A DNA stretch of 64,000 nucleotides from contig CAYMEV010000010.1 in NCBI GenBank assembly GCA_964389675.1, positions 1 through 64,000 on the forward strand. The letters are read 5' to 3'. The DNA comes from an uncultured Candidatus Sumerlaeota bacterium (GTDB lineage: Bacteria > CAYMEV01). Both the position numbers and the translations under genes were made by a program. This document shows, in pieces, positions 1-64,000 of this stretch. Under the pieces are notes generated by a model. That model searched no databases and was not told the origin of the DNA. It saw nothing but the letters and a program-made list of their open reading frames with translations. The first letter of the stretch is position 1, and every line of letters begins with the position of its first letter.

Positions 1-2
1 CT

Positions 3-1247
3 GAAAGGCTTTATAATACACTGAAAAAGCTCAGGGATATTGGCAATACCGTTATAATTGTCGAGCATGACGATCTGATAATAAAGGGATCGGATTATAT
101 TATCGACCTGGGCCCTAAAGCAGGAAAGGATGGCGGGGATATCGTATATATGGGCCACCCCTCAGGGCTTGCTGAAAATGACGGATTGACCGCCCAGTAC
201 ATAAATGGCATGAAGAGGATAGAAATACCGAAAAAGTACCGTAAACCGCTGAAAGGCAAAATGCTTTCGGTAATTGGAGCAAGGGCAAATAATCTGAAAA
301 ATATACTGGCAGAAATCCCACTTGGTGTATTTGTCTGTATTACAGGCGTATCTGGTTCAGGGAAAAGCACACTGCTTGAAGATATCGTATACAGGTCGCT
401 AATGAAGAGCATTTATAATTCCAGGGAAAGCACAGGAGAATGTGATGAGATAAGGGGCATGGAATTCATCGATAGAGTAATCAATATTGATCAGAGCCCT
501 ATCGGAAGGACGCCAAGATCAAATCCGGTGACCTATATAGATGCCTTTGCAACAGTAAGGCAGCTTTTTTCATCGGTACCTGCAGCAAGGGAGAGGGGAT
601 ACAGGCCCGGGAGATTCTCCTTCAATGTAAAGGGCGGAAGGTGCGAAAAATGCCATGGGGCCGGCAGAGTAAAGGTCGAAATGCATTTTCTTCCAGATAT
701 TTTCATTACATGTTCTCAATGCTCGGGGAAGCGCTATAATCCGGAAACCCTTGATATCAGGTACAAGGGTAAAAATATTGCAGAAGTGCTTGATATGACT
801 GTAGAAGAAGCCCTTACATTCTTTGAAAATATTCCGCACCTGAAGAAGAAACTTGCACTTCTGAAAGAGGTCGGGCTGGACTATATAACACTTGGACAGC
901 CTGCAACAACGCTTTCAGGCGGGGAAGCACAAAGGCTTAAGCTGACCAAGGAGCTTTCAAAGGCCACAAAGGGACATACCTTTTATATCCTTGATGAGCC
1001 TACCATAGGCCTGCACCCCTATGATATAAACAAGCTTCTTATAGTGCTTCAGAAACTGGTTGACAAGGGCAATACAGTCGTAATTATTGAACATAATATG
1101 GATATCATAAAGAATGCTGATTATATTATAGACCTTGGCCCTGAGGGAGGAGATGCGGGAGGCCGTATTATTGCGCATGGGACCCCCCGGGATATTGCCC
1201 TGGAAGATAAGTCATATACCGGAAGATTTCTCAAGGAACTGCTGTAA
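3..1247 (+). CDS. uvrA: Excinuclease ABC subunit A, C-terminal part (5' end outside window)
   Basis: Frame is open from base 3 ([23 protein letters not shown]). Motifs [25 protein letters not shown], zinc finger CEKCHGAG...[33 protein letters not shown]. Confidence 0.97.
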
Positions 1248-1256
1248 AAAAAACAA

Positions 1257-1284
1257 TTGACAAACTTTTAAGTATAATTATTAT
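1257..1284 (+). promoter_or_regulatory. Putative sigma-70 promoter of the tetR-RND operon
   Basis: TTGACA (1257-1262), 16 nt, TATTAT (1279-1284); SD-like AAAGGAGG before the ATG at 1332. Confidence 0.6.
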
Positions 1285-1315
1285 ACTGACCAGTCAGTAA
1301 TAAACTGACCAGTCA
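1284..1315. promoter_or_regulatory. Tandem palindromic operator (probable TetR site)
   Basis: TACTGAC-CA-GTCAGTA (1284-1299) and a second copy ACTGACCAGTCA (1304-1315), overlapping the -10/+1 region of tetR. Confidence 0.8.
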
Positions 1316-1331
1316 TAAGTATGAAAGGAGG

Positions 1332-1964
1332 ATGATATTGGAAAATCCTAACAGAAGAGAAAGAGAAAGGATTGCAAGAAAGCAGGACATTATGTCTGCT
1401 GCATGCCAGGTTTTTGCCCGGAATGGTTTTTACCGTGCTACCCTCGATGAGATTGCAGAGAAGGCTGATTTCAGCAAGGCTACTATCTATACATATTTCA
1501 AAAATAAATCAGACCTGTTCTTAAGGCTTGTAATTGATGGTTTATGCGAGCTTACAGAACTTCTGGAGGAGACCATAAAAGAAAAAGCGGAAATTAAGAC
1601 CCTGCTGAGAAATATCATTCATCAGGTATTTGAATACCTGGATAAACACAGAGAATTCTTCGTTTTGCTCTGGGAGCAGAGAATTGCGATCCACAGGGAG
1701 ATCGCCTGTAATGCTGAGGATTATGAAGAAGAATTTCAGGATGCTACACAGAAACTGGATAATTCTTTTGAGAGGCTTTTCAGGCAGGCAGCTGAAAAGA
1801 AACAGATAGACAAAAGCATACCTGCGGATATCCTCTCGTCCATTATAATCGGCTCTATTTTTGGAACCATCCGCATATGGATGGAAAGAAACCCCGAGGA
1901 GCCTTTAGCTGATAAAACAGATATAATAATGAAAGTATTCTGGGAAGGAGCAGGGAATAAGTGA
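1332..1964 (+). CDS. TetR/AcrR family transcriptional regulator
   Basis: N-terminal HTH: IMSAACQVFARNGFYRATLDEIAEKADFSKATIYTYFKNKSDLF. Confidence 0.95.
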   Translation: MILENPNRRERERIARKQDIMSAACQVFARNGFYRATLDEIAEKADFSKATIYTYFKNKSDLFLRLVIDGLCELTELLEETIKEKAEIKTLLRNIIHQVFEYLDKHREFFVLLWEQRIAIHREIACNAEDYEEEFQDATQKLDNSFERLFRQAAEKKQIDKSIPADILSSIIIGSIFGTIRIWMERNPEEPLADKTDIIMKVFWEGAGNK

Positions 1965-1965
1965 A

Positions 1966-3261
1966 ATGAAACGATTGATAATATTAATGGTGATCTTTAT
2001 AATTTTCATGATGAACTCTTTTTCCTACAGTTCTGAATTAAATCTTACTGTCAGTGACTGTATCGAGATGGCCTTGAAGAACAATAAAAACATTATGATA
2101 GTACGGCAGGAGATTGAGTATGCCGATGCTCAGATAAAAGAGGCCTATGGTGCAGCGTTACCGGTAATCAGCCTTAATGCCGGATCGAAGCATCAGGATA
2201 AGGTCAGGACAATGACAATTCCGTCTGAAGATGGGACAATAGAGATCCCTACAGGCAAAAAGGATACTTATTATGGAAATATAACACTTACCCAGCCGCT
2301 TTGGGTGGGAGGAAAAGTCGGAGCTGCGGTAGATGGTGCAAAGCTGTATGAAAAATATGTTACGCATACATTTGAAAATACAAAACAGCAGATAGTATAT
2401 GCTGTTAAAATATCCTGCTATACTGTCATGCTTGCAGATGAAATGAGGGATATCTCCGAAAAGGCACTGATACAGGCAGAAAACCACTTTAAACAGGTCA
2501 AAAAGCTCTACGACCAGGGTATGGCATCGCGTTTTGACCTTCTCAGGTCCGAAGTCGCTGTTTCAAACAGCAGGCCTCCTTACCTGGAGGCAGAGAACGC
2601 CTATGACCTTGCTGTCCTGAAGCTGAAGAACATTATAGGCCTGCCGTCTGAGGCTGATATTGTAATAAGCGAGGAATTCAGGTATATACCGGAAGATTTA
2701 TCGATTGAAGAGGGGCTCAGTACAGCGCTCGAAAACAGGCAGGACCTCAGGGCACTGGATATACAGGTAGATATGAACAGGGTAATTCGCAAGATCAATT
2801 ATTCAGACTATTATCCCTCAATATTCTTTAATGCTGATTACAGCGCATCAAGGGATAAAACAGCAAAAAATGATATATATGGTGAACTCAGTGCCGGGTT
2901 AATGCTTAGCTGGAGTTTCGATTTTGGGACAAGAGGTTCTGTAAAGCAGGCAGATATCAGGATCAAACAGGCAATATTTCAGAAAGAACAGCTGATAACA
3001 GATATTGAATATGAGGTAAAGCAGGCTTTCCTGAATCTAAAGGAGGCTGAGGCTGTCATATTGTCCCAGGAGAAGACGATATCAATGGCAGAAGAATCGT
3101 TAAGAATAGCCGAGGTCAGGTATCAGAGCGGAACAGGGACTCATATAGAGGTAACTGATGCACAGTTTTCGCTTAATATGGCAAGGACGAACTATATACA
3201 GGCTCTGTACGGCTATTTTGTAGCCCGGACGACCATTGAAAAGGTAATTGGAATATTATAA
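1966..3261 (+). CDS. TolC family outer membrane efflux protein
   Basis: Signal peptide; two OEP-type repeats (LYDQGMASRFDLL, RYQSGTGTHIEVTDAQ); position in RND operon. Confidence 0.92.
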   Translation: MKRLIILMVIFIIFMMNSFSYSSELNLTVSDCIEMALKNNKNIMIVRQEIEYADAQIKEAYGAALPVISLNAGSKHQDKVRTMTIPSEDGTIEIPTGKKDTYYGNITLTQPLWVGGKVGAAVDGAKLYEKYVTHTFENTKQQIVYAVKISCYTVMLADEMRDISEKALIQAENHFKQVKKLYDQGMASRFDLLRSEVAVSNSRPPYLEAENAYDLAVLKLKNIIGLPSEADIVISEEFRYIPEDLSIEEGLSTALENRQDLRALDIQVDMNRVIRKINYSDYYPSIFFNADYSASRDKTAKNDIYGELSAGLMLSWSFDFGTRGSVKQADIRIKQAIFQKEQLITDIEYEVKQAFLNLKEAEAVILSQEKTISMAEESLRIAEVRYQSGTGTHIEVTDAQFSLNMARTNYIQALYGYFVARTTIEKVIGIL

Positions 3262-3276
3262 TAAGGAGATATTGCA

Positions 3277-4326
3277 GTGAAGAGAAATATAATAAATATC
3301 AGTTTGATAGCCGTGGTTACTATGGCTTTTATGGTAATTTCATGCGGATCGGGCAATGAGGATGGAACAATTGCATATGCAGAGCAGAATGTTGAAGTCA
3401 GGCCTATCCCTGTCAGGGTAATGGAGGTGAAACTGCAGGAGTTTGCAAAAATGCTGGACTACAATGCCACCCTGGAGGGGGCAATACAGTCTGAAGCAAG
3501 GAGCAATGTGGACGGGGTATTGAAAAATATCAGCGTAAGGACAGGGCAATATGTCAAAAAGGATGCAATTATTGCATCATTTGATGAAGACCTTCCTGCT
3601 TCAGGTTTTATCCAGGCAAAATCAGCTTTCGAGATAGCTAAGACAACCTATGAGAGAATGCAGAACCTTTATGATGCCGGAGGCATCTCCAGGCAGCAGC
3701 TTGATGAGTCGGAAACACAATACAATATTTCCCGGGCAAATTATGATTCAGCCATTAAAAACGTAAACATTCTTGCGCCTATTTCAGGGATTGTCTCCAA
3801 TATCAGTGCAAGGGCCGGTGATAACCTTTATAAAGGGGAGCCTGTTGCAACAATTGCGGACCTGTCAAGCCTGAATGCAAAAATATTTGTGGGTGAACAG
3901 GATATTGACGGATTTTATGAGGGGCTGGAGGTCGATATATCTACAAACAGCATGAAACATGAGGCAAAGGGTACGGTAAAAAAGGTTGCAATGTCAGCAG
4001 ATCCTCAGAGAAGAGCCTTTGAGGTCGAAGTCTCGGTTGATAATTCGGGAAATACCTATAAACCAGGGATGCTGGTAGATGTACATGCTCTGATTAACAG
4101 GATAGAGAATGCTGTCGTTATCCCAAAGCTGATCATTCAGAGTGATACCGGCGGAGATTTTATATTTATTGTAAAGGATCAAAAAGCTGTCAAGAGGATT
4201 ATTAAAACCGGAATGGAATCAAGGGGGATGATCCATGTAGAAAGCGGTCTTTCTCCCGGGGACCTGCTTGTGACGGAAGGCCAGTTCTCTTTGTATGACC
4301 AGGCTCCTGTTGCATTTGCAGATTAA
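3277..4326 (+). CDS. RND efflux periplasmic adaptor (MFP), probable lipoprotein
   Basis: Lipobox VISC; YERMQNLYDAGGISRQQLD hairpin; ILAPISGIV; YKPGMLV. Confidence 0.92.
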   Translation: MKRNIINISLIAVVTMAFMVISCGSGNEDGTIAYAEQNVEVRPIPVRVMEVKLQEFAKMLDYNATLEGAIQSEARSNVDGVLKNISVRTGQYVKKDAIIASFDEDLPASGFIQAKSAFEIAKTTYERMQNLYDAGGISRQQLDESETQYNISRANYDSAIKNVNILAPISGIVSNISARAGDNLYKGEPVATIADLSSLNAKIFVGEQDIDGFYEGLEVDISTNSMKHEAKGTVKKVAMSADPQRRAFEVEVSVDNSGNTYKPGMLVDVHALINRIENAVVIPKLIIQSDTGGDFIFIVKDQKAVKRIIKTGMESRGMIHVESGLSPGDLLVTEGQFSLYDQAPVAFAD

Positions 4327-4348
4327 GAACAGCGTTTAGGAGATTAGC

Positions 4349-7300
4349 ATGTCAGTGATAAGATTTATAATAAACAGGCCCATAATGACGCTGATGATGA
4401 TCATGTCCCTGATCGTCATTGGTATTTACATGTACAGAGACCTCCCGGTCGACCAGATGCCGAAGTTTGATATTCCATTCGCAACCGTCAGTACCGTGTA
4501 TCCCGGAGCAGGACCTGAAGAGGTTGAATCAACAATAACGAGGATACTTGAAGAAGAGATCAGCACAGTAAGCGGTATTAAGACAATAACGTCATATTCC
4601 CTGGAAAACATATCATATATCATTATTGAGTTCAATATGAATGAGGATATTGATGTCAAGGCCAACGATGTCAGGGAGAAGGTAGATTCTGTTGTTTCTG
4701 GCCTTCCGTCAGATGCAGAAAAGCCCTCTATATTAAAGATCGATATTGGTTCCTTTCCTGTATTCTATATGGCATTATCAGGCCCTGTCCCTACAAGCGA
4801 GCTTTACCGGTTTGCAGATGAAAAACTTAAGGATATATTCAGCCGTGTTCCAGGAGTAGCATCTGTAACAATAACAGGCGGCCAGGAGAGGGTTATATGG
4901 GTTGACTTGAAGAAAAGCAGCCTGGATGCATACGGTATAACCTTTGAGTCAGTACTTGGGTTCATATCAGCAAATAATCTTGATATGCCCGCAGGGTATT
5001 TCCAAAATCAGGGATTTGAGTATTCATTAAGGCTTGAAGGACAGTTAAGGGCTGTTGAAGAGCTTAATGAACTGATGGTGCCTACGCGGTATGGCCCGGT
5101 CAGGCTTGGTGAGCTGGCGGTTATTAGCGATGGGACAGAAGAAGTAAGGGAAATAACGCGCTACCTTGAAAAGGATGGAAATAACAAAAACGGGCTGATA
5201 AATACTGTAGGCATAGAGATTGTCAAACAGGGAGATGCAAATACAATAGAGACTGCCGACGGAATTCTGAAAGTTATAAAAGAGCTTGAGGCTGAGATAC
5301 CGCCAAGCTACAGCCTTGATATCATCCAGGACAGGTCCGTGTGGATAAAGGATGCCGTATCGGATACATTAAGCTCTATCTATCTGGGCATTGCATTTGT
5401 CGGCATAGTCCTTCTGGTATTTCTGCATGACTGGAGATCCTCCATTATCGCGGCTGTTGCTATACCGTCATCTATTATAGCATCGTTCACAGCAATGAAG
5501 ATAGGCGGTTTTTCGATAAATATCCTTACGCTTATGGCCTTTTCAGTGTCCATAGGTACTCTGGTAACGAATTCCATAGTTGTCCTGGAAAACATAATAT
5601 ACCATATCAGACAGAAGAGGGATGAAAGCCTGCAGGAAGCAACCATATCAGGGACCACGGAAATCCTGCTGGCAGTTGCATCATCAGCATTGACAAATGT
5701 GGTTGTATTTCTGCCAATAGCATTTATGAAGAGCCTGGTTGGTTCTGTATTCCTTGAATTTGGCCTGACAGTCACCTTTGCGACCCTTTTTTCACTGCTT
5801 GTATCCTTTACTCTGACACCGCTGATGTCATCGAGAATGCTGAAGCAAAAGGAAAGCAAAAACAGGATATCAGCCGCTTTTGATCGTATGTTTGATTCTC
5901 TGACGAATGTATATAGAAGAATACTCGGGTTATTTCTAAGGTCCAGGGCTGTATTTGTTCTTTCAATAATTACGGTCTTTCTGCTGTTTGGAGGGGCATT
6001 AAGGATTGCCGGCATTATCGGAGGGGAATTCTTTTCAAAGACTGACCAGGGACAGGTAGATATACAGATGGAATTTCCGACTACCTATGATATAACCCGG
6101 ACAAACGATATTTTCCTTGATATTGAGAAAAGGCTTGAGGCTCTGCCTGAAGTCTACTCGGTTTACACCAGGATAGGCCAGGTCTCTGAGATCAAGAGGG
6201 GCGTTAATATGGGCAGGATAATGCTGAAGCTCGTTCCAAAGGAGGAAAGGGATATCTCAAGTGAAAAGATGGCTGCAAGGGTAAGGGAGATGCTGAACCA
6301 ATACCCTGACATCATATTCAGTGTATCAGGGTCATCCGGCCTGAGGCCACAGAGCGAAGCGCCGATAGTTGTGGATATAAACGGCCAGGACCTCGACAGC
6401 CTTGAAATATATGCCAATAAAGTCCTGGGAATGGTCAGGCAGGTGAGCGGTACAATTGATGCTGAAACCGATTTTCGCGCCGGAAAGCCTGAAATCAAGG
6501 TCCTGCCTGACAAAAAAAGGCTGTCAACAGAAGGCCTGACTTCATATCAGCTTGCATCCCTGCTTAGAGGATCGGTCGAAGGATTGACCGCCAATGAGTA
6601 TCGTGAGGGAGGACGTGAATATGATATAAGGGTCAGGATGGAGGACAGGGGAAAGGACAATCTTGACAAAATAGAACAGCTCCCGGTAATGACTGCATCA
6701 GGTGTACCCATAGCCCTTATTCAGCTCTCTGAGATAGAATTCGGGAGAGCTCCCACAAGAATAGTAAGAAAGGATAAAGCGCGTTCAGTTTCTGTCCTGT
6801 CCAATGTTGAAGGCAGAACCGTTACTGAAGTTGCCGGGGATATAAAGAGGCTTCTGGATGATAAGCTTTCCCTGCCATTTGGTTATTCCTATAAAATAGG
6901 AGGCGAAATGGAAAATTACCAGGAGGCTGCCGTTGATTTCATTTCTGCATTTATCCTTGCTGTTATCCTCACATATATGCTCCTTTCAGCAATGCTGGAA
7001 TCATTTATACAGCCCCTGATAATACTGCTGACCATCCCGCTTTCCTTTATCGGTATATTCCCTGCTCTGCTGATCACAGGGAACAGCCTTAATATAGTAA
7101 GCATGATGGCCATTGTAATGCTCGTAGGGATTGTAGTGAACAATGCTATTCTCATGTTTGATTATACAAATATTCTGCACAGAAAGAAAAAACTAAAGCT
7201 TGTTGAAGCACTGCTGATCGCCTGCCCATTGAAATTAAAACCGATACTTATGTCAAATATCGCTATAATAATGGGAATGCTGCCGACAGCCCTCGGGATA

Positions 7301-7447
7301 GGAGAGGGTGCAGAGATAAGAGCCCCGCTTGCAATTGCATCAATTGGGGGGCTTGTAAGCTCTACTCTTCTTACTCTGTTTGTTGTACCGCAGATGTACC
7401 GCTTCGTAATGGCGACATATGAAAGGCTCTTCAGGATAAACAGGTAA
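4349..7447 (+). CDS. RND efflux permease (AcrB/AcrD/AcrF family)
   Basis: 1032 aa; YPGAGPEEVE, GTLVTNSIVVLENI, GIVVNNAIL, LKPILMS motifs. Confidence 0.95.
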   Translation: MSVIRFIINRPIMTLMMIMSLIVIGIYMYRDLPVDQMPKFDIPFATVSTVYPGAGPEEVESTITRILEEEISTVSGIKTITSYSLENISYIIIEFNMNEDIDVKANDVREKVDSVVSGLPSDAEKPSILKIDIGSFPVFYMALSGPVPTSELYRFADEKLKDIFSRVPGVASVTITGGQERVIWVDLKKSSLDAYGITFESVLGFISANNLDMPAGYFQNQGFEYSLRLEGQLRAVEELNELMVPTRYGPVRLGELAVISDGTEEVREITRYLEKDGNNKNGLINTVGIEIVKQGDANTIETADGILKVIKELEAEIPPSYSLDIIQDRSVWIKDAVSDTLSSIYLGIAFVGIVLLVFLHDWRSSIIAAVAIPSSIIASFTAMKIGGFSINILTLMAFSVSIGTLVTNSIVVLENIIYHIRQKRDESLQEATISGTTEILLAVASSALTNVVVFLPIAFMKSLVGSVFLEFGLTVTFATLFSLLVSFTLTPLMSSRMLKQKESKNRISAAFDRMFDSLTNVYRRILGLFLRSRAVFVLSIITVFLLFGGALRIAGIIGGEFFSKTDQGQVDIQMEFPTTYDITRTNDIFLDIEKRLEALPEVYSVYTRIGQVSEIKRGVNMGRIMLKLVPKEERDISSEKMAARVREMLNQYPDIIFSVSGSSGLRPQSEAPIVVDINGQDLDSLEIYANKVLGMVRQVSGTIDAETDFRAGKPEIKVLPDKKRLSTEGLTSYQLASLLRGSVEGLTANEYREGGREYDIRVRMEDRGKDNLDKIEQLPVMTASGVPIALIQLSEIEFGRAPTRIVRKDKARSVSVLSNVEGRTVTEVAGDIKRLLDDKLSLPFGYSYKIGGEMENYQEAAVDFISAFILAVILTYMLLSAMLESFIQPLIILLTIPLSFIGIFPALLITGNSLNIVSMMAIVMLVGIVVNNAILMFDYTNILHRKKKLKLVEALLIACPLKLKPILMSNIAIIMGMLPTALGIGEGAEIRAPLAIASIGGLVSSTLLTLFVVPQMYRFVMATYERLFRINR

Positions 7448-7452
7448 TAAGG

Positions 7453-7483
7453 AAGGCAGCATGGGCTTAACCCATGCTGCCTT
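7453..7483. terminator. Inverted repeat, probable terminator between convergent genes
   Basis: AAGGCAGCATGGG-cttaa-CCCATGCTGCCTT, 13-bp perfect stem followed by a pyrimidine-rich tract. Confidence 0.85.
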
Positions 7484-7525
7484 TCTCTTCTTCTTCAGGA
7501 GATACTCCTGATCCTAAGCAGCTGA

Positions 7526-10500
7526 TCACATAATCCAGTTAAGGGATGTCCTGAATTGTTCTGTTTCGCCGTAGGTGGAAACAGATTCCAGGATATAGAT
7601 ATATTTGCCTCCAGGCTTTACAGAATCAGTGAAGTTATAGACATGCGGCTCAGAAGATGTCCCATATCCCTCTATCAGTGAGCTGTTGAGCTTTACAGGT
7701 GTAAGGGCGACAAACGGGCTTATTTTTCTGAGTGATAACCTGTACAGATTCCAGCCGAGGTTATCAGTTTCCGTCATTGTCATCCATTCTATTAAAGCCC
7801 TGTTTCCCATTCCGTTTGCATTAAAATAAGTAAGCTCAACCGGAAGGGGTACTTCGATATAAGCCTGATTATTACCAGAATTTCCATCCGTCGGCAGTAC
7901 ATTTGATATGATGACGGTCAGTATATATGCCCTTGCTTCAAGGCCGGTGGTATCCCAGTCTGCTTCAATATCAGCATATTCAAGAGAAGGAATGCTTCCG
8001 AAGCTTTCTGATGTTATCAGCTGAAGGTCTGTGTTCGGGGCGGTGCTGTAGTAGAAGGCTGCATCGCCTGATGCTACTTCTTCCAGCCCAAGGTTTCTTA
8101 TCCTTGCAGAAATATTCACTGTATCGCCGGGTTCGGGGTTTGCATTGCTGAAAGTAATGTCCTGTGAAGAAATTGAAGCATCAGGGGAGGTATCGAACAT
8201 TACATAATCAACCCATCCTGCGTCTTCTCCCTCGTTCATTGAGCCATCTTTGCTGTATTCCCATGTCACAGTGTTTGGCCCGGATCCCAGATAACAGGAC
8301 ATCTCCTGCCAGTCTTCTTCTCCGCTTATCCTGTCCTGCATATTGCCGTTAATATATAATGTCAGATAGTCATATCCTGATTCCGAGCTTACCTTCCAAT
8401 AGAATGAGAGCTGACCGGGGCCATTTACCTCCGTTTCGAGAGACGTGCTCTGGCTTCCCATTATAAGGCCGCTTTGCGCTGATGATTCACCATAATACCA
8501 TATATCTGACTGTGCAAGCCATTCTGCATCGCCATATGTAGACCATTCAAGGTCAGGGTTATCCAGGGCTTCCTTCAGTGTTATTGTAAAGACCATCACT
8601 GTATTTGAATAATCCGAGTTTCCGTTTGCATTATATGCATATACCCTGTAAAAGTATTCATTGCCCGGAAGGACGGTTGTATCCTGGTATTCAGCCGTAT
8701 CAGCGGCAGAAGTACCGGCATTTTCCCATGTCCCTGCCTCGCCGAGCCTCCTCTGGATGACAAAGCCCTCCTCATTAGTAGAATTATCATTCCATGAAAG
8801 GTCAACCTGTGTTGATGAAACCACTAAAGCAGTCAGGTTTGATGGCGGTATAGGCGTCAGGCTTTCTTCCAGCGTCATCTGTATATTCAGAAAATGATTT
8901 GTGCTGTATACAGTCGGCTCAGCTGTTCCTGTCCAGTCCAGCGGGTCTCCGTATGAAGAGTCAGCATAGCCGTAGATGGTCCTTGGATCAGCACAAGCAG
9001 TCCAGTAGCACCTTCCTATGTCTGTCTGCGGTGTATATGAGGAGTTCATGAAGCTTATATCTATCATAAGATTATTAATTCCATCATAGACAAAGGGGCC
9101 CCCCTGAAAATAGAATGTGGTCCACCCTAAGTCTGATATTGTCTCATCGTTCTGGTATACTATTGTCCAGTCAGCTGTTTCAAAGCCTTCATCGGAAGAA
9201 AAGTCTGTCTTATCCGTATGCTTCATCCTGATAGTAAAATTATGAAGAACAGCAAGGGGTATCTTTGAAACATCCATTGAAAGCGAGTATAGAGGTATCG
9301 GGTCCTTTGTGTCCTTGCCGGAGCCAAGCTCGCTCTGAAGATAGATGACAGATGTCCTGTTCTTCCAGTAGTATGTATACAGAGGTGTCCTGTCAAGTTC
9401 CTCAATGCCATTGCCAATGCTTATTACATTGGCTGTATCAAAGCTGTCACATGCTGATGTTCCGGCATTTGATGCATGGTCAATTGCTTCAACTGCATAA
9501 AATACAGTTGTCTGCGGCGTTAATCCCGAAATTGTACCCTGATGCTCTGTCTGGAGAGTATCGCTTATGATCATCTCATTTACCAGTGAGCTGCAGTCAG
9601 GGCCCCAGTATACCTTTGAAGTTGAAGCTTCATCTGTCTGAAAGGAAATATCAGCTGAATTACCGAATATGTTAGTAATATTTATATTGCTGATCACAGG
9701 GGCGATGCAGTCAATGTCTGCTGTATCAGTCTTTACTGCAGGTGTCCCGTCACCGATATCCTCATCCTGGTATGTTGCAGTAAGTGTCTGCCCATCACCG
9801 ACGACAAGCTCTGTGCCAAGTGCTATTGTCTGCTGATAGATGCCTGGTTCGATCTCAGGAAGCACAGGGTCCATATTGGCGGGCCCCGGTGTAGCTGTAA
9901 GATGAACTGTAACGAATGAGGCCCCTGCATTTGAATCCATGACGGTAATTACTACGTCAGAACTGCAGGAATAAAAATCGCTGTCAAACTCCACTGTACC
10001 GTTTGGTTCCGGTTCATTACTGATAAGTCCCAGCTGCAGGTTTATGAAATTATTTGTTGATGATGGAGCAGGATCAGAGGATCCTGTCCAGTCAAGCGGA
10101 TCACCTGCTCCAGAATCAGAATATGCATAAATCGCCCTGCTGTCTGATGTGGCTGTCCAGTTTACTGCTCCGGACGGGGTTTGCCAGGATGCATTGTTAA
10201 AGCTGAAATCTACCATAAGATTCTGTATACCGTCATATTCAAACGGTGTATCGAGGCTGAATGTGACCCAGCCAGTCGAGCTTATTGTCTCATCACTCTG
10301 GTATACAACAGTCCAGTTATCTGTCTCAAATGAAGCTCCTGCACTGTAATTGGATTTGTCAGTATGCTTAAGCCTTATTGTCCAGTTTGAGAGAGTCATT
10401 GCAGGGGCAGCAGTAACGTCAATGCCCACAGAGCTTATTAAAAGGGGCTGGTTCCCGAGATCTGAAGCCAGATAGATGACCTGTGTCCTGTTATCATGAT

Positions 10501-13159
10501 AATAGCAGTAGAGCGGTGCCTGGGTAACAGAGACATTGCCGTCCCCTATCGTTATTATATTGAGTGTCTTGAATGTAAAAACAGCGCTTGTATTCTGATT
10601 ATTGACCGTGTCTTCTGCAACTATCTCGAAATAATAGTCTGTATCCGGAAGGAGCCCTGAGATCTCCCCGCTGTGATTAATTTTATATGATGTAGAGATA
10701 TCCTGTGAAAGATCAAGACTGCCCGGGTCAGTTCCATAATTTACATATGCTGTGGCATCCTCATTTGTGGTAAATTCAATGCAGGCGCTTTCACCGCTTA
10801 TCTCAATGATATTGACATCGGATATATCAGGCCCCATGCAATCAATATCTGCCGTTGCATACTTTGTTTCACCGAAACCGCTCCCATTGTCAGCATCATT
10901 GTATGTAACAGTGACAGTATCGCCATTACCTGCGGTCAGGTCTGTCCCAAGAAGAATTGAACCCTGGAAAACGCCCTCAAAGGCTGTTTCTGTGAGAACT
11001 GCATCAATACCTGCGGGATCTGTCGTTGAGTATACAGGTAGTGTATATGTACCTGAACCTGCAAGGTCTGCATCCATTAAGCTTATATTTACCTCTGAAG
11101 TGCAGTTATAGAGGTCCTTATCAAAGGTCACAATACCGTCTGAAGATGTTCCTACCATCACTGTTGCTGTATAATTAATATAATTCGGGTGGGTAACTGT
11201 CAGCATAAATTCCCCCGGGATAGTAAGGGGATCATCGAAGTTTACCAGGGCAGACCCGGAAGCATTTGTCTTTGCTGCACCCCTGACATTCAGGGAAGGC
11301 ATCCAGGCACTGACAATGGCATTTTCCACAGGGGCTTTGGAATCATAGACACTGACATTCATGGAATTTGAACCTGATGCAACAAATGAAGGGGCATCCA
11401 CTACCAGCTCGGCAGGTGATGATTTGGGTATGAACGTTGTCCCATCCCCGAATACCACATAATATTCCATATACCTTGCAGACTGCCCCCCTCCGCTGTA
11501 ATGGTTCCACAGCTGGATCTTGGCATAATCCGAGTTTGGGGCAATAAGCTGGATCCCCTCAGAAAAGAAACCGTCATAAGACCTCCTTGCAAGGATATCA
11601 TCCTCATCCCAGTAGGATGAATTGGAAGCCCCCCAGTATCCGATTGCCGCATTATCTGCCCTGATGAATGCCTCGGCAATGCATTCCCCGGTATTATCGA
11701 ATGTTGCACTTGAACAGCAGTTCCCGATGGCGTAAAAATACATGTCCTGATTTGTAAGGGCATGAACATCCGTATTTGTGATATCCTGCCCGCTTCTGAA
11801 AGCCCATACAGTAGCTCCGCAGTGAGCAGAATAGTTGGAGATCATTCTGCCGGCATTCATTGATGCTATTACTTCAGCCTTTGTAGCATCGTATGTATGC
11901 CTGTAAAGCTTGTCATAGAGCCATCCAAGAGGATCAAGATACATATCGACAGCATAGTTGAAGGTGCCTTCGGCAATATGGCCTGAACCGTAGTCCTCAC
12001 CTGCAATTAGGGCAGCATCATCCATCCATGAAAGGTCAGAATTTTCAAACTTCTCATAATAGAGAAGCTTTCCTAGATAGGTTGCAAGCTCTGCTGTGCT
12101 TACAATGGATATCCTGCTTATTGATGCATCAGGGAAGCTATCTGACCCTGCCAGGAAAACATAAAGCTGGTCAGAGGCTGAAGAGCAGTTCGGGCCTGTA
12201 AATGTCGGGATCTGATCAGCATCCCCTACCAGGATAATATATGCAGGAGGAACAGGCCAGTTGTCATATGCATCCTGTATATATGCCTTAATACCTGCAG
12301 TGGTATTTCCGTTGGCGATCTCCGATGTCCTGACGGTATTTACCCTGTATCCCTTGATCTCCTTCCATTCAACAAATTCAGCCAGGCCGTCATAATATGC
12401 ATCCCCGGTTATTATAAGGATGCCCTCATCACTGAAGCCTTTGTATTTGCAGAGTGATTTCAGGTGATCCAGTCCCAGGGAAGATTTTTCATATATCACA
12501 GAATAGCTGTTGAGGTATCTTCTGTACATATTATGTGTAGCATACAGGTCCGGGTCTGATATCCTTATCTCCACCTGAATATCCTTATAGACCATTAGCC
12601 TGCCATCCACCGGGTTGTATTTTACAGGGAATATGCTTACAGGCAGTAACCTTATGCCTCTTGCCCGTATTTCTTCATGTACAAGGACGAATTCCCTGGG
12701 ATAATAAAGATTTTCAGAGTAGATCTTTTCATTCATCTGGAAAGGGATATCCCCTTCGCCTGATTTTGGTACGGGAAGCTGAAGAGGATAGATAAGATCA
12801 GCACCGGTCTCAGCCAGAATATCAAGAACCTGCTCGGAACCGTAGGAGAACATTACCTCATAATCCGCATTTTCCGGTATTGCAATAAGCTTGTAGTAGG
12901 CGGGAAGGTTCGGGTTTCCATAATCTCCATAAATACTGCCGTCCTCAAAACAAAAATCCGCATAAAGTATTCCCTCATGCTCGACTAAATTATAGGATGC
13001 ATCTGATATGAACGTTCCTAATTGAATCCTGTTCAGATCATATGACTGTAGAGCAACTTTATTTTCACTGTCTCCTGTATTGAAATAGATAATTCCATCT
13101 GAAGAAAAAACAGAGAGTGAAAAAAAGAGCAGGAAAAAATAAACAGTTAACCTTTTCAA
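7526..13159 (-). CDS. Secreted multidomain C25 (gingipain-family) cysteine peptidase with propeptide, duplicated Ig/FN3 modules and CARDB-LPVEL tail
   Basis: Likely TTG start at 13159 after AAGGGGG, giving signal peptide MKRLTVYFFLLFFSLSVFS. Propeptide (GNPNLP..LIAIP, PVKYNPV). C25 motifs FVEWKEIKGY, YIILVGD, NYSAHCG, AIGNCC. FN3 motifs WNDNSTNEEGF and YFYRVYAYN. Confidence 0.9.
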   Translation of the reverse strand: MKRLTVYFFLLFFSLSVFSSDGIIYFNTGDSENKVALQSYDLNRIQLGTFISDASYNLVEHEGILYADFCFEDGSIYGDYGNPNLPAYYKLIAIPENADYEVMFSYGSEQVLDILAETGADLIYPLQLPVPKSGEGDIPFQMNEKIYSENLYYPREFVLVHEEIRARGIRLLPVSIFPVKYNPVDGRLMVYKDIQVEIRISDPDLYATHNMYRRYLNSYSVIYEKSSLGLDHLKSLCKYKGFSDEGILIITGDAYYDGLAEFVEWKEIKGYRVNTVRTSEIANGNTTAGIKAYIQDAYDNWPVPPAYIILVGDADQIPTFTGPNCSSASDQLYVFLAGSDSFPDASISRISIVSTAELATYLGKLLYYEKFENSDLSWMDDAALIAGEDYGSGHIAEGTFNYAVDMYLDPLGWLYDKLYRHTYDATKAEVIASMNAGRMISNYSAHCGATVWAFRSGQDITNTDVHALTNQDMYFYAIGNCCSSATFDNTGECIAEAFIRADNAAIGYWGASNSSYWDEDDILARRSYDGFFSEGIQLIAPNSDYAKIQLWNHYSGGGQSARYMEYYVVFGDGTTFIPKSSPAELVVDAPSFVASGSNSMNVSVYDSKAPVENAIVSAWMPSLNVRGAAKTNASGSALVNFDDPLTIPGEFMLTVTHPNYINYTATVMVGTSSDGIVTFDKDLYNCTSEVNISLMDADLAGSGTYTLPVYSTTDPAGIDAVLTETAFEGVFQGSILLGTDLTAGNGDTVTVTYNDADNGSGFGETKYATADIDCMGPDISDVNIIEISGESACIEFTTNEDATAYVNYGTDPGSLDLSQDISTSYKINHSGEISGLLPDTDYYFEIVAEDTVNNQNTSAVFTFKTLNIITIGDGNVSVTQAPLYCYYHDNRTQVIYLASDLGNQPLLISSVGIDVTAAPAMTLSNWTIRLKHTDKSNYSAGASFETDNWTVVYQSDETISSTGWVTFSLDTPFEYDGIQNLMVDFSFNNASWQTPSGAVNWTATSDSRAIYAYSDSGAGDPLDWTGSSDPAPSSTNNFINLQLGLISNEPEPNGTVEFDSDFYSCSSDVVITVMDSNAGASFVTVHLTATPGPANMDPVLPEIEPGIYQQTIALGTELVVGDGQTLTATYQDEDIGDGTPAVKTDTADIDCIAPVISNINITNIFGNSADISFQTDEASTSKVYWGPDCSSLVNEMIISDTLQTEHQGTISGLTPQTTVFYAVEAIDHASNAGTSACDSFDTANVISIGNGIEELDRTPLYTYYWKNRTSVIYLQSELGSGKDTKDPIPLYSLSMDVSKIPLAVLHNFTIRMKHTDKTDFSSDEGFETADWTIVYQNDETISDLGWTTFYFQGGPFVYDGINNLMIDISFMNSSYTPQTDIGRCYWTACADPRTIYGYADSSYGDPLDWTGTAEPTVYSTNHFLNIQMTLEESLTPIPPSNLTALVVSSTQVDLSWNDNSTNEEGFVIQRRLGEAGTWENAGTSAADTAEYQDTTVLPGNEYFYRVYAYNANGNSDYSNTVMVFTITLKEALDNPDLEWSTYGDAEWLAQSDIWYYGESSAQSGLIMGSQSTSLETEVNGPGQLSFYWKVSSESGYDYLTLYINGNMQDRISGEEDWQEMSCYLGSGPNTVTWEYSKDGSMNEGEDAGWVDYVMFDTSPDASISSQDITFSNANPEPGDTVNISARIRNLGLEEVASGDAAFYYSTAPNTDLQLITSESFGSIPSLEYADIEADWDTTGLEARAYILTVIISNVLPTDGNSGNNQAYIEVPLPVELTYFNANGMGNRALIEWMTMTETDNLGWNLYRLSLRKISPFVALTPVKLNSSLIEGYGTSSEPHVYNFTDSVKPGGKYIYILESVSTYGETEQFRTSLNWIM
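8870..11140 (-). repeat. Intragenic tandem duplication of a ~380-aa three-domain module in the C25 protein
   Basis: Paired segments VTFDKDLYNC/VEFDSDFYSC, TADIDCMGPDIS/TADIDCIAPVIS, PLYCYYHDNRTQVIYL/PLYTYYWKNRTSVIYL, IRLKHTDK/IRMKHTDK, GDPLDWTG in both copies. Boundaries approximate. Confidence 0.85.
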
Positions 13160-13293
13160 GACTATACCCCCTTTTTTATTGTTTATATAATATGATACAT
13201 TAATTTGATTTTTTGGCAAAGATTTTGGCAGAATATATCTGCAAATGAAGGGGTATATCTTTCGGATAATTATCTGAAGGTGCGGGGAAGATG

Positions 13294-13324
13294 CCAGGGA
13301 CACCCGTAAAACAGATGTCCTTGG
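13294..13324 (-). other. Intergenic hairpin between the Kelch gene and the C25 gene (terminator or RNA-stability element)
   Basis: Minus strand CCAAGGACATCTGT-ttt-ACGGGTGTCCCTGG pairs at 13 of 14 positions with G-U allowed; no clear U-tract. Confidence 0.5.
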
Positions 13325-13344
13325 TATTATTATATTATTTTAAT

Positions 13345-15786
13345 CTATCTTCCTTCCAGGGGATTGGAAGTAGTTAATTCCTCATTTGAAAGAAGCTCAG
13401 GCTTGACAGGCTGTATCGGGTTGGCTGTCATCCAGCGGAGCTTGGTCCTCCACTGTTCTGTCGTACCTTCTGTAGATATAGATTCGAGGATATAGAAATA
13501 GGCTCCATGGCTTTTAATGGTATCAATGAAACTGTAATAGAAAGGTTCAGGGCTTGTCCCCTGGCCCGGTATAATTGTATCATTGAGGAGGACCGGGGTA
13601 TATGAAACAAACGGGTTTACCTTTCTTGCTTTCAGCCTGTAGATGTTCCAGCCGAAATTATCAACCTCCGACAGTGTCTGCCATCTTATGAACGCCTTAT
13701 TGCCTGCACCAATAGCAGTGAAATAGCCAAGCTCAACAGGCAGGGCATATTCCCTTGTAGCCTGGTTGTTTGTATAGTCAACATCAAAAGGCAGTATATC
13801 TGTAAGGATCACTGTTATCCTGTAGGCAGTAAAATCAAGGCCGGTTGTATCCCAGTTGGTCACTACCGGTTCGGATGCCTTTCCCGGAAGGATCGGCCCG
13901 AATGGTACAGTGTTTATAAGGGTCAGATCAGAGGGATCATCAGTAAGAGAATAGTAGAAGTTTGCATTTCCGCTGTCGCAGGTCTCATCACCAATATTAT
14001 TGACTATTGCTGTGATCTCTACCAGGTCTCCCGGGTTTCCAACAGGCGGGTCGCATGAAATACCGCTTGAAAATACAGCCGGGTCCGGACCGCTCTGGAA
14101 TGAGCAGTTCTGTATCTTCTGTACATAATCATAGCCGTAGAAGGATTGAGTCCTGTCAAAACCGCCGACTGTATATACCGAATTTAGGATTGTGGCAGCA
14201 TTGAACCTGAATGTAGCTTCCGGAAGGACTATAGGCAGAGTATTCCAGACATTGAGGGCCGGATCATAGGAGAAGATGCTGTCTGTTGCAGAAGTATCAT
14301 CATTTCCTCCGGCAACTATGAATACCTGTCCGTTGAAAGCGCCTGCTGCTCCCCATCTGCCTGCAGGCATAGGTGCAACAGATGACCATGATCCTGCTGC
14401 AAGGTCATAAGCCCAGCAGTCTGTTGAAAGGCTGTATGAAGCCCCGAGGCCGTGGAATCCGCCAACAACATAGATCTTCCCGTCCGAAACAAATGAGGTA
14501 TGCCACCATGACCCGTCAGGCATGTTAGGAAGAGCGATCCATGTATCTGATGATATATCATATTCATAGAATCTGTCAGTGACATTGGCGCCGTCATATC
14601 CTCCGGTGAGATATATCCTGTCGCCGTATGATACGAGTTTTCCGCCGAAGCTGCCGGAAAATGGGGTAGTAATATCAGACCATGAATCTGATGTTATATT
14701 ATATATCTTCCAGGTTGTGCTTGCTGCGTTCTGTAAAAGGATCTGGTCTCCAACTACTGCGGCAGACCCGGGATATTCTGCAACAGGTTCAGGCATGGGT
14801 GTACCGTATGTCCATGTATCAGTTGCAGGGTCATAGATCTCAACTGAGGCAACATTGGTAACAGGTGAATGATAACCGCCCAGGGCATATATCTTATTGT
14901 CAAATGCGACAACTCCTGCATCAAGCCTGTTATCATTGAGAGGTGCTACAAGAGAGGCACAGAAAGTAGTATATGTGGTCGCATAGATATAAGCTGTTGA
15001 TGTGTAGGTCTCTGTCACCCCGTTTATCTGATTCACTGCCTGGACCTCTATGTCGGATGTATAGCTGTCAGGTGCCGATGCGGGCGTTGTAACCAGAGCG
15101 GTGAAGGAGACTTCATCCCCTGATGGCACATCAAGTATAGGATTAGGCGTGAATGATACAGTGTAGCCTGCTTCAGCAAGATAGCTGAGGTCAATATCAA
15201 GTTCATGAGGAGTATTGTTCCATACAGAAAGCTGCTTTGCGAAACTTTCTCCTGCACATACCTCACCATATGATTCATAGGGATTTATATAAATATTTTC
15301 CTGAAGCTCATAAAACTGGACGGTAAGGAATAATTCATGAGGTTCGGATCCATACAGGTCCCCGTAAATGTCAACATCAGCATCTATGATCCCTGAGGTT
15401 GTGCCGGGGACAGTTACATTAACGGCATAATAGTGGTCTGACTGGCTGTACTGGCATCCATACGTCTCTGTATTATACCATCTGGCAACATTCGTGCCTG
15501 CACCCTCCATAAGCCATAGGTGAGAACCGTTGTTATTCGGCCCGTCATAATGGGTGACGCTGTTTATTACCCAGTCTGCCGGGAAAGTGATTATTATCTC
15601 ATCAAGCCATTCAGCATCTGTTGAATTGTTCCAGATAAGGAATGCTATATCCTGTGCTGAACCCGGAGAATAATAATCAGGTTCAGGTACAGCCGTGCTT
15701 CCTTCAATAGAAGCAAGGCACGGTATTGATGAAAAAAGGGCAATGAAAATTATTATAGGAAGAATTTTTAGGAAATTAAGCATCAA
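13345..15786 (-). CDS. Secreted Kelch-repeat beta-propeller protein with CARDB-LPVEL tail
   Basis: SD AGGAGG; signal peptide; Kelch GG motifs IYALGGY, IYLTGGY, IYVVGGF, FIVAGGN, VYTVGGF with YDP..W ends; tail shared with two other proteins. Confidence 0.88.
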   Translation of the reverse strand: MMLNFLKILPIIIFIALFSSIPCLASIEGSTAVPEPDYYSPGSAQDIAFLIWNNSTDAEWLDEIIITFPADWVINSVTHYDGPNNNGSHLWLMEGAGTNVARWYNTETYGCQYSQSDHYYAVNVTVPGTTSGIIDADVDIYGDLYGSEPHELFLTVQFYELQENIYINPYESYGEVCAGESFAKQLSVWNNTPHELDIDLSYLAEAGYTVSFTPNPILDVPSGDEVSFTALVTTPASAPDSYTSDIEVQAVNQINGVTETYTSTAYIYATTYTTFCASLVAPLNDNRLDAGVVAFDNKIYALGGYHSPVTNVASVEIYDPATDTWTYGTPMPEPVAEYPGSAAVVGDQILLQNAASTTWKIYNITSDSWSDITTPFSGSFGGKLVSYGDRIYLTGGYDGANVTDRFYEYDISSDTWIALPNMPDGSWWHTSFVSDGKIYVVGGFHGLGASYSLSTDCWAYDLAAGSWSSVAPMPAGRWGAAGAFNGQVFIVAGGNDDTSATDSIFSYDPALNVWNTLPIVLPEATFRFNAATILNSVYTVGGFDRTQSFYGYDYVQKIQNCSFQSGPDPAVFSSGISCDPPVGNPGDLVEITAIVNNIGDETCDSGNANFYYSLTDDPSDLTLINTVPFGPILPGKASEPVVTNWDTTGLDFTAYRITVILTDILPFDVDYTNNQATREYALPVELGYFTAIGAGNKAFIRWQTLSEVDNFGWNIYRLKARKVNPFVSYTPVLLNDTIIPGQGTSPEPFYYSFIDTIKSHGAYFYILESISTEGTTEQWRTKLRWMTANPIQPVKPELLSNEELTTSNPLEGR

Positions 15787-15865
15787 TCTGCCTCCTGTAT
15801 TTAAAAATAGAAATAGATTTCTTAAAAAAATTTGTGATCATCAATAAAAAAGCCATGTGATAGAT

Positions 15866-15893
15866 ATACTAAAAGAAATTTCTCCTTTGTCAA
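15866..15893 (-). promoter_or_regulatory. Putative sigma-70 promoter of the Kelch gene
   Basis: Minus strand TTGACA-16 nt-TAGTAT. Confidence 0.45.
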
Positions 15894-16064
15894 AGAAAAA
15901 TGAATATAAATTATAATTTTTTTCACATATTTTAAATATGATATTTTTGTTAAATGATTCAATATATAGTGGTATAATATCAAAATAAATAGAGATAAAG
16001 GAAAAAAGATGGATAAACATATGAACCTGAAAGAAAAAAATCAAAACAGAGATCAGGGTGCAGT

Positions 16065-16583
16065 ATGAAGAATGCAGTACTTTTTTTTATTCTGATTTTA
16101 TTTCCTGTGATCATTGTTTCGCAGGATATTACTCTAAATTCAGCTTTTCTGCAGAAAAATCAGACAATTCCCCTGAGGTTTACATGCGATGGAGAAAACA
16201 TCTCCCCGCCGGTCAGCTGGTCAGACAGCATAAAAGGGTGCTCCAGCTATGCAATTATCTTTGAAGACCCGGATGCCCCCGTAGGTACATGGGTTCACTG
16301 GATAGTATACAATATACCATCAGATGTTAAGAATCTTTCTATTGGGGCTGGAAACAACGATAGTATGCAGCCAGGGATACAGCAGGGCATCAATGACTGG
16401 GGCAGGCCGGCATACGGCGGGCCATGTCCGCCGTCAGGCAGGGAGCACAGGTATTTTTTCAGGATATATGCCCTTGATATAATGCTTGACCTTAAGAGGC
16501 CGGGGAAAAGTGACATTGAAAATGCAATGGAAGGGCATGTTCTTGGAAAAGGAGAGTTTATGGTAAGGTACAGGAGGAAGTAA
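16065..16583 (+). CDS. YbhB/YbcL family (PEBP) protein with signal peptide
   Basis: FTCDGENISPP, EDPDAP, WVHWIVYNIP, YGGPCPP, HRYFF. Confidence 0.95.
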   Translation: MKNAVLFFILILFPVIIVSQDITLNSAFLQKNQTIPLRFTCDGENISPPVSWSDSIKGCSSYAIIFEDPDAPVGTWVHWIVYNIPSDVKNLSIGAGNNDSMQPGIQQGINDWGRPAYGGPCPPSGREHRYFFRIYALDIMLDLKRPGKSDIENAMEGHVLGKGEFMVRYRRK

Positions 16584-16622
16584 TACCTGTACTGCCTCCT
16601 GTACCGATGGAGATCCTATCTT

Positions 16623-17993
16623 TTATTCTGCATAAAATACCGGGACCAGCCCGCCGCCTCTATGGACATTTATGATGTCCCCGCTTGAGGCTCTCAGGAA
16701 GGCTCCGCCGAAAACACCGTCATAGGCCCAGAAATTTATGTTCACATTCTTGGTTTCAAATCCCTTTAGCTTATTGTCCTCCATTATTGGAAAGTCATCA
16801 ACGGGTATAGGAACAAGTTCCTGGACAACGTAGTTCTGGCCTTTTGCAAGTGCCAGGGCTAAAGTATCGTCCCATTCCTTCTGTTCAGCGCTTTTGCCTA
16901 TAACAACGCCTGATCCGCCATAACCGCTGTTTGGCTTTAAGACAAGACTGGCTTTGTTTTCCGATATGAACTGCTTGAGCTGAATTCTCTGACCTTTATA
17001 ATCACTCTCCTGGTCCCTTACAAGCCGTGTCCATGGAATATACCTTTCAATGGCTTCAATCTCCTCTTCATCAAAGAGGTATCTGAACCTCGGATCACCC
17101 ATAATTGCAAGAACGGATTTAAGGCCCCCTACCCTTGAAGAGAATGGATTAATAAAGCATATGTTCTGGTCCCTGTACGCCTGAAGGACCTTTTTTGTGT
17201 CCGGGTAATATGGTTCATTAAGAAATTCCTGTATTGCATCCCTGTATATCAGGTGAACAACCTTTCCATTAAGCGTAAGCTCTTTGCCGTCATAGTCGAA
17301 ATGCCTCGGATCGGCATATACAGCATTAAATCCCTTTGAATTAAGTGTATTTATAATAATTTCAACATCTTTCAATATGGTTGAATCAGTGGCGCATACA
17401 ATAGCAAATAAAGGCTTTTCAGCAGGTTTAATCCCCTTGTTTTCACAGAACTGCCTGTATTTTGTCATAAGCATCTTTGAATGTGTATCAAGGAATTTGT
17501 CCGCAGCAAGCCTGTATTTACCCTGCAGATGCTTTATGGTAGACAGATTTGAGAACATGTCAACCATGGCATCATGCCAGCCCATGCCGGAAGGGCTGTC
17601 GCAATTGAATTCAAGAAATTTAATATCCTTGGATTCCGGCAGGAAGAATGCATCAAGCCTTGATACTATCTGCCTGTTTGGATAAACAGGATCTATCTTT
17701 GCAAATTCTTCAACTTTATCTCCGAGTTCCAGCAAATGCTTGAATTTGGGATCAGTGAAAAATGCATTGGAGACCTTTTCAATCGCATGCATTATGTTTT
17801 CTGTGGAAACCTTAAAGAGAGATCTGTCATTTCTGTCTACAAAATAGGGTTTCAGAAAGGTCGGAAATGGCTTTCCTTTCATGGACATACCATATTTTTC
17901 AGTTTCCACCCTGATAAACTCAAGCTGACTGGCTGCATCCTCCGGGTTAAGGGCAGACTGATAATCCTCATTAACCTTTTTGACAATATCCAT
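16623..17993 (-). CDS. Circularly permuted ATP-grasp protein (glutathione/glutathionylspermidine synthetase-like putative amide ligase)
   Basis: RLDAFF, KFLEFNCDSPSG, VHLIYR, FINPF, VLKPNSGYGGSGVVIG, YVVQE, INVHRGGGLVP. Confidence 0.82.
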   Translation of the reverse strand: MDIVKKVNEDYQSALNPEDAASQLEFIRVETEKYGMSMKGKPFPTFLKPYFVDRNDRSLFKVSTENIMHAIEKVSNAFFTDPKFKHLLELGDKVEEFAKIDPVYPNRQIVSRLDAFFLPESKDIKFLEFNCDSPSGMGWHDAMVDMFSNLSTIKHLQGKYRLAADKFLDTHSKMLMTKYRQFCENKGIKPAEKPLFAIVCATDSTILKDVEIIINTLNSKGFNAVYADPRHFDYDGKELTLNGKVVHLIYRDAIQEFLNEPYYPDTKKVLQAYRDQNICFINPFSSRVGGLKSVLAIMGDPRFRYLFDEEEIEAIERYIPWTRLVRDQESDYKGQRIQLKQFISENKASLVLKPNSGYGGSGVVIGKSAEQKEWDDTLALALAKGQNYVVQELVPIPVDDFPIMEDNKLKGFETKNVNINFWAYDGVFGGAFLRASSGDIINVHRGGGLVPVFYAE

Positions 17994-18035
17994 ATCTTAC
18001 TCCTTTTGATTTTTAGTCTTCAGCTAATAGAAAAA

Positions 18036-18108
18036 AGCTGACGAAGGGAATTGAACCCTTAACCTGCTGATTACAAATCAGCTGCTCTGCCGATTGAGCT
18101 ACGTCAGC
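18036..18108 (-). tRNA. tRNA-Thr(TGT)
   Basis: Reverse complement GCTGACGTAGCTCAATCGGCAGAGCAGCTGATTTGTAATCAGCAGGTTAAGGGTTCAATTCCCTTCGTCAGCT folds as a cloverleaf with anticodon TGT; CCA not encoded. Confidence 0.97.
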
Positions 18109-18187
18109 CTTAGTGAAAATATCAATTATCATTTATTTCTTTTAATTGCAAGAAAAAAAATTACAATAAAAAAAGGGAACATGCTGT

Positions 18188-19126
18188 ATGGTGTCTATAA
18201 CAGGTAAAGATATCGGAAAAAGAGTAATGTTTAAGCCAATTCTTGATTCGGTAGATGTTTTTATTAATCATGGGGAGGTCACCGGGCTGATCGGGATGAG
18301 CGGCTCAGGCAAGACGACATTATTAAAAATACTGTCACTCTTTGACAGCAAGTATTCCGGGAAACTCAGATTCATTCCGCTGGAAAAAGAAGATAATATA
18401 CTCAGGATGATAGGCTATGTCAACCAGTCTGATATATTAAACCCGAATCTTGAAGTACTTGATACCCTGAAATATACATACAGCATCAGGAATAATAAAG
18501 AGGACCCTGATTCTGCAGACATTATTATGGATCTTCTTGAAATGTTCAACATGAAGGACAGGGTTTATCATAAACTGAAAAAGCTCAGCGGGGGGGAAAG
18601 GAAAAGAGTGCATATAATTAATGAGCTCATTGCTCTGCCTGTTCTGCTGTTTCTTGATGAACCATTATCCGGCCTTGACCCTGCAAATGCTGACAGGATC
18701 CTGATGTTTCTGAGGGATTATGCCGGGAAGGGCAATACGGTAGTTATGACAACTCATTCAACTGACAGTATTGAGCATCTCGACAGGATTTTCTTTCTCA
18801 ACAGAGGAAAGCTTATTTTCTACGGTAAGCCTGCAGAAATACCGGATTATTTTGGAGTTGAGGATATTTCTGAAAGCTACAGGAAGATCAGCAGGCAGAA
18901 CCCGGATTTCCTGAGAAGGATGTTCCAGAAATCCGACGCATGCAGAAAGCTAAAAAGCTTTCTGGACATTACAGCTGAATATCCGGCAGACACAGCAGTA
19001 AAAGATAAGCTCAGGAATTCTGAAACAGATGCTTTTGCCTGCAGGGATGAAAACAGGAAAGATGATTCAATAGATGAAGAATACAGGAAAATTATCTCAA
19101 GTATCGTCAATGGCAAAGAAGAATGA
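18188..19126 (+). CDS. ABC transporter ATP-binding protein (ABCG/Rv1747-like NBD)
   Basis: GMSGSGKTT, LSGGERKRV, LFLDEPLSGLDP, TTH. Confidence 0.9.
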   Translation: MVSITGKDIGKRVMFKPILDSVDVFINHGEVTGLIGMSGSGKTTLLKILSLFDSKYSGKLRFIPLEKEDNILRMIGYVNQSDILNPNLEVLDTLKYTYSIRNNKEDPDSADIIMDLLEMFNMKDRVYHKLKKLSGGERKRVHIINELIALPVLLFLDEPLSGLDPANADRILMFLRDYAGKGNTVVMTTHSTDSIEHLDRIFFLNRGKLIFYGKPAEIPDYFGVEDISESYRKISRQNPDFLRRMFQKSDACRKLKSFLDITAEYPADTAVKDKLRNSETDAFACRDENRKDDSIDEEYRKIISSIVNGKEE

Positions 19127-19830
19127 AAAGAATATTATCTCTTATCACTGAAAGGTACTTTCTTACCCTGTTAAGCGATTTTTACAGGATTTTATTTATT
19201 TTCCTTCAGTCCTTTATAATAACTGTTCTCTTTATAATGGTTTTCAGGAATTCCCAGAATACTTCCACATTTAAGCTGCTTTTAGTCGTGACCTCCATCT
19301 GGCTCGGCCTTATAAACAGCTGTCAGGAAATTGTAAAAGAAAGGGAGCTGTTCAGGATAGAGAAGCGTTTTGGTGTAAAAGCAGGTTATTTTGTCTTCAG
19401 CAGGATGTTCATTATCGGGCTTATATCACTTCTTCAGACATTGTTCATGGTTTTGGGGCTTTATTTGTTTACAGAGGTTGAATTCTCCCTTTTGGGCTAT
19501 TTATTCATCCTTTTCAGCACCTCATTATCCTCTTCTGCTTTAGGCCTGCTTATATCCTCGCTCTCCGCAGGCACAAGCCAGGCTCTTGCTATTGCCCCTA
19601 TTATAACAATACCCCAGATCCTGTTTAACAATATTCTTATAAAAGGCAGCCCTCTGGGGTTTGTTGAATTTATAAAGGGCCTAATGATAAGCAACTGGGC
19701 TATCCTTTCTCTGGAAAAACTGGAGAATAATCTTGATATTAAGCTTATCCTGTATATAATTATTATCATATCTTATGGTGCTTTATATTTTGCTTTCAGC
19801 AGCCTTTTTGTTGATTTCAGGAACAGATAG
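19123..19830 (+). CDS. ABC-2 type permease
   Basis: About six hydrophobic segments; IWLGLINSCQEIVKERELF and IPQILF; ATGA overlap with the ATPase gene. Confidence 0.85.
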   Translation: MKRILSLITERYFLTLLSDFYRILFIFLQSFIITVLFIMVFRNSQNTSTFKLLLVVTSIWLGLINSCQEIVKERELFRIEKRFGVKAGYFVFSRMFIIGLISLLQTLFMVLGLYLFTEVEFSLLGYLFILFSTSLSSSALGLLISSLSAGTSQALAIAPIITIPQILFNNILIKGSPLGFVEFIKGLMISNWAILSLEKLENNLDIKLILYIIIIISYGALYFAFSSLFVDFRNR

Positions 19831-19833
19831 AGT

Positions 19834-20310
19834 GTGGCTATGGCAGGTTTATCAAAGATAATAACTATTTTTTTTGCCTTTATATTCATATTATTGCTTG
19901 GTGCTGTTGCCCTGTTCTTTTTTGACCAGTCAGGAACGGCTGTTTATAAAATAGGGTTTTCCAGGGATAAGAAAATCCTGGCTGAAATGTCCGTATCTTT
20001 TTTTGAGGATATTCAGTTCAAGGATTTCGAAAGCTCATCAAGATACCATTCCCCGGAGGATCAGGAAAATGTTGATATTCCGGACCTTATTGAGAGGATA
20101 TTCATTATTAAGCCCGAATTACTGGATATAATGAGATACAGGATCATAAGAATTCATATTGACCGATCGACCAACAGGGCAAGAGTCTTTATGAATGTTT
20201 ATTTCAGGGTGCTTAATTCTGACAGGGAGACAGACAAGGATTTAATCCTGTATTTCTACAAGGACCATAGAGATAAATGGTATATGAAGCTTGAATCTTC
20301 ACTTAGATGA
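19834..20310 (+). CDS. Hypothetical protein with an N-terminal membrane anchor
   Basis: 158 aa, one hydrophobic helix, follows the ABC genes by 3 nt. Confidence 0.65.
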   Translation: MAMAGLSKIITIFFAFIFILLLGAVALFFFDQSGTAVYKIGFSRDKKILAEMSVSFFEDIQFKDFESSSRYHSPEDQENVDIPDLIERIFIIKPELLDIMRYRIIRIHIDRSTNRARVFMNVYFRVLNSDRETDKDLILYFYKDHRDKWYMKLESSLR

Positions 20311-20315
20311 AAACC

Positions 20316-23279
20316 TTAGAAAAGGTAATTCTTCTCAAGGGTCTTGAATTTCTGAAGCAGTTCACCAAGCCTTTCCTTCTGACTTGAATCAGCAGAAGTC
20401 CTCAGGATAGATTCTGCAAGGCTGATACCCTCCCTTACCTTCTCTTTTGCAAGCGATCTGTCTTTCAGCTCAATATGGATCAGGGATTCCTGATAGATTG
20501 CATAGCAAAGGTAATAGCTGTTACCGCCGGCCGTAAAATTTTCCCTGGCGGTACTGATCTCTTTAAGGGATTTGCTGAAATCCTTCCTGTTGTAGAAAAG
20601 CATTGAAGATTCATATGCTACCATCCCCAGCAGGAAATGGTTTTTGGACTGGGTAAAAAACCTGTTTGCGTTCTTGAAGTTGTCAATGGCATCGTTTTCC
20701 TTGTTCAGCCTTATAAGGGATAAAGCAATATAATAATGGATCTTGCCCTTTGTATCATTATCTTTGATCTGTGAGATCTGTATGCCGTTCAGCAGGTTAT
20801 AGCTTTTTTGAGGATCAGTTCTGTATGTTATTTCAGCGAGGTCCACAGCAAGAGAAGCATACTGCTCCCATTCCCTGGATTTTGCGTAAAAACCCATTGC
20901 ATCATCAAGATAATCTGTTTTTTTTCTGGTCTCATGCCTTGGTACAAGTTTAGATAAATTTATTAAAATTTTGCCGTAAAGTTCAGAATCCGGTTCATTC
21001 TCCTGGAAGTACCTGAGGGATTCCTCGAAAGCCCTTATGGAAGAATGGTTTTCCTGAACGGCATTATAGCATAAACCCAGATGATAGTATGCGACGGCTG
21101 CATTTCTCTTCACCTGCTCATTGGCGGTAATATTTTCTGAAACTGACACTGCCCTTTTAAGGGCATCAATTGCCTGATCATATGATTTTTTATTATAATA
21201 GAGTATTCCTGCTTCGAATTTTGACCTGAAGAGGCCTGAATTGTCTCCAATATCGGCATAAGTATCAGCAATATCATCCAGGACCTGGACACTGGCTGCT
21301 TTATCTGTCTCACCTAAGAAAGAAAACACATCATATGCCTTATCAGTCGCCTGTTTCTTAAAGCTGATGCTTTTCATTTTTTCCTGTGCATTTATATATG
21401 TATTGACCTGTGAACGGAAATCATTTGAAATCGAGTATAATGAAGCAATTTCAACTGCAAGGTTCAGCAGTGTAATGTCGCTGCAATCAATTTCCATTGC
21501 ATCCTTGAGTATTTCATGAGACCTTATTATATCACCGGTATTCCTGTAGGATGACCCTACCATAAGGCGAAGCTGAGCGTTCTCTTCCGGGTCGGGTGAT
21601 TTTGAAAGCATTGAGCTGTCCTTTTCGTATATATCAATTACAGCCCTGTAATTTTTGCCTGCAAAAAGTGCTGCAAGCTCATCATACCCGGGAGAAGCAT
21701 GTTCAGGCAAATCTTTTTCCGGTTCTTTTTCACTTTCTAAAAGGGTATCAATCTTTTTTAACAATTGAAGGGCTTCTTTATTGCCTGGCTCCAAAAGCAG
21801 TATGCTGTTTATTTCCTGTCTTGCTTCGTCAAAATTTTTGCTGTTTATCAGCTTATCTGCATTATTCAGCCTGGCCTGGATAATAATCTCTTCCTGCTCT
21901 TTCCGGGCGCCTGTTTCATCCGGCAGATTCTCCCCTGTAGCTGTATCCACAGTATCTTCAGGGGAAGAAGTATCAGTATCAGCATCGGAGTCCGGTATGA
22001 TTGTCGTTTCATCCGTGGAATCTGTTTCACCTGTGACGGGGATCGTATCAGTTTCCGTTTTTTCTCCTGCTGTAACCTCAGTTTTAGCAGTATCTGTTTC
22101 TCTGGACCTGTATTTTGAAAATATATAAAACCCGGTTATTATTATCAGCAGAGACATAACTGCGAAAATGAACATAACAAGCCTGGAGTAATGCCCCGGT
22201 TTAAATGGTGTTGTGGTGGTTACTTCAATTGTCCTGGGTTCTTGTATATCTTCCTTCCTGGGAGATACGGGCCTGACGGTATCCTGATCATGTGTTTTTA
22301 TCTCAGGGGTTTTATCCTCAGCCAGGCTGGATTCAGATAAGGGCATGGGAGATGCCGATGACAGGTATGAGGAAATGTCCCTGTGCATTTCAATTGAGGA
22401 TTGATACCTCTTTAAGCGGTCTTTCTCCAGTGATTTTCTTATTATCCTTGCTACTGCTTCAGGGATTTCATGATTTATGGACTGCGGGTCCGGGAAGGCT
22501 TTCGTTACAATGGAGTCAAGTATCTGGATTACTCCCTTTCCTTCAAAAGGGTTCTTCAGTGTAAGCATCTTGTACAGGATCGAGCCTAAGCTGAATATGT
22601 CGCTCCTGCCGTCAAGCGTCTTGCCAAGTATCTGCTCCGGCGACATGTAATAGGGTGTTCCTACGAGCATTCCTGTTTTTGTGATATTTGTCTCCTCCGA
22701 ATCAAGGATCTTTGCAATCCCGAAATCTGCTATCTTAGTTACTTTGTTGTGAGTTATTATAATGTTAGAGGGTTTAATATCCCGGTGGATAATATTATTC
22801 TGGTGAGCATAATCCAGTGCAAGGCAAATGTCCGATATGATCTTAAGTGTCTGCGGAATGGGGAATACAATCTTATTCTTTATATAGTATTCTATATCAT
22901 AACCGACAATCAATTCCATTATAATATAATAGAAATCTTCCTCCAGGCCGAAATCATAAACAATAACAATATTTGGATGATCTCCAAGTTTTGCCTGGGC
23001 TTTGGCTTCCCTTAAAATCCTTTTTCTTGTTCTTTCTCTCTGGTCTGTGCTGATTATGTCTTTTAAGGAAATGCTTTTTAGTGCGACATATCTGTCAAGG
23101 TGGATATCAAAGGCTTTAAATACAAAGCCCATATTGCCCTTGCCAAGAAGCTCCAGTATTTTATACCTTTTTGCGATCAGGGATCCTTTTGAAAGTTTTC
23201 CCAGGATTGTCTGACATTTAGAACAGTAGCTTAAATTAGGAGGATTTGAAAAACCGCATTTTGAGCATATCTGTTCCAT
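20316..23279 (-). CDS. Membrane Hanks-type Ser/Thr kinase with N-terminal zinc ribbon and C-terminal TPR region
   Basis: CSKC..NP..CSKC; LGKGNMGFV, VALK, HRDIKPSN, DFG, GTPYYMSPEQ; TM LVMFIFAVMSLLIIITGFYIF; T/E/D-rich linker; TPR-like helices. Confidence 0.93.
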   Translation of the reverse strand: MEQICSKCGFSNPPNLSYCSKCQTILGKLSKGSLIAKRYKILELLGKGNMGFVFKAFDIHLDRYVALKSISLKDIISTDQRERTRKRILREAKAQAKLGDHPNIVIVYDFGLEEDFYYIIMELIVGYDIEYYIKNKIVFPIPQTLKIISDICLALDYAHQNNIIHRDIKPSNIIITHNKVTKIADFGIAKILDSEETNITKTGMLVGTPYYMSPEQILGKTLDGRSDIFSLGSILYKMLTLKNPFEGKGVIQILDSIVTKAFPDPQSINHEIPEAVARIIRKSLEKDRLKRYQSSIEMHRDISSYLSSASPMPLSESSLAEDKTPEIKTHDQDTVRPVSPRKEDIQEPRTIEVTTTTPFKPGHYSRLVMFIFAVMSLLIIITGFYIFSKYRSRETDTAKTEVTAGEKTETDTIPVTGETDSTDETTIIPDSDADTDTSSPEDTVDTATGENLPDETGARKEQEEIIIQARLNNADKLINSKNFDEARQEINSILLLEPGNKEALQLLKKIDTLLESEKEPEKDLPEHASPGYDELAALFAGKNYRAVIDIYEKDSSMLSKSPDPEENAQLRLMVGSSYRNTGDIIRSHEILKDAMEIDCSDITLLNLAVEIASLYSISNDFRSQVNTYINAQEKMKSISFKKQATDKAYDVFSFLGETDKAASVQVLDDIADTYADIGDNSGLFRSKFEAGILYYNKKSYDQAIDALKRAVSVSENITANEQVKRNAAVAYYHLGLCYNAVQENHSSIRAFEESLRYFQENEPDSELYGKILINLSKLVPRHETRKKTDYLDDAMGFYAKSREWEQYASLAVDLAEITYRTDPQKSYNLLNGIQISQIKDNDTKGKIHYYIALSLIRLNKENDAIDNFKNANRFFTQSKNHFLLGMVAYESSMLFYNRKDFSKSLKEISTARENFTAGGNSYYLCYAIYQESLIHIELKDRSLAKEKVREGISLAESILRTSADSSQKERLGELLQKFKTLEKNYLF

Positions 23280-23283
23280 GACT

Positions 23284-24180
23284 TTACTTGTTAGGGTAAA
23301 AGTATATCAGGTTTCTGATCTCATTTGAGCTGTTATAAAGCTCAATTGCAGTATTGCCAGGTACATACAGGTATTTGTCCCTGGAAATAATATAATTTTG
23401 GGAAGAATTTTTCTCTTTAATGATTATCTCCCCCGTACTGCTATAATATATGCTTTCGCTGTCAATAGATATATCTGAGATGCCTGTATCCGGAGGAAAT
23501 GTGATCATGCCAAGCGTAATGCCGGCCTGGAATATTTCCGGGTAGAATATCTTCTGCAGCTGTATCTGGTTATTTTCTGCAAAAGATCCATCTTCTATCT
23601 TTATGACCTCGGATATCAGCGATCCGATGTTCTCATCTGTCAGTGTAACTGCTTTTTCATCAAGTTTATCGGGATTAAATGGAGGAGAGGATAAAATATA
23701 GCAGGCAGATACCTTCTCTGCATTATTAAGGAGCCTTCTTTTCAGGCCGGCTTTAAGGGCTATTGCATGATCCTCAGCAAGGATATATTCCCTGCTGTTG
23801 TCTATTACAAGCTTGAGTTCACCATCTGTCACTATTATGATCTCATCGGCCAGCGGGGTATAGTCAAGGAGAATGCCATCCTGTTCGAAGGCCAGTTCCT
23901 GCAGGCTGATATTATCAGATGCCAGTCCGTAATCTGCAGGATAGGAGAATTTATTTGATTGCACAAGGTATCTTTTCCTGATCTTATTTTCCTCATCATG
24001 AAAGAATTTAAGACTGCTCGAAGAGGCCAGGACAGGAGTGTCTGGAACAGGCTTATAATAGGATAAATTATCCATTTCGGAATAAGATTCTTCCTGCACC
24101 GGTGGCAGTTCAGATTTGCAGCTGAATGAAAAAAACACTGCTGCTATTATCAGTATTAATATAGTCCTGTTCATTTCCAT
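23284..24180 (-). CDS. Lipoprotein, probable tandem cupin-like fold
   Basis: Lipobox FSFSC; two cupin-like segments (DEIIIVTDGELKL..ALKAG and ESIYYSSTGEI..LYVPGN) without metal-binding His residues. Confidence 0.55.
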   Translation of the reverse strand: MEMNRTILILIIAAVFFSFSCKSELPPVQEESYSEMDNLSYYKPVPDTPVLASSSSLKFFHDEENKIRKRYLVQSNKFSYPADYGLASDNISLQELAFEQDGILLDYTPLADEIIIVTDGELKLVIDNSREYILAEDHAIALKAGLKRRLLNNAEKVSACYILSSPPFNPDKLDEKAVTLTDENIGSLISEVIKIEDGSFAENNQIQLQKIFYPEIFQAGITLGMITFPPDTGISDISIDSESIYYSSTGEIIIKEKNSSQNYIISRDKYLYVPGNTAIELYNSSNEIRNLIYFYPNK

Positions 24181-24497
24181 GTAAGCTTCTTTATTACTTC
24201 CATTTCTTTAGATCTGGCTCTTTTCTCCATCTCTTTGAGATATAAATAGTATGTTGAAAAGATCTTCCTCAGCATGTCAACCTTTCTGCTGCTTTCAAGA
24301 CCTTCATGTATGAGGTAATTATAAAGGCCTTTATCAATAAAATCAAATATATTTATATTGAAATGCAGCAGATATTCTTTCAGAAGAGGGAGAAAAAGAT
24401 AGGGAGCAAGCAGGGACAGGTCCCTGCATGTTCCTTTGTATTCATTGCAGCTGCTCAGGTCTGCTCCGTATTTCTTATATATTTCTGCAAATTCCAT
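24171..24497 (-). CDS. Hypothetical protein
   Basis: 108 aa, packed between the ATP-grasp gene and the lipoprotein gene on the same strand. Confidence 0.6.
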   Translation of the reverse strand: MEFAEIYKKYGADLSSCNEYKGTCRDLSLLAPYLFLPLLKEYLLHFNINIFDFIDKGLYNYLIHEGLESSRKVDMLRKIFSTYYLYLKEMEKRARSKEMEVIKKLTWK

Positions 24498-24511
24498 ATT
24501 TTAGGAATGAT

Positions 24512-25882
24512 CTATATACAGGTCTCAGTCTTTCCTTCAAGAAGGGCTGTCATCATTGCTCCGAATGTCATTTTTTCTCTGGTCTGCCCCTCTTTTACCA
24601 TGCCCATTGCTAATGGAGCCATCTGCGCCCCGGACGAGACATTGGTCAGCAGGCTGTTGCCATTATCAACCTCAGGACCGCATGGAACGCACCTGCTTAT
24701 TCCTGAAAGAAAATGCCACTTCTTTTCCAGTTCATTGTATATTACATTGATCCTTGTATCGTATACAAGCCTGCCCTGTTCAATCGCCCTTGAATCAATA
24801 AGCCTTAGCTGCTGAATTGAGGCGTCTTCCTTGAAATCCTTAAATTCGTCCAGATATGCTTTTTTATTCGAATCATTGATAAGGACCATGTGCCTTCCGT
24901 CATATCTGTGATAAAGCTTATCTGCAAGGTTTTTAACCAGTGATTCATTGATATGAAGGAATACTCCCTTTCCCCCTGTAGAATTCCATCTTTTAAGCGC
25001 ATATCCGCTGCAGTTCAGCATTTCGTTCACTGAATCAGGGCTGATCTCTTTTCCCAGAAGGGTTACAGGCCTGGAGACAACTTTCCCTGTCTCCTGTTCA
25101 TATTCCCTGAAGCATCTTTCCTCAATGGTTTTGGATCTCAGGTCATCAATCTTCCAGGGGTTTATAAAAACTGTTTCAGGCGTTTGATTTATTATCTGAT
25201 CAGCAAGGTCCTTACCGTAAAATTCAGGGACGTGAATCCTTTCAATCCTTCTGTATGCTATGTCTATAGGCCTTCCATTTACACAGAGCCTGCCGTTCTT
25301 TACTGAAGGGTTTTCATCAGGAGTGATTCTGTATGTTTCAATTCCGGCCTTCTTAAATGCATTTAGCGTAAGGTTATGTGCTGTTTCTTCTTCGCTCTGG
25401 TTATAGGGCCGTGTAAAGACAGCTACAACAGGGTCTTTTCCGTTGCCCTTTACTTTCCAGAAATCTGTGATTGCCTTTACCAGAGTTTTAAGGATATTTC
25501 CAGGGTTTGTAGGGTATTCAAGTGCATCAGGGTTCAGCCCCCTCTCCTGAAGATGTCTGTACAGCCTGTATGACCATATATTTGGACATGCCGGGTAACT
25601 GTTGCAGCATGGACCTTCGAGAATTGTCGGCCTGATATCTACAATTTTTTCGCCTTTGGAATCGGCTACGCCAGTAGCCAGAATATCCAGACCAAGAAGG
25701 TATGAGTGTGGTAGATTATTCTTCTCAGTAAAAAGCAGGTATGCATCCAGAGCATTTTTTGCAACCTCTGAGAATTTCTCCCATGCACCGTCAACCACCC
25801 ATGTTGGCGAATCCAAATATGCGGGGACTTCTGATTCTTCACCCCTGCCACCAATCAATAACCTAAGGTCTTCTTTTTCCAT
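24512..25882 (-). CDS. Divergent circularly permuted ATP-grasp-like protein
   Basis: AAGGAG SD favours the ATG at 25882. Motifs GLDIL, ILEGP, NGRPIDIAYRR, FINPW, ALKRWNSTGGKGVF, IQQL, TNVSSGA occur in the same order as those of 16623..17993. Confidence 0.7.
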   Translation of the reverse strand: MEKEDLRLLIGGRGEESEVPAYLDSPTWVVDGAWEKFSEVAKNALDAYLLFTEKNNLPHSYLLGLDILATGVADSKGEKIVDIRPTILEGPCCNSYPACPNIWSYRLYRHLQERGLNPDALEYPTNPGNILKTLVKAITDFWKVKGNGKDPVVAVFTRPYNQSEEETAHNLTLNAFKKAGIETYRITPDENPSVKNGRLCVNGRPIDIAYRRIERIHVPEFYGKDLADQIINQTPETVFINPWKIDDLRSKTIEERCFREYEQETGKVVSRPVTLLGKEISPDSVNEMLNCSGYALKRWNSTGGKGVFLHINESLVKNLADKLYHRYDGRHMVLINDSNKKAYLDEFKDFKEDASIQQLRLIDSRAIEQGRLVYDTRINVIYNELEKKWHFLSGISRCVPCGPEVDNGNSLLTNVSSGAQMAPLAMGMVKEGQTREKMTFGAMMTALLEGKTETCI

Positions 25883-26066
25883 TAAATACAACTCCTTTAT
25901 TTTTTAGATACTTCATGATAAGGTAAAAATTATGAGCCTAATAGTCAATAAAAAAATAGATTTATTTAATTTTTGAATTAAATTATAATTAAGAGGATTG
26001 TATCTCTGTAAATTTGTTATGATTCATTAAATATTTGCGCTTTATTATAAAGAAGGAGGGCTTGTC

Positions 26067-26567
26067 TTGGAATTTAAGGATTCGGGAAAAAGGATCAGGA
26101 TAATAATAATATTAGTATTTATATTATTGATACCGTTCGTGTTTTATATGAGGAAAGAATACAGGTTATCCAGGTCAAAGGAACTCTTTGGGCGGATAAA
26201 GGAATATGAGCTGGCAGGAAGGTACAAAAAAGCCCTGGAAACCCTTGAAGAGGCCAAGGAACTTAATCCTGAAAACCCTGAGATCAGAACAAAGATTGGA
26301 GAGCTTTATTTAAGGACTGAAAGACGGGATGAAGGCCTGAAGATTCTAAAGGAAGTAATCCTGGAATATCCTTCTTTTGCGGATGCATATTACCATCTGG
26401 CCTTTTATTACTACAATGAGCAAAAATATGAAGAATCAAGGAAATACTGGAAGGGATTCCTGAAGGTTAACAGGGATCCCTTATATGAGGATATCGCCAG
26501 GCGAAGGATAAGCGAGATTGAAAAATTCCTGGGCGAAAACGGGGAAAATTCTATTACAGGAGATTGA
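26067..26567 (+). CDS. Membrane-anchored TPR protein
   Basis: SD AAGGAGG with TTG start; N-terminal TM; three TPR-like repeats (ELNPEN, EYPSFADAYYHLA). Confidence 0.8.
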   Translation: MEFKDSGKRIRIIIILVFILLIPFVFYMRKEYRLSRSKELFGRIKEYELAGRYKKALETLEEAKELNPENPEIRTKIGELYLRTERRDEGLKILKEVILEYPSFADAYYHLAFYYYNEQKYEESRKYWKGFLKVNRDPLYEDIARRRISEIEKFLGENGENSITGD

Positions 26568-26569
26568 TC

Positions 26570-26881
26570 ATGTTGCTTGCACATATAAGCATATTTCCGT
26601 TGGATAAAGGGATCAGCCTGAGTTCCTATGTGGCGCGTTCCCTGGATATTATTGATAAAAGCGGGCTTGATTATACGCTGGGATCAATGGGAACTACAAT
26701 AGAAGGTGAATATGAAGAGGTCTTTGAAGTGATCAGGGAATGCTTTGAATCCATGCGGGAAGATTCAGAAAGAGTAAGCATGTATATAAAGGTTGACTGG
26801 AGGAAGGGGAAAAAAGGACGGCTTGAACATAAGATAAGGAGTGTGGAAAAAAGGCTGGGCAGAAAACTAAGAAGAGAATGA
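26570..26881 (+). CDS. MTH1187/YkoF family thiamine-binding protein
   Basis: SLSSYVARSLDIIDKSGLDY, GSMGTTIEGE, RV..YIKVD.R, KIRSVE; SD AGGAG before the ATG at 26570. Confidence 0.9.
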   Translation: MLLAHISIFPLDKGISLSSYVARSLDIIDKSGLDYTLGSMGTTIEGEYEEVFEVIRECFESMREDSERVSMYIKVDWRKGKKGRLEHKIRSVEKRLGRKLRRE

Positions 26882-27496
26882 CCCCAGTTCGATTATATCA
26901 GGGAAGCCATTTCCTTTATTATTGATAAGCGTCATTATGGTGCGGTGAAACATTGCATATCCTCCCTGTTTTTTCTGCATATCAGGCATTCTTATGCATT
27001 TTGTAATTATCTTTTCTTTTCCCAGTATCTCATTGAAGGTATTTGAAAGCTTCTCCAGCCCTGCTTTGGAAATTGCATGCATTGTAATCTTTCTGTAAAG
27101 CTTATGCGGGCGGGATATGGTGAAATTGATAATAATGGCCGGTTTTGTCAGTCTGGATTCGTTCTTTATAAGACTTTTAACCATCAGAAAGTAACTGTAT
27201 ATGTTCGTGTCCATTTCCAGGTGGAATTCTTTCCTGTTAAAATCATGAAGGCTCTTATCTGACAGATAGCCTGCCAGATTTACAACTGCATCTATTTTGC
27301 CAAATTTGCTGAAGCTTCGCCTGATCAGCCTTTCATAGCTGTCTTTTTTCAAGAGGTCGAATGAACTTACCAGAAGGTTGTCCTTCTCCGAGCCGTTATA
27401 GCCTCTGTAGTTTATACTCAGGGAATGCTCTTCAAGCAGGGAAGGGAGCAGTCTCCTGCCCAATTTGGAATTTGCTCCGGTTAAAATAATATTCAC
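26867..27496 (-). CDS. SDR family oxidoreductase-like protein (degenerate motifs)
   Basis: IILTGANSKLG, FGKIDAVVNLAG, HAISKAGL at the YxxxK position. Confidence 0.75.
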   Translation of the reverse strand: MNIILTGANSKLGRRLLPSLLEEHSLSINYRGYNGSEKDNLLVSSFDLLKKDSYERLIRRSFSKFGKIDAVVNLAGYLSDKSLHDFNRKEFHLEMDTNIYSYFLMVKSLIKNESRLTKPAIIINFTISRPHKLYRKITMHAISKAGLEKLSNTFNEILGKEKIITKCIRMPDMQKKQGGYAMFHRTIMTLINNKGNGFPDIIELGSFSS

Positions 27497-30400
27497 TGTA
27501 CTATACCCGGCAGGATGATAATTATTTCGGTGCCGTTTTTATCAGACTGTATAGCCATATTGCCGTTCATCATTTCAGCAAAATCCTTCGCCAGCTGAAG
27601 CCCTATCCCAAATCCCTGAGCCTTGCTCGATGCATTGCCGCTGGTTTTTATGATCTTCAGAATGCTCTCCGGGATCCCGGGGCCATTATCCTTTATGCAT
27701 ATTGATAGATCCTTTCCGGTGATTGATTCAGTTATTATGATCCTGCCCTTTCCTTTCAGGCTTTCGACTGAGTTTCTTATCAGGTTGCTTATTGCATTGA
27801 AGAACTCAATGTAATCTATAAGTACTTTTGAATCCGGGTCATTCACCACGAAGGAAACTTCTATTTTGCCGTCATGAAAGATGAAGGAGTTTTTCAGCGA
27901 CTGGAAAATGTCGCCAAGCCTGTGGATTTTATCAAGCCTGGACTCTTCCTTCTTTATTCTTGCATACCTGAGCAGAATGCTTTCAATGATCTCAACCTGA
28001 CTCAGTATAGTATCTGCAGTAGCAGCAAAATCACTGGTGAATTTATCTCTATCCCTTTCATAAAGCCTTGATAAATGCTGAACATAAAGTTTTATCGGCA
28101 TTAATGGGTTTTTTATGTCATGGGCAAATTTTTCTGCCATTTTTGTCCGCAGCTTTGCTTCTTCAAGCTCCAGAAGACTTGAAATATCTGTGATCATAAT
28201 CAGGTTTGCAGTCTTGTTATCTTTCATTTCTATCGGGTATTTATCCAGCTTGAACACCTGTTTGTGCTTATTCCTGCCTGATGAAAATACCGGAAAGACA
28301 GCAGTATTTATGGAAGAGTCATCTAAAAAGGAATTTATCTGATCTTCGAGCAGTTTTGCCCAGTCATCAAAAATCTTATTTGAGTGTATTGTATTGTTCT
28401 CTGAATCCAGAAGCAGTATGGCAACAGGGATACTTTTTATGAGTGTATCTGTTATAAGGTTGCTCTTGTAGATAGTATTCAGGAGTTCATTCATCATATT
28501 TGCAACCCTTTTAAACTCTGTCAGGTTTATCTCATCAGTATTGACAGATTTAAGCTTCTCTTCCCGGATCATATTAAGCTTTTTAATGAATGAATTGATA
28601 TTACCTGCAATGAGGCTGTCTGTCTTGGTAAGGATTATGACCACAATCAGGAGGACAAAAGAGAATATTATTGTGGTGAACCTGGTTATTATCTGAAGCA
28701 GGTAGACAGGCATAAGCTGTTTTATTACTATAAGGCTGGTATCCCGGGGGTGAAGCTCCTTGCTGGAAATATAATAATCCTGGCCCTTTATTTTTATCGG
28801 ATGTATATCTCGGTCCAAAAGGCCGGCACCCTGGTTGTAAGGGATGATGCCTGAATACATTAAGAAATCAAAAGTCGAGAGGCTTATAAATCCGGATTTA
28901 TCTGCAAATCCCAGATCAGCTGAAAACTTGCCTGAGATCTCCTCCAGGAAGCTCCTTGTCAGTTCAAATATGAATATTGCCTCTATATCTTTGACCTTTT
29001 TGTAGATTGTTATGTATAAGCCCTTCTGTGTGGATTTATAATCCAGAATGCCCTCCAATATCCTGCTTTCTTTATGGATTGATATATTTTCCTGCCTTTC
29101 ATAGACAGGCATCTGATTATTCTTAATGCTTATCCCGTTTATCGGTGTATCCTGGAAATGCCCCAGGAGGTATCTCTCCAGTCCTTCTACCTGTATCCTG
29201 CCGCTGATAAAATCCTCTAATATCCTTGATTTTAATATTAATTCTGATCTTTTATTGATTTCAAGGCTTATGCTTTCCTTTATATCAAATGATATCTTTT
29301 GGACCTGGCTTGCATGATAGTTGCTGAAGTAATTTGAAAGAGCCGACTGAAGAATGTAAAAGACCATCAGGACAGGGATCAGTGAAAGAAGAGCCGTGGA
29401 AAACCCGATTCTGGTTCTGAGGGAATGAATATCAACCCTTTCCCTTATCCGGGGCACTGCTATCATGATCAATAGTGGAAAAAAGGCTGCTAAAGATAAT
29501 GAGATATTATTAATAAATGCAAAAATAAAGTAGTAGATGTCATAATCCTCGATTAGAAATACTAAAAGCGGCCTGCCCTTCTGCTTAAAATAATAAGCCC
29601 TGCAGCTTTTTTTATTTATGATAATATTGCCTGCTTGTGAAATGGGGCCGTTTTTTGCACTTATCTCATAAAAATCCTGGGGAACTTCAAATGAAATATT
29701 CCTGCTTGAATGTATAATATTTGTGTTTTTTATTACAAGGTAATAATAGCTTCTGTCCAGCAGGGGCCTTATCCATTCGGGCTTTGGAGACTGATGAGAA
29801 AACAGGGCTTCAGTAATGTTCATATTCACAGACTGGAGATCATTGCAGAAATAGTCAAGTGAGCATAGAATCAGGATGCCTCCGCCTATCAGCGTATCTT
29901 TTATCAGCAGTTCTCCTCTTATATAGATGTCAGGCTTTGTTTCATGCTCTTCCATATGATCAATTTTGCCGTTTAAGAATATATCCTGTATATAGCTTTC
30001 GACATTAAGGTAGTTCAGAGGCTCCCTGAGGGAAAATCTTTCCGTTATCTTACCCATTGAATCAAACAGAATAACCGTTATATCCCTTTTTAAGAAAGAT
30101 GCCAGGCTATCCCTGTATGTTTCAAAACCCAGCTTTGAGGTTTTTCCGCTTAAAAGCCTTTCATACAGTATCTCCTTGTTGAGGGAGTTGAACAGGTCCA
30201 TTGCTATTATTTTTGAAATGCTGTGCTCATCATAGGATATTGTTTTTAGCTTAAGCATAATGTCTGTATTAAGCTCTGATTCATAAAGCATTATCAGAAC
30301 CAGGGACAGGGACATATTAAGCAGGAGGACTATAACAGCAATTTTTGCGGTATTTGCTTTTAATGCCCTGAGAAGCATTATGAAAAAAAGATTTATATTA

Positions 30401-31320
30401 AAAAGAATGGCATAGAATATAAGCTTATCATAGCTTATATACATGCCGGCATGATTTATATACAGCAGTACAATGGAGGCACTGACGGCCATATATACCA
30501 GTTTCATCCTTAATGCAGAGGACTCTGCTGACCTCCTGAATGGCCTGAATGCCATTATTAAAAGTGAAATATATAAAAAGAACCTGAGATAAAAAATTCC
30601 TTCTGAATAAAGCAGGATAAAATGCCCAAGAAAATATAAAAAAGGAAAAGCTGGTTCCGTATGCCTGATCTTTTTTATTAAAAAAACAGAGATCAGAAGC
30701 AGTAATATGAAAAGACTGGTATTATTCCTGAGAAAGGAAAGGCTGATGCTGGTCCTATCAGCCTTAACAATGCTGAACAAAGGCATTTCATTATAAGAAA
30801 ATACAGCGGAGTCCTGCTCTGCTTTAATATTTGGCGATATTGCGTAATATGGGGGCAGCTTGACTGAGATCCTGTCCGGATAGTTCTCTGAATATATAAG
30901 GAAAAACAGATAAGTGCCTGGCATGAGCTTCCTGTAGAAATAAGCGGTATTTTCACTGTGAATTGTCCCGAAATCATAGGAGACATTTGCAATATCATTG
31001 TAAGGGATATATGCTTTTCCGGCAATCATACCGGGATGCCGGTCCCTGAAACTGACCAGGAAAAGGTAATGCTTGTCCAGGTATTCCTTCAGGCCGGCGG
31101 GTAATCTGTCACTGCCTATTCCCCGGGATATTGCAGACATTACATATTCTGAATGCTCAGTTATCGCGTTTTCAACAATATTATAAACAGCATCCTTCTC
31201 TATCGGCTTTTGCCCGCCGGAACAGCCAAAAAGCAGGGATAATGTCAGAATGATTACTGCTGAAAGGATAAAGCCTGTTACTATAGTATTTCTCATAGAA
31301 AACTTATTGTATAATAGCAT
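27493..31320 (-). CDS. Large multi-pass membrane sensor histidine kinase (NtrY-like core)
   Basis: H-box FAHDIKNPL, N-box NLIRNSVES, G boxes IKDNGPGI and GFGIGL; many TM segments; start may be the ATG at 31296. Confidence 0.88.
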   Translation of the reverse strand: MLLYNKFSMRNTIVTGFILSAVIILTLSLLFGCSGGQKPIEKDAVYNIVENAITEHSEYVMSAISRGIGSDRLPAGLKEYLDKHYLFLVSFRDRHPGMIAGKAYIPYNDIANVSYDFGTIHSENTAYFYRKLMPGTYLFFLIYSENYPDRISVKLPPYYAISPNIKAEQDSAVFSYNEMPLFSIVKADRTSISLSFLRNNTSLFILLLLISVFLIKKIRHTEPAFPFLYFLGHFILLYSEGIFYLRFFLYISLLIMAFRPFRRSAESSALRMKLVYMAVSASIVLLYINHAGMYISYDKLIFYAILFNINLFFIMLLRALKANTAKIAVIVLLLNMSLSLVLIMLYESELNTDIMLKLKTISYDEHSISKIIAMDLFNSLNKEILYERLLSGKTSKLGFETYRDSLASFLKRDITVILFDSMGKITERFSLREPLNYLNVESYIQDIFLNGKIDHMEEHETKPDIYIRGELLIKDTLIGGGILILCSLDYFCNDLQSVNMNITEALFSHQSPKPEWIRPLLDRSYYYLVIKNTNIIHSSRNISFEVPQDFYEISAKNGPISQAGNIIINKKSCRAYYFKQKGRPLLVFLIEDYDIYYFIFAFINNISLSLAAFFPLLIMIAVPRIRERVDIHSLRTRIGFSTALLSLIPVLMVFYILQSALSNYFSNYHASQVQKISFDIKESISLEINKRSELILKSRILEDFISGRIQVEGLERYLLGHFQDTPINGISIKNNQMPVYERQENISIHKESRILEGILDYKSTQKGLYITIYKKVKDIEAIFIFELTRSFLEEISGKFSADLGFADKSGFISLSTFDFLMYSGIIPYNQGAGLLDRDIHPIKIKGQDYYISSKELHPRDTSLIVIKQLMPVYLLQIITRFTTIIFSFVLLIVVIILTKTDSLIAGNINSFIKKLNMIREEKLKSVNTDEINLTEFKRVANMMNELLNTIYKSNLITDTLIKSIPVAILLLDSENNTIHSNKIFDDWAKLLEDQINSFLDDSSINTAVFPVFSSGRNKHKQVFKLDKYPIEMKDNKTANLIMITDISSLLELEEAKLRTKMAEKFAHDIKNPLMPIKLYVQHLSRLYERDRDKFTSDFAATADTILSQVEIIESILLRYARIKKEESRLDKIHRLGDIFQSLKNSFIFHDGKIEVSFVVNDPDSKVLIDYIEFFNAISNLIRNSVESLKGKGRIIITESITGKDLSICIKDNGPGIPESILKIIKTSGNASSKAQGFGIGLQLAKDFAEMMNGNMAIQSDKNGTEIIIILPGIVQ

Positions 31321-31443
31321 ATTTCTGACAAATCTGATAGCAATATCATTACTATTTGTACAAAATAAAATTCTGTACCGGGGAAAAAAGCACCTATAAA
31401 ACGGCAGAAAACCATAATGGGCAAAAGTGCCTTTTAATGAGGT

Positions 31444-33237
31444 TTATTGTATATATCCCAGGCTTTTCAGCTTTGGGTTCAATTCGATATCTGTGTCTTG
31501 ATGCAAAACTGCATTTTCTGCTTTTATATAAGCATCGGCCGCCTTGTCAAGCAGTGTATCAAAAGGATCCATGTTTTCAGCGGGCATATATAGATTGGCC
31601 TTTTCCATCGGGTCGCTCAGGAGGTCATAAATCTCAATATTTCTGCTGTCAGTGATAATCTTGAGATCCTTATCGATAATTCCAATCTTCATGCTGGTTA
31701 TATTTCGCTTTCCAAAAAGGTGAAAGACATGCTCCCTGTCATCTGGCAGATCTTCTGAAGATATCAGGCTTTTTCCATGAAAGACGGTATTGCCCGGGGT
31801 AATATTGCAGAAGTTCAGAATTGTGGGCATAATGTCCAGATGTGATGTGGTCTTGTCGACAAATTCCAGCCCGCTGTGTCCGGTACTATCATTGATAATT
31901 ATCATTGGTACCTTAATTGTTGTATTGTAGGGGGATTCAACGTGGTCGAAATAGATGCTGTGTTCATCAAGGGATTCTCCATGGTCAGCTGTGATGATTA
32001 TAATTGCATTGCTTAGGAGATCGTCTGCTTCAAGCTCAGACAGCAGGTCAACAAGATGTGAATGCAGATATTCTGTTTCCTTATAATAAAGCTCCTTAAC
32101 ATATTCTATTCCAGCTCCCCGGGGGACCCATCCTTTTAAATAATCACCCTTCTGCGGATCCTGGAACAGCTTAAGCATTGCCTCCCTATCATCGGGATTG
32201 CTGTAATAGGGCTTTTTCTTGAAATTCTCAGGCTCATAAGGGGCATGCGGGTCAAAGAAATGCACAAAAAGGAAAAAACTGCCTCTTTTCAGAAGGGGCA
32301 GATTTGACTTGATAGCTCTATTGGTGTCCTGAGCTTTCCTTTTAGCAAAATGCCTGCAGAATGAAAACAGCCTGAGCGGATGAAAACCGTAGTCCGAAAG
32401 GGAATAAAGCTCATTGTATAAAAGGAATCCCTGGTCGAGATTCGAGATACTGCTGTTCATGGTAAGCCCGCTTATATAGCCGAAGGTATTATATCCGGAA
32501 TCCTTAAGGACTTCAGCAAGGGTGTCAAATTCAGCTGAAAGAGGGTATGCATTTGTATAAACCCCGTGCTCTGTAAGGTAAAGTGATGTAAACATGGTCG
32601 AATGACTCGGATTGGTCTGGGGGGAACAGGTATAATGGTTTAAGAATACAGTGGAATTGTGTTTTTGAATATACCTTGTCAGCCCGCAATCTGAATTATT
32701 CTTATATATTCCAAGCACATCATGCCGGTAGGTATCCATTGAGATCAGAACAATATTCGGCCTGTCATCAGTAATCTTTTCATTGAGCAGGGAATATGAT
32801 CTGAATGGATGCATTAATAAGGGTAAAATGAAAATAAGGCATATAATATGGACAGCATACCTGCTGTCCGATGCCTCATGAATCAAAAATGAAATAATTA
32901 TCGAGGCGAATAATGACAGGATTACGGCCAGCAGGCCATATATGCTGTAGATTGAATGTTTAGGATTCTTTAATACATGCAGCCTGTAGATGAAATCAAA
33001 AAAGAGGATAAGGAATGAAAAGGCAAAGAAAATAAAGGCAAGGATTGTTCTTTTTCCAGGGAGATACTTGACTATAAAAAAGGATAATAGTGAGATAAGG
33101 ATAAAAAAAAATGTATATAAATATCCCTTTAATACATGACTCCATAGGATAATATAGCTTTTGCCAAATATATTATTTATTAAATTAAACAGGAGAAAGA
33201 AAAGCAGGATTTTGTAGAAGTGTGTTTTTTCAAACAT
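31444..33237 (-). CDS. Membrane-anchored sulfatase-family (alkaline phosphatase superfamily) protein
   Basis: N-terminal TMs; PNIVLISMDTYR, TNPSHSTMFT, HFFDPHAPY, TADHGE, DIMPT; C-terminal LKSLGYI. Confidence 0.87.
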   Translation of the reverse strand: MFEKTHFYKILLFFLLFNLINNIFGKSYIILWSHVLKGYLYTFFFILISLLSFFIVKYLPGKRTILAFIFFAFSFLILFFDFIYRLHVLKNPKHSIYSIYGLLAVILSLFASIIISFLIHEASDSRYAVHIICLIFILPLLMHPFRSYSLLNEKITDDRPNIVLISMDTYRHDVLGIYKNNSDCGLTRYIQKHNSTVFLNHYTCSPQTNPSHSTMFTSLYLTEHGVYTNAYPLSAEFDTLAEVLKDSGYNTFGYISGLTMNSSISNLDQGFLLYNELYSLSDYGFHPLRLFSFCRHFAKRKAQDTNRAIKSNLPLLKRGSFFLFVHFFDPHAPYEPENFKKKPYYSNPDDREAMLKLFQDPQKGDYLKGWVPRGAGIEYVKELYYKETEYLHSHLVDLLSELEADDLLSNAIIIITADHGESLDEHSIYFDHVESPYNTTIKVPMIIINDSTGHSGLEFVDKTTSHLDIMPTILNFCNITPGNTVFHGKSLISSEDLPDDREHVFHLFGKRNITSMKIGIIDKDLKIITDSRNIEIYDLLSDPMEKANLYMPAENMDPFDTLLDKAADAYIKAENAVLHQDTDIELNPKLKSLGYIQ

Positions 33238-33444
33238 ATATCATATATAAATAATGGAAGCTGAAAGTAAAGAAAAAATAAACCTAATTAATAATAATGA
33301 GTATTATTATTATAAATGGAAAAAAATTATTGCATTGATTTTAAAAATTAATATAATGAAAATGCTGATGATATATTTTGGTCAATCATATTTATTAAAG
33401 ATTCATATGCAAAATAAACTAATTAACTAAAGGAGGTAGTTTCA

Positions 33445-35706
33445 GTGAAATTATTTAAATCACTATGCCTGGTGCTTATTATGGCTTTTCTTGCTATCAG
33501 CATAACCGGCACTGAGTATGCATCACCCTTCTCAAAGCTTGACAGGGCCGTAAGCGAAGGGAAGGTTGATATTTATGATGCAGCGATTATAAAGGCAGCT
33601 GCGATTTTCCAGGGGACAGATGTCCCGGATGAGTATTTTGTAGATAATGCATCTGTCAAATGCCTTACTCCCTATATCCTTGAGATAGAGGGATTATTGG
33701 AAGATGCCCCTCAGACATATAAGGACCAGTATAAGGGCTTAAAAGCCAGGCCATCTTTTTCAGGCCCTGAAGAGGTTTTCATATCACCTGACGGTTATTT
33801 CTACATACATTTTACGAGGGATGGTGTTGACGCGCCTAACCTTACAGATTCAGATTCATCAGGAACCCCTGATTATGTTGAGGTTATGGCTGATGCCTTT
33901 GATCTGAGCTACAATGAATACCACAATATCATAGGTTATCTGACCCCTCCGGGAGATGATACTGAGGGCGGAGGAACCGATATATACGATATCTATATAA
34001 AGAACCTGCAGGGAACAGGAGCCCTGGGGTATACCAGCCCTGAGGGGGCATCCAACGACAATCCTACATACCCCACCAGGAGGATATCCTATATCGTAAT
34101 GCATAAAAACCTGAATGTAGCACAGAGGACATCCACATCAGCGCATGAATACACACATGCTGTACAGTTTGCTTACTATTATGATTCATACTATGATACA
34201 ACAAGAGCATGGATGGAAAATCATGCAATGTATGATGAAGAGGTTGTATTTCCTGATGATAATGACTGGGATGGGTATGTCGGCTCAAGACAGAACAGGC
34301 CATATCTTGCCCTGTGGACATTTGAAAGCCCCTCATTTCCGGATTCAGGCCTTTTCCCTTACGGCAATGTAATATGGGCATTCTTTTTAAGGGAATACAT
34401 TGCAGGCTATGACGAGCAGTTCATGCTGGACCTGACCGACAGAATGGGACAGTATACAGCCCCCGGAGACGGCGGTTACTACAGGCAGGCACTGGATGAG
34501 ACAATACTGGATTATTCTTCAGGTGCATACTATACTGCAACAGCCTATAATATCTTTACCAACTGGAATTATCTTGTAGCATCACTTTATGACGGAACAA
34601 CCTATGATGAGGGGGATGATTTCTCAAGGACTCCCAGAGTACACCATCAGATTGAGGCTACGACCGATATACCCTTCTACGGGGATGCATCTCCTGTAAA
34701 TGTAAATGATTACTATACCCAGTCCATGGGAAGCCATTATAATATCATAAACAATACAGACCTGTGCGGATATACAGGAATCAGCATCCATTTTCTCGGT
34801 TCAGCCACTTTAAATTCAGCCTGGGGCTACTCTGTAGCAGCTCATGATAAGAATGCTGACTGGAATGCAGGCTGGACCTGGCTTGAGATCGAAAATCTGA
34901 CCGTAGAGCCGTTTGAGGCATATATTAATGTTTACAACCTTCAGGACTACGACAGGGTTGTATTAATAGTTGATAATGCAAGGAATGTCGAAGGTGTTGC
35001 AGGAAGAAACTATGAGGTATGGATCGATTTCCTTCAGGACGGGCCTGATGCATCAATTTCAGCATCAGATATCACGATCACACCGGAGATACCACAGCCA
35101 GGCGATATCGTTAATATTGATGCCAGAATATATAATATAGGTAATGCTGATATTACAAACGGTACTGTTAATTTTTATTACAGCCTCGAACCCGGAGTTG
35201 ACCTCCAGCTTATAAGTTCAACCCCTGACTTTGGTGCACTTGCACAGGGTGCATATCTGGACTTTAATGCTGTCTGGGATACAGCCGGTATTGATCCGGA
35301 CCTTTATATAATAACAGTTGAAATAGCAGATGTTGAACCATCGGATGTCAACCTTAACAATAATATAATGACTGCAGAGATGCAGCTCCCTGTAGAGCTT
35401 TCGTATTTCAATGCAATCGGTTTCGGCAACAGGGTAAACCTGCGCTGGCAGACAGTTTCAGAGGTAGATAATCTTGGTTTTAACCTCTACAGGCTAAATG
35501 CGAAAAAAGTAAATCCGTTTGTGTCCTTTACCCCGGTCAAGATCAATGATCAGCTCATTCAGGGACAGGGTACATCATCAACACCGCAAAACTATTCATT
35601 TATAGATCATGTTAAGCCCGGTGCAGAATATTTCTATATACTTGAGTCTGTTTCAACAGAAGGCGAAACACAGGAATGGAAGACAAGGCTTAACTGGACC
35701 ATGTAA
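33445..35706 (+). CDS. Secreted HEXXH zinc metalloprotease (MXAN_6640-like) with CARDB-LPVEL tail
   Basis: SD AAGGAGG with GTG start; signal peptide; FYIHFT..G.DAP, GTPDYV, TSAHEYTHAVQFAY, downstream WMENHA; shared tail. Confidence 0.85.
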   Translation: MKLFKSLCLVLIMAFLAISITGTEYASPFSKLDRAVSEGKVDIYDAAIIKAAAIFQGTDVPDEYFVDNASVKCLTPYILEIEGLLEDAPQTYKDQYKGLKARPSFSGPEEVFISPDGYFYIHFTRDGVDAPNLTDSDSSGTPDYVEVMADAFDLSYNEYHNIIGYLTPPGDDTEGGGTDIYDIYIKNLQGTGALGYTSPEGASNDNPTYPTRRISYIVMHKNLNVAQRTSTSAHEYTHAVQFAYYYDSYYDTTRAWMENHAMYDEEVVFPDDNDWDGYVGSRQNRPYLALWTFESPSFPDSGLFPYGNVIWAFFLREYIAGYDEQFMLDLTDRMGQYTAPGDGGYYRQALDETILDYSSGAYYTATAYNIFTNWNYLVASLYDGTTYDEGDDFSRTPRVHHQIEATTDIPFYGDASPVNVNDYYTQSMGSHYNIINNTDLCGYTGISIHFLGSATLNSAWGYSVAAHDKNADWNAGWTWLEIENLTVEPFEAYINVYNLQDYDRVVLIVDNARNVEGVAGRNYEVWIDFLQDGPDASISASDITITPEIPQPGDIVNIDARIYNIGNADITNGTVNFYYSLEPGVDLQLISSTPDFGALAQGAYLDFNAVWDTAGIDPDLYIITVEIADVEPSDVNLNNNIMTAEMQLPVELSYFNAIGFGNRVNLRWQTVSEVDNLGFNLYRLNAKKVNPFVSFTPVKINDQLIQGQGTSSTPQNYSFIDHVKPGAEYFYILESVSTEGETQEWKTRLNWTM

Positions 35707-35707
35707 A

Positions 35708-35733
35708 AAAAGGGGGGGACAGCCCCCCCTTTT
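35708..35733 (+). terminator. Rho-independent terminator
   Basis: AAAA-GGGGGGG-acag-CCCCCCC-TTTT directly after the stop codon. Confidence 0.88.
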
Positions 35734-35777
35734 CTCTAATTTTATTCACAATTAAAATTATTTGATTATAATATAAT

Positions 35778-36431
35778 ATGCCTTTTATGTTTGATTATCT
35801 GAGGGTATCTTTGTCCAGAAAATATATAATATACTGTTTTATCGTTTTCTTCTTCTGTGTAAGGGGCTATTCAGAATGCAGCCTGGATACGGTAAAGGGT
35901 ATATTTTCCATGGACAGCTCTATTTCAACATTCGAGGCTGATTTTGTTCAGCAGCACAAAAACAGGGCTTTTAGAAACCCTCAAAAATCAAGCGGCAGGA
36001 TATTTATTAAAAATCCTGATCTTTTCAAGATACACTCTATCGAGCCGAGGGAGGAACTGCTTATTATGAACGGGAATTCTCTGATCAGCTTTGACCCGGA
36101 AACAAAGGCAAGGAGAGAGAGAAAGATAGACGGATATACGGAAGACCTGAGGCTTTTTTACCTTTTTAATGTCGATTATGATGATCTGAATGATGCCTAT
36201 TTTATAAGGTGCATAGAGGAAGAAGATGTCTACAGGGTTAACCTTGCGCCCAGAAATATGAACCTTCAGAAAAGGCTTCTTAATATAATTATAAGCGTAT
36301 CAAAAAAAGACCTGATGATCAGGAATATATCCTATTTCCTTCGTAATGAAGAAGAAATACATATATCATTCAGCAATATATCTGTTAATAAGCCGCTGGA
36401 TGAAGATCTTTTCAGCCTGGAGGCTGAATGA
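35778..36431 (+). CDS. lolA: LolA-like outer membrane lipoprotein carrier
   Basis: TFEADFVQ, SSGRIFIKNPDLFK, ISFSNISVNKPLDEDLFS. Confidence 0.75.
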   Translation: MPFMFDYLRVSLSRKYIIYCFIVFFFCVRGYSECSLDTVKGIFSMDSSISTFEADFVQQHKNRAFRNPQKSSGRIFIKNPDLFKIHSIEPREELLIMNGNSLISFDPETKARRERKIDGYTEDLRLFYLFNVDYDDLNDAYFIRCIEEEDVYRVNLAPRNMNLQKRLLNIIISVSKKDLMIRNISYFLRNEEEIHISFSNISVNKPLDEDLFSLEAE

Positions 36432-36511
36432 ATGAATTTATTATATATACTGGTCTGTCAGAATCTTATATAAAGTAACTAAAAATAAATATTTACCATA
36501 GGGGAATTATT

Positions 36512-38935
36512 ATGAAAAAACTCTCTTACAAAGATCTTGTTTTCAGGATACATGATAAGCATCCAAAATTCAGTAATACTGATGCACTGGAAGCCTGTGA
36601 GGGGATTATTGGCCAGAAAAGGGCTATTAATGCAATTGTAATGGGATTGGATATGAAGCAGGAGGGATATAATATTTTTATCTCAGGCATGACAGGAACA
36701 GGGCGGAACACTACGATAAAGAAACTCCTTGATAATATTGCGGTTAAAAAGAAAGCTGAACTTGAAGATAAGGTATTTGTACATAACTTCAAACATCCTG
36801 AACAGCCTATATTTATTGCATTAAAAGCCGGTGAGGGGATAAAACTGAAAAAGTATATGCACAGCCTGGTGAAGTATTTTATTAAAATACTGCCTGCCAC
36901 ATTGAAGGATGCAAGCTTTAAGGTAAAAAGGAACGAAGAGCTTGATAAATTCGCAAAAGAGAAAAAGGACCTTATAAAAGAATTTCAGAAGAAGGCCAAT
37001 GACATGGGATTTGATGTCTCTGAGGTAGAGGAGGAAAACCAGACCCGGACCATTATCACTCCGGTGGTTAATAAAAAGCCAGTCACCATTGAGCAGTTTG
37101 AGGAACTTGCGGAAAACGGCAAGATCGAAGCAAAGGAAGCTGAAAGGATAATGATAATCTACAGGCGTTTGACCCTTGACCTTGAGAAATTATTCGATAA
37201 TATAGCCAGAATTGATGAAAGGCTTGAAGCGAAGATAGAAAGCATTATAGCAGAGAGGATCGGGCCAAAGGTCAACAGCAGGATCAGCGATATTGAAAAA
37301 CTGATTGAAAATGTGAAAGTCAAGTCTTATCTTGATTCAGTCGGTGATTTCGTAAAGAATAATCCCAGCTATTTCTTCATTGATCAGCGTCAGAATCAGT
37401 ATCAGGGTTTCCTGGCAAGAACAATGCAGAACCTTCCGGGAAGGTTCTATATATTTGATGTAAATGTCATTACAGGGAATGCCGGGATTACATCACCCCC
37501 GGTTCTGATAGAGAATTCACCGACAGTAAGGAACCTTTTCGGGACCATAGAAAAAGGGGTTGACAGCAAGGGAAATGAATTCAGCAGTTTCCTGAACATA
37601 AAGCCCGGCAGCTTAATACAGGCTGATGGAGGGTACCTCGTGATCGATGCAGAGGATATGTTTAATGAAGGCAATGTCTATCACCTTCTCAAAAGGACCC
37701 TGAAGACAAAGGAACATACCATTCAGCCTCTTGAGCAGTACTATTTTCATCATGCATCAGGCCTGAAGCCTGAATCCATACCATTGAATGTCAAGGTCAT
37801 ACTGATCGGATCCGAGAACCTGTATGATCATCTGGATTACCTGGATGACGATTTTTCCAAGATATTCAAGGTAAAAGCCCAGTTCGATACTGAATTCGAA
37901 AATAACCTTAAAAACCAGATGGAATACGGAAAATTTATTAAGATGCTCTGCACAAAAGAGAATCTAAAGCCATTGGATTTTTCTGCTTTTGAGCAGGTAT
38001 TAAGGTTCAGCTCGAGGCTTTCTGGCAACCGGCAAAAATTATCCACTCAATTTACTCATATTGCTGACCTTATCCGGGAAGCAGATTATTTTGCACAGCT
38101 CAGTAAGAAAAAGGTAATTGAAGAAAAGCATATCAGGAAAGCCCTGAAGGAAAAGGAGTATATGCACAGCCTCTCAAAGGAAAAGATGCTGGATTATATA
38201 AAAGATGATACCATAATTATAAACACAAAGGATGTCGCGGTAGGGCAGATAAACGGCCTGGTTGTTCAGAGTTCCGGGGATCTGAGTTTTGGGATGCCTG
38301 CAAGAATTACTGTTTCAACCTCAATTGGTGAACAGGGCATAGTAAATATTGAGAGGGAAGCTGAGCTTTCCGGGGCTTTTTTTGACAAGGCGGTCCTCAT
38401 AATTGATGGTTACTTAAGGAAGATATTTGCTCAGGATAAGCCATTGAGCGTCAATGTATCTCTTGCATTTGAGCAGAGTTACGGGCAGGTTGAGGGTGAC
38501 AGCGCTTCCCAGGCTGAAATTATTGCAATTTTATCTTCCCTTTCTCAAATCCCGATAAAGCAGTACCTGGCAATAACCGGATCCGTTAACCAGTTTGGAG
38601 AAATACAGCCTATAGGCGGGGTCAATGAGAAGATAGAGGGATTTTTCAATGTATGCAGGATGAGAGGCCTTCAAAAGGACCAGGGGGTTATAATACCGGC
38701 AAGGAATGTCAAGGAGCTTATTCTTAAAGATGAAATTCTTGAAGCAGTTGATAAAGGGCTGTTTACTATCTGGGCAGTCGACAGGGTTGAGGAGTCAGTT
38801 GAGCTTATGATGGGGGTTGAATCCGGAAAGATAGAAAAAAACGGGGCTTTTACTCCGGGTTCTGTTTATGACATATCAAATAAAAAACTCTGGGAATATG
38901 CAAATACCTGGAAAAAATGGTCAAATGCTGACTGA
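36512..38935 (+). CDS. Lon-family protease (LonC/AAA_32 type, S16 C-terminal domain)
   Basis: IIGQKRA, GYNIFISGMTGTGR, ADGGYLVI, GQINGL, FEQSYGQVEGDSAS (catalytic Ser), GGVNEKIEGF (Lys). Confidence 0.92.
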   Translation: MKKLSYKDLVFRIHDKHPKFSNTDALEACEGIIGQKRAINAIVMGLDMKQEGYNIFISGMTGTGRNTTIKKLLDNIAVKKKAELEDKVFVHNFKHPEQPIFIALKAGEGIKLKKYMHSLVKYFIKILPATLKDASFKVKRNEELDKFAKEKKDLIKEFQKKANDMGFDVSEVEEENQTRTIITPVVNKKPVTIEQFEELAENGKIEAKEAERIMIIYRRLTLDLEKLFDNIARIDERLEAKIESIIAERIGPKVNSRISDIEKLIENVKVKSYLDSVGDFVKNNPSYFFIDQRQNQYQGFLARTMQNLPGRFYIFDVNVITGNAGITSPPVLIENSPTVRNLFGTIEKGVDSKGNEFSSFLNIKPGSLIQADGGYLVIDAEDMFNEGNVYHLLKRTLKTKEHTIQPLEQYYFHHASGLKPESIPLNVKVILIGSENLYDHLDYLDDDFSKIFKVKAQFDTEFENNLKNQMEYGKFIKMLCTKENLKPLDFSAFEQVLRFSSRLSGNRQKLSTQFTHIADLIREADYFAQLSKKKVIEEKHIRKALKEKEYMHSLSKEKMLDYIKDDTIIINTKDVAVGQINGLVVQSSGDLSFGMPARITVSTSIGEQGIVNIEREAELSGAFFDKAVLIIDGYLRKIFAQDKPLSVNVSLAFEQSYGQVEGDSASQAEIIAILSSLSQIPIKQYLAITGSVNQFGEIQPIGGVNEKIEGFFNVCRMRGLQKDQGVIIPARNVKELILKDEILEAVDKGLFTIWAVDRVEESVELMMGVESGKIEKNGAFTPGSVYDISNKKLWEYANTWKKWSNAD

Positions 38936-38943
38936 TCCTGTGA

Positions 38944-38976
38944 AATAAGAGAGGATCTTGAAGATCCTCTCTTATT
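38944..38976. terminator. Perfect 16-bp inverted repeat, probable bidirectional terminator
   Basis: AATAAGAGAGGATCTT-g-AAGATCCTCTCTTATT between convergent genes. Confidence 0.85.
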
Positions 38977-38991
38977 CTGGAATTAAGATTG

Positions 38992-39747
38992 TTATTCGCT
39001 ATTGTCATTCATTTCCTGATCCTTCTGATCAGGATTTTCATCCGGAAGCCCGGAGATATCCTTTTTCAGGTTTTCGAGCACTCTGACGGCATCATCGCCG
39101 TCCAGATCCCTCAGTTCTCCTATCTGGTCGTTTATATAGGCCAGTATCTCTGTTTTCCTTGCGATCAGTTCTTCTTTCGTATTCCTGGAAAATTCCTTAA
39201 GCTTTTCATTTAAGCTGTTAAGCTTTTCATTTAATTTATTATTCTCAGTCTGCCGGCTGATAAGGCTCTTAATCTGATCAATCCCGTCACTGAATATCTT
39301 TGATGATTCATTCCTGACAGTTTCAGATATAGTATTCTTAATATCATCTATCCCTACGACAATATACTGATAAACAGATTTATAAAGCGTGCTTTCTATT
39401 ATATGGCCTTTGCTTATGGGTGTTTTTCTGTCTTCTGCTTTTTCTACATAGATGCTTCCATCCTTTACATAGAAAGTATCCTCTTCGCAGATAAGATAGT
39501 ATATATCTCCCTTCAGCCTTATTTTTGCTGTATCCCTTTCAATATCGCCGGGATCTCCGATGGTTTCTGTATCAATACCTGCAATACTGCCAATTGTTAT
39601 GTCCTCAAAGATTAAAGGCGCTCCTTCTTCCAGATTATGATTATCAGGAAGGATCACTCTTATGACAGGATTTCTGAAAGATTCATACACAAATATTGTT
39701 ACAGCTATGATCAATCCTATGAATATAAGCATCAGGAATTTTTTCAT
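38992..39747 (-). CDS. MlaD/MCE-like membrane-anchored protein with helical tail
   Basis: N-terminal TM, then NLEEGAPLIFEDITIGSI resembling the MCE core; coiled-coil-like C-terminus. Confidence 0.55.
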   Translation of the reverse strand: MKKFLMLIFIGLIIAVTIFVYESFRNPVIRVILPDNHNLEEGAPLIFEDITIGSIAGIDTETIGDPGDIERDTAKIRLKGDIYYLICEEDTFYVKDGSIYVEKAEDRKTPISKGHIIESTLYKSVYQYIVVGIDDIKNTISETVRNESSKIFSDGIDQIKSLISRQTENNKLNEKLNSLNEKLKEFSRNTKEELIARKTEILAYINDQIGELRDLDGDDAVRVLENLKKDISGLPDENPDQKDQEMNDNSE

Positions 39748-39760
39748 ATTGGCCAGACCC

Positions 39761-40834
39761 TTATTCTATAAACGTAATCCAGTTATATTTATCTTCAATT
39801 TCCCCATACTGAAGGTCCAGGAGGTAGTCATACAGCTTTCTGCTTATATTTCCCACTTTTCCGTCATTGACTATATACTTTTTCCCATCATATGACAGAT
39901 GGCCTACAGGTGAAATTGATGCAGCTGTGCCTGTACCGAATATCTCAGTCATTTTCCCGGATTCAATGCCCTCTATAACCTCATTTATGGAAAGCTGCCT
40001 TTCTTCTGCTTCAATACCCAGGTCCCTTGCTATTTTCAGGACTGAATCTCTTGTAATGCCGGATAATATAGATCCAGTAAGCGGACTTGTAACCACACGG
40101 TCCTTGAAGGCAAAGAATATATTCATGGCACCTACTTCTTCTACATATTTTCTTTCCCGGGCATCAAGCCATAAAACCTGTGAATAACCCTTCTTATGTG
40201 CTATTTCGCCAGCATAGAGGCTTGCTGCATAGTTGCCCCCTGTCTTGGCCTCACCTACACCGCCCTTTGCTGCTCTTATATAATCTTTTGTGACATATAG
40301 TCCTATAGGATTAAAACCTTCTTTATAATAGGGGCCTACCGGAGATAAAAGTATATAGAAGAGATATGACCTGGAAGACCTTACGCCAAGGCCGACTTCA
40401 GTTGCTATCATTGTAGGCCTGATGTAGAGTGATGCGCCTCTCTGGTTCGGCACCCATCTTTTCTCCAGTTTTATCAGCTTTTTAACAGCTTCCATTACCA
40501 GGGCCTCATCCATCTCGGGCATGCACATCCTTTCAGCTGAACGGTTAAAGCGCTTTATATTCATCTCAGGCCTGAATAATATTATCTTATTATCCTTGCC
40601 ATAGAATGCCTTAAGCCCCTCAAATATCTCCTGCCCGTAATGCAGGACCAGGGCTGCAGGGTGAAGGAGCAGGTTTTCAAGAGGCTTTATTGTTGGTGAA
40701 TGCCAGCCTTTATCCCTGTCGTATTCCATAGTAAACATTCTGTCAGTGAATAATGAGCCAAATGGGACATCCAGGATGTTTTTAAACATAGGTTTGAGAT
40801 TTTGCTCTGGCAATGGGATAATATTGATATCCAT
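39761..40834 (-). CDS. ilvE: Branched-chain amino acid aminotransferase
   Basis: LHYGQEIFEGLKA, LYIRP, AKTGGNYAAS (PLP Lys), EEVGAMNIFF, ILSGITR, GTAASISPV. Confidence 0.97.
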   Translation of the reverse strand: MDINIIPLPEQNLKPMFKNILDVPFGSLFTDRMFTMEYDRDKGWHSPTIKPLENLLLHPAALVLHYGQEIFEGLKAFYGKDNKIILFRPEMNIKRFNRSAERMCMPEMDEALVMEAVKKLIKLEKRWVPNQRGASLYIRPTMIATEVGLGVRSSRSYLFYILLSPVGPYYKEGFNPIGLYVTKDYIRAAKGGVGEAKTGGNYAASLYAGEIAHKKGYSQVLWLDARERKYVEEVGAMNIFFAFKDRVVTSPLTGSILSGITRDSVLKIARDLGIEAEERQLSINEVIEGIESGKMTEIFGTGTAASISPVGHLSYDGKKYIVNDGKVGNISRKLYDYLLDLQYGEIEDKYNWITFIE

Positions 40835-40951
40835 AAAGTATCTCCTTTTAATAATTTATTTGATAATATAATAATCTAATACTCCAGGGCAAAGGCAATT
40901 AAAGCAAAATCAGCACAGGATAAGGAGCTGCAGTTCAGTAACGGGTAACAG

Positions 40952-41293
40952 CTATTTTGCTTTATCAATAATCTTTCTGAGTATTTCCTTGTATTTCTCA
41001 GAGATATTGCAGAACCTGACTCCAAGATCATAAACATCGTTATTCTTGGGTATTGCATATACTACTTCGCCGATTACAGTGATGAACTCGTCTTTGAGTG
41101 CAAGTTCAAATTCGAGAAGGGTACCGATCTGGAAATTCTCTGCCGTTTCAAATAGAAACCCGCCTTCACTTACCTGCTTTGTAATACCGACCCCTTCCCT
41201 GTAATTGACCTGTTCCTCTTTGTTCAGGACTCTGTAGTTAAGCAGATTTTTGGAGTCAATTCTTTTGAGTTTTCTTCTATCAACACCATACAT
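40952..41293 (-). CDS. PilZ domain protein
   Basis: DRRKLKR (RxxxR), QVSEGG, GEVVY, LGVRF. Confidence 0.8.
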   Translation of the reverse strand: MYGVDRRKLKRIDSKNLLNYRVLNKEEQVNYREGVGITKQVSEGGFLFETAENFQIGTLLEFELALKDEFITVIGEVVYAIPKNNDVYDLGVRFCNISEKYKEILRKIIDKAK

Positions 41294-41299
41294 ATATTT

Positions 41300-41803
41300 T
41301 CACCTTACATTAATATTTGTGGTTTGTACTATTGCTTCTTTCTCAGGCTTTGAAAACAGATCGTCAAGAAGCAGCAGGATAATAAGCTGATCATTGTGAT
41401 TGATCAATCCTCTGATAAATTTATGGTTTACATCATCCAGTACAGCCGGCTGCATGAATATATCAGATTCCCTGCACCTGATCACCTGGCATACTTCATC
41501 TACTATCAGCCCTATCTGGTACCTGCTGTCCTGATTTATATTGGCTATGATCACCCGCCTTTTTGCCTGCTTTTCAGAAGAAGCATTTTTAAGGCGCTTT
41601 TTCAGGTCAATTATCGGTATTATCCTTCCGCGCAGATTGTAGATCCCCTCAATGAAATCAGGGCATTTTGGGTAATCATGTATCTTCTGAATGCTTATAA
41701 TTTCGCTTGCTTCCATTATGTCGATACCATATGCCTGGTCATCAATCCTGAAGCTTATCGTCTGGAGCTCTTTACTTTTTTCGTCTTCTCTGTCTTTTTT
41801 CAT
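41300..41803 (-). CDS. cheW: Chemotaxis coupling protein CheW
   Basis: YGIDI, PDFIEGIYNLRGRIIPIIDL, IGLIVDEV. Confidence 0.93.
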   Translation of the reverse strand: MKKDREDEKSKELQTISFRIDDQAYGIDIMEASEIISIQKIHDYPKCPDFIEGIYNLRGRIIPIIDLKKRLKNASSEKQAKRRVIIANINQDSRYQIGLIVDEVCQVIRCRESDIFMQPAVLDDVNHKFIRGLINHNDQLIILLLLDDLFSKPEKEAIVQTTNINVR

Positions 41804-42053
41804 TTCGAGGTATAAACTTTTTTATTTTTTATATGCCATATTTAAATTTATATTTTTTACTGGATAAAACATATATTACATAATAAGCTTAAGTTTATAG
41901 AGTGCATTGTCAAGCAAATTCTAAATATCCCTTTTTCTATTTTATAACAGCAAAGCTGAAAAATCAATCTAAATAAAACAGGATAATTATTTTGTTGAAT
42001 TTTTTATAAAATTTTATAACTTTTGCATTTGTATTATACAAAAGGAGGATTAA

Positions 42054-43391
42054 ATGAGAAAAATAATCGGAATCAGAAGGGAAGATAAAAACAGGTGGGA
42101 AGGAAGAACTCCGCTAATACCTGAAGATATACGAGAACTTATAAGGAATGACAGAATTGATGTAGTTATACAGCCATCTGACATAAGGGAGCATAAGGAA
42201 GATGAATTTATTGCCGCAGGTGCATCAGTGTCAGAGGAGATAAATCATTCCAATATTATTCTCGGCATTAAAGAAATGCCGGAAGGATTTTTCAGGAGAG
42301 GGGGTACCTATTTATTTTTCTCACATACCATTAAGGGCCAGCCCTACAATATCTCAATGCTGAAGCGGATGATGGAACTTGAATGCAATCTGCTTGATTA
42401 TGAATGCATAAAGGATGAATACGGCAGAAGGCTTATTGCATTTGGAAGGTTTGCAGGGTTAGCCGGTATTGTTGATACTCTCTGGGCATATGGAAGAAGG
42501 CTTGAGCAGATGGGTGTCAATTCACCATTAAGCGAGATCAGGCAAACCATTGATTATACACCGGCTGAAGAGGAAAATTCAGACAGGTACCCAAAATTAA
42601 GCCTTATAAGAAGAGAATTTCAGGCATTGGGGGAAAAGATCAAAAAGCACGGATTGCCAAAAGAAATATCACCCTTTATAATAGGAATTGCAGGGTATGG
42701 CAATGTTTCCTCCGGTGTGCAGGAGCTGCTCGATATTCTTCCTGTAAGGACAATTGAGCCGAATGATATAGATGGCCTCCTGAAGTCTCAGCCTGCCGAC
42801 AATAAGACGATTTATAAGATTGTATTCAAGGAAAAGGATATGGTGGAGAGGATTGACAAAATGGGATTCGAGCTTCTTGACTATTATAATAATCCCCAGT
42901 TTTACAGATCTGTCATGAACAGATATATCCCTAAACTGAATATACTTATAAACTCTATTTTCTGGACGGATAAATATCCGAGGATCCTCAGCATAAAGGA
43001 TGCAAAAGCCATATTTGCCAAAAAGGACTGCAGGCTTCTTGCCATAGGGGATATCAGTGTGGATATCAAAGGTGCTGTTGAGCTGTCTGTGAGGGCATCC
43101 AATATCGGCAATCCTGTTTATATATATGATATTAAGAAGGATAAGGTGGAGAACAGCTTTCATGGCAATGGGCCCCTTATACTGGCAGTGGACAACCTGC
43201 CATGTGAATTCCCCAGGGACTCTTCATCATACTTCAGCCATATATTGAAGGGATTTATCAAAGAACTTGCCCTTGCTGATTTCAATCATGATTTTGAAAA
43301 ATTAGAACTGCCAGTATCACTTAAAAATGCTGTTATACTCCATAAGGGAAAATTAACAGAAAACTTTGACTATATGAAAAAATATCTTTAG
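42054..43391 (+). CDS. Lysine-ketoglutarate reductase-like protein (AlaDH/PNT fold)
   Basis: IGIRREDKNRWEGRTPL, FFSHTIKGQPYN, LIAFGRFAGLAG, GYGNVSSG, DISVD, VDNLPCEFPRDSS. Confidence 0.85.
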   Translation: MRKIIGIRREDKNRWEGRTPLIPEDIRELIRNDRIDVVIQPSDIREHKEDEFIAAGASVSEEINHSNIILGIKEMPEGFFRRGGTYLFFSHTIKGQPYNISMLKRMMELECNLLDYECIKDEYGRRLIAFGRFAGLAGIVDTLWAYGRRLEQMGVNSPLSEIRQTIDYTPAEEENSDRYPKLSLIRREFQALGEKIKKHGLPKEISPFIIGIAGYGNVSSGVQELLDILPVRTIEPNDIDGLLKSQPADNKTIYKIVFKEKDMVERIDKMGFELLDYYNNPQFYRSVMNRYIPKLNILINSIFWTDKYPRILSIKDAKAIFAKKDCRLLAIGDISVDIKGAVELSVRASNIGNPVYIYDIKKDKVENSFHGNGPLILAVDNLPCEFPRDSSSYFSHILKGFIKELALADFNHDFEKLELPVSLKNAVILHKGKLTENFDYMKKYL

Positions 43392-43430
43392 GAAAGCATA
43401 TAAAAAAAAGGAAAAGGAGAATATGAATAT

Positions 43431-44750
43431 ATGAACAGAGTATTAGTTCTGGGCGCAGGGCTGGTCTCAAAACCGCTTGTCGTCTATCTTTTGGAGAAAG
43501 AGAGTACTTTCGTTACTGTTGCTACAAGAACTGTAAGCAAGGCTGAGCATTTGATCGAAGGTTATCAGAATGGAAAAGCAAGGCGGCTTGACATACTCAA
43601 TGAGGCTGAGCTTGAAAATCTCATTAAGGAGCATGACGTTACTATAAGCCTTGTTCCGTATATATACCACACAAAAGTTGCGAAATACTGTATTAAGCAT
43701 AAGAAGCACCTTGTAACAACATCATATGTAAGCAAAGAAATGGCTCAGTTCAATGATGATGCCGTAAAAGCAGGAATACTGCTGCTCAATGAAATAGGTT
43801 TGGACCCTGGAATTGATCATATGTCAGCTATGAAGATCATCGATGATATAAAAGCAAAGGGAGGATCTGTTACAAGTTTCAGATCATTATGCGGCGGATT
43901 GCCTGCTCCCGATTCAAATGATAATCCATGGGGATATAAATTTTCATGGAGCCCGAGAGGGGTCCTTCTGGCAGGAAGGAATAATGCAAGATGGCTGGAA
44001 GACGGAAAAGAGATAAATGTTGAATCTCATGATTTATTTAATAATTTCTGGCCTATAAATATACCGGGCGAAGGTGATTATGAATTTTATCCAAACCGTG
44101 ATTCAATCCCTTATATTGATACATACAATCTAAAAGGTATAAGGACGATGTTCAGGGGAACCATAAGGAATCCCGGATGGTGCGTTCTGTTAAAAAAGGT
44201 AGCTGATTTCGGGCTGCTGGGCCTGGATCCTGTAGAAAACAGTGAGCAACTCAGCTACAGAGACCTGATAATAAGGCTGACCGGTATCAGGGGAGATGAC
44301 CTTAAAGCTGAGCTTAGCAAAAAATACAATATTGAGGCCCATCCTGAGGTACTTGAGAAAATGGAATGGCTGGGATTATTTGATAATACTCCGATCGGCC
44401 TGGAAAACCATTCACCTCTTGACATACTGGTGGCACTCCTTCAGTCAAAGCTTGAGTACAGGGAAAATCAGAGAGATATGATCATACTGCATCATATCTT
44501 TATATCAGAAACCGGCGGGAAAAAAGAGAAGACTGAAAGCACCCTTGTGGATTATGGAATAATAGGGGGAGATTCATCAATGGCAAGGACAGTTTCACTT
44601 CCAGCTGCCATAGCAACAGGGATGATTCTGGATAAGAAAATTAACCTTAGCGGTGTAAGAATACCCGTGCATAAAGAGATATACAATCCGGTACTGAAAG
44701 CCCTTGAAAGCTTTAAGATAGAGTTCAAAGACAGAATAACGGAATTATAA
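43431..44750 (+). CDS. Saccharopine dehydrogenase (Lys9/AASS SDH-like)
   Basis: VLGAGLV, VTTSYVS, NEIGLDPGIDHM, CGGLPAP, GYKFSWSPRG, YPNRDS, RGTIR, SMARTV. Confidence 0.93.
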   Translation: MNRVLVLGAGLVSKPLVVYLLEKESTFVTVATRTVSKAEHLIEGYQNGKARRLDILNEAELENLIKEHDVTISLVPYIYHTKVAKYCIKHKKHLVTTSYVSKEMAQFNDDAVKAGILLLNEIGLDPGIDHMSAMKIIDDIKAKGGSVTSFRSLCGGLPAPDSNDNPWGYKFSWSPRGVLLAGRNNARWLEDGKEINVESHDLFNNFWPINIPGEGDYEFYPNRDSIPYIDTYNLKGIRTMFRGTIRNPGWCVLLKKVADFGLLGLDPVENSEQLSYRDLIIRLTGIRGDDLKAELSKKYNIEAHPEVLEKMEWLGLFDNTPIGLENHSPLDILVALLQSKLEYRENQRDMIILHHIFISETGGKKEKTESTLVDYGIIGGDSSMARTVSLPAAIATGMILDKKINLSGVRIPVHKEIYNPVLKALESFKIEFKDRITEL

Positions 44751-44757
44751 TCAAAAT

Positions 44758-44790
44758 CCTGCCCTGGATATTATCCAGGGCAGGTATTTT
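44758..44790 (+). terminator. Rho-independent terminator after the LKR-SDH pair
   Basis: CCTGCCCTGGATA-t-TATCCAGGGCAGG followed by TATTTTT. Confidence 0.85.
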
Positions 44791-44797
44791 TATAAAA

Positions 44798-45724
44798 ATG
44801 AATATTATCGTTCTAATACTCAGGTTTTGCAGGGCAAGCTTCATACCTGTCACTATATTTCCAGTAATTGCAGGTATTGTCTTCGCACTAAGAATAAACA
44901 GGAATGCCGGTATTGACATAATCAGCCTTATTATGCTTGTTTTTGCATCGATCATGATACATCTCCTTGCAAACGGCATTAATGACTATTTTGATTTCAA
45001 GGAAGGCCTGGAAACTCTCATAAAAGTTGAGCTTGATCAAAAGCAGGGCGATACCCAGGGAGGTTCCAAGCTGTTAACTGACGGTATAATAACGCTTAGG
45101 CAGGCAAAAAATATTCTTTTGATACTCCTGACCGCTATTATTGCTTCGGGATTATATCTTCTTATTAATGTCGACTACAGGCTGATATATTTTGGAATTG
45201 CGGGCATAATGCTTGGCTTCTTCTATACTGCGCCTCCATTAAGGCTGTCCTACAGGGGATTTGGCGAGACAGTAATATTTGTATGTTTTGGGATACTGCC
45301 ATTTTATGCAGGCTACTATTTCATAAACAGGGAGATTGCCTGGATGCTTCTTCTTCCAGCATCTGTCTTCGGGCTGCTGACAGTATTAATACTTTATTTT
45401 CATCATTTCGGGCATTGGAAACAGGACAGGAAGATAGGCAAAAGGAATATAATTGTAATTATCGGGATCAAATGGGGGATCAGGCTGTTTGTCCTGATCC
45501 TGCTTGCTATTATCCTGCTTATTATTATAAATGTCTATTGCGGGATATTTAATATATTCAGCCTTGCGCTAATCCTTCCTTTATTGATACTTATCCACAG
45601 GAGCTTCTCCCTTGATCTGAATAATTATGATAATATCCAGAAATATTTAAGGGATATAATATTGACAAACTTCATTTCATCGGCAGTACTTATATTTTCA
45701 CTGGCAGTAAAAAGCAGTTACTGA
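44798..45724 (+). CDS. menA: UbiA-family prenyltransferase, MenA-like
   Basis: ANGINDYFDFKEG, GGS, FYTAPPLRLSYRGFGE, QDRKIGKR; multiple TMs. Confidence 0.75.
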   Translation: MNIIVLILRFCRASFIPVTIFPVIAGIVFALRINRNAGIDIISLIMLVFASIMIHLLANGINDYFDFKEGLETLIKVELDQKQGDTQGGSKLLTDGIITLRQAKNILLILLTAIIASGLYLLINVDYRLIYFGIAGIMLGFFYTAPPLRLSYRGFGETVIFVCFGILPFYAGYYFINREIAWMLLLPASVFGLLTVLILYFHHFGHWKQDRKIGKRNIIVIIGIKWGIRLFVLILLAIILLIIINVYCGIFNIFSLALILPLLILIHRSFSLDLNNYDNIQKYLRDIILTNFISSAVLIFSLAVKSSY

Positions 45725-45759
45725 TCCATATGAAGAATATTTTCCCCTTTGTATCCGGG

Positions 45760-45990
45760 TTAAGTGATTATGTTTTTTGGAGGGACTGTGTCCTTCTGCC
45801 TCCCCAGAGATTCATTGCACACTGAGCACCTGTATTCGTAAAGGTCGCCGTCAGGCAGTATAAGAAGAAGTCTTTTATTTACCTTCTGAGCTTTCCTGCA
45901 TTTTGGACAGTACAGGCTGGAAGCCTGAAAATCCTTGAATTGCTCCTGCTCCTGATTCAGCATTTCATAAAGAGTGTTTATATCTATCAT
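45760..45990 (-). CDS. Small CxxC-CxxC zinc-binding protein
   Basis: SD AGGAG before the ATG at 45990; CPKC...LLLILPDGDLYEYRCSVC. Confidence 0.75.
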   Translation of the reverse strand: MIDINTLYEMLNQEQEQFKDFQASSLYCPKCRKAQKVNKRLLLILPDGDLYEYRCSVCNESLGRQKDTVPPKNIIT

Positions 45991-46053
45991 CAAGATCTCC
46001 TGAACTCTAAAATAACTTTACTAAAAATTATTTTGTATTATTATAATCCAATC

Positions 46054-47073
46054 ATGGACTCAGGTAAAGATATTAATATCAGTGCAAAAGGGTTATTTAT
46101 AGCTGATCTCAAGCCCGGTGAGATACTGATACCCAGCATATTCGGATTGGAAAGCGTTGAATTAAGGAAAACAAGGAATGATTCACCCTATCTGGATATG
46201 GTATTATTTGACAGGACAGGAAGTGTCAGGGCTAAATTCTGGGACAGGCCGGACATTTCCATGCCGGACATGTACAGAGAGCTTCAGGGTACAGCTCTTG
46301 TCCGTATAGACGGCAAGGTACAGATTTTCAATGAAATGATACAGGTGGAGATCGGCAGTTGCAGAAAGATTGAAAAAAATGCAGATGACTCCATATACAC
46401 CGATATTATCAGATCAACCCCCTATGACATTGATTATCTCTGGAGCAGTATAATGGATATTATAGGCCAGATTGAAAATAAGCAGATTAAAATGCTTTTA
46501 GAAATCATGCTGAAGGATGAAAGGATATCCGAGGGGCTGAGGGTAAAGCCTGCTGCAGTTAAGATGCACCATGCTTACAGAGGAGGTTTGCTGGAACATG
46601 TATTCAATGTGCTTATGCTGATTAAAGCCATAAAAAATTCCGGTATTTACAGATCAGTTAACTGGGACCTTGTCATTGCAGCTGCACTTGTCCATGATAT
46701 AGGTAAAATATTTGAACTAGGCGGTGATCAGCTGTCACAGGGATACCATTACAGCAGATGCGGCATCCTATACGGGCATATATTTATAGGTGCTTCTCTT
46801 ATAAACAGGTACATAAATGAAATTGAGGGGTTTGATGAAAACCTGAAACTTGAACTGATACATATCATCCTGAGCCATCATGGTAAACTGGAATGGGGCT
46901 CTCCTGTTGAAATGAGGACTCCTGAAGCCATACTGCTTCATAATATAGACTATCTTGATGCACAGGTCAGTCAATCCCTTGAAGCAATTGAAAAATCAGG
47001 CGATGATGCGGATGATTTTACAGGCAGGCACCTGAGCCCGACAGGCAAGCAATACTATAAATCAAAGCTGTGA
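46054..47073 (+). CDS. yhaM: YhaM/Cbf1 family OB-fold + HD-domain 3'-5' exoribonuclease
   Basis: PYL..LFDRTG..AKFW (OB fold), PAAVKMHHAYRGGLLEH, HDIGK, SHHGKLEWGSP, TPEA..LH.ID; the ATG at 46054 is the likelier start. Confidence 0.88.
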   Translation: MDSGKDINISAKGLFIADLKPGEILIPSIFGLESVELRKTRNDSPYLDMVLFDRTGSVRAKFWDRPDISMPDMYRELQGTALVRIDGKVQIFNEMIQVEIGSCRKIEKNADDSIYTDIIRSTPYDIDYLWSSIMDIIGQIENKQIKMLLEIMLKDERISEGLRVKPAAVKMHHAYRGGLLEHVFNVLMLIKAIKNSGIYRSVNWDLVIAAALVHDIGKIFELGGDQLSQGYHYSRCGILYGHIFIGASLINRYINEIEGFDENLKLELIHIILSHHGKLEWGSPVEMRTPEAILLHNIDYLDAQVSQSLEAIEKSGDDADDFTGRHLSPTGKQYYKSKL

Positions 47074-47079
47074 CCCGGA

Positions 47080-47481
47080 TCAGGGATTGTAAAGATTCTC
47101 AGAATGCAGATCTTCATCTGTATATCCAAAAAAATGCGCTATTTCATGCCTTAAAACTCCATGTATGATCTCTTTGACAGGCTTTTTTGTCCTTAAATGA
47201 TAATTCAGTATTGGAATTCTGAATAAATATATGATATCAGGCAGGGAAAACTTCTGAAAGATGCTTTTGGAAGGTACTGGCACGCCACTGTACAATCCCA
47301 TGGTATATCTGCTTATATTTTTATTTGCATTTTTCAGCTCAGAAGGCGGAAAATCCTCCACCAGGAATTCAATATTGATAAGGCTATTTCTGAATTCATC
47401 CGGGAGATCATCGAGGTAATTATAGATCTCATCTGAAAAGAGCTGGCTTGGATAGGAATCTTCCAGGGACTTTAGGTTCAT
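47080..47481 (-). CDS. Zincin-like metallopeptidase family protein (DUF1025-like)
   Basis: MGLYSGVP, PDIIYLFRIPI, HEIAHFFG. Confidence 0.85.
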   Translation of the reverse strand: MNLKSLEDSYPSQLFSDEIYNYLDDLPDEFRNSLINIEFLVEDFPPSELKNANKNISRYTMGLYSGVPVPSKSIFQKFSLPDIIYLFRIPILNYHLRTKKPVKEIIHGVLRHEIAHFFGYTDEDLHSENLYNP

Positions 47482-48344
47482 TAGTTGAGGGAATCTCCAA
47501 GGCGGTGGGTTTTAAACATCCTCAGCAGTTTCTTTTGAGCTGAATTTTCTATCTGCCTTACTCTTTCCTTGGAAAGATTCAGATGCTGTCCGATTTTATC
47601 AAGTGTGTGAGGTTCTTCTCCCCTCAGGCCGAATCTTTTGATAATTATCGTTCTCTCTCTCTCGTCAAGCCTGTCTATGAATTTTTCTATGGCATCCTTA
47701 TAAATCCTGCTTATAAACTGTTCATGGACAGGGATCTGGTCCTTTTCCCTGAGGAATTCGAGATAGGTCTTTATCTCCCCGTCAGAGATAGGGGTGTCAA
47801 GAGAAACATAATTATTTGCAGCCCTGACTATTGTATGTATATCATCTTCAGGTACATGAAGGTAATCAGCAATCTCTTTTATGGAAGGTTCTTTTTCATT
47901 TTCCTTTTTAAGCATCTGCACAGCCTCTTTAATCTTCTGCAGTAATGTAATGTGTTTCACAGGCAGTTTTACTATTCCTGAGGAATTTGCAATTGCATTC
48001 ATTATAGCCTGTTTAATCCACCAGACAGCATATGAAATAAATCTGACATCCATTGATGGATCGTATCTTTTTGCAGCTTCGATCAAGCCTATATTGCCTT
48101 CATTTATCAGATCTTCAAGGGAGACATTCAGGCCCTGAAACCTTTTGGCATAAGAAACAACAAATCGCAGATTTGAAACAATGAGCTTTTCAAGTGCTTT
48201 ATGGTCGCCTTTTTTTATCTTCCTGCCAAGTTCAGCTTCCTGTTCCTTTGTCAACAGGGGTGTTTTTGAGATTTCCTGCAGGTAAATCTCCAGGGGAAAC
48301 ACAGATTTATTAATATTTTTGGCTTTGATATTATTCCTGTTCAT
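47481..48344 (-). CDS. RpoD/SigA-family sigma factor without region 1.1
   Basis: YLQEISKTPLL, SNLRFVVSYAK, DLINEGNIGL, FISYAVWWIKQ, LSKERVRQIE; the ATG at 48344 is the likelier start. Confidence 0.93.
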   Translation of the reverse strand: MNRNNIKAKNINKSVFPLEIYLQEISKTPLLTKEQEAELGRKIKKGDHKALEKLIVSNLRFVVSYAKRFQGLNVSLEDLINEGNIGLIEAAKRYDPSMDVRFISYAVWWIKQAIMNAIANSSGIVKLPVKHITLLQKIKEAVQMLKKENEKEPSIKEIADYLHVPEDDIHTIVRAANNYVSLDTPISDGEIKTYLEFLREKDQIPVHEQFISRIYKDAIEKFIDRLDERERTIIIKRFGLRGEEPHTLDKIGQHLNLSKERVRQIENSAQKKLLRMFKTHRLGDSLN

Positions 48345-48414
48345 ATAACATATTACCAAAATTATTACAAAATGTTTTATTTTGCAATTAAAATACAAAC
48401 AGGTATTATTTTAA

Positions 48415-48442
48415 TTGACACAAAATTGAAATTTGCTATAGA
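48415..48442 (+). promoter_or_regulatory. Putative promoter of tRNA-Gly/tRNA-Cys
   Basis: TTGACA (48415-48420), 16 nt, TATAGA preceded by TGc. Confidence 0.5.
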
Positions 48443-48462
48443 TAATGATTAGATTAATGAAC

Positions 48463-48534
48463 GCGGGAATAGCTCAGTGGTAGAGCATCGCCTTGCCAAG
48501 GCGAGGGTCGCGGGTTCGAATCCCGTTTCCCGCT
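48463..48534 (+). tRNA. tRNA-Gly(GCC)
   Basis: GCGGGAATAGCTCAGTGGTAGAGCATCGCCTTGCCAAGGCGAGGGTCGCGGGTTCGAATCCCGTTTCCCGCT; anticodon GCC. Confidence 0.97.
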
Positions 48535-48546
48535 TATTCGTTTTAT

Positions 48547-48618
<72 letters not shown>

Positions 48619-48643
48619 TTTTCTGTTAAGCTTGGTTAAACCT

Positions 48644-49057
48644 ATGGAAAAATATATCATCTTTGCTTTAATATCCTTAATGGGCTGGGGCCTGTGGGGA
48701 TTTTTTTCAAAGCTTGCCACAAACTATACAAGCTCATTTACAGTATTTATTCTTTCAAATGTCCCAATACTTTTTCTTTTCCCATTATTGATCATATTTT
48801 ATAAAAACAGAGTTGATTTTCAGTCAAAGCCAGGAATTCTATTCGCATTTTTATCAGGAGCAGCAGGCGCTATGGGCTCGCTGTTTTTCTATTTTTCACT
48901 GAAGCATGGGACAGGAACCAGGATAATACCTATGACAAGCCTTTACCCGCTTATATCAATCCTTCTGTGTATAATAATACTTAAAGAGCCTTTATCTCTT
49001 AAATCCGGCCTTGGAATCATCTTTGCATTACTGGGGGTGTATTTTTTATCAACTTAG
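48644..49057 (+). CDS. EamA/DMT family small transporter
   Basis: WGLWGFFSKLA, TSLYPLI, ILKEPLS; hydrophobic throughout. Confidence 0.85.
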   Translation: MEKYIIFALISLMGWGLWGFFSKLATNYTSSFTVFILSNVPILFLFPLLIIFYKNRVDFQSKPGILFAFLSGAAGAMGSLFFYFSLKHGTGTRIIPMTSLYPLISILLCIIILKEPLSLKSGLGIIFALLGVYFLST

Positions 49058-49059
49058 CT

Positions 49060-50307
49060 ATGAAAAATACCTGCAAAAACATCGCCTTTTTTATTATATT
49101 CTGCATTATTTCGGCCTTTTTCTCATGCAGCGAGCCCAGACAGCTTAAGGTTGTAATGATTGGTTTTGACGGGATCAGTATCGAGGCTGTTGATGACCTG
49201 GCAGCCAGGGGGGAACTGCCGGTATTTGCAATGGTAAAGGAAAATGGCGCTACTCTCAGGCTGAACAGCTTTGGCGAGATGCTTTCACCTGTTATATGGA
49301 CAACTGTTATTACAGGGAAGATTCCTGAAAAGCATGGAATAAGCAATTTTATAACAGAAAAATCCCCTAAAGGCAAAATGAGCTTTAATGTATATTCTCA
49401 TAACAGAAAGACCAAGGCTCTCTGGAATATAATACCTGACAATGGAGGCAAAGCAGCGATAATTAACTGGTGGGGCACTTTCCCGTGTGAAAAGGTAGAT
49501 GGCAGAATAGTCTCAAAGCAGTTTCTTGAATCCTACAGCCCGAAGAAGATCTATTCGGAAAACAGCGTATACCCTGCTGAATATAGTGCAACCTGCATGA
49601 GTATTGTAGACAGGGTGACTAAGGAATATGATCTTAGGTCAAGGGAGCTGAATTTCAGATATCCAGAGGAGCACAGCGTGCATTATTTTAAGGATGAGTC
49701 TGTTCTTGAGATATTCAGTGATACTTATTCTTCAGGCCTCTTTGATTATTATGCCGCATATTTCTGGCAGCTGGACCAGATACAGCATATCTATTATTAT
49801 GCCTATGACAGGGATTATGAAGAAAAATTGATCCCTGAAAGGGGATTAAAGATCAGAGGAAATTACACAGAGGATATAATTACTGACTATTACAGGTATT
49901 ATGATGAAATATTAGGCAGGATCATCAGTCAGATAAGTGAAGATACAATACTTCTGCTCGTTTCCGATCATGGTTTTGGAATGATCAGTACCGGAATTCC
50001 ATGGCATGTTGAAAAAACATATGGTTTTATCTACTCAAAGGGGGACTATATCAAAAAGGGATATTCTGCTGTTGATATTGAAATGGTAGATTTTGTGCCA
50101 ACAGTGCTTTATATCCTGGGATATCCTGTTGCACGGGATATGGATGGGAGGGTTATTTCAGAAGTATTGAATCCGGCGTTTTTTAATCGGGAAATACAGT
50201 ATATTGACAGTTATGACAATGGATTTTCAGTAGAGGAACAGGAATTTCTTAATCCTGTAGAGGAAGAACAGCTGGAAAGACTCAAAACATTGGGCTATAT
50301 AGATTGA
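49060..50307 (+). CDS. Alkaline phosphatase superfamily protein (type I phosphodiesterase/NPP-like), probable lipoprotein
   Basis: FFSC lipobox; VMIGFDG, SPVIWTTVITGK, WWGTFP, VSDHGF, DFVPT, DMDGRV; C-terminal ERLKTLGYID. Confidence 0.85.
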   Translation: MKNTCKNIAFFIIFCIISAFFSCSEPRQLKVVMIGFDGISIEAVDDLAARGELPVFAMVKENGATLRLNSFGEMLSPVIWTTVITGKIPEKHGISNFITEKSPKGKMSFNVYSHNRKTKALWNIIPDNGGKAAIINWWGTFPCEKVDGRIVSKQFLESYSPKKIYSENSVYPAEYSATCMSIVDRVTKEYDLRSRELNFRYPEEHSVHYFKDESVLEIFSDTYSSGLFDYYAAYFWQLDQIQHIYYYAYDRDYEEKLIPERGLKIRGNYTEDIITDYYRYYDEILGRIISQISEDTILLLVSDHGFGMISTGIPWHVEKTYGFIYSKGDYIKKGYSAVDIEMVDFVPTVLYILGYPVARDMDGRVISEVLNPAFFNREIQYIDSYDNGFSVEEQEFLNPVEEEQLERLKTLGYID

Positions 50308-52076
50308 TCCTGAAAAAATGCCAAAAAAAATACGTTCACATCATTCTTCTTGTGGTCATAGCTTTACTGTACTATTCTGATGTTTTCTTTGCCGGCTATC
50401 TTTCTGATGATTATTCCTTCTTAAATGACATTAGCAGTTTCGGGGATGTATTTTCCAAACTTACCCTGGGTTTTTTCAGGCCTGCAGTCCGGTTGAGCTT
50501 CTGGCTGGAGTTTGCCGTCTTTGGCAGGAATCCTGTGGCAAGCCATTCTGTTAACCTGATCCTCCATGTCGCGGTGCTTGTGCTTTCATATTATACGATC
50601 AGAATGCTCTTTGATGATGAAGCATTAGCTTTTGGCTCTGTACTTATATTTTCCCTGCATTTTGTCCAGGTTGAAGTTGTTACATGGGTTTCCGCGAGAA
50701 GCAATTCAATAATGATGCTGCTTGGACTCAGTTTCATTATCCTTTTTTTGAAAAAATCCCGGTTTTTAAGCTTACTTTTATTCCTGATGGTACTTATTTC
50801 GAAAGAATCAGGGTTTATATTCATATTTATTTTGGCAGTAATCCTTCTTTCAGGAAAAAACAGCATAAGGTCTGCTTTTAAGAAGCTGTTCCCCTGTTTG
50901 ATCACTGCACTGGCATATATGCTGTTTTATCTTTATATAACTCAGGATAAGCAAATCAGATACCTTTCAGATGCAGGAAAAATCCTGCCATCGTTTTTTT
51001 CCTATCTGAACCTCTATATCTTTCCTGAAAAGGCCTTCCCGCTTTTCTATATGGCAATGGCACTTATGCTGCTGATACTGGTGATAAGGAAAGAAGCGGA
51101 TCTAAGGCTGATGGCCGTATCTTTGTCTTTTTTCCTGCTGCCTGTCCTGCTTCTGTCATATTCCAACCAGCTCTTCTTCCGCTACAGGTATCTTTATGTA
51201 TCCTGCCTTGGATTCTCAATGCTGTCTTATTATCTTTTGAGAAAACTTTTTTTTCTCCAGTATTTTTCCAATGCAGGATCAAAGGGCAGGATATTGAAAA
51301 TTATCCTTATAATTACAGTTTTTGCTTTTGCAGGCCTGAATATCTACAATAGCTTTTTAATAAAAAGGGATTTTAACAAGTATTCAAGGCTGTACAGGGA
51401 TCTCGGCAGAAAAACAGCCAGGGATATCTCAAGAGACCCGCCTGAATTCATAGTAATTAGCGGATTTCCGCATGTTTTAGGGAAAACGAGGCTTTTCTTC
51501 CTTATGGCCGAAGATGCCGTAAAGTATTATTCAGGGCATGATATCAGAGTAATACAGCAAAAAGAATCCATGGCTGAAAAAATAATCGGGCTGTATTATG
51601 AAGGACTGATTACAGGACCACAAGCCTATGTATTGTGTTACAGCAGGAAAAGCGGATCAATTGAAGAAGATGAAAGACTGAAGAAGAATATTGAAGAATT
51701 TCTGGGATTCCTTTTTAGTGAAGAAGATTTAATCCTGGCTTTTAATCTCATGTCGGAAAAAACATATCAGGCCGGGTACAGGTATATTTCAGCAGCTGAT
51801 TTTAGCACAGGGTTATTGCCTCCTGCAGTCAGGACAGAAAACAAAAACATCAGGCTTTATGCAATAAGCAATGATATGAAGCAGATTGAGATTGAAAACA
51901 GGGATGGGGTTTTCTACCTGTATGAACTGCCGGGATATCTTCTGAACAGATATAGAAGGCTTAAAGTTATATCAGATTCCGAAAGCATTAAAATCTATTA
52001 TAATTCCAATGACCTGCCTGCTGCAGGGATAAAAAAGGACTCAGCCAGCCTGAAAGCAAAGGCTTTTAAGAGATGA
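50304..52076 (+). CDS. Multi-pass membrane protein, GT-C (PMT/TMTC-like) glycosyltransferase
   Basis: SDD, FFRP, HSVNLILH, FSLH..VEVVTWVSAR, SKE, RYLY; many TMs. Confidence 0.7.
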   Translation: MILKKCQKKYVHIILLVVIALLYYSDVFFAGYLSDDYSFLNDISSFGDVFSKLTLGFFRPAVRLSFWLEFAVFGRNPVASHSVNLILHVAVLVLSYYTIRMLFDDEALAFGSVLIFSLHFVQVEVVTWVSARSNSIMMLLGLSFIILFLKKSRFLSLLLFLMVLISKESGFIFIFILAVILLSGKNSIRSAFKKLFPCLITALAYMLFYLYITQDKQIRYLSDAGKILPSFFSYLNLYIFPEKAFPLFYMAMALMLLILVIRKEADLRLMAVSLSFFLLPVLLLSYSNQLFFRYRYLYVSCLGFSMLSYYLLRKLFFLQYFSNAGSKGRILKIILIITVFAFAGLNIYNSFLIKRDFNKYSRLYRDLGRKTARDISRDPPEFIVISGFPHVLGKTRLFFLMAEDAVKYYSGHDIRVIQQKESMAEKIIGLYYEGLITGPQAYVLCYSRKSGSIEEDERLKKNIEEFLGFLFSEEDLILAFNLMSEKTYQAGYRYISAADFSTGLLPPAVRTENKNIRLYAISNDMKQIEIENRDGVFYLYELPGYLLNRYRRLKVISDSESIKIYYNSNDLPAAGIKKDSASLKAKAFKR

Positions 52077-52084
52077 GGCCGGCA

Positions 52085-53002
52085 TTATATCTTCTGATTG
52101 ATAAGGAATAAAAGCCTTCTAAGCAGCCGGATATTAAGGTAATTCAAAAAGGTTGTAAGGTCCTTCTTGTATTTTGATATGTATTTTGCAAAATCAAATT
52201 CATTCCTGTAGATAAGGAGGCTTTCAAATTCAGCTACAAGATTTACCAGTTCGATCAGATAATGCTTTATCTCCCTCAGCTTTTTTATAATCACATTCAG
52301 GTCCGGGGTCTTTTTTGAGAGGTTTTCCTGATATGCAGGGAGATATTCCTCTATGATATAGCATCCTTCTGAATAGAATTCCTGGACAAGGTCATTCATT
52401 TCATCCAGATGGATTTTCCTGTATTTTTCAAATTCCTTTAATTTTTTTGGGGCAAGAATATCAAGGTTTTTCATTCCTTCCAGGACTACTTCGGCAAAAA
52501 AGAGCAACCCTGAGAATTTTCTCTTCTGTTTTTCCCAGATGAATGAGTCAGTCCCGCAGTATATCTTATCATTATAATGCGCCGTGATATCCCTTGGCTC
52601 TATAGTGTAAAAATGATTCCTTACCATTGTCCTTTTTTTGCCGGAATTAAAAAAGCTCCTTGAAATAAGAAGGAATTCATTATTATGCAGAAAATAGCTG
52701 TTGGACTCCAGTATAGCACTGTATTCAATTATATTATCAATAACGCATCGGCGGAAAGTCTGAAAAAATTCCTGATTATCAGCAAGCAGTTCCTTGATCA
52801 TACAGCCATCGCTGCTGCTTTTAATGTCAAGCGACGGTTTTATGATCGCACTTGGATCAATTTGCGGAAATTCAAAATGCAGGTTATGAAATACCTTTTC
52901 CTGCAGATAGTCCATCTGGAAATTAAGGAAAGATCCAGGTTCATAGCGCAGCAGAGATTTAATCAGATTTGAATAAACCTGCATGTTCTTCTCTTCACTC
53001 AT
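52085..53002 (-). CDS. Hypothetical protein
   Basis: Likely ATG at 53002 overlapping the PilZ stop, SD GGAAGGA; no recognised motif. Confidence 0.7.
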   Translation of the reverse strand: MSEEKNMQVYSNLIKSLLRYEPGSFLNFQMDYLQEKVFHNLHFEFPQIDPSAIIKPSLDIKSSSDGCMIKELLADNQEFFQTFRRCVIDNIIEYSAILESNSYFLHNNEFLLISRSFFNSGKKRTMVRNHFYTIEPRDITAHYNDKIYCGTDSFIWEKQKRKFSGLLFFAEVVLEGMKNLDILAPKKLKEFEKYRKIHLDEMNDLVQEFYSEGCYIIEEYLPAYQENLSKKTPDLNVIIKKLREIKHYLIELVNLVAEFESLLIYRNEFDFAKYISKYKKDLTTFLNYLNIRLLRRLLFLINQKI

Positions 53003-53417
53003 CTTTTCCTTCCTGAACAGTATTTTTTTCAGGTTTGAGCCTTTTTTCATCAAACAGGGATTTAAGCAATTCTGATATCCTGCTGGGCAATTCTCCGAAA
53101 AATACAGCAGTATGATAGAATGTTTTATCTTCTATTTTCTTTTCCTCAATCCTTACGACTGTACCTTCAAATTTAATGTATTTATCAACAGGTGCAAGGT
53201 TCTTTCCCCTGATTTTGCAGTCGGACAGGTCTATGCTGAGGGACAGCCTGGTCATTACAGGATAATGGGTATCAAGCAAAAAATCACACCCGTTCTGGCT
53301 TATTGAGTTTGGTGAGACAGCAATCTGATTGTCCTGAGAGCTGATCTCAATATTAAGTGTATCAGACTCACTGCCTGACCTGTAACGGGTATATTTTCGC
53401 TTTTCAGTAATATCCAT
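52995..53417 (-). CDS. PilZ domain protein
   Basis: EKRKYTR (RxxxR), SISQNG, GTVVR, TAVFF. Confidence 0.72.
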   Translation of the reverse strand: MDITEKRKYTRYRSGSESDTLNIEISSQDNQIAVSPNSISQNGCDFLLDTHYPVMTRLSLSIDLSDCKIRGKNLAPVDKYIKFEGTVVRIEEKKIEDKTFYHTAVFFGELPSRISELLKSLFDEKRLKPEKNTVQEGKDE

Positions 53418-55012
53418 TATGTTAAAATCCCTTTGAAATAATCGTTCAGGTCACTGCTGTTTGCCCTCTGGAGATAATCGTAAGCCTTCTGCTTGTCCTT
53501 CTGGGCCATTAGAAGATTTATCATGTCGCTATAAGTCTGCTGTTTTTCAATGTCTCTGAGAAAATGCACCTTGAGCTTTGTGGAAAGTGTATCTCTCATC
53601 TTCTCAATCAGCTCTATAGCCTTTTCATATTCTATCATTGCTTTATCAAATTCTTTCCTGGAATGGTACAATCTGCCCAGTCTGTGATGGATCCTGAACA
53701 GAAGTTCCTTTATCTTTGTCTTTTCAGCTATTTCCAGAGCCTTTTTCCTGAAATTTTCTGACAGTGTGTGTACATTCAGCCTTTGATAAATGATTCCCAG
53801 GTACAGGTTGCTGTAGCCGAGGAGTATATTATCATTTATTGCTTCACCGATCTCTACAGCCTTTTTCATGACTGTAAGCGCTTTTTTGATCTCTTTAAGC
53901 TTAATGTATGCAATTCCAAGGTAGTAATAGCTGAGTCCCTGTGCCTTTTTCTGGTTAAATTCAATGCTGTAATTCAAGCCTGTTTTAATATATTCTTTTG
54001 CTTTCTGGTATTTGTTCAGTTTTATGCTGAGTTCACCGATATAGATATTTATCCAGCTTTGAAGGCTTTCTATCTTATAGCTGTTTACAATTTTTCTGGC
54101 TTTTTTCAGAAATTCCAGGCTTTTTTCGTAAGACCCCAGTGTTTTGTACATCTCTGCCAGATTAGAAAGGGATTTAAATTCAACCTCTGGAGCTCCGATT
54201 TTCTGGGATAAGTCAAGTGTTGCACTGAAATAGTCATATGCGTTCTGGTAATCTCCAAGATAAAGGTATGAATATCCAAGGCATCTGTAACTCTCAAGCT
54301 TTGTACTGTCTGCATCCATTCCATCAGAGATATTCAGGGAAAGGTTAAGGAATTTTATGGCTTCCTCAAAATTACCCATATTAAGGTGTATGTCCCCGAT
54401 ATTATTATATGCGGCGGCTATACCCAGCTGATTATTTATCTCCTTGGACAGCTCCAGGTCCTTCTGATGGTATTGAAGTGCCTTCATGAATTCTCCCTGC
54501 TCTTTGTATATAATGCCGAGGTTTGCGATGCAGGAGGATGTCCCTATCGGGTCATCAAGTTCCTGCCTGAGCTGAACAGCATATTTAATATTCTTTTCAG
54601 CCTCATCATACTGGCCAAGTTCCCTGAATATGACACCAATATTATTCAGATTGGATGCCAGCATCTGTTTATTATTAAGTTCTTCATGTATCTCCTGGGA
54701 TTTTTGGAATTTTTCAATAGCTGCTGCATAATCCCCGGAATAGTAATATAATATGCCCAGTTCATGGGTCAGGTTTCCGAGTGACGGTTTATCGCCTGAT
54801 GCCTGTGCTTCACTTATTTGTTCGGATAATGCCTGAATTTCATTATCGAGTTCGCTTTTTTCTATAACAATCTGATTTTCATCCTTGCCCTGGCTGGCAG
54901 GGACTGGCTTGGGCTCCATCAGTATTATTTTGCTTTTATCTAAAGGATTGTTGCATCTTAGGCAAAACATTGCATCATCAGGGTTATTATAACCGCATAA
55001 ATAGCATTCCAT
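53417..55012 (-). CDS. Zinc-ribbon + TPR repeat protein
   Basis: AAGGAG SD before MECYLC; CYLC..NP..FCLRC; many TPRs (LNNIGVIF, IANLGIIY, YNNIGDIH). Confidence 0.88.
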   Translation of the reverse strand: MECYLCGYNNPDDAMFCLRCNNPLDKSKIILMEPKPVPASQGKDENQIVIEKSELDNEIQALSEQISEAQASGDKPSLGNLTHELGILYYYSGDYAAAIEKFQKSQEIHEELNNKQMLASNLNNIGVIFRELGQYDEAEKNIKYAVQLRQELDDPIGTSSCIANLGIIYKEQGEFMKALQYHQKDLELSKEINNQLGIAAAYNNIGDIHLNMGNFEEAIKFLNLSLNISDGMDADSTKLESYRCLGYSYLYLGDYQNAYDYFSATLDLSQKIGAPEVEFKSLSNLAEMYKTLGSYEKSLEFLKKARKIVNSYKIESLQSWINIYIGELSIKLNKYQKAKEYIKTGLNYSIEFNQKKAQGLSYYYLGIAYIKLKEIKKALTVMKKAVEIGEAINDNILLGYSNLYLGIIYQRLNVHTLSENFRKKALEIAEKTKIKELLFRIHHRLGRLYHSRKEFDKAMIEYEKAIELIEKMRDTLSTKLKVHFLRDIEKQQTYSDMINLLMAQKDKQKAYDYLQRANSSDLNDYFKGILT

Positions 55013-55180
55013 TTCGAACTCCTTAAACATATTTATATTCTAACTGATAACATCAATTATTACACAAAAGCATATAAAAGTCAATTGTATATTTTTCTTT
55101 ATTATCTTTTAAAAAGTGATAGCCTTTTTTTTTCTTGAAAAATGATCTATTACTTAGACAAAAATTAAAAGGATGTTTGA

Positions 55181-56491
55181 TTGATGAATAATTATAAATT
55201 GACACAGGCTGAAATGGCAAAAAAGGGTATTATTTCTGATGAGATAAGGTATATTGCAAAAGAGGAGCAGATAAATGAAGCTGTTCTGTGCGAATATGTC
55301 AGTGAGGGCTTTGCAGTAATCCTGAAAAACAATGTACACGATATAAAACCGCTGGGGATAGGTAAAAATCTCAGGACAAAGATAAATGCAAATATCGGGA
55401 CGAGTAATCTGACAAGCAGTATAGATTTTGAGCTGGAGAAACTTGATATTTCCATAAAATACGGTGCTGATACTGCAATGGACCTTTCAACCGGCAAGAA
55501 TATCATGGATACCCGGAAAGCCATTATGAAGCACTCTTCAATCCCTATCGGGACCGTCCCTGTATATCAGGCTGCAATAAATGCAGCGAAAGAGAAAAAT
55601 GCCCTAAAAAATATGTCAGTAGATGATATATTTGATGTTATTGAACAAAATGGAAAAGACGGCGTTGATTTTATAACAGTCCATTGCGGAGTAAATCTGT
55701 CAGCTCTGGAAAGGCTTAAGAAACAGGGAAGGGTCTCTGGTGCAGTCTCAAGAGGGGGAGTTTTCCTGCTTGAATGGATGGTTTATAATGAAAAGGAGAA
55801 TCCGCTCTATGAGTATTATGACAGACTGGTAGATATTGCCAGAAAGTATGATATGGTTCTCAGCCTGGGCGATGGAATGCGCCCGGGATGTCTTGAAGAT
55901 GCTACAGACAGGTCCCAGGTACAGGAGATGATATTCCTCGGAGAACTGCAGAAGTTTGCTTTGGAAAATGGTGTCCAGGTGATGATAGAAGGGCCCGGGC
56001 ACATACCAATAAATGAAATACAGACAAATATCCAGCTTGAAAAGAAGCTGTGCAATAATGCGCCTTTTTATGTTTTAGGCCCGATTGTGACAGACCTTGG
56101 CATAGGTTATGATCATATTACATCAGCAATTGGAGGGGCAATGGCAGCATGCTATGGAGCTGACTTTCTCTGTTATGTAACTCCGGCTGAACATCTGGGC
56201 CTGCCTACTGCAGATGATGTTAAAAGAGGAGTCATTGCATCTAAAATAGCTGCACTGGCAGCGGATTATGCAAAAGGCAACAGGGTAAATATCAAGAAAA
56301 ATGAAATTATGTCAAAACTCAGAAGAGACCGGAAATGGACTGAGATTGCCGATTTAAGTATTGATCCGGACAGGATAAGCGAATACAGGAAAGACCTTGG
56401 GCAAGAGTCTGATGATATATGCACAATGTGCGGAGATTACTGCGCAATAAAGAAGCTTGATGATGTCCTGAAGGAAAAGGATCAGGGATAA
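55181..56491 (+). CDS. thiC: Phosphomethylpyrimidine synthase ThiC (short form)
   Basis: TKINANIGTS, MDLSTG, GTVPVY, SRGG, SLGDGMRPG, EGPGH, GYDHI, CYVTPAEHL, CTMCGDYC. Confidence 0.9.
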   Translation: MMNNYKLTQAEMAKKGIISDEIRYIAKEEQINEAVLCEYVSEGFAVILKNNVHDIKPLGIGKNLRTKINANIGTSNLTSSIDFELEKLDISIKYGADTAMDLSTGKNIMDTRKAIMKHSSIPIGTVPVYQAAINAAKEKNALKNMSVDDIFDVIEQNGKDGVDFITVHCGVNLSALERLKKQGRVSGAVSRGGVFLLEWMVYNEKENPLYEYYDRLVDIARKYDMVLSLGDGMRPGCLEDATDRSQVQEMIFLGELQKFALENGVQVMIEGPGHIPINEIQTNIQLEKKLCNNAPFYVLGPIVTDLGIGYDHITSAIGGAMAACYGADFLCYVTPAEHLGLPTADDVKRGVIASKIAALAADYAKGNRVNIKKNEIMSKLRRDRKWTEIADLSIDPDRISEYRKDLGQESDDICTMCGDYCAIKKLDDVLKEKDQG

Positions 56492-56521
56492 GGGTCAGCT
56501 CTAATATAACCCAGAAGGGTG

Positions 56522-58153
56522 TTAATTGCTTATTAAAGGTTCTCTCTCAAAAATTTCCCTTACCGTATATACCTTCCCCTCTTTGCTCTGATCAGATGCT
56601 TCTTCAAAGGTGTCGTAAAGGCCGAGATAGAGGATATATGTCCTTGTACCATCTGAATCCTTCATCACCAGGAAGAAATCACCTGAATTTTTAACAATGT
56701 CAAGGAATGCCTCCTGAAATATAGACATTTCAGGCTTCTGGAAAGCACCCTTCCTTACTGTGAATTTGTCAGGAAACTGCCGGATGTATTGTGCAAAGCG
56801 TATGCATAAGTGGTTAAGCAGGTCTATGTTTCTATCCGGGTATACATTATTAATAAATGAGTTTTTTAATTCCATGAAATGGTCAGCTTCCGGCAGGTCG
56901 ACGGGAGTTTCCCTATGTATGTTCTCATCGTCAGGGAAGGGCTTATCAATTATATCCAGGTCAATGTACTGATCTTTATCTTCTACTATGGGCAGATCAG
57001 AGATGTTTTCATCAACCTGGTCCATATCCTCTTCTGTCCTGATAGTGGGCCTGTCATCCCCGGTTATATTATTTTCCGGCACATCTGCCGTGGCCTCTCC
57101 ATCTGGTCCTGGCTGGCTGGTCTGACTGATTACCGGCTGTTTTGCTTTTTCATTTGACTGAAGAAGGTTCAGGTATTTGAAAAGATAGATCAGGACAGCT
57201 ATAAGAAGGATTGTAAATATGCTGAGAATCCATTTTAATGCTTTTTTTGGCTTACTATCTTCAAGTTCATAAAAGGATTCAGAGATATCAGCATCTTTTT
57301 CAGCCTCAAATGAACTTGCAGCAGCTGATTCAGATTCTGAACCTTCATTTTCCCCTCTGTTTTCGCCTGCATATACATTTTCAAACTTTATTGTATCATC
57401 AGAGATAAGGCTTTCTTCATCATCAGTTTCAACCACATGGACAAGCACTGATGTTATATTGTCGCTTCCGTCTATTGCCTTTGCTCTCTCTATCAGCTTT
57501 TTTACCTTCTGGTCAATCTGAAGATTATCTGAAAGTATATTAATAATATCGTCGGCCTCAAGAGGGTTTGATAAGCCGTCAGAGCATAGCAGGAACATGT
57601 CATTGCTATTAAGCTGACCGGATATTATTGGTATCTTCAGTATTTTCTTGCTTCCAATGGATTGGGTCAGAACATTCTTATACCTGTGGCCTTTTGCTTC
57701 CTGAAGTGATATCATTCCTCTGTCAAGCTGCTCCTGGACAAATGTCTGGTCCTTTGTGATCTTTATCAGCTCACGGTCTCTATAGAGATAGATGGGTGAG
57801 TCCCCTATATTAGTAGACCAGAATGTATTCCCCCTTAAAAGCAGAAGGCACAGGGTTGTCCCCATGCCCTTTTTATTAGGGTCAATATGTGCTTCATTGC
57901 TGACTTCGTGATGGACATGGTTGATAATCTCCTCGAGGATTACCGGAATATTTTCAGTATCCTCAATCTCAAATTTACGGAGAAGTGAGGGGATCTTGCC
58001 TGTTGTCAGCTGGGATGCTACCTCCCCGGCCTGGTGCCCGCCCATACCGTCAGCAACAATGTACAGCCGGATATCCTCGTCAATTACCCAGCTGTCTTCA
58101 TTATGCCTCCTCTTGAGACCTACATCTGAGTGTCCAAAAGCATTAATTCTCAT
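56522..58153 (-). CDS. PP2C-family Ser/Thr phosphatase with TM segment and C-terminal extracytoplasmic domain
   Basis: SDVGLKRRHNED, VADGMGGH, GMGTT, NIGDS, LCSDGL, GSDNIT; TM WILSIFTILLIAVLIYLF. Confidence 0.92.
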   Translation of the reverse strand: MRINAFGHSDVGLKRRHNEDSWVIDEDIRLYIVADGMGGHQAGEVASQLTTGKIPSLLRKFEIEDTENIPVILEEIINHVHHEVSNEAHIDPNKKGMGTTLCLLLLRGNTFWSTNIGDSPIYLYRDRELIKITKDQTFVQEQLDRGMISLQEAKGHRYKNVLTQSIGSKKILKIPIISGQLNSNDMFLLCSDGLSNPLEADDIINILSDNLQIDQKVKKLIERAKAIDGSDNITSVLVHVVETDDEESLISDDTIKFENVYAGENRGENEGSESESAAASSFEAEKDADISESFYELEDSKPKKALKWILSIFTILLIAVLIYLFKYLNLLQSNEKAKQPVISQTSQPGPDGEATADVPENNITGDDRPTIRTEEDMDQVDENISDLPIVEDKDQYIDLDIIDKPFPDDENIHRETPVDLPEADHFMELKNSFINNVYPDRNIDLLNHLCIRFAQYIRQFPDKFTVRKGAFQKPEMSIFQEAFLDIVKNSGDFFLVMKDSDGTRTYILYLGLYDTFEEASDQSKEGKVYTVREIFEREPLISN

Positions 58154-58171
58154 AGTCTGATTCTTTCCTAT

Positions 58172-58498
58172 CTATAGATATTTTATATTTTTATCAAGCC
58201 AGATGCGGTAATCATCTGAAATATTTATTATTTCAACTGAGATTATCTGCGGAATTTCGTATGGGTGCTGCTTCCTGATCTCGTCTTCAATGGTCTTATA
58301 GAGTTCAGTCCTTGTTTTAATGCCAAGCAGGAACTCTTTTTCCTTCAGGACCTTCCCCTCCCAGGAATAAATGCTTGATAGGGAATCATAGACCTGGCAG
58401 CAGGCTGCCAGCCTGTTTTTTACAAGGAACTCGCCAAAATCTTCTGCTCTCTGCTTATCAGGGTATGTTGTAAAAATTTCTATAAAATTTGATATCAT
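58172..58498 (-). CDS. cutA: Divalent-cation tolerance protein CutA
   Basis: LAACCQ, SIYSWEG, KT, HPYEIPQI, YRIWL. Confidence 0.95.
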   Translation of the reverse strand: MISNFIEIFTTYPDKQRAEDFGEFLVKNRLAACCQVYDSLSSIYSWEGKVLKEKEFLLGIKTRTELYKTIEDEIRKQHPYEIPQIISVEIINISDDYRIWLDKNIKYL

Positions 58499-58507
58499 AC
58501 TTATCTG

Positions 58508-59827
58508 TTAAATGTACTCCTTCATAATCCTTTTATAATGCTCCACTCCTGGCTGATCAAAGGGGTTTATCTGCATCAGTATTCCTTCAATAACAGTGCT
58601 TGCCTCAAAAAATACGATCATAGCTCCAACTGTGAAGGCATTTAGCCTTTCCATTTTTATGCAGCAGTTCGGCCTATTATCCTCATATAGTGCTCTCTGA
58701 TTGGCTTTAAGCGCAGCGTGCATCATCCTGTCAAAGCTTCCTCTGTAAATATTCAGAGGGCTGGGCATATTCATAACCGGAATATCACATCCATGATCCT
58801 CAATTTCAATAAATGTGATCATTTTATCCCTGCTGCCCTCCTGATGCTGCTGGGTCTGGCTGTGCATGTCAGTGGTGCCGATCGCAAGAAGAGGGGTCCT
58901 CCCTTTGCCTTTTTTGCCAAGGCTTTCTGAAAATAGCTGGATATACCACAGGCCAAGATAATGAAGCCGGTCGGAATAAGGCATAAGCACAGTGATGTTC
59001 TTTCTCTTCCTGTAATTAAGGAAACCTATATCAGCATAGCATAGAGCAGGATTTAATCTGTAATCCTGTAAAAAGAGATGATCGGTCATCTTCCTGGCAC
59101 CAGCAAGAAGCAGATCAATGTCAATCCCGACAATAGCAGAGCTTAACAGGCCGACAACGCTCAGCACACTGAACCTTCCACCTATATATTCAGGCATTAG
59201 GAAGGTATAAATGCCATTTTCCCTGCCAAAATCAAACAGGATGCTTTTCTGAAAACCGGTTATAATGGTAATTCTATCTTCCAGATCAAGGTTTTTGTCT
59301 TTCAGAAGATTATAGAAATAGCTGAATGAAGCCAGGGGTTCAAGGGTGCTTCCAGATTTTGATGTAATAATGATATGAAGCTTATCCAGCTCGATCAGGC
59401 CCAGTATTTCTTTTACAGATTGAGGGTCCAGATTATTTCCAAGGAAGTACAGCTTGGGAAAAGAATCCCCTTCATTATACCTTATGCCCTTTAAAGCTTG
59501 AAAAAGAGCGGAGTTCCCGAGATAGGAGCCTCCTATTCCAAACGAGATTACATATTTGAAATTTGAACTGATATATCTGGCTCTTTCTTTGATTTTATCA
59601 ATTTGCTGCTTATCCTGAAACGGCAGGTCGAAAAAGAGTGCTTTTTCGCCGTGCTCAAGGAGCTTTCCCCCTCTGATCGAGTATATTTCAGAGATCGCCG
59701 AGCTGTTAATGTGCGATAACTGAGCTAACTCAGATTCACTTAACAGGTCTGGCGATGAACTTCCTTCGCTATTAAAGCAGTTTGAGAAATCAATGGATAA
59801 TCCAGTTTCTTTCAGATCAATTATCAT
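58508..59827 (-). CDS. pgi: Glucose-6-phosphate isomerase
   Basis: GIGGSYLG, SKSGSTLE, IGGRFSVLS, QLFSESLGK, DMHS, NPFDQPGVEHYK. Confidence 0.95.
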   Translation of the reverse strand: MIIDLKETGLSIDFSNCFNSEGSSSPDLLSESELAQLSHINSSAISEIYSIRGGKLLEHGEKALFFDLPFQDKQQIDKIKERARYISSNFKYVISFGIGGSYLGNSALFQALKGIRYNEGDSFPKLYFLGNNLDPQSVKEILGLIELDKLHIIITSKSGSTLEPLASFSYFYNLLKDKNLDLEDRITIITGFQKSILFDFGRENGIYTFLMPEYIGGRFSVLSVVGLLSSAIVGIDIDLLLAGARKMTDHLFLQDYRLNPALCYADIGFLNYRKRKNITVLMPYSDRLHYLGLWYIQLFSESLGKKGKGRTPLLAIGTTDMHSQTQQHQEGSRDKMITFIEIEDHGCDIPVMNMPSPLNIYRGSFDRMMHAALKANQRALYEDNRPNCCIKMERLNAFTVGAMIVFFEASTVIEGILMQINPFDQPGVEHYKRIMKEYI

Positions 59828-60020
59828 TTATATTCTGGTCTGTAATTGATGAAATAATACCGATAAATTCCTGGAATCCAGTATCAGGTATTATAATGGA
59901 AGACCTTTTTCCGCTTGCTTCTGTTATCCTGAGAAATTTTCCATTATTATTCTCTTTAAGATCAAAATAAAAGGTTTTCTGTTCAACTTTAAATGTTTTT
60001 GAAACTAATTTCTGTTCCAT
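59817..60020 (-). CDS. PUR-repeat ssDNA/RNA-binding protein
   Basis: SKTFKVEQKTFYFDLKENNNGKFLRITE..KRSSIIIP..GFQEF matches the pattern of a single PUR repeat. Confidence 0.85.
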   Translation of the reverse strand: MEQKLVSKTFKVEQKTFYFDLKENNNGKFLRITEASGKRSSIIIPDTGFQEFIGIISSITDQNINDN

Positions 60021-60027
60021 TTCTGTC

Positions 60028-61476
60028 TTAGCATTCCTCCGCTTTTTTTATTTTTCTTATGTGCAGTAGATTTGTCTGAGGAGTATTTTCTATTATGTCT
60101 GATATTCCAGCAGAATATAATATAATATCTTCTGGCTGTAAAGAATATATATCAGAAGCCTTTTTAATAGAATTCTCCATCTGATCTCCGAAATTTTCCT
60201 TATATTCTATTTCATAGGGGTATACTCCCCAAAACATAAGCAGGATATTTATAATCTTTTTGCTGTAGGTAAAGGCCAGGATCGGGCTTTTTGGCCTGTA
60301 TCTTGATAAAAGCCTTGCAGTCTTTCCTGTTTTTGTAGTGCAGATAAGGCATTTTGCATCCAGGTCATCACCGGCGATCATAGCAGACCTGGATATGGCA
60401 TCTGCAATTATATCATCAGATATCAGCTTTCTCATGAATTTTGTGCTGTGCTGTGAAAGCCATTTTTCAATCTTGAATGATGTCTTTTTTAGAATCTCTA
60501 CAGCTTTTACAGGGTGTTTGCCTACGGCAGTCTCACCGGACAGCATTACAGCATCAGTCCCATCCAGTATTGCATTTGCAATATCGCTAATCTCTGCCCT
60601 TGTAGGTTCTTCATTTATAATCATTGATTCCAGCATTTGTGTGGCTACTATTACAGGAATACCGTACTGGTTGGATTTCTGGATTATGGATTTCTGGTGA
60701 ATAGGTATATCAAAGTAGGATGTTTCAATTGCCAGATCTCCACGTGCAACAACAACGAAGTCAGAGTTTGTAATTATTTCGTCCAGATGGTCAATTGAGC
60801 TTTGAGTCTCTATTTTAGACCCGATCTTCATATTTTCAGCATTCATTTCCTTAAGTTTATTCTTAAACAGCAGGATATCATCCCTTGTCTGTATAAAGCT
60901 CAGCATTATGAAGTCAACCCCGTTTTTTGCACAAAAGCTGAAATCACGGATATCCTTATCAAGGTGGCTTGAAAGCTTTATTACATGCCCCGGAAGATGC
61001 AGACCCATATGGCTTTTTATTCTTCCTTCATTTGCCACTTTTACGCAAATAGAACCGGGAAGGGTTTTTTCACAGATGAGTTCGATTTCACCGTCTCCAA
61101 GTACTATTTTCTGCCCGGGTACAATGGAATCGAATACTTCCTTGTCAGGCAGGGGGATCTCATCCGGATCTTCTGTTCTTTCTTCATTTATTATGCTGAC
61201 TTTGCTGTTTATAGAAAGCTTCGGATCTTTTGTGGAAATATTCCCGATCCTTATTTTAGGCCCCTGCAGGTCCCCTATTATTGCTGCAGGAGCGTCAAGC
61301 TTATTCGAGGCATCCCTTATTATCCTGATTATTCCCGCTGCCTGTGAATGACTGCTGTGGCTGAAATTGATCCTGAATATGCTTACGCCGGCCAGCATAA
61401 GTTTTTCAACCATCTCCCTGCTGTTGGTCGCCGGGCCTAATGTAGCAATTAATTTTGTTTTAGGCTTTTTGATCAT
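60028..61476 (-). CDS. pyk: Pyruvate kinase
   Basis: TKLIATLGPA, RINFSH, DLQGPKIR, SKIE, VARGDL, ATQMLESM, DAVMLSGETA; the ATG at 61476 is the likelier start. Confidence 0.96.
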   Translation of the reverse strand: MIKKPKTKLIATLGPATNSREMVEKLMLAGVSIFRINFSHSSHSQAAGIIRIIRDASNKLDAPAAIIGDLQGPKIRIGNISTKDPKLSINSKVSIINEERTEDPDEIPLPDKEVFDSIVPGQKIVLGDGEIELICEKTLPGSICVKVANEGRIKSHMGLHLPGHVIKLSSHLDKDIRDFSFCAKNGVDFIMLSFIQTRDDILLFKNKLKEMNAENMKIGSKIETQSSIDHLDEIITNSDFVVVARGDLAIETSYFDIPIHQKSIIQKSNQYGIPVIVATQMLESMIINEEPTRAEISDIANAILDGTDAVMLSGETAVGKHPVKAVEILKKTSFKIEKWLSQHSTKFMRKLISDDIIADAISRSAMIAGDDLDAKCLICTTKTGKTARLLSRYRPKSPILAFTYSKKIINILLMFWGVYPYEIEYKENFGDQMENSIKKASDIYSLQPEDIILYSAGISDIIENTPQTNLLHIRKIKKAEEC

Positions 61477-61526
61477 CTTATCCCTGCAAAGCGCAACTAT
61501 GGAGTAAATCCCCACCCCATTATAAA

Positions 61527-61555
61527 ATTTTAGTCCATGGGCAGGCCATAGTCAA
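61527..61555 (-). promoter_or_regulatory. Sigma-70 promoter of the pyk operon
   Basis: Minus strand TTGACT-17 nt-TAAAAT. Confidence 0.7.
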
Positions 61556-61626
61556 GAATAAATTATTATATTCAATGGATTCAGGCAGTATTATAAGTTC
61601 TGCTGATAATACCGGAAAAATTAAAA

Positions 61627-61655
61627 TTGACTATTATGCTGTTTGGATATAAACT
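61627..61655 (+). promoter_or_regulatory. Sigma-70 promoter of the clp gene
   Basis: TTGACT-17 nt-TAAACT. Confidence 0.6.
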
Positions 61656-61675
61656 AAAATAAGGGTAGATAAAAA

Positions 61676-63553
61676 ATGAATATCAAGCAGGACAAAAAAG
61701 GCATACTGGATGAGATAACTGTAAACCTCAGCGTCAAGCTGTTTTTGGAATCCTACTTCTCTCTGATCGGAAGAGACCGTGAGCTTATGTCATTGATAGA
61801 GATCCTCAGCTGCAAACAGAAAAACAGCTGTATAATTATCGGGGATCCCGGGGTAGGAAAGAATGCCCTTGTAGAAGGCCTTGCACAGAGGATAAACCAG
61901 GAGGATGTCCCTGAAAACCTGAGAAACAAAGAAATTCTGATGCTTTCAATGGTCTCTCTCCTTGCAGGTACAAAATACCGGGGCGAGTTTGAAGAGAGAA
62001 TGCTAAGGTTTATACAGGAGCTCAAGCTCAGGAACTGCATATTGTTCATAGATGATTATCATACCATTGTAAGGAGCTATGTAAGCAAGGGTACGAATAC
62101 TGATATTCAGTCGATCCTGAAACCCGCTGTTGAGATGGGTGAAATCCAGATAATCGGAACTGCCACATATGACGATTACCGCCTGATAGTAGAAAAAGAC
62201 CCGTCTCTTGAACAGAAATTTCAAAAACTTGAGCTTCCTGAACTGGATATGGATACAACCATAAAGATACTGAACAGCATCAAAGCGAAATTTGAGATAT
62301 ATCATACTGTCCTTTTTTCAGATAAAGCTGTCGAGATGGCAGCAAAGCTGTCAAGGGTCCATCTTCGGGACAGAGCCCTGCCGGACAAAGCTATAGAGGT
62401 AATTGACAGAGCAGGGTCGAAGGTCAGGGTAAGGAAGGGCAAAGACATGGAAGTCATTGTGGTTACCGAGGATGATATTGCTGATGTAGTTTCGGAGATC
62501 TCCAATATTCCGAAATCCAAGCTGATGTCCCTTAAAGTCGAGAGGCTTCTTGAGATGGAAGATTTTCTCAAGAACAGGATCATAGGGCAGGATGGCGCAA
62601 TAAATACAGTTTCAGAGGTAATAAGGAGCAAAAAGCTCGGATATGACCTCTATCCATTCAGGCCAGACGGTGTTTTCCTTTTTGTGGGCCCGACAGGTGT
62701 TGGCAAGACAGAGCTTTCAAAATGCCTTACTGAATTCCTTTTTGGTGACCCAGATAAAATAATAAGGCTGGACATGTCAGAGTATATGGAAAATATAGCC
62801 GGTGCTAAGCTTATAGGAACTGCTCCCGGTTATGTAGGGTATCATGACCAGAATCAGCTTGCTGATAAGATCAGGAAAAATCCATATTGCCTTGTTCTTC
62901 TGGATGAAATTGAAAAAGCAAATCCAAGCGTACTGTCCATTTTCCTGCAGGTATTTGATGCTGGACACCTTACAACCGGTAAAGGCAACAGGGTATATTT
63001 CAATAATACTATTATTGTAATGACCAGCAATATCGCAAGTGAGCTGTACAAGAAGGTACCTGTGGGCTATGCGCAAGGCAACGATTTTGATAAATTTGAG
63101 AGAAGGAGTGTCAGCAATTCAGAGCTTATGAATGAGGTAAGGCAGTTTTTTGCTCCTGAATTCCTCAACAGGATAGATGAAATTGTGTTTTTTAATCCCT
63201 TATCCAAATCCGATATCTACAAAATACTTGATATGAACCTTGGCTTTGTTGTTGATAAGCTGAAAAAAGAGGATAAGCATCTTGTACTTTCGCAAAAGGC
63301 CAGAGACCTCATTGCAAATAAGGGATATTCGTTTGAATACGGTGCCAGAAACCTTAACAGGATGATAAGGAAATACCTTCTGGATAAGCTGGCTTTAACC
63401 AGCATGGCCGGCAGCTGGAATGATGGAAATGTGGTTTACATCGATGCTGCGGATGATGAAATAGCTATAAAAGTACTGAATGAAGAAGAATTTAAGCAGA
63501 TTGAAAAAATAGACCAGGCAAATGAGGCATCAGATGAATACAAGGAAATCTGA
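61676..63553 (+). CDS. Clp/Hsp100 class I ATPase without N-domain, with degenerate NBD1
   Basis: IGRDRE, AGTKYRGEFEER, LPDKAI, IIGQD, FVGPTGVGKTE, LDMSEY, PGYVGY, LLDEIEKA, MTSN, PEFLNRIDE, YGARNL. Confidence 0.92.
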   Translation: MNIKQDKKGILDEITVNLSVKLFLESYFSLIGRDRELMSLIEILSCKQKNSCIIIGDPGVGKNALVEGLAQRINQEDVPENLRNKEILMLSMVSLLAGTKYRGEFEERMLRFIQELKLRNCILFIDDYHTIVRSYVSKGTNTDIQSILKPAVEMGEIQIIGTATYDDYRLIVEKDPSLEQKFQKLELPELDMDTTIKILNSIKAKFEIYHTVLFSDKAVEMAAKLSRVHLRDRALPDKAIEVIDRAGSKVRVRKGKDMEVIVVTEDDIADVVSEISNIPKSKLMSLKVERLLEMEDFLKNRIIGQDGAINTVSEVIRSKKLGYDLYPFRPDGVFLFVGPTGVGKTELSKCLTEFLFGDPDKIIRLDMSEYMENIAGAKLIGTAPGYVGYHDQNQLADKIRKNPYCLVLLDEIEKANPSVLSIFLQVFDAGHLTTGKGNRVYFNNTIIVMTSNIASELYKKVPVGYAQGNDFDKFERRSVSNSELMNEVRQFFAPEFLNRIDEIVFFNPLSKSDIYKILDMNLGFVVDKLKKEDKHLVLSQKARDLIANKGYSFEYGARNLNRMIRKYLLDKLALTSMAGSWNDGNVVYIDAADDEIAIKVLNEEEFKQIEKIDQANEASDEYKEI

Positions 63554-63728
63554 CAGTTATTCTGTTCAAAAAGTTGTAGAGCTTTCAATTGTTACAGATA
63601 TTGAAATAGAGAATGCAATAAACCAGGCACAGAAGGATGGCTGGTTGTTTCAGGACATAAAGTTTGTGGTGCGTGAAGCAAGCAAAAGGCCTTCCATGGC
63701 ATTCCTGTTCTTTGAAAAAGCAGAATGA
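63522..63728 (+). CDS. Small hypothetical protein (DUF4177-like)
   Basis: Overlaps the clp stop; IENAIN..KDGW....I..V.........FLFFEK pattern. Confidence 0.55.
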   Translation: MRHQMNTRKSDSYSVQKVVELSIVTDIEIENAINQAQKDGWLFQDIKFVVREASKRPSMAFLFFEKAE

Positions 63729-63777
63729 GGGCCTCTCAGGGCAAAAACGCCCATATTCCTGCCTTAATCCTCAGATC

Positions 63778-63999
63778 CTACATTGCAGCTACTGATTTTG
63801 CAATAGTATCATCTATTGATTCCTGAAGCTGAGGAGGGAGTCCCTTTATTTTCAGGTCCAGAAATCCCTGCAGGATAAGGTTCCGTGAATTTTCCTCAGA
63901 GATGCCCTTGGACATGAGGTAGTTTATTTCTTCCTGGCCGATGGAACCCACAGATGCCTCGTGACTGAGCTCGACGTTTTTTGCTTTTGCATTGAGTGC
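63778..63999 (-). CDS. sufB: SufB/SufD family Fe-S assembly protein, C-terminal fragment (5' end outside window)
   Basis: Not in the ORF track. My translation of the minus strand gives ALNAKAKNVELSHEASVGSIGQEEINYLMSKGISEENSRNLILQGFLDLKIKGLPPQLQESIDDTIAKSVAAM*. Confidence 0.85.
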   Translation of the reverse strand, partial: ALNAKAKNVELSHEASVGSIGQEEINYLMSKGISEENSRNLILQGFLDLKIKGLPPQLQESIDDTIAKSVAAM

Positions 64000-64000
64000 A

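Follow-up and report, generated by a model that had tools for sequence, protein, structure and literature searches.

Three proteins with signal-peptide-like N-termini, encoded in the 64,000-nucleotide stretch of DNA analyzed here (the window), end in a common two-domain tail that is probably a surface-localization module rather than any known kind of secretion tag. We read the tail in this way because the bacterium, a diderm, has no type IX secretion system (T9SS). The tail comprises two beta-sandwich domains, a CARDB-like Ig domain and then a domain of about 107 residues with a fibronectin type III (FN3) fold, here called the LPVEL domain. The latter represents a branch, particular to this lineage, of an FN3-like family that is very large and uncatalogued.

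Anatomy of the tail

The earlier note had described one tail of about 220 residues on a C25 protease, a Kelch protein and a HExxH protease with unrelated N-terminal parts. Both points held: the three copies share 50–55% identity with a mean column identity of 68%, and the parts that precede them belong to separate families (C25, Kelch and HExxH). A hidden Markov model (HMM) built from the three tails scores its own three proteins at E 1e-122 to 1e-125. The genes and their tail domains lie in the window as follows.

7526..13303, minus strand: gene for a C25 (gingipain-family) peptidase, longest open reading frame (ORF) 1925 aa (Pfam Peptidase_C25, E 1e-56; Propeptide_C25; fn3)
7853..8185, minus strand: CARDB-like Ig domain of the C25 protein, first half of the tail (Pfam CARDB weak, E 0.03)
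7529..7855, minus strand: LPVEL FN3-like terminal domain of the C25 protein, stop codon 2 residues on
13345..15786, minus strand: gene for a Kelch beta-propeller protein, 813 aa, N-terminus signal-peptide-like
13750..14088, minus strand: CARDB-like domain of the Kelch protein
13432..13749, minus strand: LPVEL FN3-like domain of the Kelch protein
13348..13431, minus strand: extension of 28 residues past the Kelch LPVEL domain
33445..35706, plus strand: gene for a putative MXAN_6640-type HExxH metalloprotease, 753 aa, N-terminus signal-peptide-like
35044..35379, plus strand: CARDB-like domain of the HExxH protein (Pfam CARDB, E 0.005)
35377..35703, plus strand: LPVEL FN3-like terminal domain of the HExxH protein, stop codon 2 residues on

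The true start of the C25 peptidase is likely near 13160 (MKRLTVYFF..., signal-peptide-like). Judged by eye and with a hydropathy window, all three proteins open with the basic and then hydrophobic stretch of a Sec signal peptide, in agreement with the earlier description. Also as described, the C25 and HExxH proteins stop 2 residues past the final Trp and the Kelch protein continues for 28 more, the sole long extension among the 22 LPVEL copies compared. The HExxH protein matches NF045524 of NCBIfam at E 4e-38, under the curated cut-off.

The LPVEL copy of the HExxH protein, which is the first row of our LPVEL alignment (A2), was folded with AF2 and yielded a model with a pLDDT of 91.7. Best structural matches to this model were FN3 domains (VIA-align; Z 9–10, rmsd 2.1–2.9 over 89–100 residues), with 2ibg_A aligning over 99 residues at Z 10.0 and rmsd 2.7, and Foldseek likewise ranked FN3 and Ig domains top. 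The model and structural alignment together give the LPVEL domain the seven-strand beta-sandwich of FN3. The likeness is one of fold: the Pfam fn3 model (PF00041) is silent on the LPVEL domains of the window, and a PDB sequence search with the A2 profile returned chance-level matches alone (E>=0.23). Neither Pfam nor NCBIfam holds the LPVEL family as such, and a literature search that included the T9SS literature and a full-text query for 'LPVEL' found nothing on it. At E<=1e-3 the family numbers 23,004 representative proteins.

The first half of the tail matches the CARDB model (PF07705, gathering score 22.7 bits) above cut-off in 5 of 20 other members of the tail family (23.6–30.1 bits) and below it in several. 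None of the window proteins reaches the cut-off, the C25 and HExxH copies scoring 14.9 and 17.4 bits and the Kelch copy giving no match. All 14 complete copies of the CARDB half occur together with an LPVEL domain. A contig end truncates the ORF that holds one further CARDB half.

Distribution within the genome and the sister species

Run on the genome, the HMM of the three tails returned many matches, C-terminal and on signal-peptide-like proteins, as the earlier note had anticipated for a sorting signal. Beyond the window proteins it found 20 further ORFs in the same genome; 22 ORFs there carry an LPVEL domain, and one more is cut by a contig end. The distance from LPVEL domain to stop codon is 0–3 residues in 20 of the 22, 6 in one and 28 in one. 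At least 15 matches (E<=1e-26) were obtained in the sister species, the only other genome of the phylum, where all five complete readable ORFs end 2 residues past the LPVEL domain. By heuristic judgement, 21 of 23 tailed ORFs have signal-peptide-like N-termini, the two exceptions being an ORF fragment at a contig end and what is probably a gene fragment. Tailed cargo includes C25, M28 and HExxH peptidases, Kelch and SBBP propellers, and beta-helix, GLUG and MAM proteins. The tail thus has the generic attributes of a C-terminal sorting domain, namely a strictly terminal position, proteins with signal peptides (heuristically assigned) and unrelated cargo. Short 'PVEL' tails consisting of the strand only were absent from the genome.

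A recent duplication limited to three genes, which the note had raised as an objection to its own proposal, is ruled out because the copies are many, their cargo is unrelated and both species have them. LPVEL copies of the two genomes form a single clade (SH-aLRT 99, quick tree). The domain is under purifying selection; between orthologues it is 77–79% identical, compared with 70–74% for the remainder of the protein.

Absence of a type IX system

Textbook examples of T9SS cargo include gingipain-like C25 peptidases, PPAD-like deiminase and M28 peptidases. The tail itself resembles a T9SS type-A C-terminal domain (CTD) in its small beta-sandwich build, in its place at the C-terminus of multidomain hydrolases and adhesins that are exported through Sec, C25 peptidases included, and in its many copies per genome on unrelated cargo. 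It differs in that LPVEL has no sequence relation to these CTDs and has an FN3 fold, and in that SprA and PorV are absent here. A passage of PMC11285876 describes T9SS CTDs as a 3+4 Ig-like sandwich.

Could the tail be a CTD that has diverged strongly and is recognized by a cryptic T9SS? The cargo spectrum would suit this, since it is like that of the Porphyromonas T9SS: the genome encodes a PPAD-like deiminase as well as C25 peptidases of the gingipain type. Neither a known T9SS CTD nor another catalogued sorting HMM of Pfam or NCBIfam matched the tail; PF18962 and TIGR04183 had no match on the three window proteins (Pfam E<=0.1; NCBIfam E<=1), and the type-B CTD had none in NCBIfam. Aligned with hhalign against 23 CTDs of type A, A2 gave a probability of 1.9%, and an HMM made from 23 real CTDs detected nothing in the genome at E<=10. 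The tail is not a T9SS CTD, as the note had maintained.

The note's further suggestion of a T9SS variant is unsupported, because SprA (TIGR04189), PorV (NF033710) and type-A CTDs (PF18962) are missing from both genomes of the phylum (G000, the present one, 93.8% complete; G001, the sister species, 91% complete) while three control genomes (G002–G004, from Cloacimonadales, Calditrichales and Cytophagia) have all three markers. For PF18962 the contrast is 0 matches in G000 and G001 against at least 150 in each control. TIGR04183 also gave 0 matches in the present genome, a result to be read with the silence of that model's control genomes. Other models were left out as markers: type-B TIGR04131, with no match in G000 or G001 and sub-threshold matches only in the controls; GldM (TIGR03517), which rang in one of three controls; and GldK (TIGR03525), which matched generic sulfatase-modifying-type domains everywhere. 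With these data a diverged CTD is already largely refuted, and we regard it as very improbable.

FlgD-Ig (PF13860) was tried as another identity for the tail and rejected, with no match on the three proteins and 0 in the genome; 6 of 14 control genomes ring.

LPVEL-type domains in other genomes

Loci from other genomes place an LPVEL-type domain 11–29 residues upstream of a type-A CTD in 61 of 83 ORFs, which bears out the statement that PVEL-type domains usually precede a T9SS CTD. Records of this arrangement come from Cloacimonadota, Calditrichota, KSB1, Neomarinimicrobiota, Poribacteria, Latescibacterota, Cytophagia and Ignavibacteriales. LPVEL domain and true CTD thus adjoin within one protein and are therefore different domains, a further point against a diverged CTD. 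Homologues elsewhere are also internal, in tandem arrays of 2–15 copies in giant proteins.

LPVEL is usually the last domain in lineages without SprA. All four genomes with a CTD after LPVEL (G002–G004 and G009) have SprA or a divergent SprA-like ORF, and none of the six in which LPVEL is terminal or otherwise continued (G000, G001 and G005–G008) has SprA, the absence in G005–G008 being weaker evidence because completeness is not reported for these four. LPVEL comes last, followed by just 27–43 aa, in 11 of the 12 genes sampled from G005 and in 3 of the 4 from G006.

Position likens the domain to the pre-CTD Ig-like domain of RgpB and other T9SS cargo, which closes the mature protein; LPVEL-type domains hold the same place elsewhere, although the LPVEL domain here has nothing behind it. 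The tail may be a passive counterpart of that domain, with FN3-like and CARDB domains that are merely a structural, folding-helper or substrate/adhesion module devoid of targeting information, and terminal here as the CTD was lost with the T9SS or never acquired. We consider this possible, if somewhat doubtful. A plain FN3 fold, a wider family that is mostly internal (the 61 pre-CTD ORFs, and tandem arrays that are common) and paralogues in the same genome with other end-modules are all in keeping with a spacer, as is the report, in a passage of PMC11285876, that the domain before the CTD matters for secretion and stability in P. gingivalis. Internal and tandem homologues fit a generic spacer as well as they fit a localization module. 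Harder to reconcile with passivity is a cassette that kept spreading to unrelated cargo within the lineage as a single clade, is always last and never internal or tandem in 22 + 15 copies, ends at the same residue in nearly all of them and equals or exceeds the catalytic parts in conservation. At the extreme end of a protein, moreover, nothing lies beyond to be spaced.

Export route and partners

In keeping with a diderm envelope, TolC/AcrAB and LolA genes lie within the window. A possible way out of the cell is a T2SS-like cluster elsewhere in the genome, which encodes a secretin, a pseudopilin and proteins E and F. Recurrent neighbors of tail genes were other secreted multidomain proteins, Ser/Thr kinases, ABC ATPases/transporters and RND pumps; none of them looks like machinery, and the neighborhoods yielded no cognate partner machinery. 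No binding partner, anchor or processing site for the tail was identified. A complex prediction, run without controls, of LPVEL with the cohesin-like C-terminal domain of the T2SS-like secretin gave a score of 0.02 (mark 0.32), which weighs neither for nor against such docking. Among the sister species, G005, G006, G007 and G002, this cohesin-like domain turned up clearly in the sister species alone (90% identity), with a weak match in G007, a distribution that offers no link to lineages with terminal LPVEL.

The same C25 N-terminal part occurs in this genome with an LPVEL end, an FG-GAP-like end of about 350 aa or a DUF5648 end, so that at least two other shared C-terminal modules are present on paralogous enzymes. 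Because C25 paralogues use these other end-modules, the LPVEL tail is not a general export requirement. Interchangeable end-modules on paralogous enzymes recall dockerin, SLH and similar modules, in manner of working only; unlike them, the LPVEL tail has no known receptor, and it is related to them in neither sequence nor fold.

These results bear on the idea that terminal LPVEL is a new export or sorting signal, which an undescribed outer-membrane machine for export or attachment would recognize in the periplasm, one possibility being recruitment to the T2SS-like secretin. We think it unlikely, given recurrent neighbors that lack any machinery-like gene, homologues elsewhere that share a polypeptide with a genuine export signal, and other secreted paralogues that do without the LPVEL domain. 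The idea gains from the strictly C-terminal position on many unrelated signal-peptide proteins, from cargo (C25, M28 and propellers) of kinds that leave other bacteria through T9SS, from conservation between species and absence from known catalogues, and from the last place of LPVEL in SprA-less G005 and G006. Of the sorting or anchoring module that the earlier note had put forward, the C-terminal position, the signal-peptide-like proteins, the unrelated cargo and the absence from catalogues stand. The case for its novelty suffers from the fact that its last domain belongs, as an ordinary member, to a huge FN3-like family that is mostly internal elsewhere. No cognate machinery was found.

Proposed role of the tail

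We tentatively favor a shuffled end-cassette for localization or retention of Sec-exported enzymes that leave by a T2SS-like system, and not a T9SS-type signal. The cassette would have been copied by domain shuffling onto the C-termini of at least 22 Sec-exported proteins within the lineage. Tailed proteins would reach the periplasm through Sec and then possibly exit by the T2SS-like system, a route assumed from the presence of its genes. The terminal cassette may serve cell-proximal localization or retention, by non-covalent docking to an envelope component or a common partner. In T9SS phyla, by comparison, the LPVEL family supplies the last domain of the mature cargo, just before the cleavable type-A CTD. 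A localization role of the tail is plausible. A broader version, about which we have considerable doubt, makes terminal LPVEL-type FN3 domains an envelope-localization tag of T9SS-less diderms (this phylum, the G005/G006 lineage and Chloroflexota), with a putative receptor or export step.

Here, textbook T9SS cargo is found in a diderm without T9SS, ending in a domain that elsewhere precedes the T9SS tag. Were the envelope-tag reading true, the architecture of T9SS cargo in FCB phyla would have arisen by addition of a cleavable CTD to an older end-module. A family of about 23,000 representative proteins merits a family model, which would keep its tails from being taken for CTDs or passed over as "unknown". 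Should localization information reside in the terminal FN3-like domain, this would represent a widespread, uncatalogued route for placing enzymes on bacterial surfaces, and would account for the pre-CTD domain common to T9SS cargo of many phyla.

The tail cassette in the window and across the genome

Three genes of the window encode proteins that share a C-terminal cassette (tail) of ~220 residues, in which a CARDB-like Ig domain precedes an LPVEL domain of ~107 residues:

7526-13303, minus strand: C25 (gingipain-family) peptidase, longest ORF 1925 aa
13345-15786, minus strand: Kelch propeller protein, 813 aa
33445-35706, plus strand: MXAN_6640-type HExxH protein, 753 aa

The earlier note described unrelated proteins with one tail, and the sequences bear this out: the last ~220 residues are 50-55% identical and the N-terminal parts are unrelated. 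Its consensus was correct, as were its stop two residues past the final W and its short extension on the third protein, which is the Kelch protein and extends 28 residues past the tail. All three N-termini are Sec-like, as it claimed, when judged by eye and hydropathy. A LolA gene (35778-36431) lies immediately downstream of the HExxH protease gene, and a gene for a LonB/LonC-like AAA protease (36512-38935) comes next. The window also encodes a Ser/Thr kinase of 987 aa that contains TPR repeats (20316-23279, minus strand), and paralogues of this kinase (6 members) recur near 7 tail genes.

An HMM of the three tails, as proposed in the earlier note, matched 23 ORFs in the organism's assembly (3.57 Mb, 58 contigs, 93.8% complete). 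The full tail was present in 14 and the second half alone in eight; the remaining ORF, which runs off its contig once the first half is complete, holds the one extra CARDB half. The CARDB half was paired with the LPVEL half in 14 of 14 complete copies and was never seen alone. CARDB Pfam scores were weak for the window proteins and above cut-off in 5 of the 20 other members. Iterated searching with the second half converged on 22 ORFs, where the distance from the LPVEL domain to the stop codon was 0-3 residues in 20, 6 in one and 28 in one. Cargo beyond the window comprises peptidases (three more C25, one M28), propellers (two more Kelch proteins and many SBBP beta-propellers) and single beta-helix, GLUG and MAM proteins. 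Signal-peptide-like N-termini, assessed by eye and hydropathy, were found in 21 of the 23 ORFs; of the two exceptions, one is a fragment at a contig end and the other is probably a fragment of a gene. The sole other genome found at phylum level, a sister species of the same genus, had 15 tail matches at E<=1e-26, and its five complete, readable ORFs all stop 2 residues past the LPVEL domain.

Several contigs start or stop within tail cassettes, and the assembly also has three short LPVEL-domain fragments:

C52:2439-4301, C38:12331-13758, C20:3-77, C53:3238-3318, C32:1789-1920: contig-end cassettes or domain fragments

The repeated cassette is probably where the assembly breaks, and more than 22 copies may therefore exist.

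Alternative end-modules

Neighbors of tail genes are recurrently other large signal-peptide proteins, which end in another shared module of ~350 residues (weak FG-GAP hits) or in DUF5648 repeats. At least 10 large proteins with signal peptides end in the FG-GAP-like module, and many of their genes adjoin LPVEL-tail genes.

Carriers of other end-modules in the genome (contig:coordinates)
C13:3624-7937, C14:71506-74937, C19:23015-26473: FG-GAP-like module
C1:93168-96563, C1:96662-100909, C1:100932-105209: FG-GAP-like module
C24:49352-50281, C30:4263-7634, C30:16525-18732, C8:27058-29487: FG-GAP-like module (loci of the whole FG-GAP-like set, L111-L113 and L117)
C30:21626-25066 (locus L114), C38:5036-7342 (locus L115), C1:87625-89520: DUF5648 repeats

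One C25 peptidase shares its N-terminal part with an LPVEL-tailed paralogue but has the FG-GAP-like end, a module also found on a Porphyromonas-type peptidyl-arginine deiminase. DUF5648 repeats end another C25 peptidase and propeller proteins, giving the C25 paralogues three different tails. Because C25 paralogues can end in the FG-GAP-like module or DUF5648, the LPVEL tail is interchangeable with at least two other end-modules and is not a universal export requirement. These paralogous secreted enzymes with other ends speak against the cassette as a true new export signal, as does the neighbor analysis, which found no machinery-like gene recurring near tail genes; strict terminal placement is in its favor, and we consider this reading unlikely.

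T9SS markers and the cell envelope

SprA (TIGR04189), PorV (NF033710) and Por_Secre_tail (PF18962) had zero matches in this genome and the sister species. All three were matched in three control genomes reached through LPVEL loci (a complete Cloacimonadales chromosome, a Calditrichales chromosome and a Cytophagia MAG), each with at least 150 matches to the T9SS C-terminal domain (CTD). The GldM, GldK and type-B CTD models misbehaved in the controls and were left out as markers. An HMM of 23 real CTDs found nothing in the organism's genome even at E<=10, and the LPVEL and CTD profiles aligned with an hhalign probability of 1.9%. The T9SS variant envisaged in the earlier note is thus unsupported, and a cryptic T9SS in the lineage is highly improbable given positive controls, even though type-A CTD and tail occupy the same position on the same kind of cargo; the domains differ, and the CTD machinery is absent from both species.

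The organism is a diderm, with TolC/AcrAB and LolA genes in the window. Its outer membrane is indicated by an ordinary gene set at 1332-7447, in which TolC-like, HlyD-like and AcrB-type RND efflux genes follow a TetR regulator. Elsewhere the genome holds a type IV pilus cluster (PilMNOQ) and, separately, a T2SS-like cluster, whose products are E and F proteins, a pseudopilin, a PilN-like protein and a secretin (L109:8668-11058; C5:53667-56057). This secretin combines a TPR region at the N-terminus with a cohesin-like domain (PF00963, E 9e-8) at the C-terminus, and the sister species has the cohesin-like domain at 90% identity. A cohesin domain is not known from any described secretin.

LPVEL domains in other genomes

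Scanning species-representative genomes with sequence patterns gave 79 loci holding 83 ORFs with an LPVEL domain. Locus records were labeled Cloacimonadota, KSB1, Poribacteria, Neomarinimicrobiota, Calditrichota, Latescibacterota, Cytophagia, Ignavibacteriales, Chitinophagales, Kiritimatiellia, Chloroflexota and Myxococcota, among others. Type-A CTDs were called with the HMM of 23 such domains.

Position of the LPVEL domain in 83 ORFs
61/83: next domain a type-A T9SS CTD, at a distance of 11-29 residues (median 23)
13/83: terminal, <=45 residues left (5 sister species, 6 Chloroflexota, 2 others)
6/83: followed by something else
3/83: truncated at a locus or contig end

Since a CTD follows in 61 of the 83 ORFs, the normal place of LPVEL is just before the CTD in T9SS cargo, in agreement with the background given in the earlier note. 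SprA was present in the three control genomes, where the CTD follows LPVEL, and a Poribacteria genome (G009) of the same architecture has a divergent SprA-like ORF of 1946 aa. Where LPVEL is terminal or otherwise followed, SprA was not found: in the two Sumerlaeota genomes and in G005, G006, G007 (Chloroflexota) and G008 (Kiritimatiellia), the last four being assemblies of unreported completeness. LPVEL architecture follows T9SS presence across the genomes examined.

G005 and G006 had 13 and 16 LPVEL matches, respectively; in 11 of 12 sampled genes of the former and 3 of 4 of the latter, LPVEL is the last domain, followed only by a 27-43-residue tail. In an ORF at 1069-3648 of loci L049 and L058 of this lineage without SprA, CARDB and LPVEL precede a conserved C-terminal domain of ~125 residues that is not a type-A CTD. 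Most other LPVEL genes of the two genomes end in a strand 'WTAHGP' plus the 27-43-residue tail, and several of these tails share the motif RISDLRSPTAN. In G009 (via locus L034; C907:20334-24206), type-A CTD cargo has an NPFNP motif and the SprA-like ORF scores below the family cut-off; together, these sequences suggest a putative T9SS outside the FCB group.

Fold, family size and evolution

AlphaFold2, run with an alignment of the 22 own-genome domains, gave a confident beta-sandwich (pLDDT 91.7). Its closest structures by VIA-align are fibronectin type III domains (Z 9-10; for 2ibg_A, Z 10.0, rmsd 2.7, 99 residues aligned), and Foldseek concurs; the LPVEL profile had no match among PDB sequences. 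Searched exhaustively with the profile, 1.84 billion representative proteins yielded 23,004 at E<=1e-3, 2,018 at E<=1e-10 and 44 at E<=1e-30. Of these 44, counted from the listed rows, 33 have a single match, ending <=8 residues from the protein end in 31, and 11 have 3-10 tandem copies. Weaker matches are mostly proteins with 2-15 internal copies; a Pfam scan of 18 proteins with multi-copy or internal matches placed Por_Secre_tail or FlgD_ig at the C-terminus of nine with scores above cut-off and of a tenth with a weak score. The LPVEL domain itself has no model in Pfam or NCBIfam, and full-text 'LPVEL' and T9SS-centered literature searches found nothing on the family.

In a quick maximum-likelihood tree of 126 LPVEL domains, the 22 own and five sister-species copies group as a single clade, set on a long branch (SH-aLRT 99), with orthologous pairs nested inside; domains of other phyla likewise cluster by phylum. 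Identity among the 22 copies is 32-77% (median 46%), and between orthologues the LPVEL domain is 77-79% identical versus 70-74% for the remaining protein. The cassette thus had a single origin in the lineage, spread onto unrelated cargo and has been kept by purifying selection. That a domain homologous to the T9SS pre-CTD domain serves here as a passive spacer or a legacy is plausible if doubtful.

Discussion

Of the new sorting module first proposed, there remains a real, selected, strictly terminal cassette unmatched by known sorting domains; it belongs to a common family and is not a T9SS variant. Besides the type-A CTD, its nearest described counterpart is the Ig-like domain preceding the CTD. 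Sato et al., in 2018, reportedly dealt with Ig-like domains and cargo stability. RgpB secretion is reported to be blocked when contact between the CTD and the preceding domain is disrupted (PMC11285876).

We tentatively favor the cassette as a localization module, at a little under even chances. Tailed proteins would cross the outer membrane, perhaps via the organism's T2SS-like system, and the cassette would act in their cell-proximal localization or retention.
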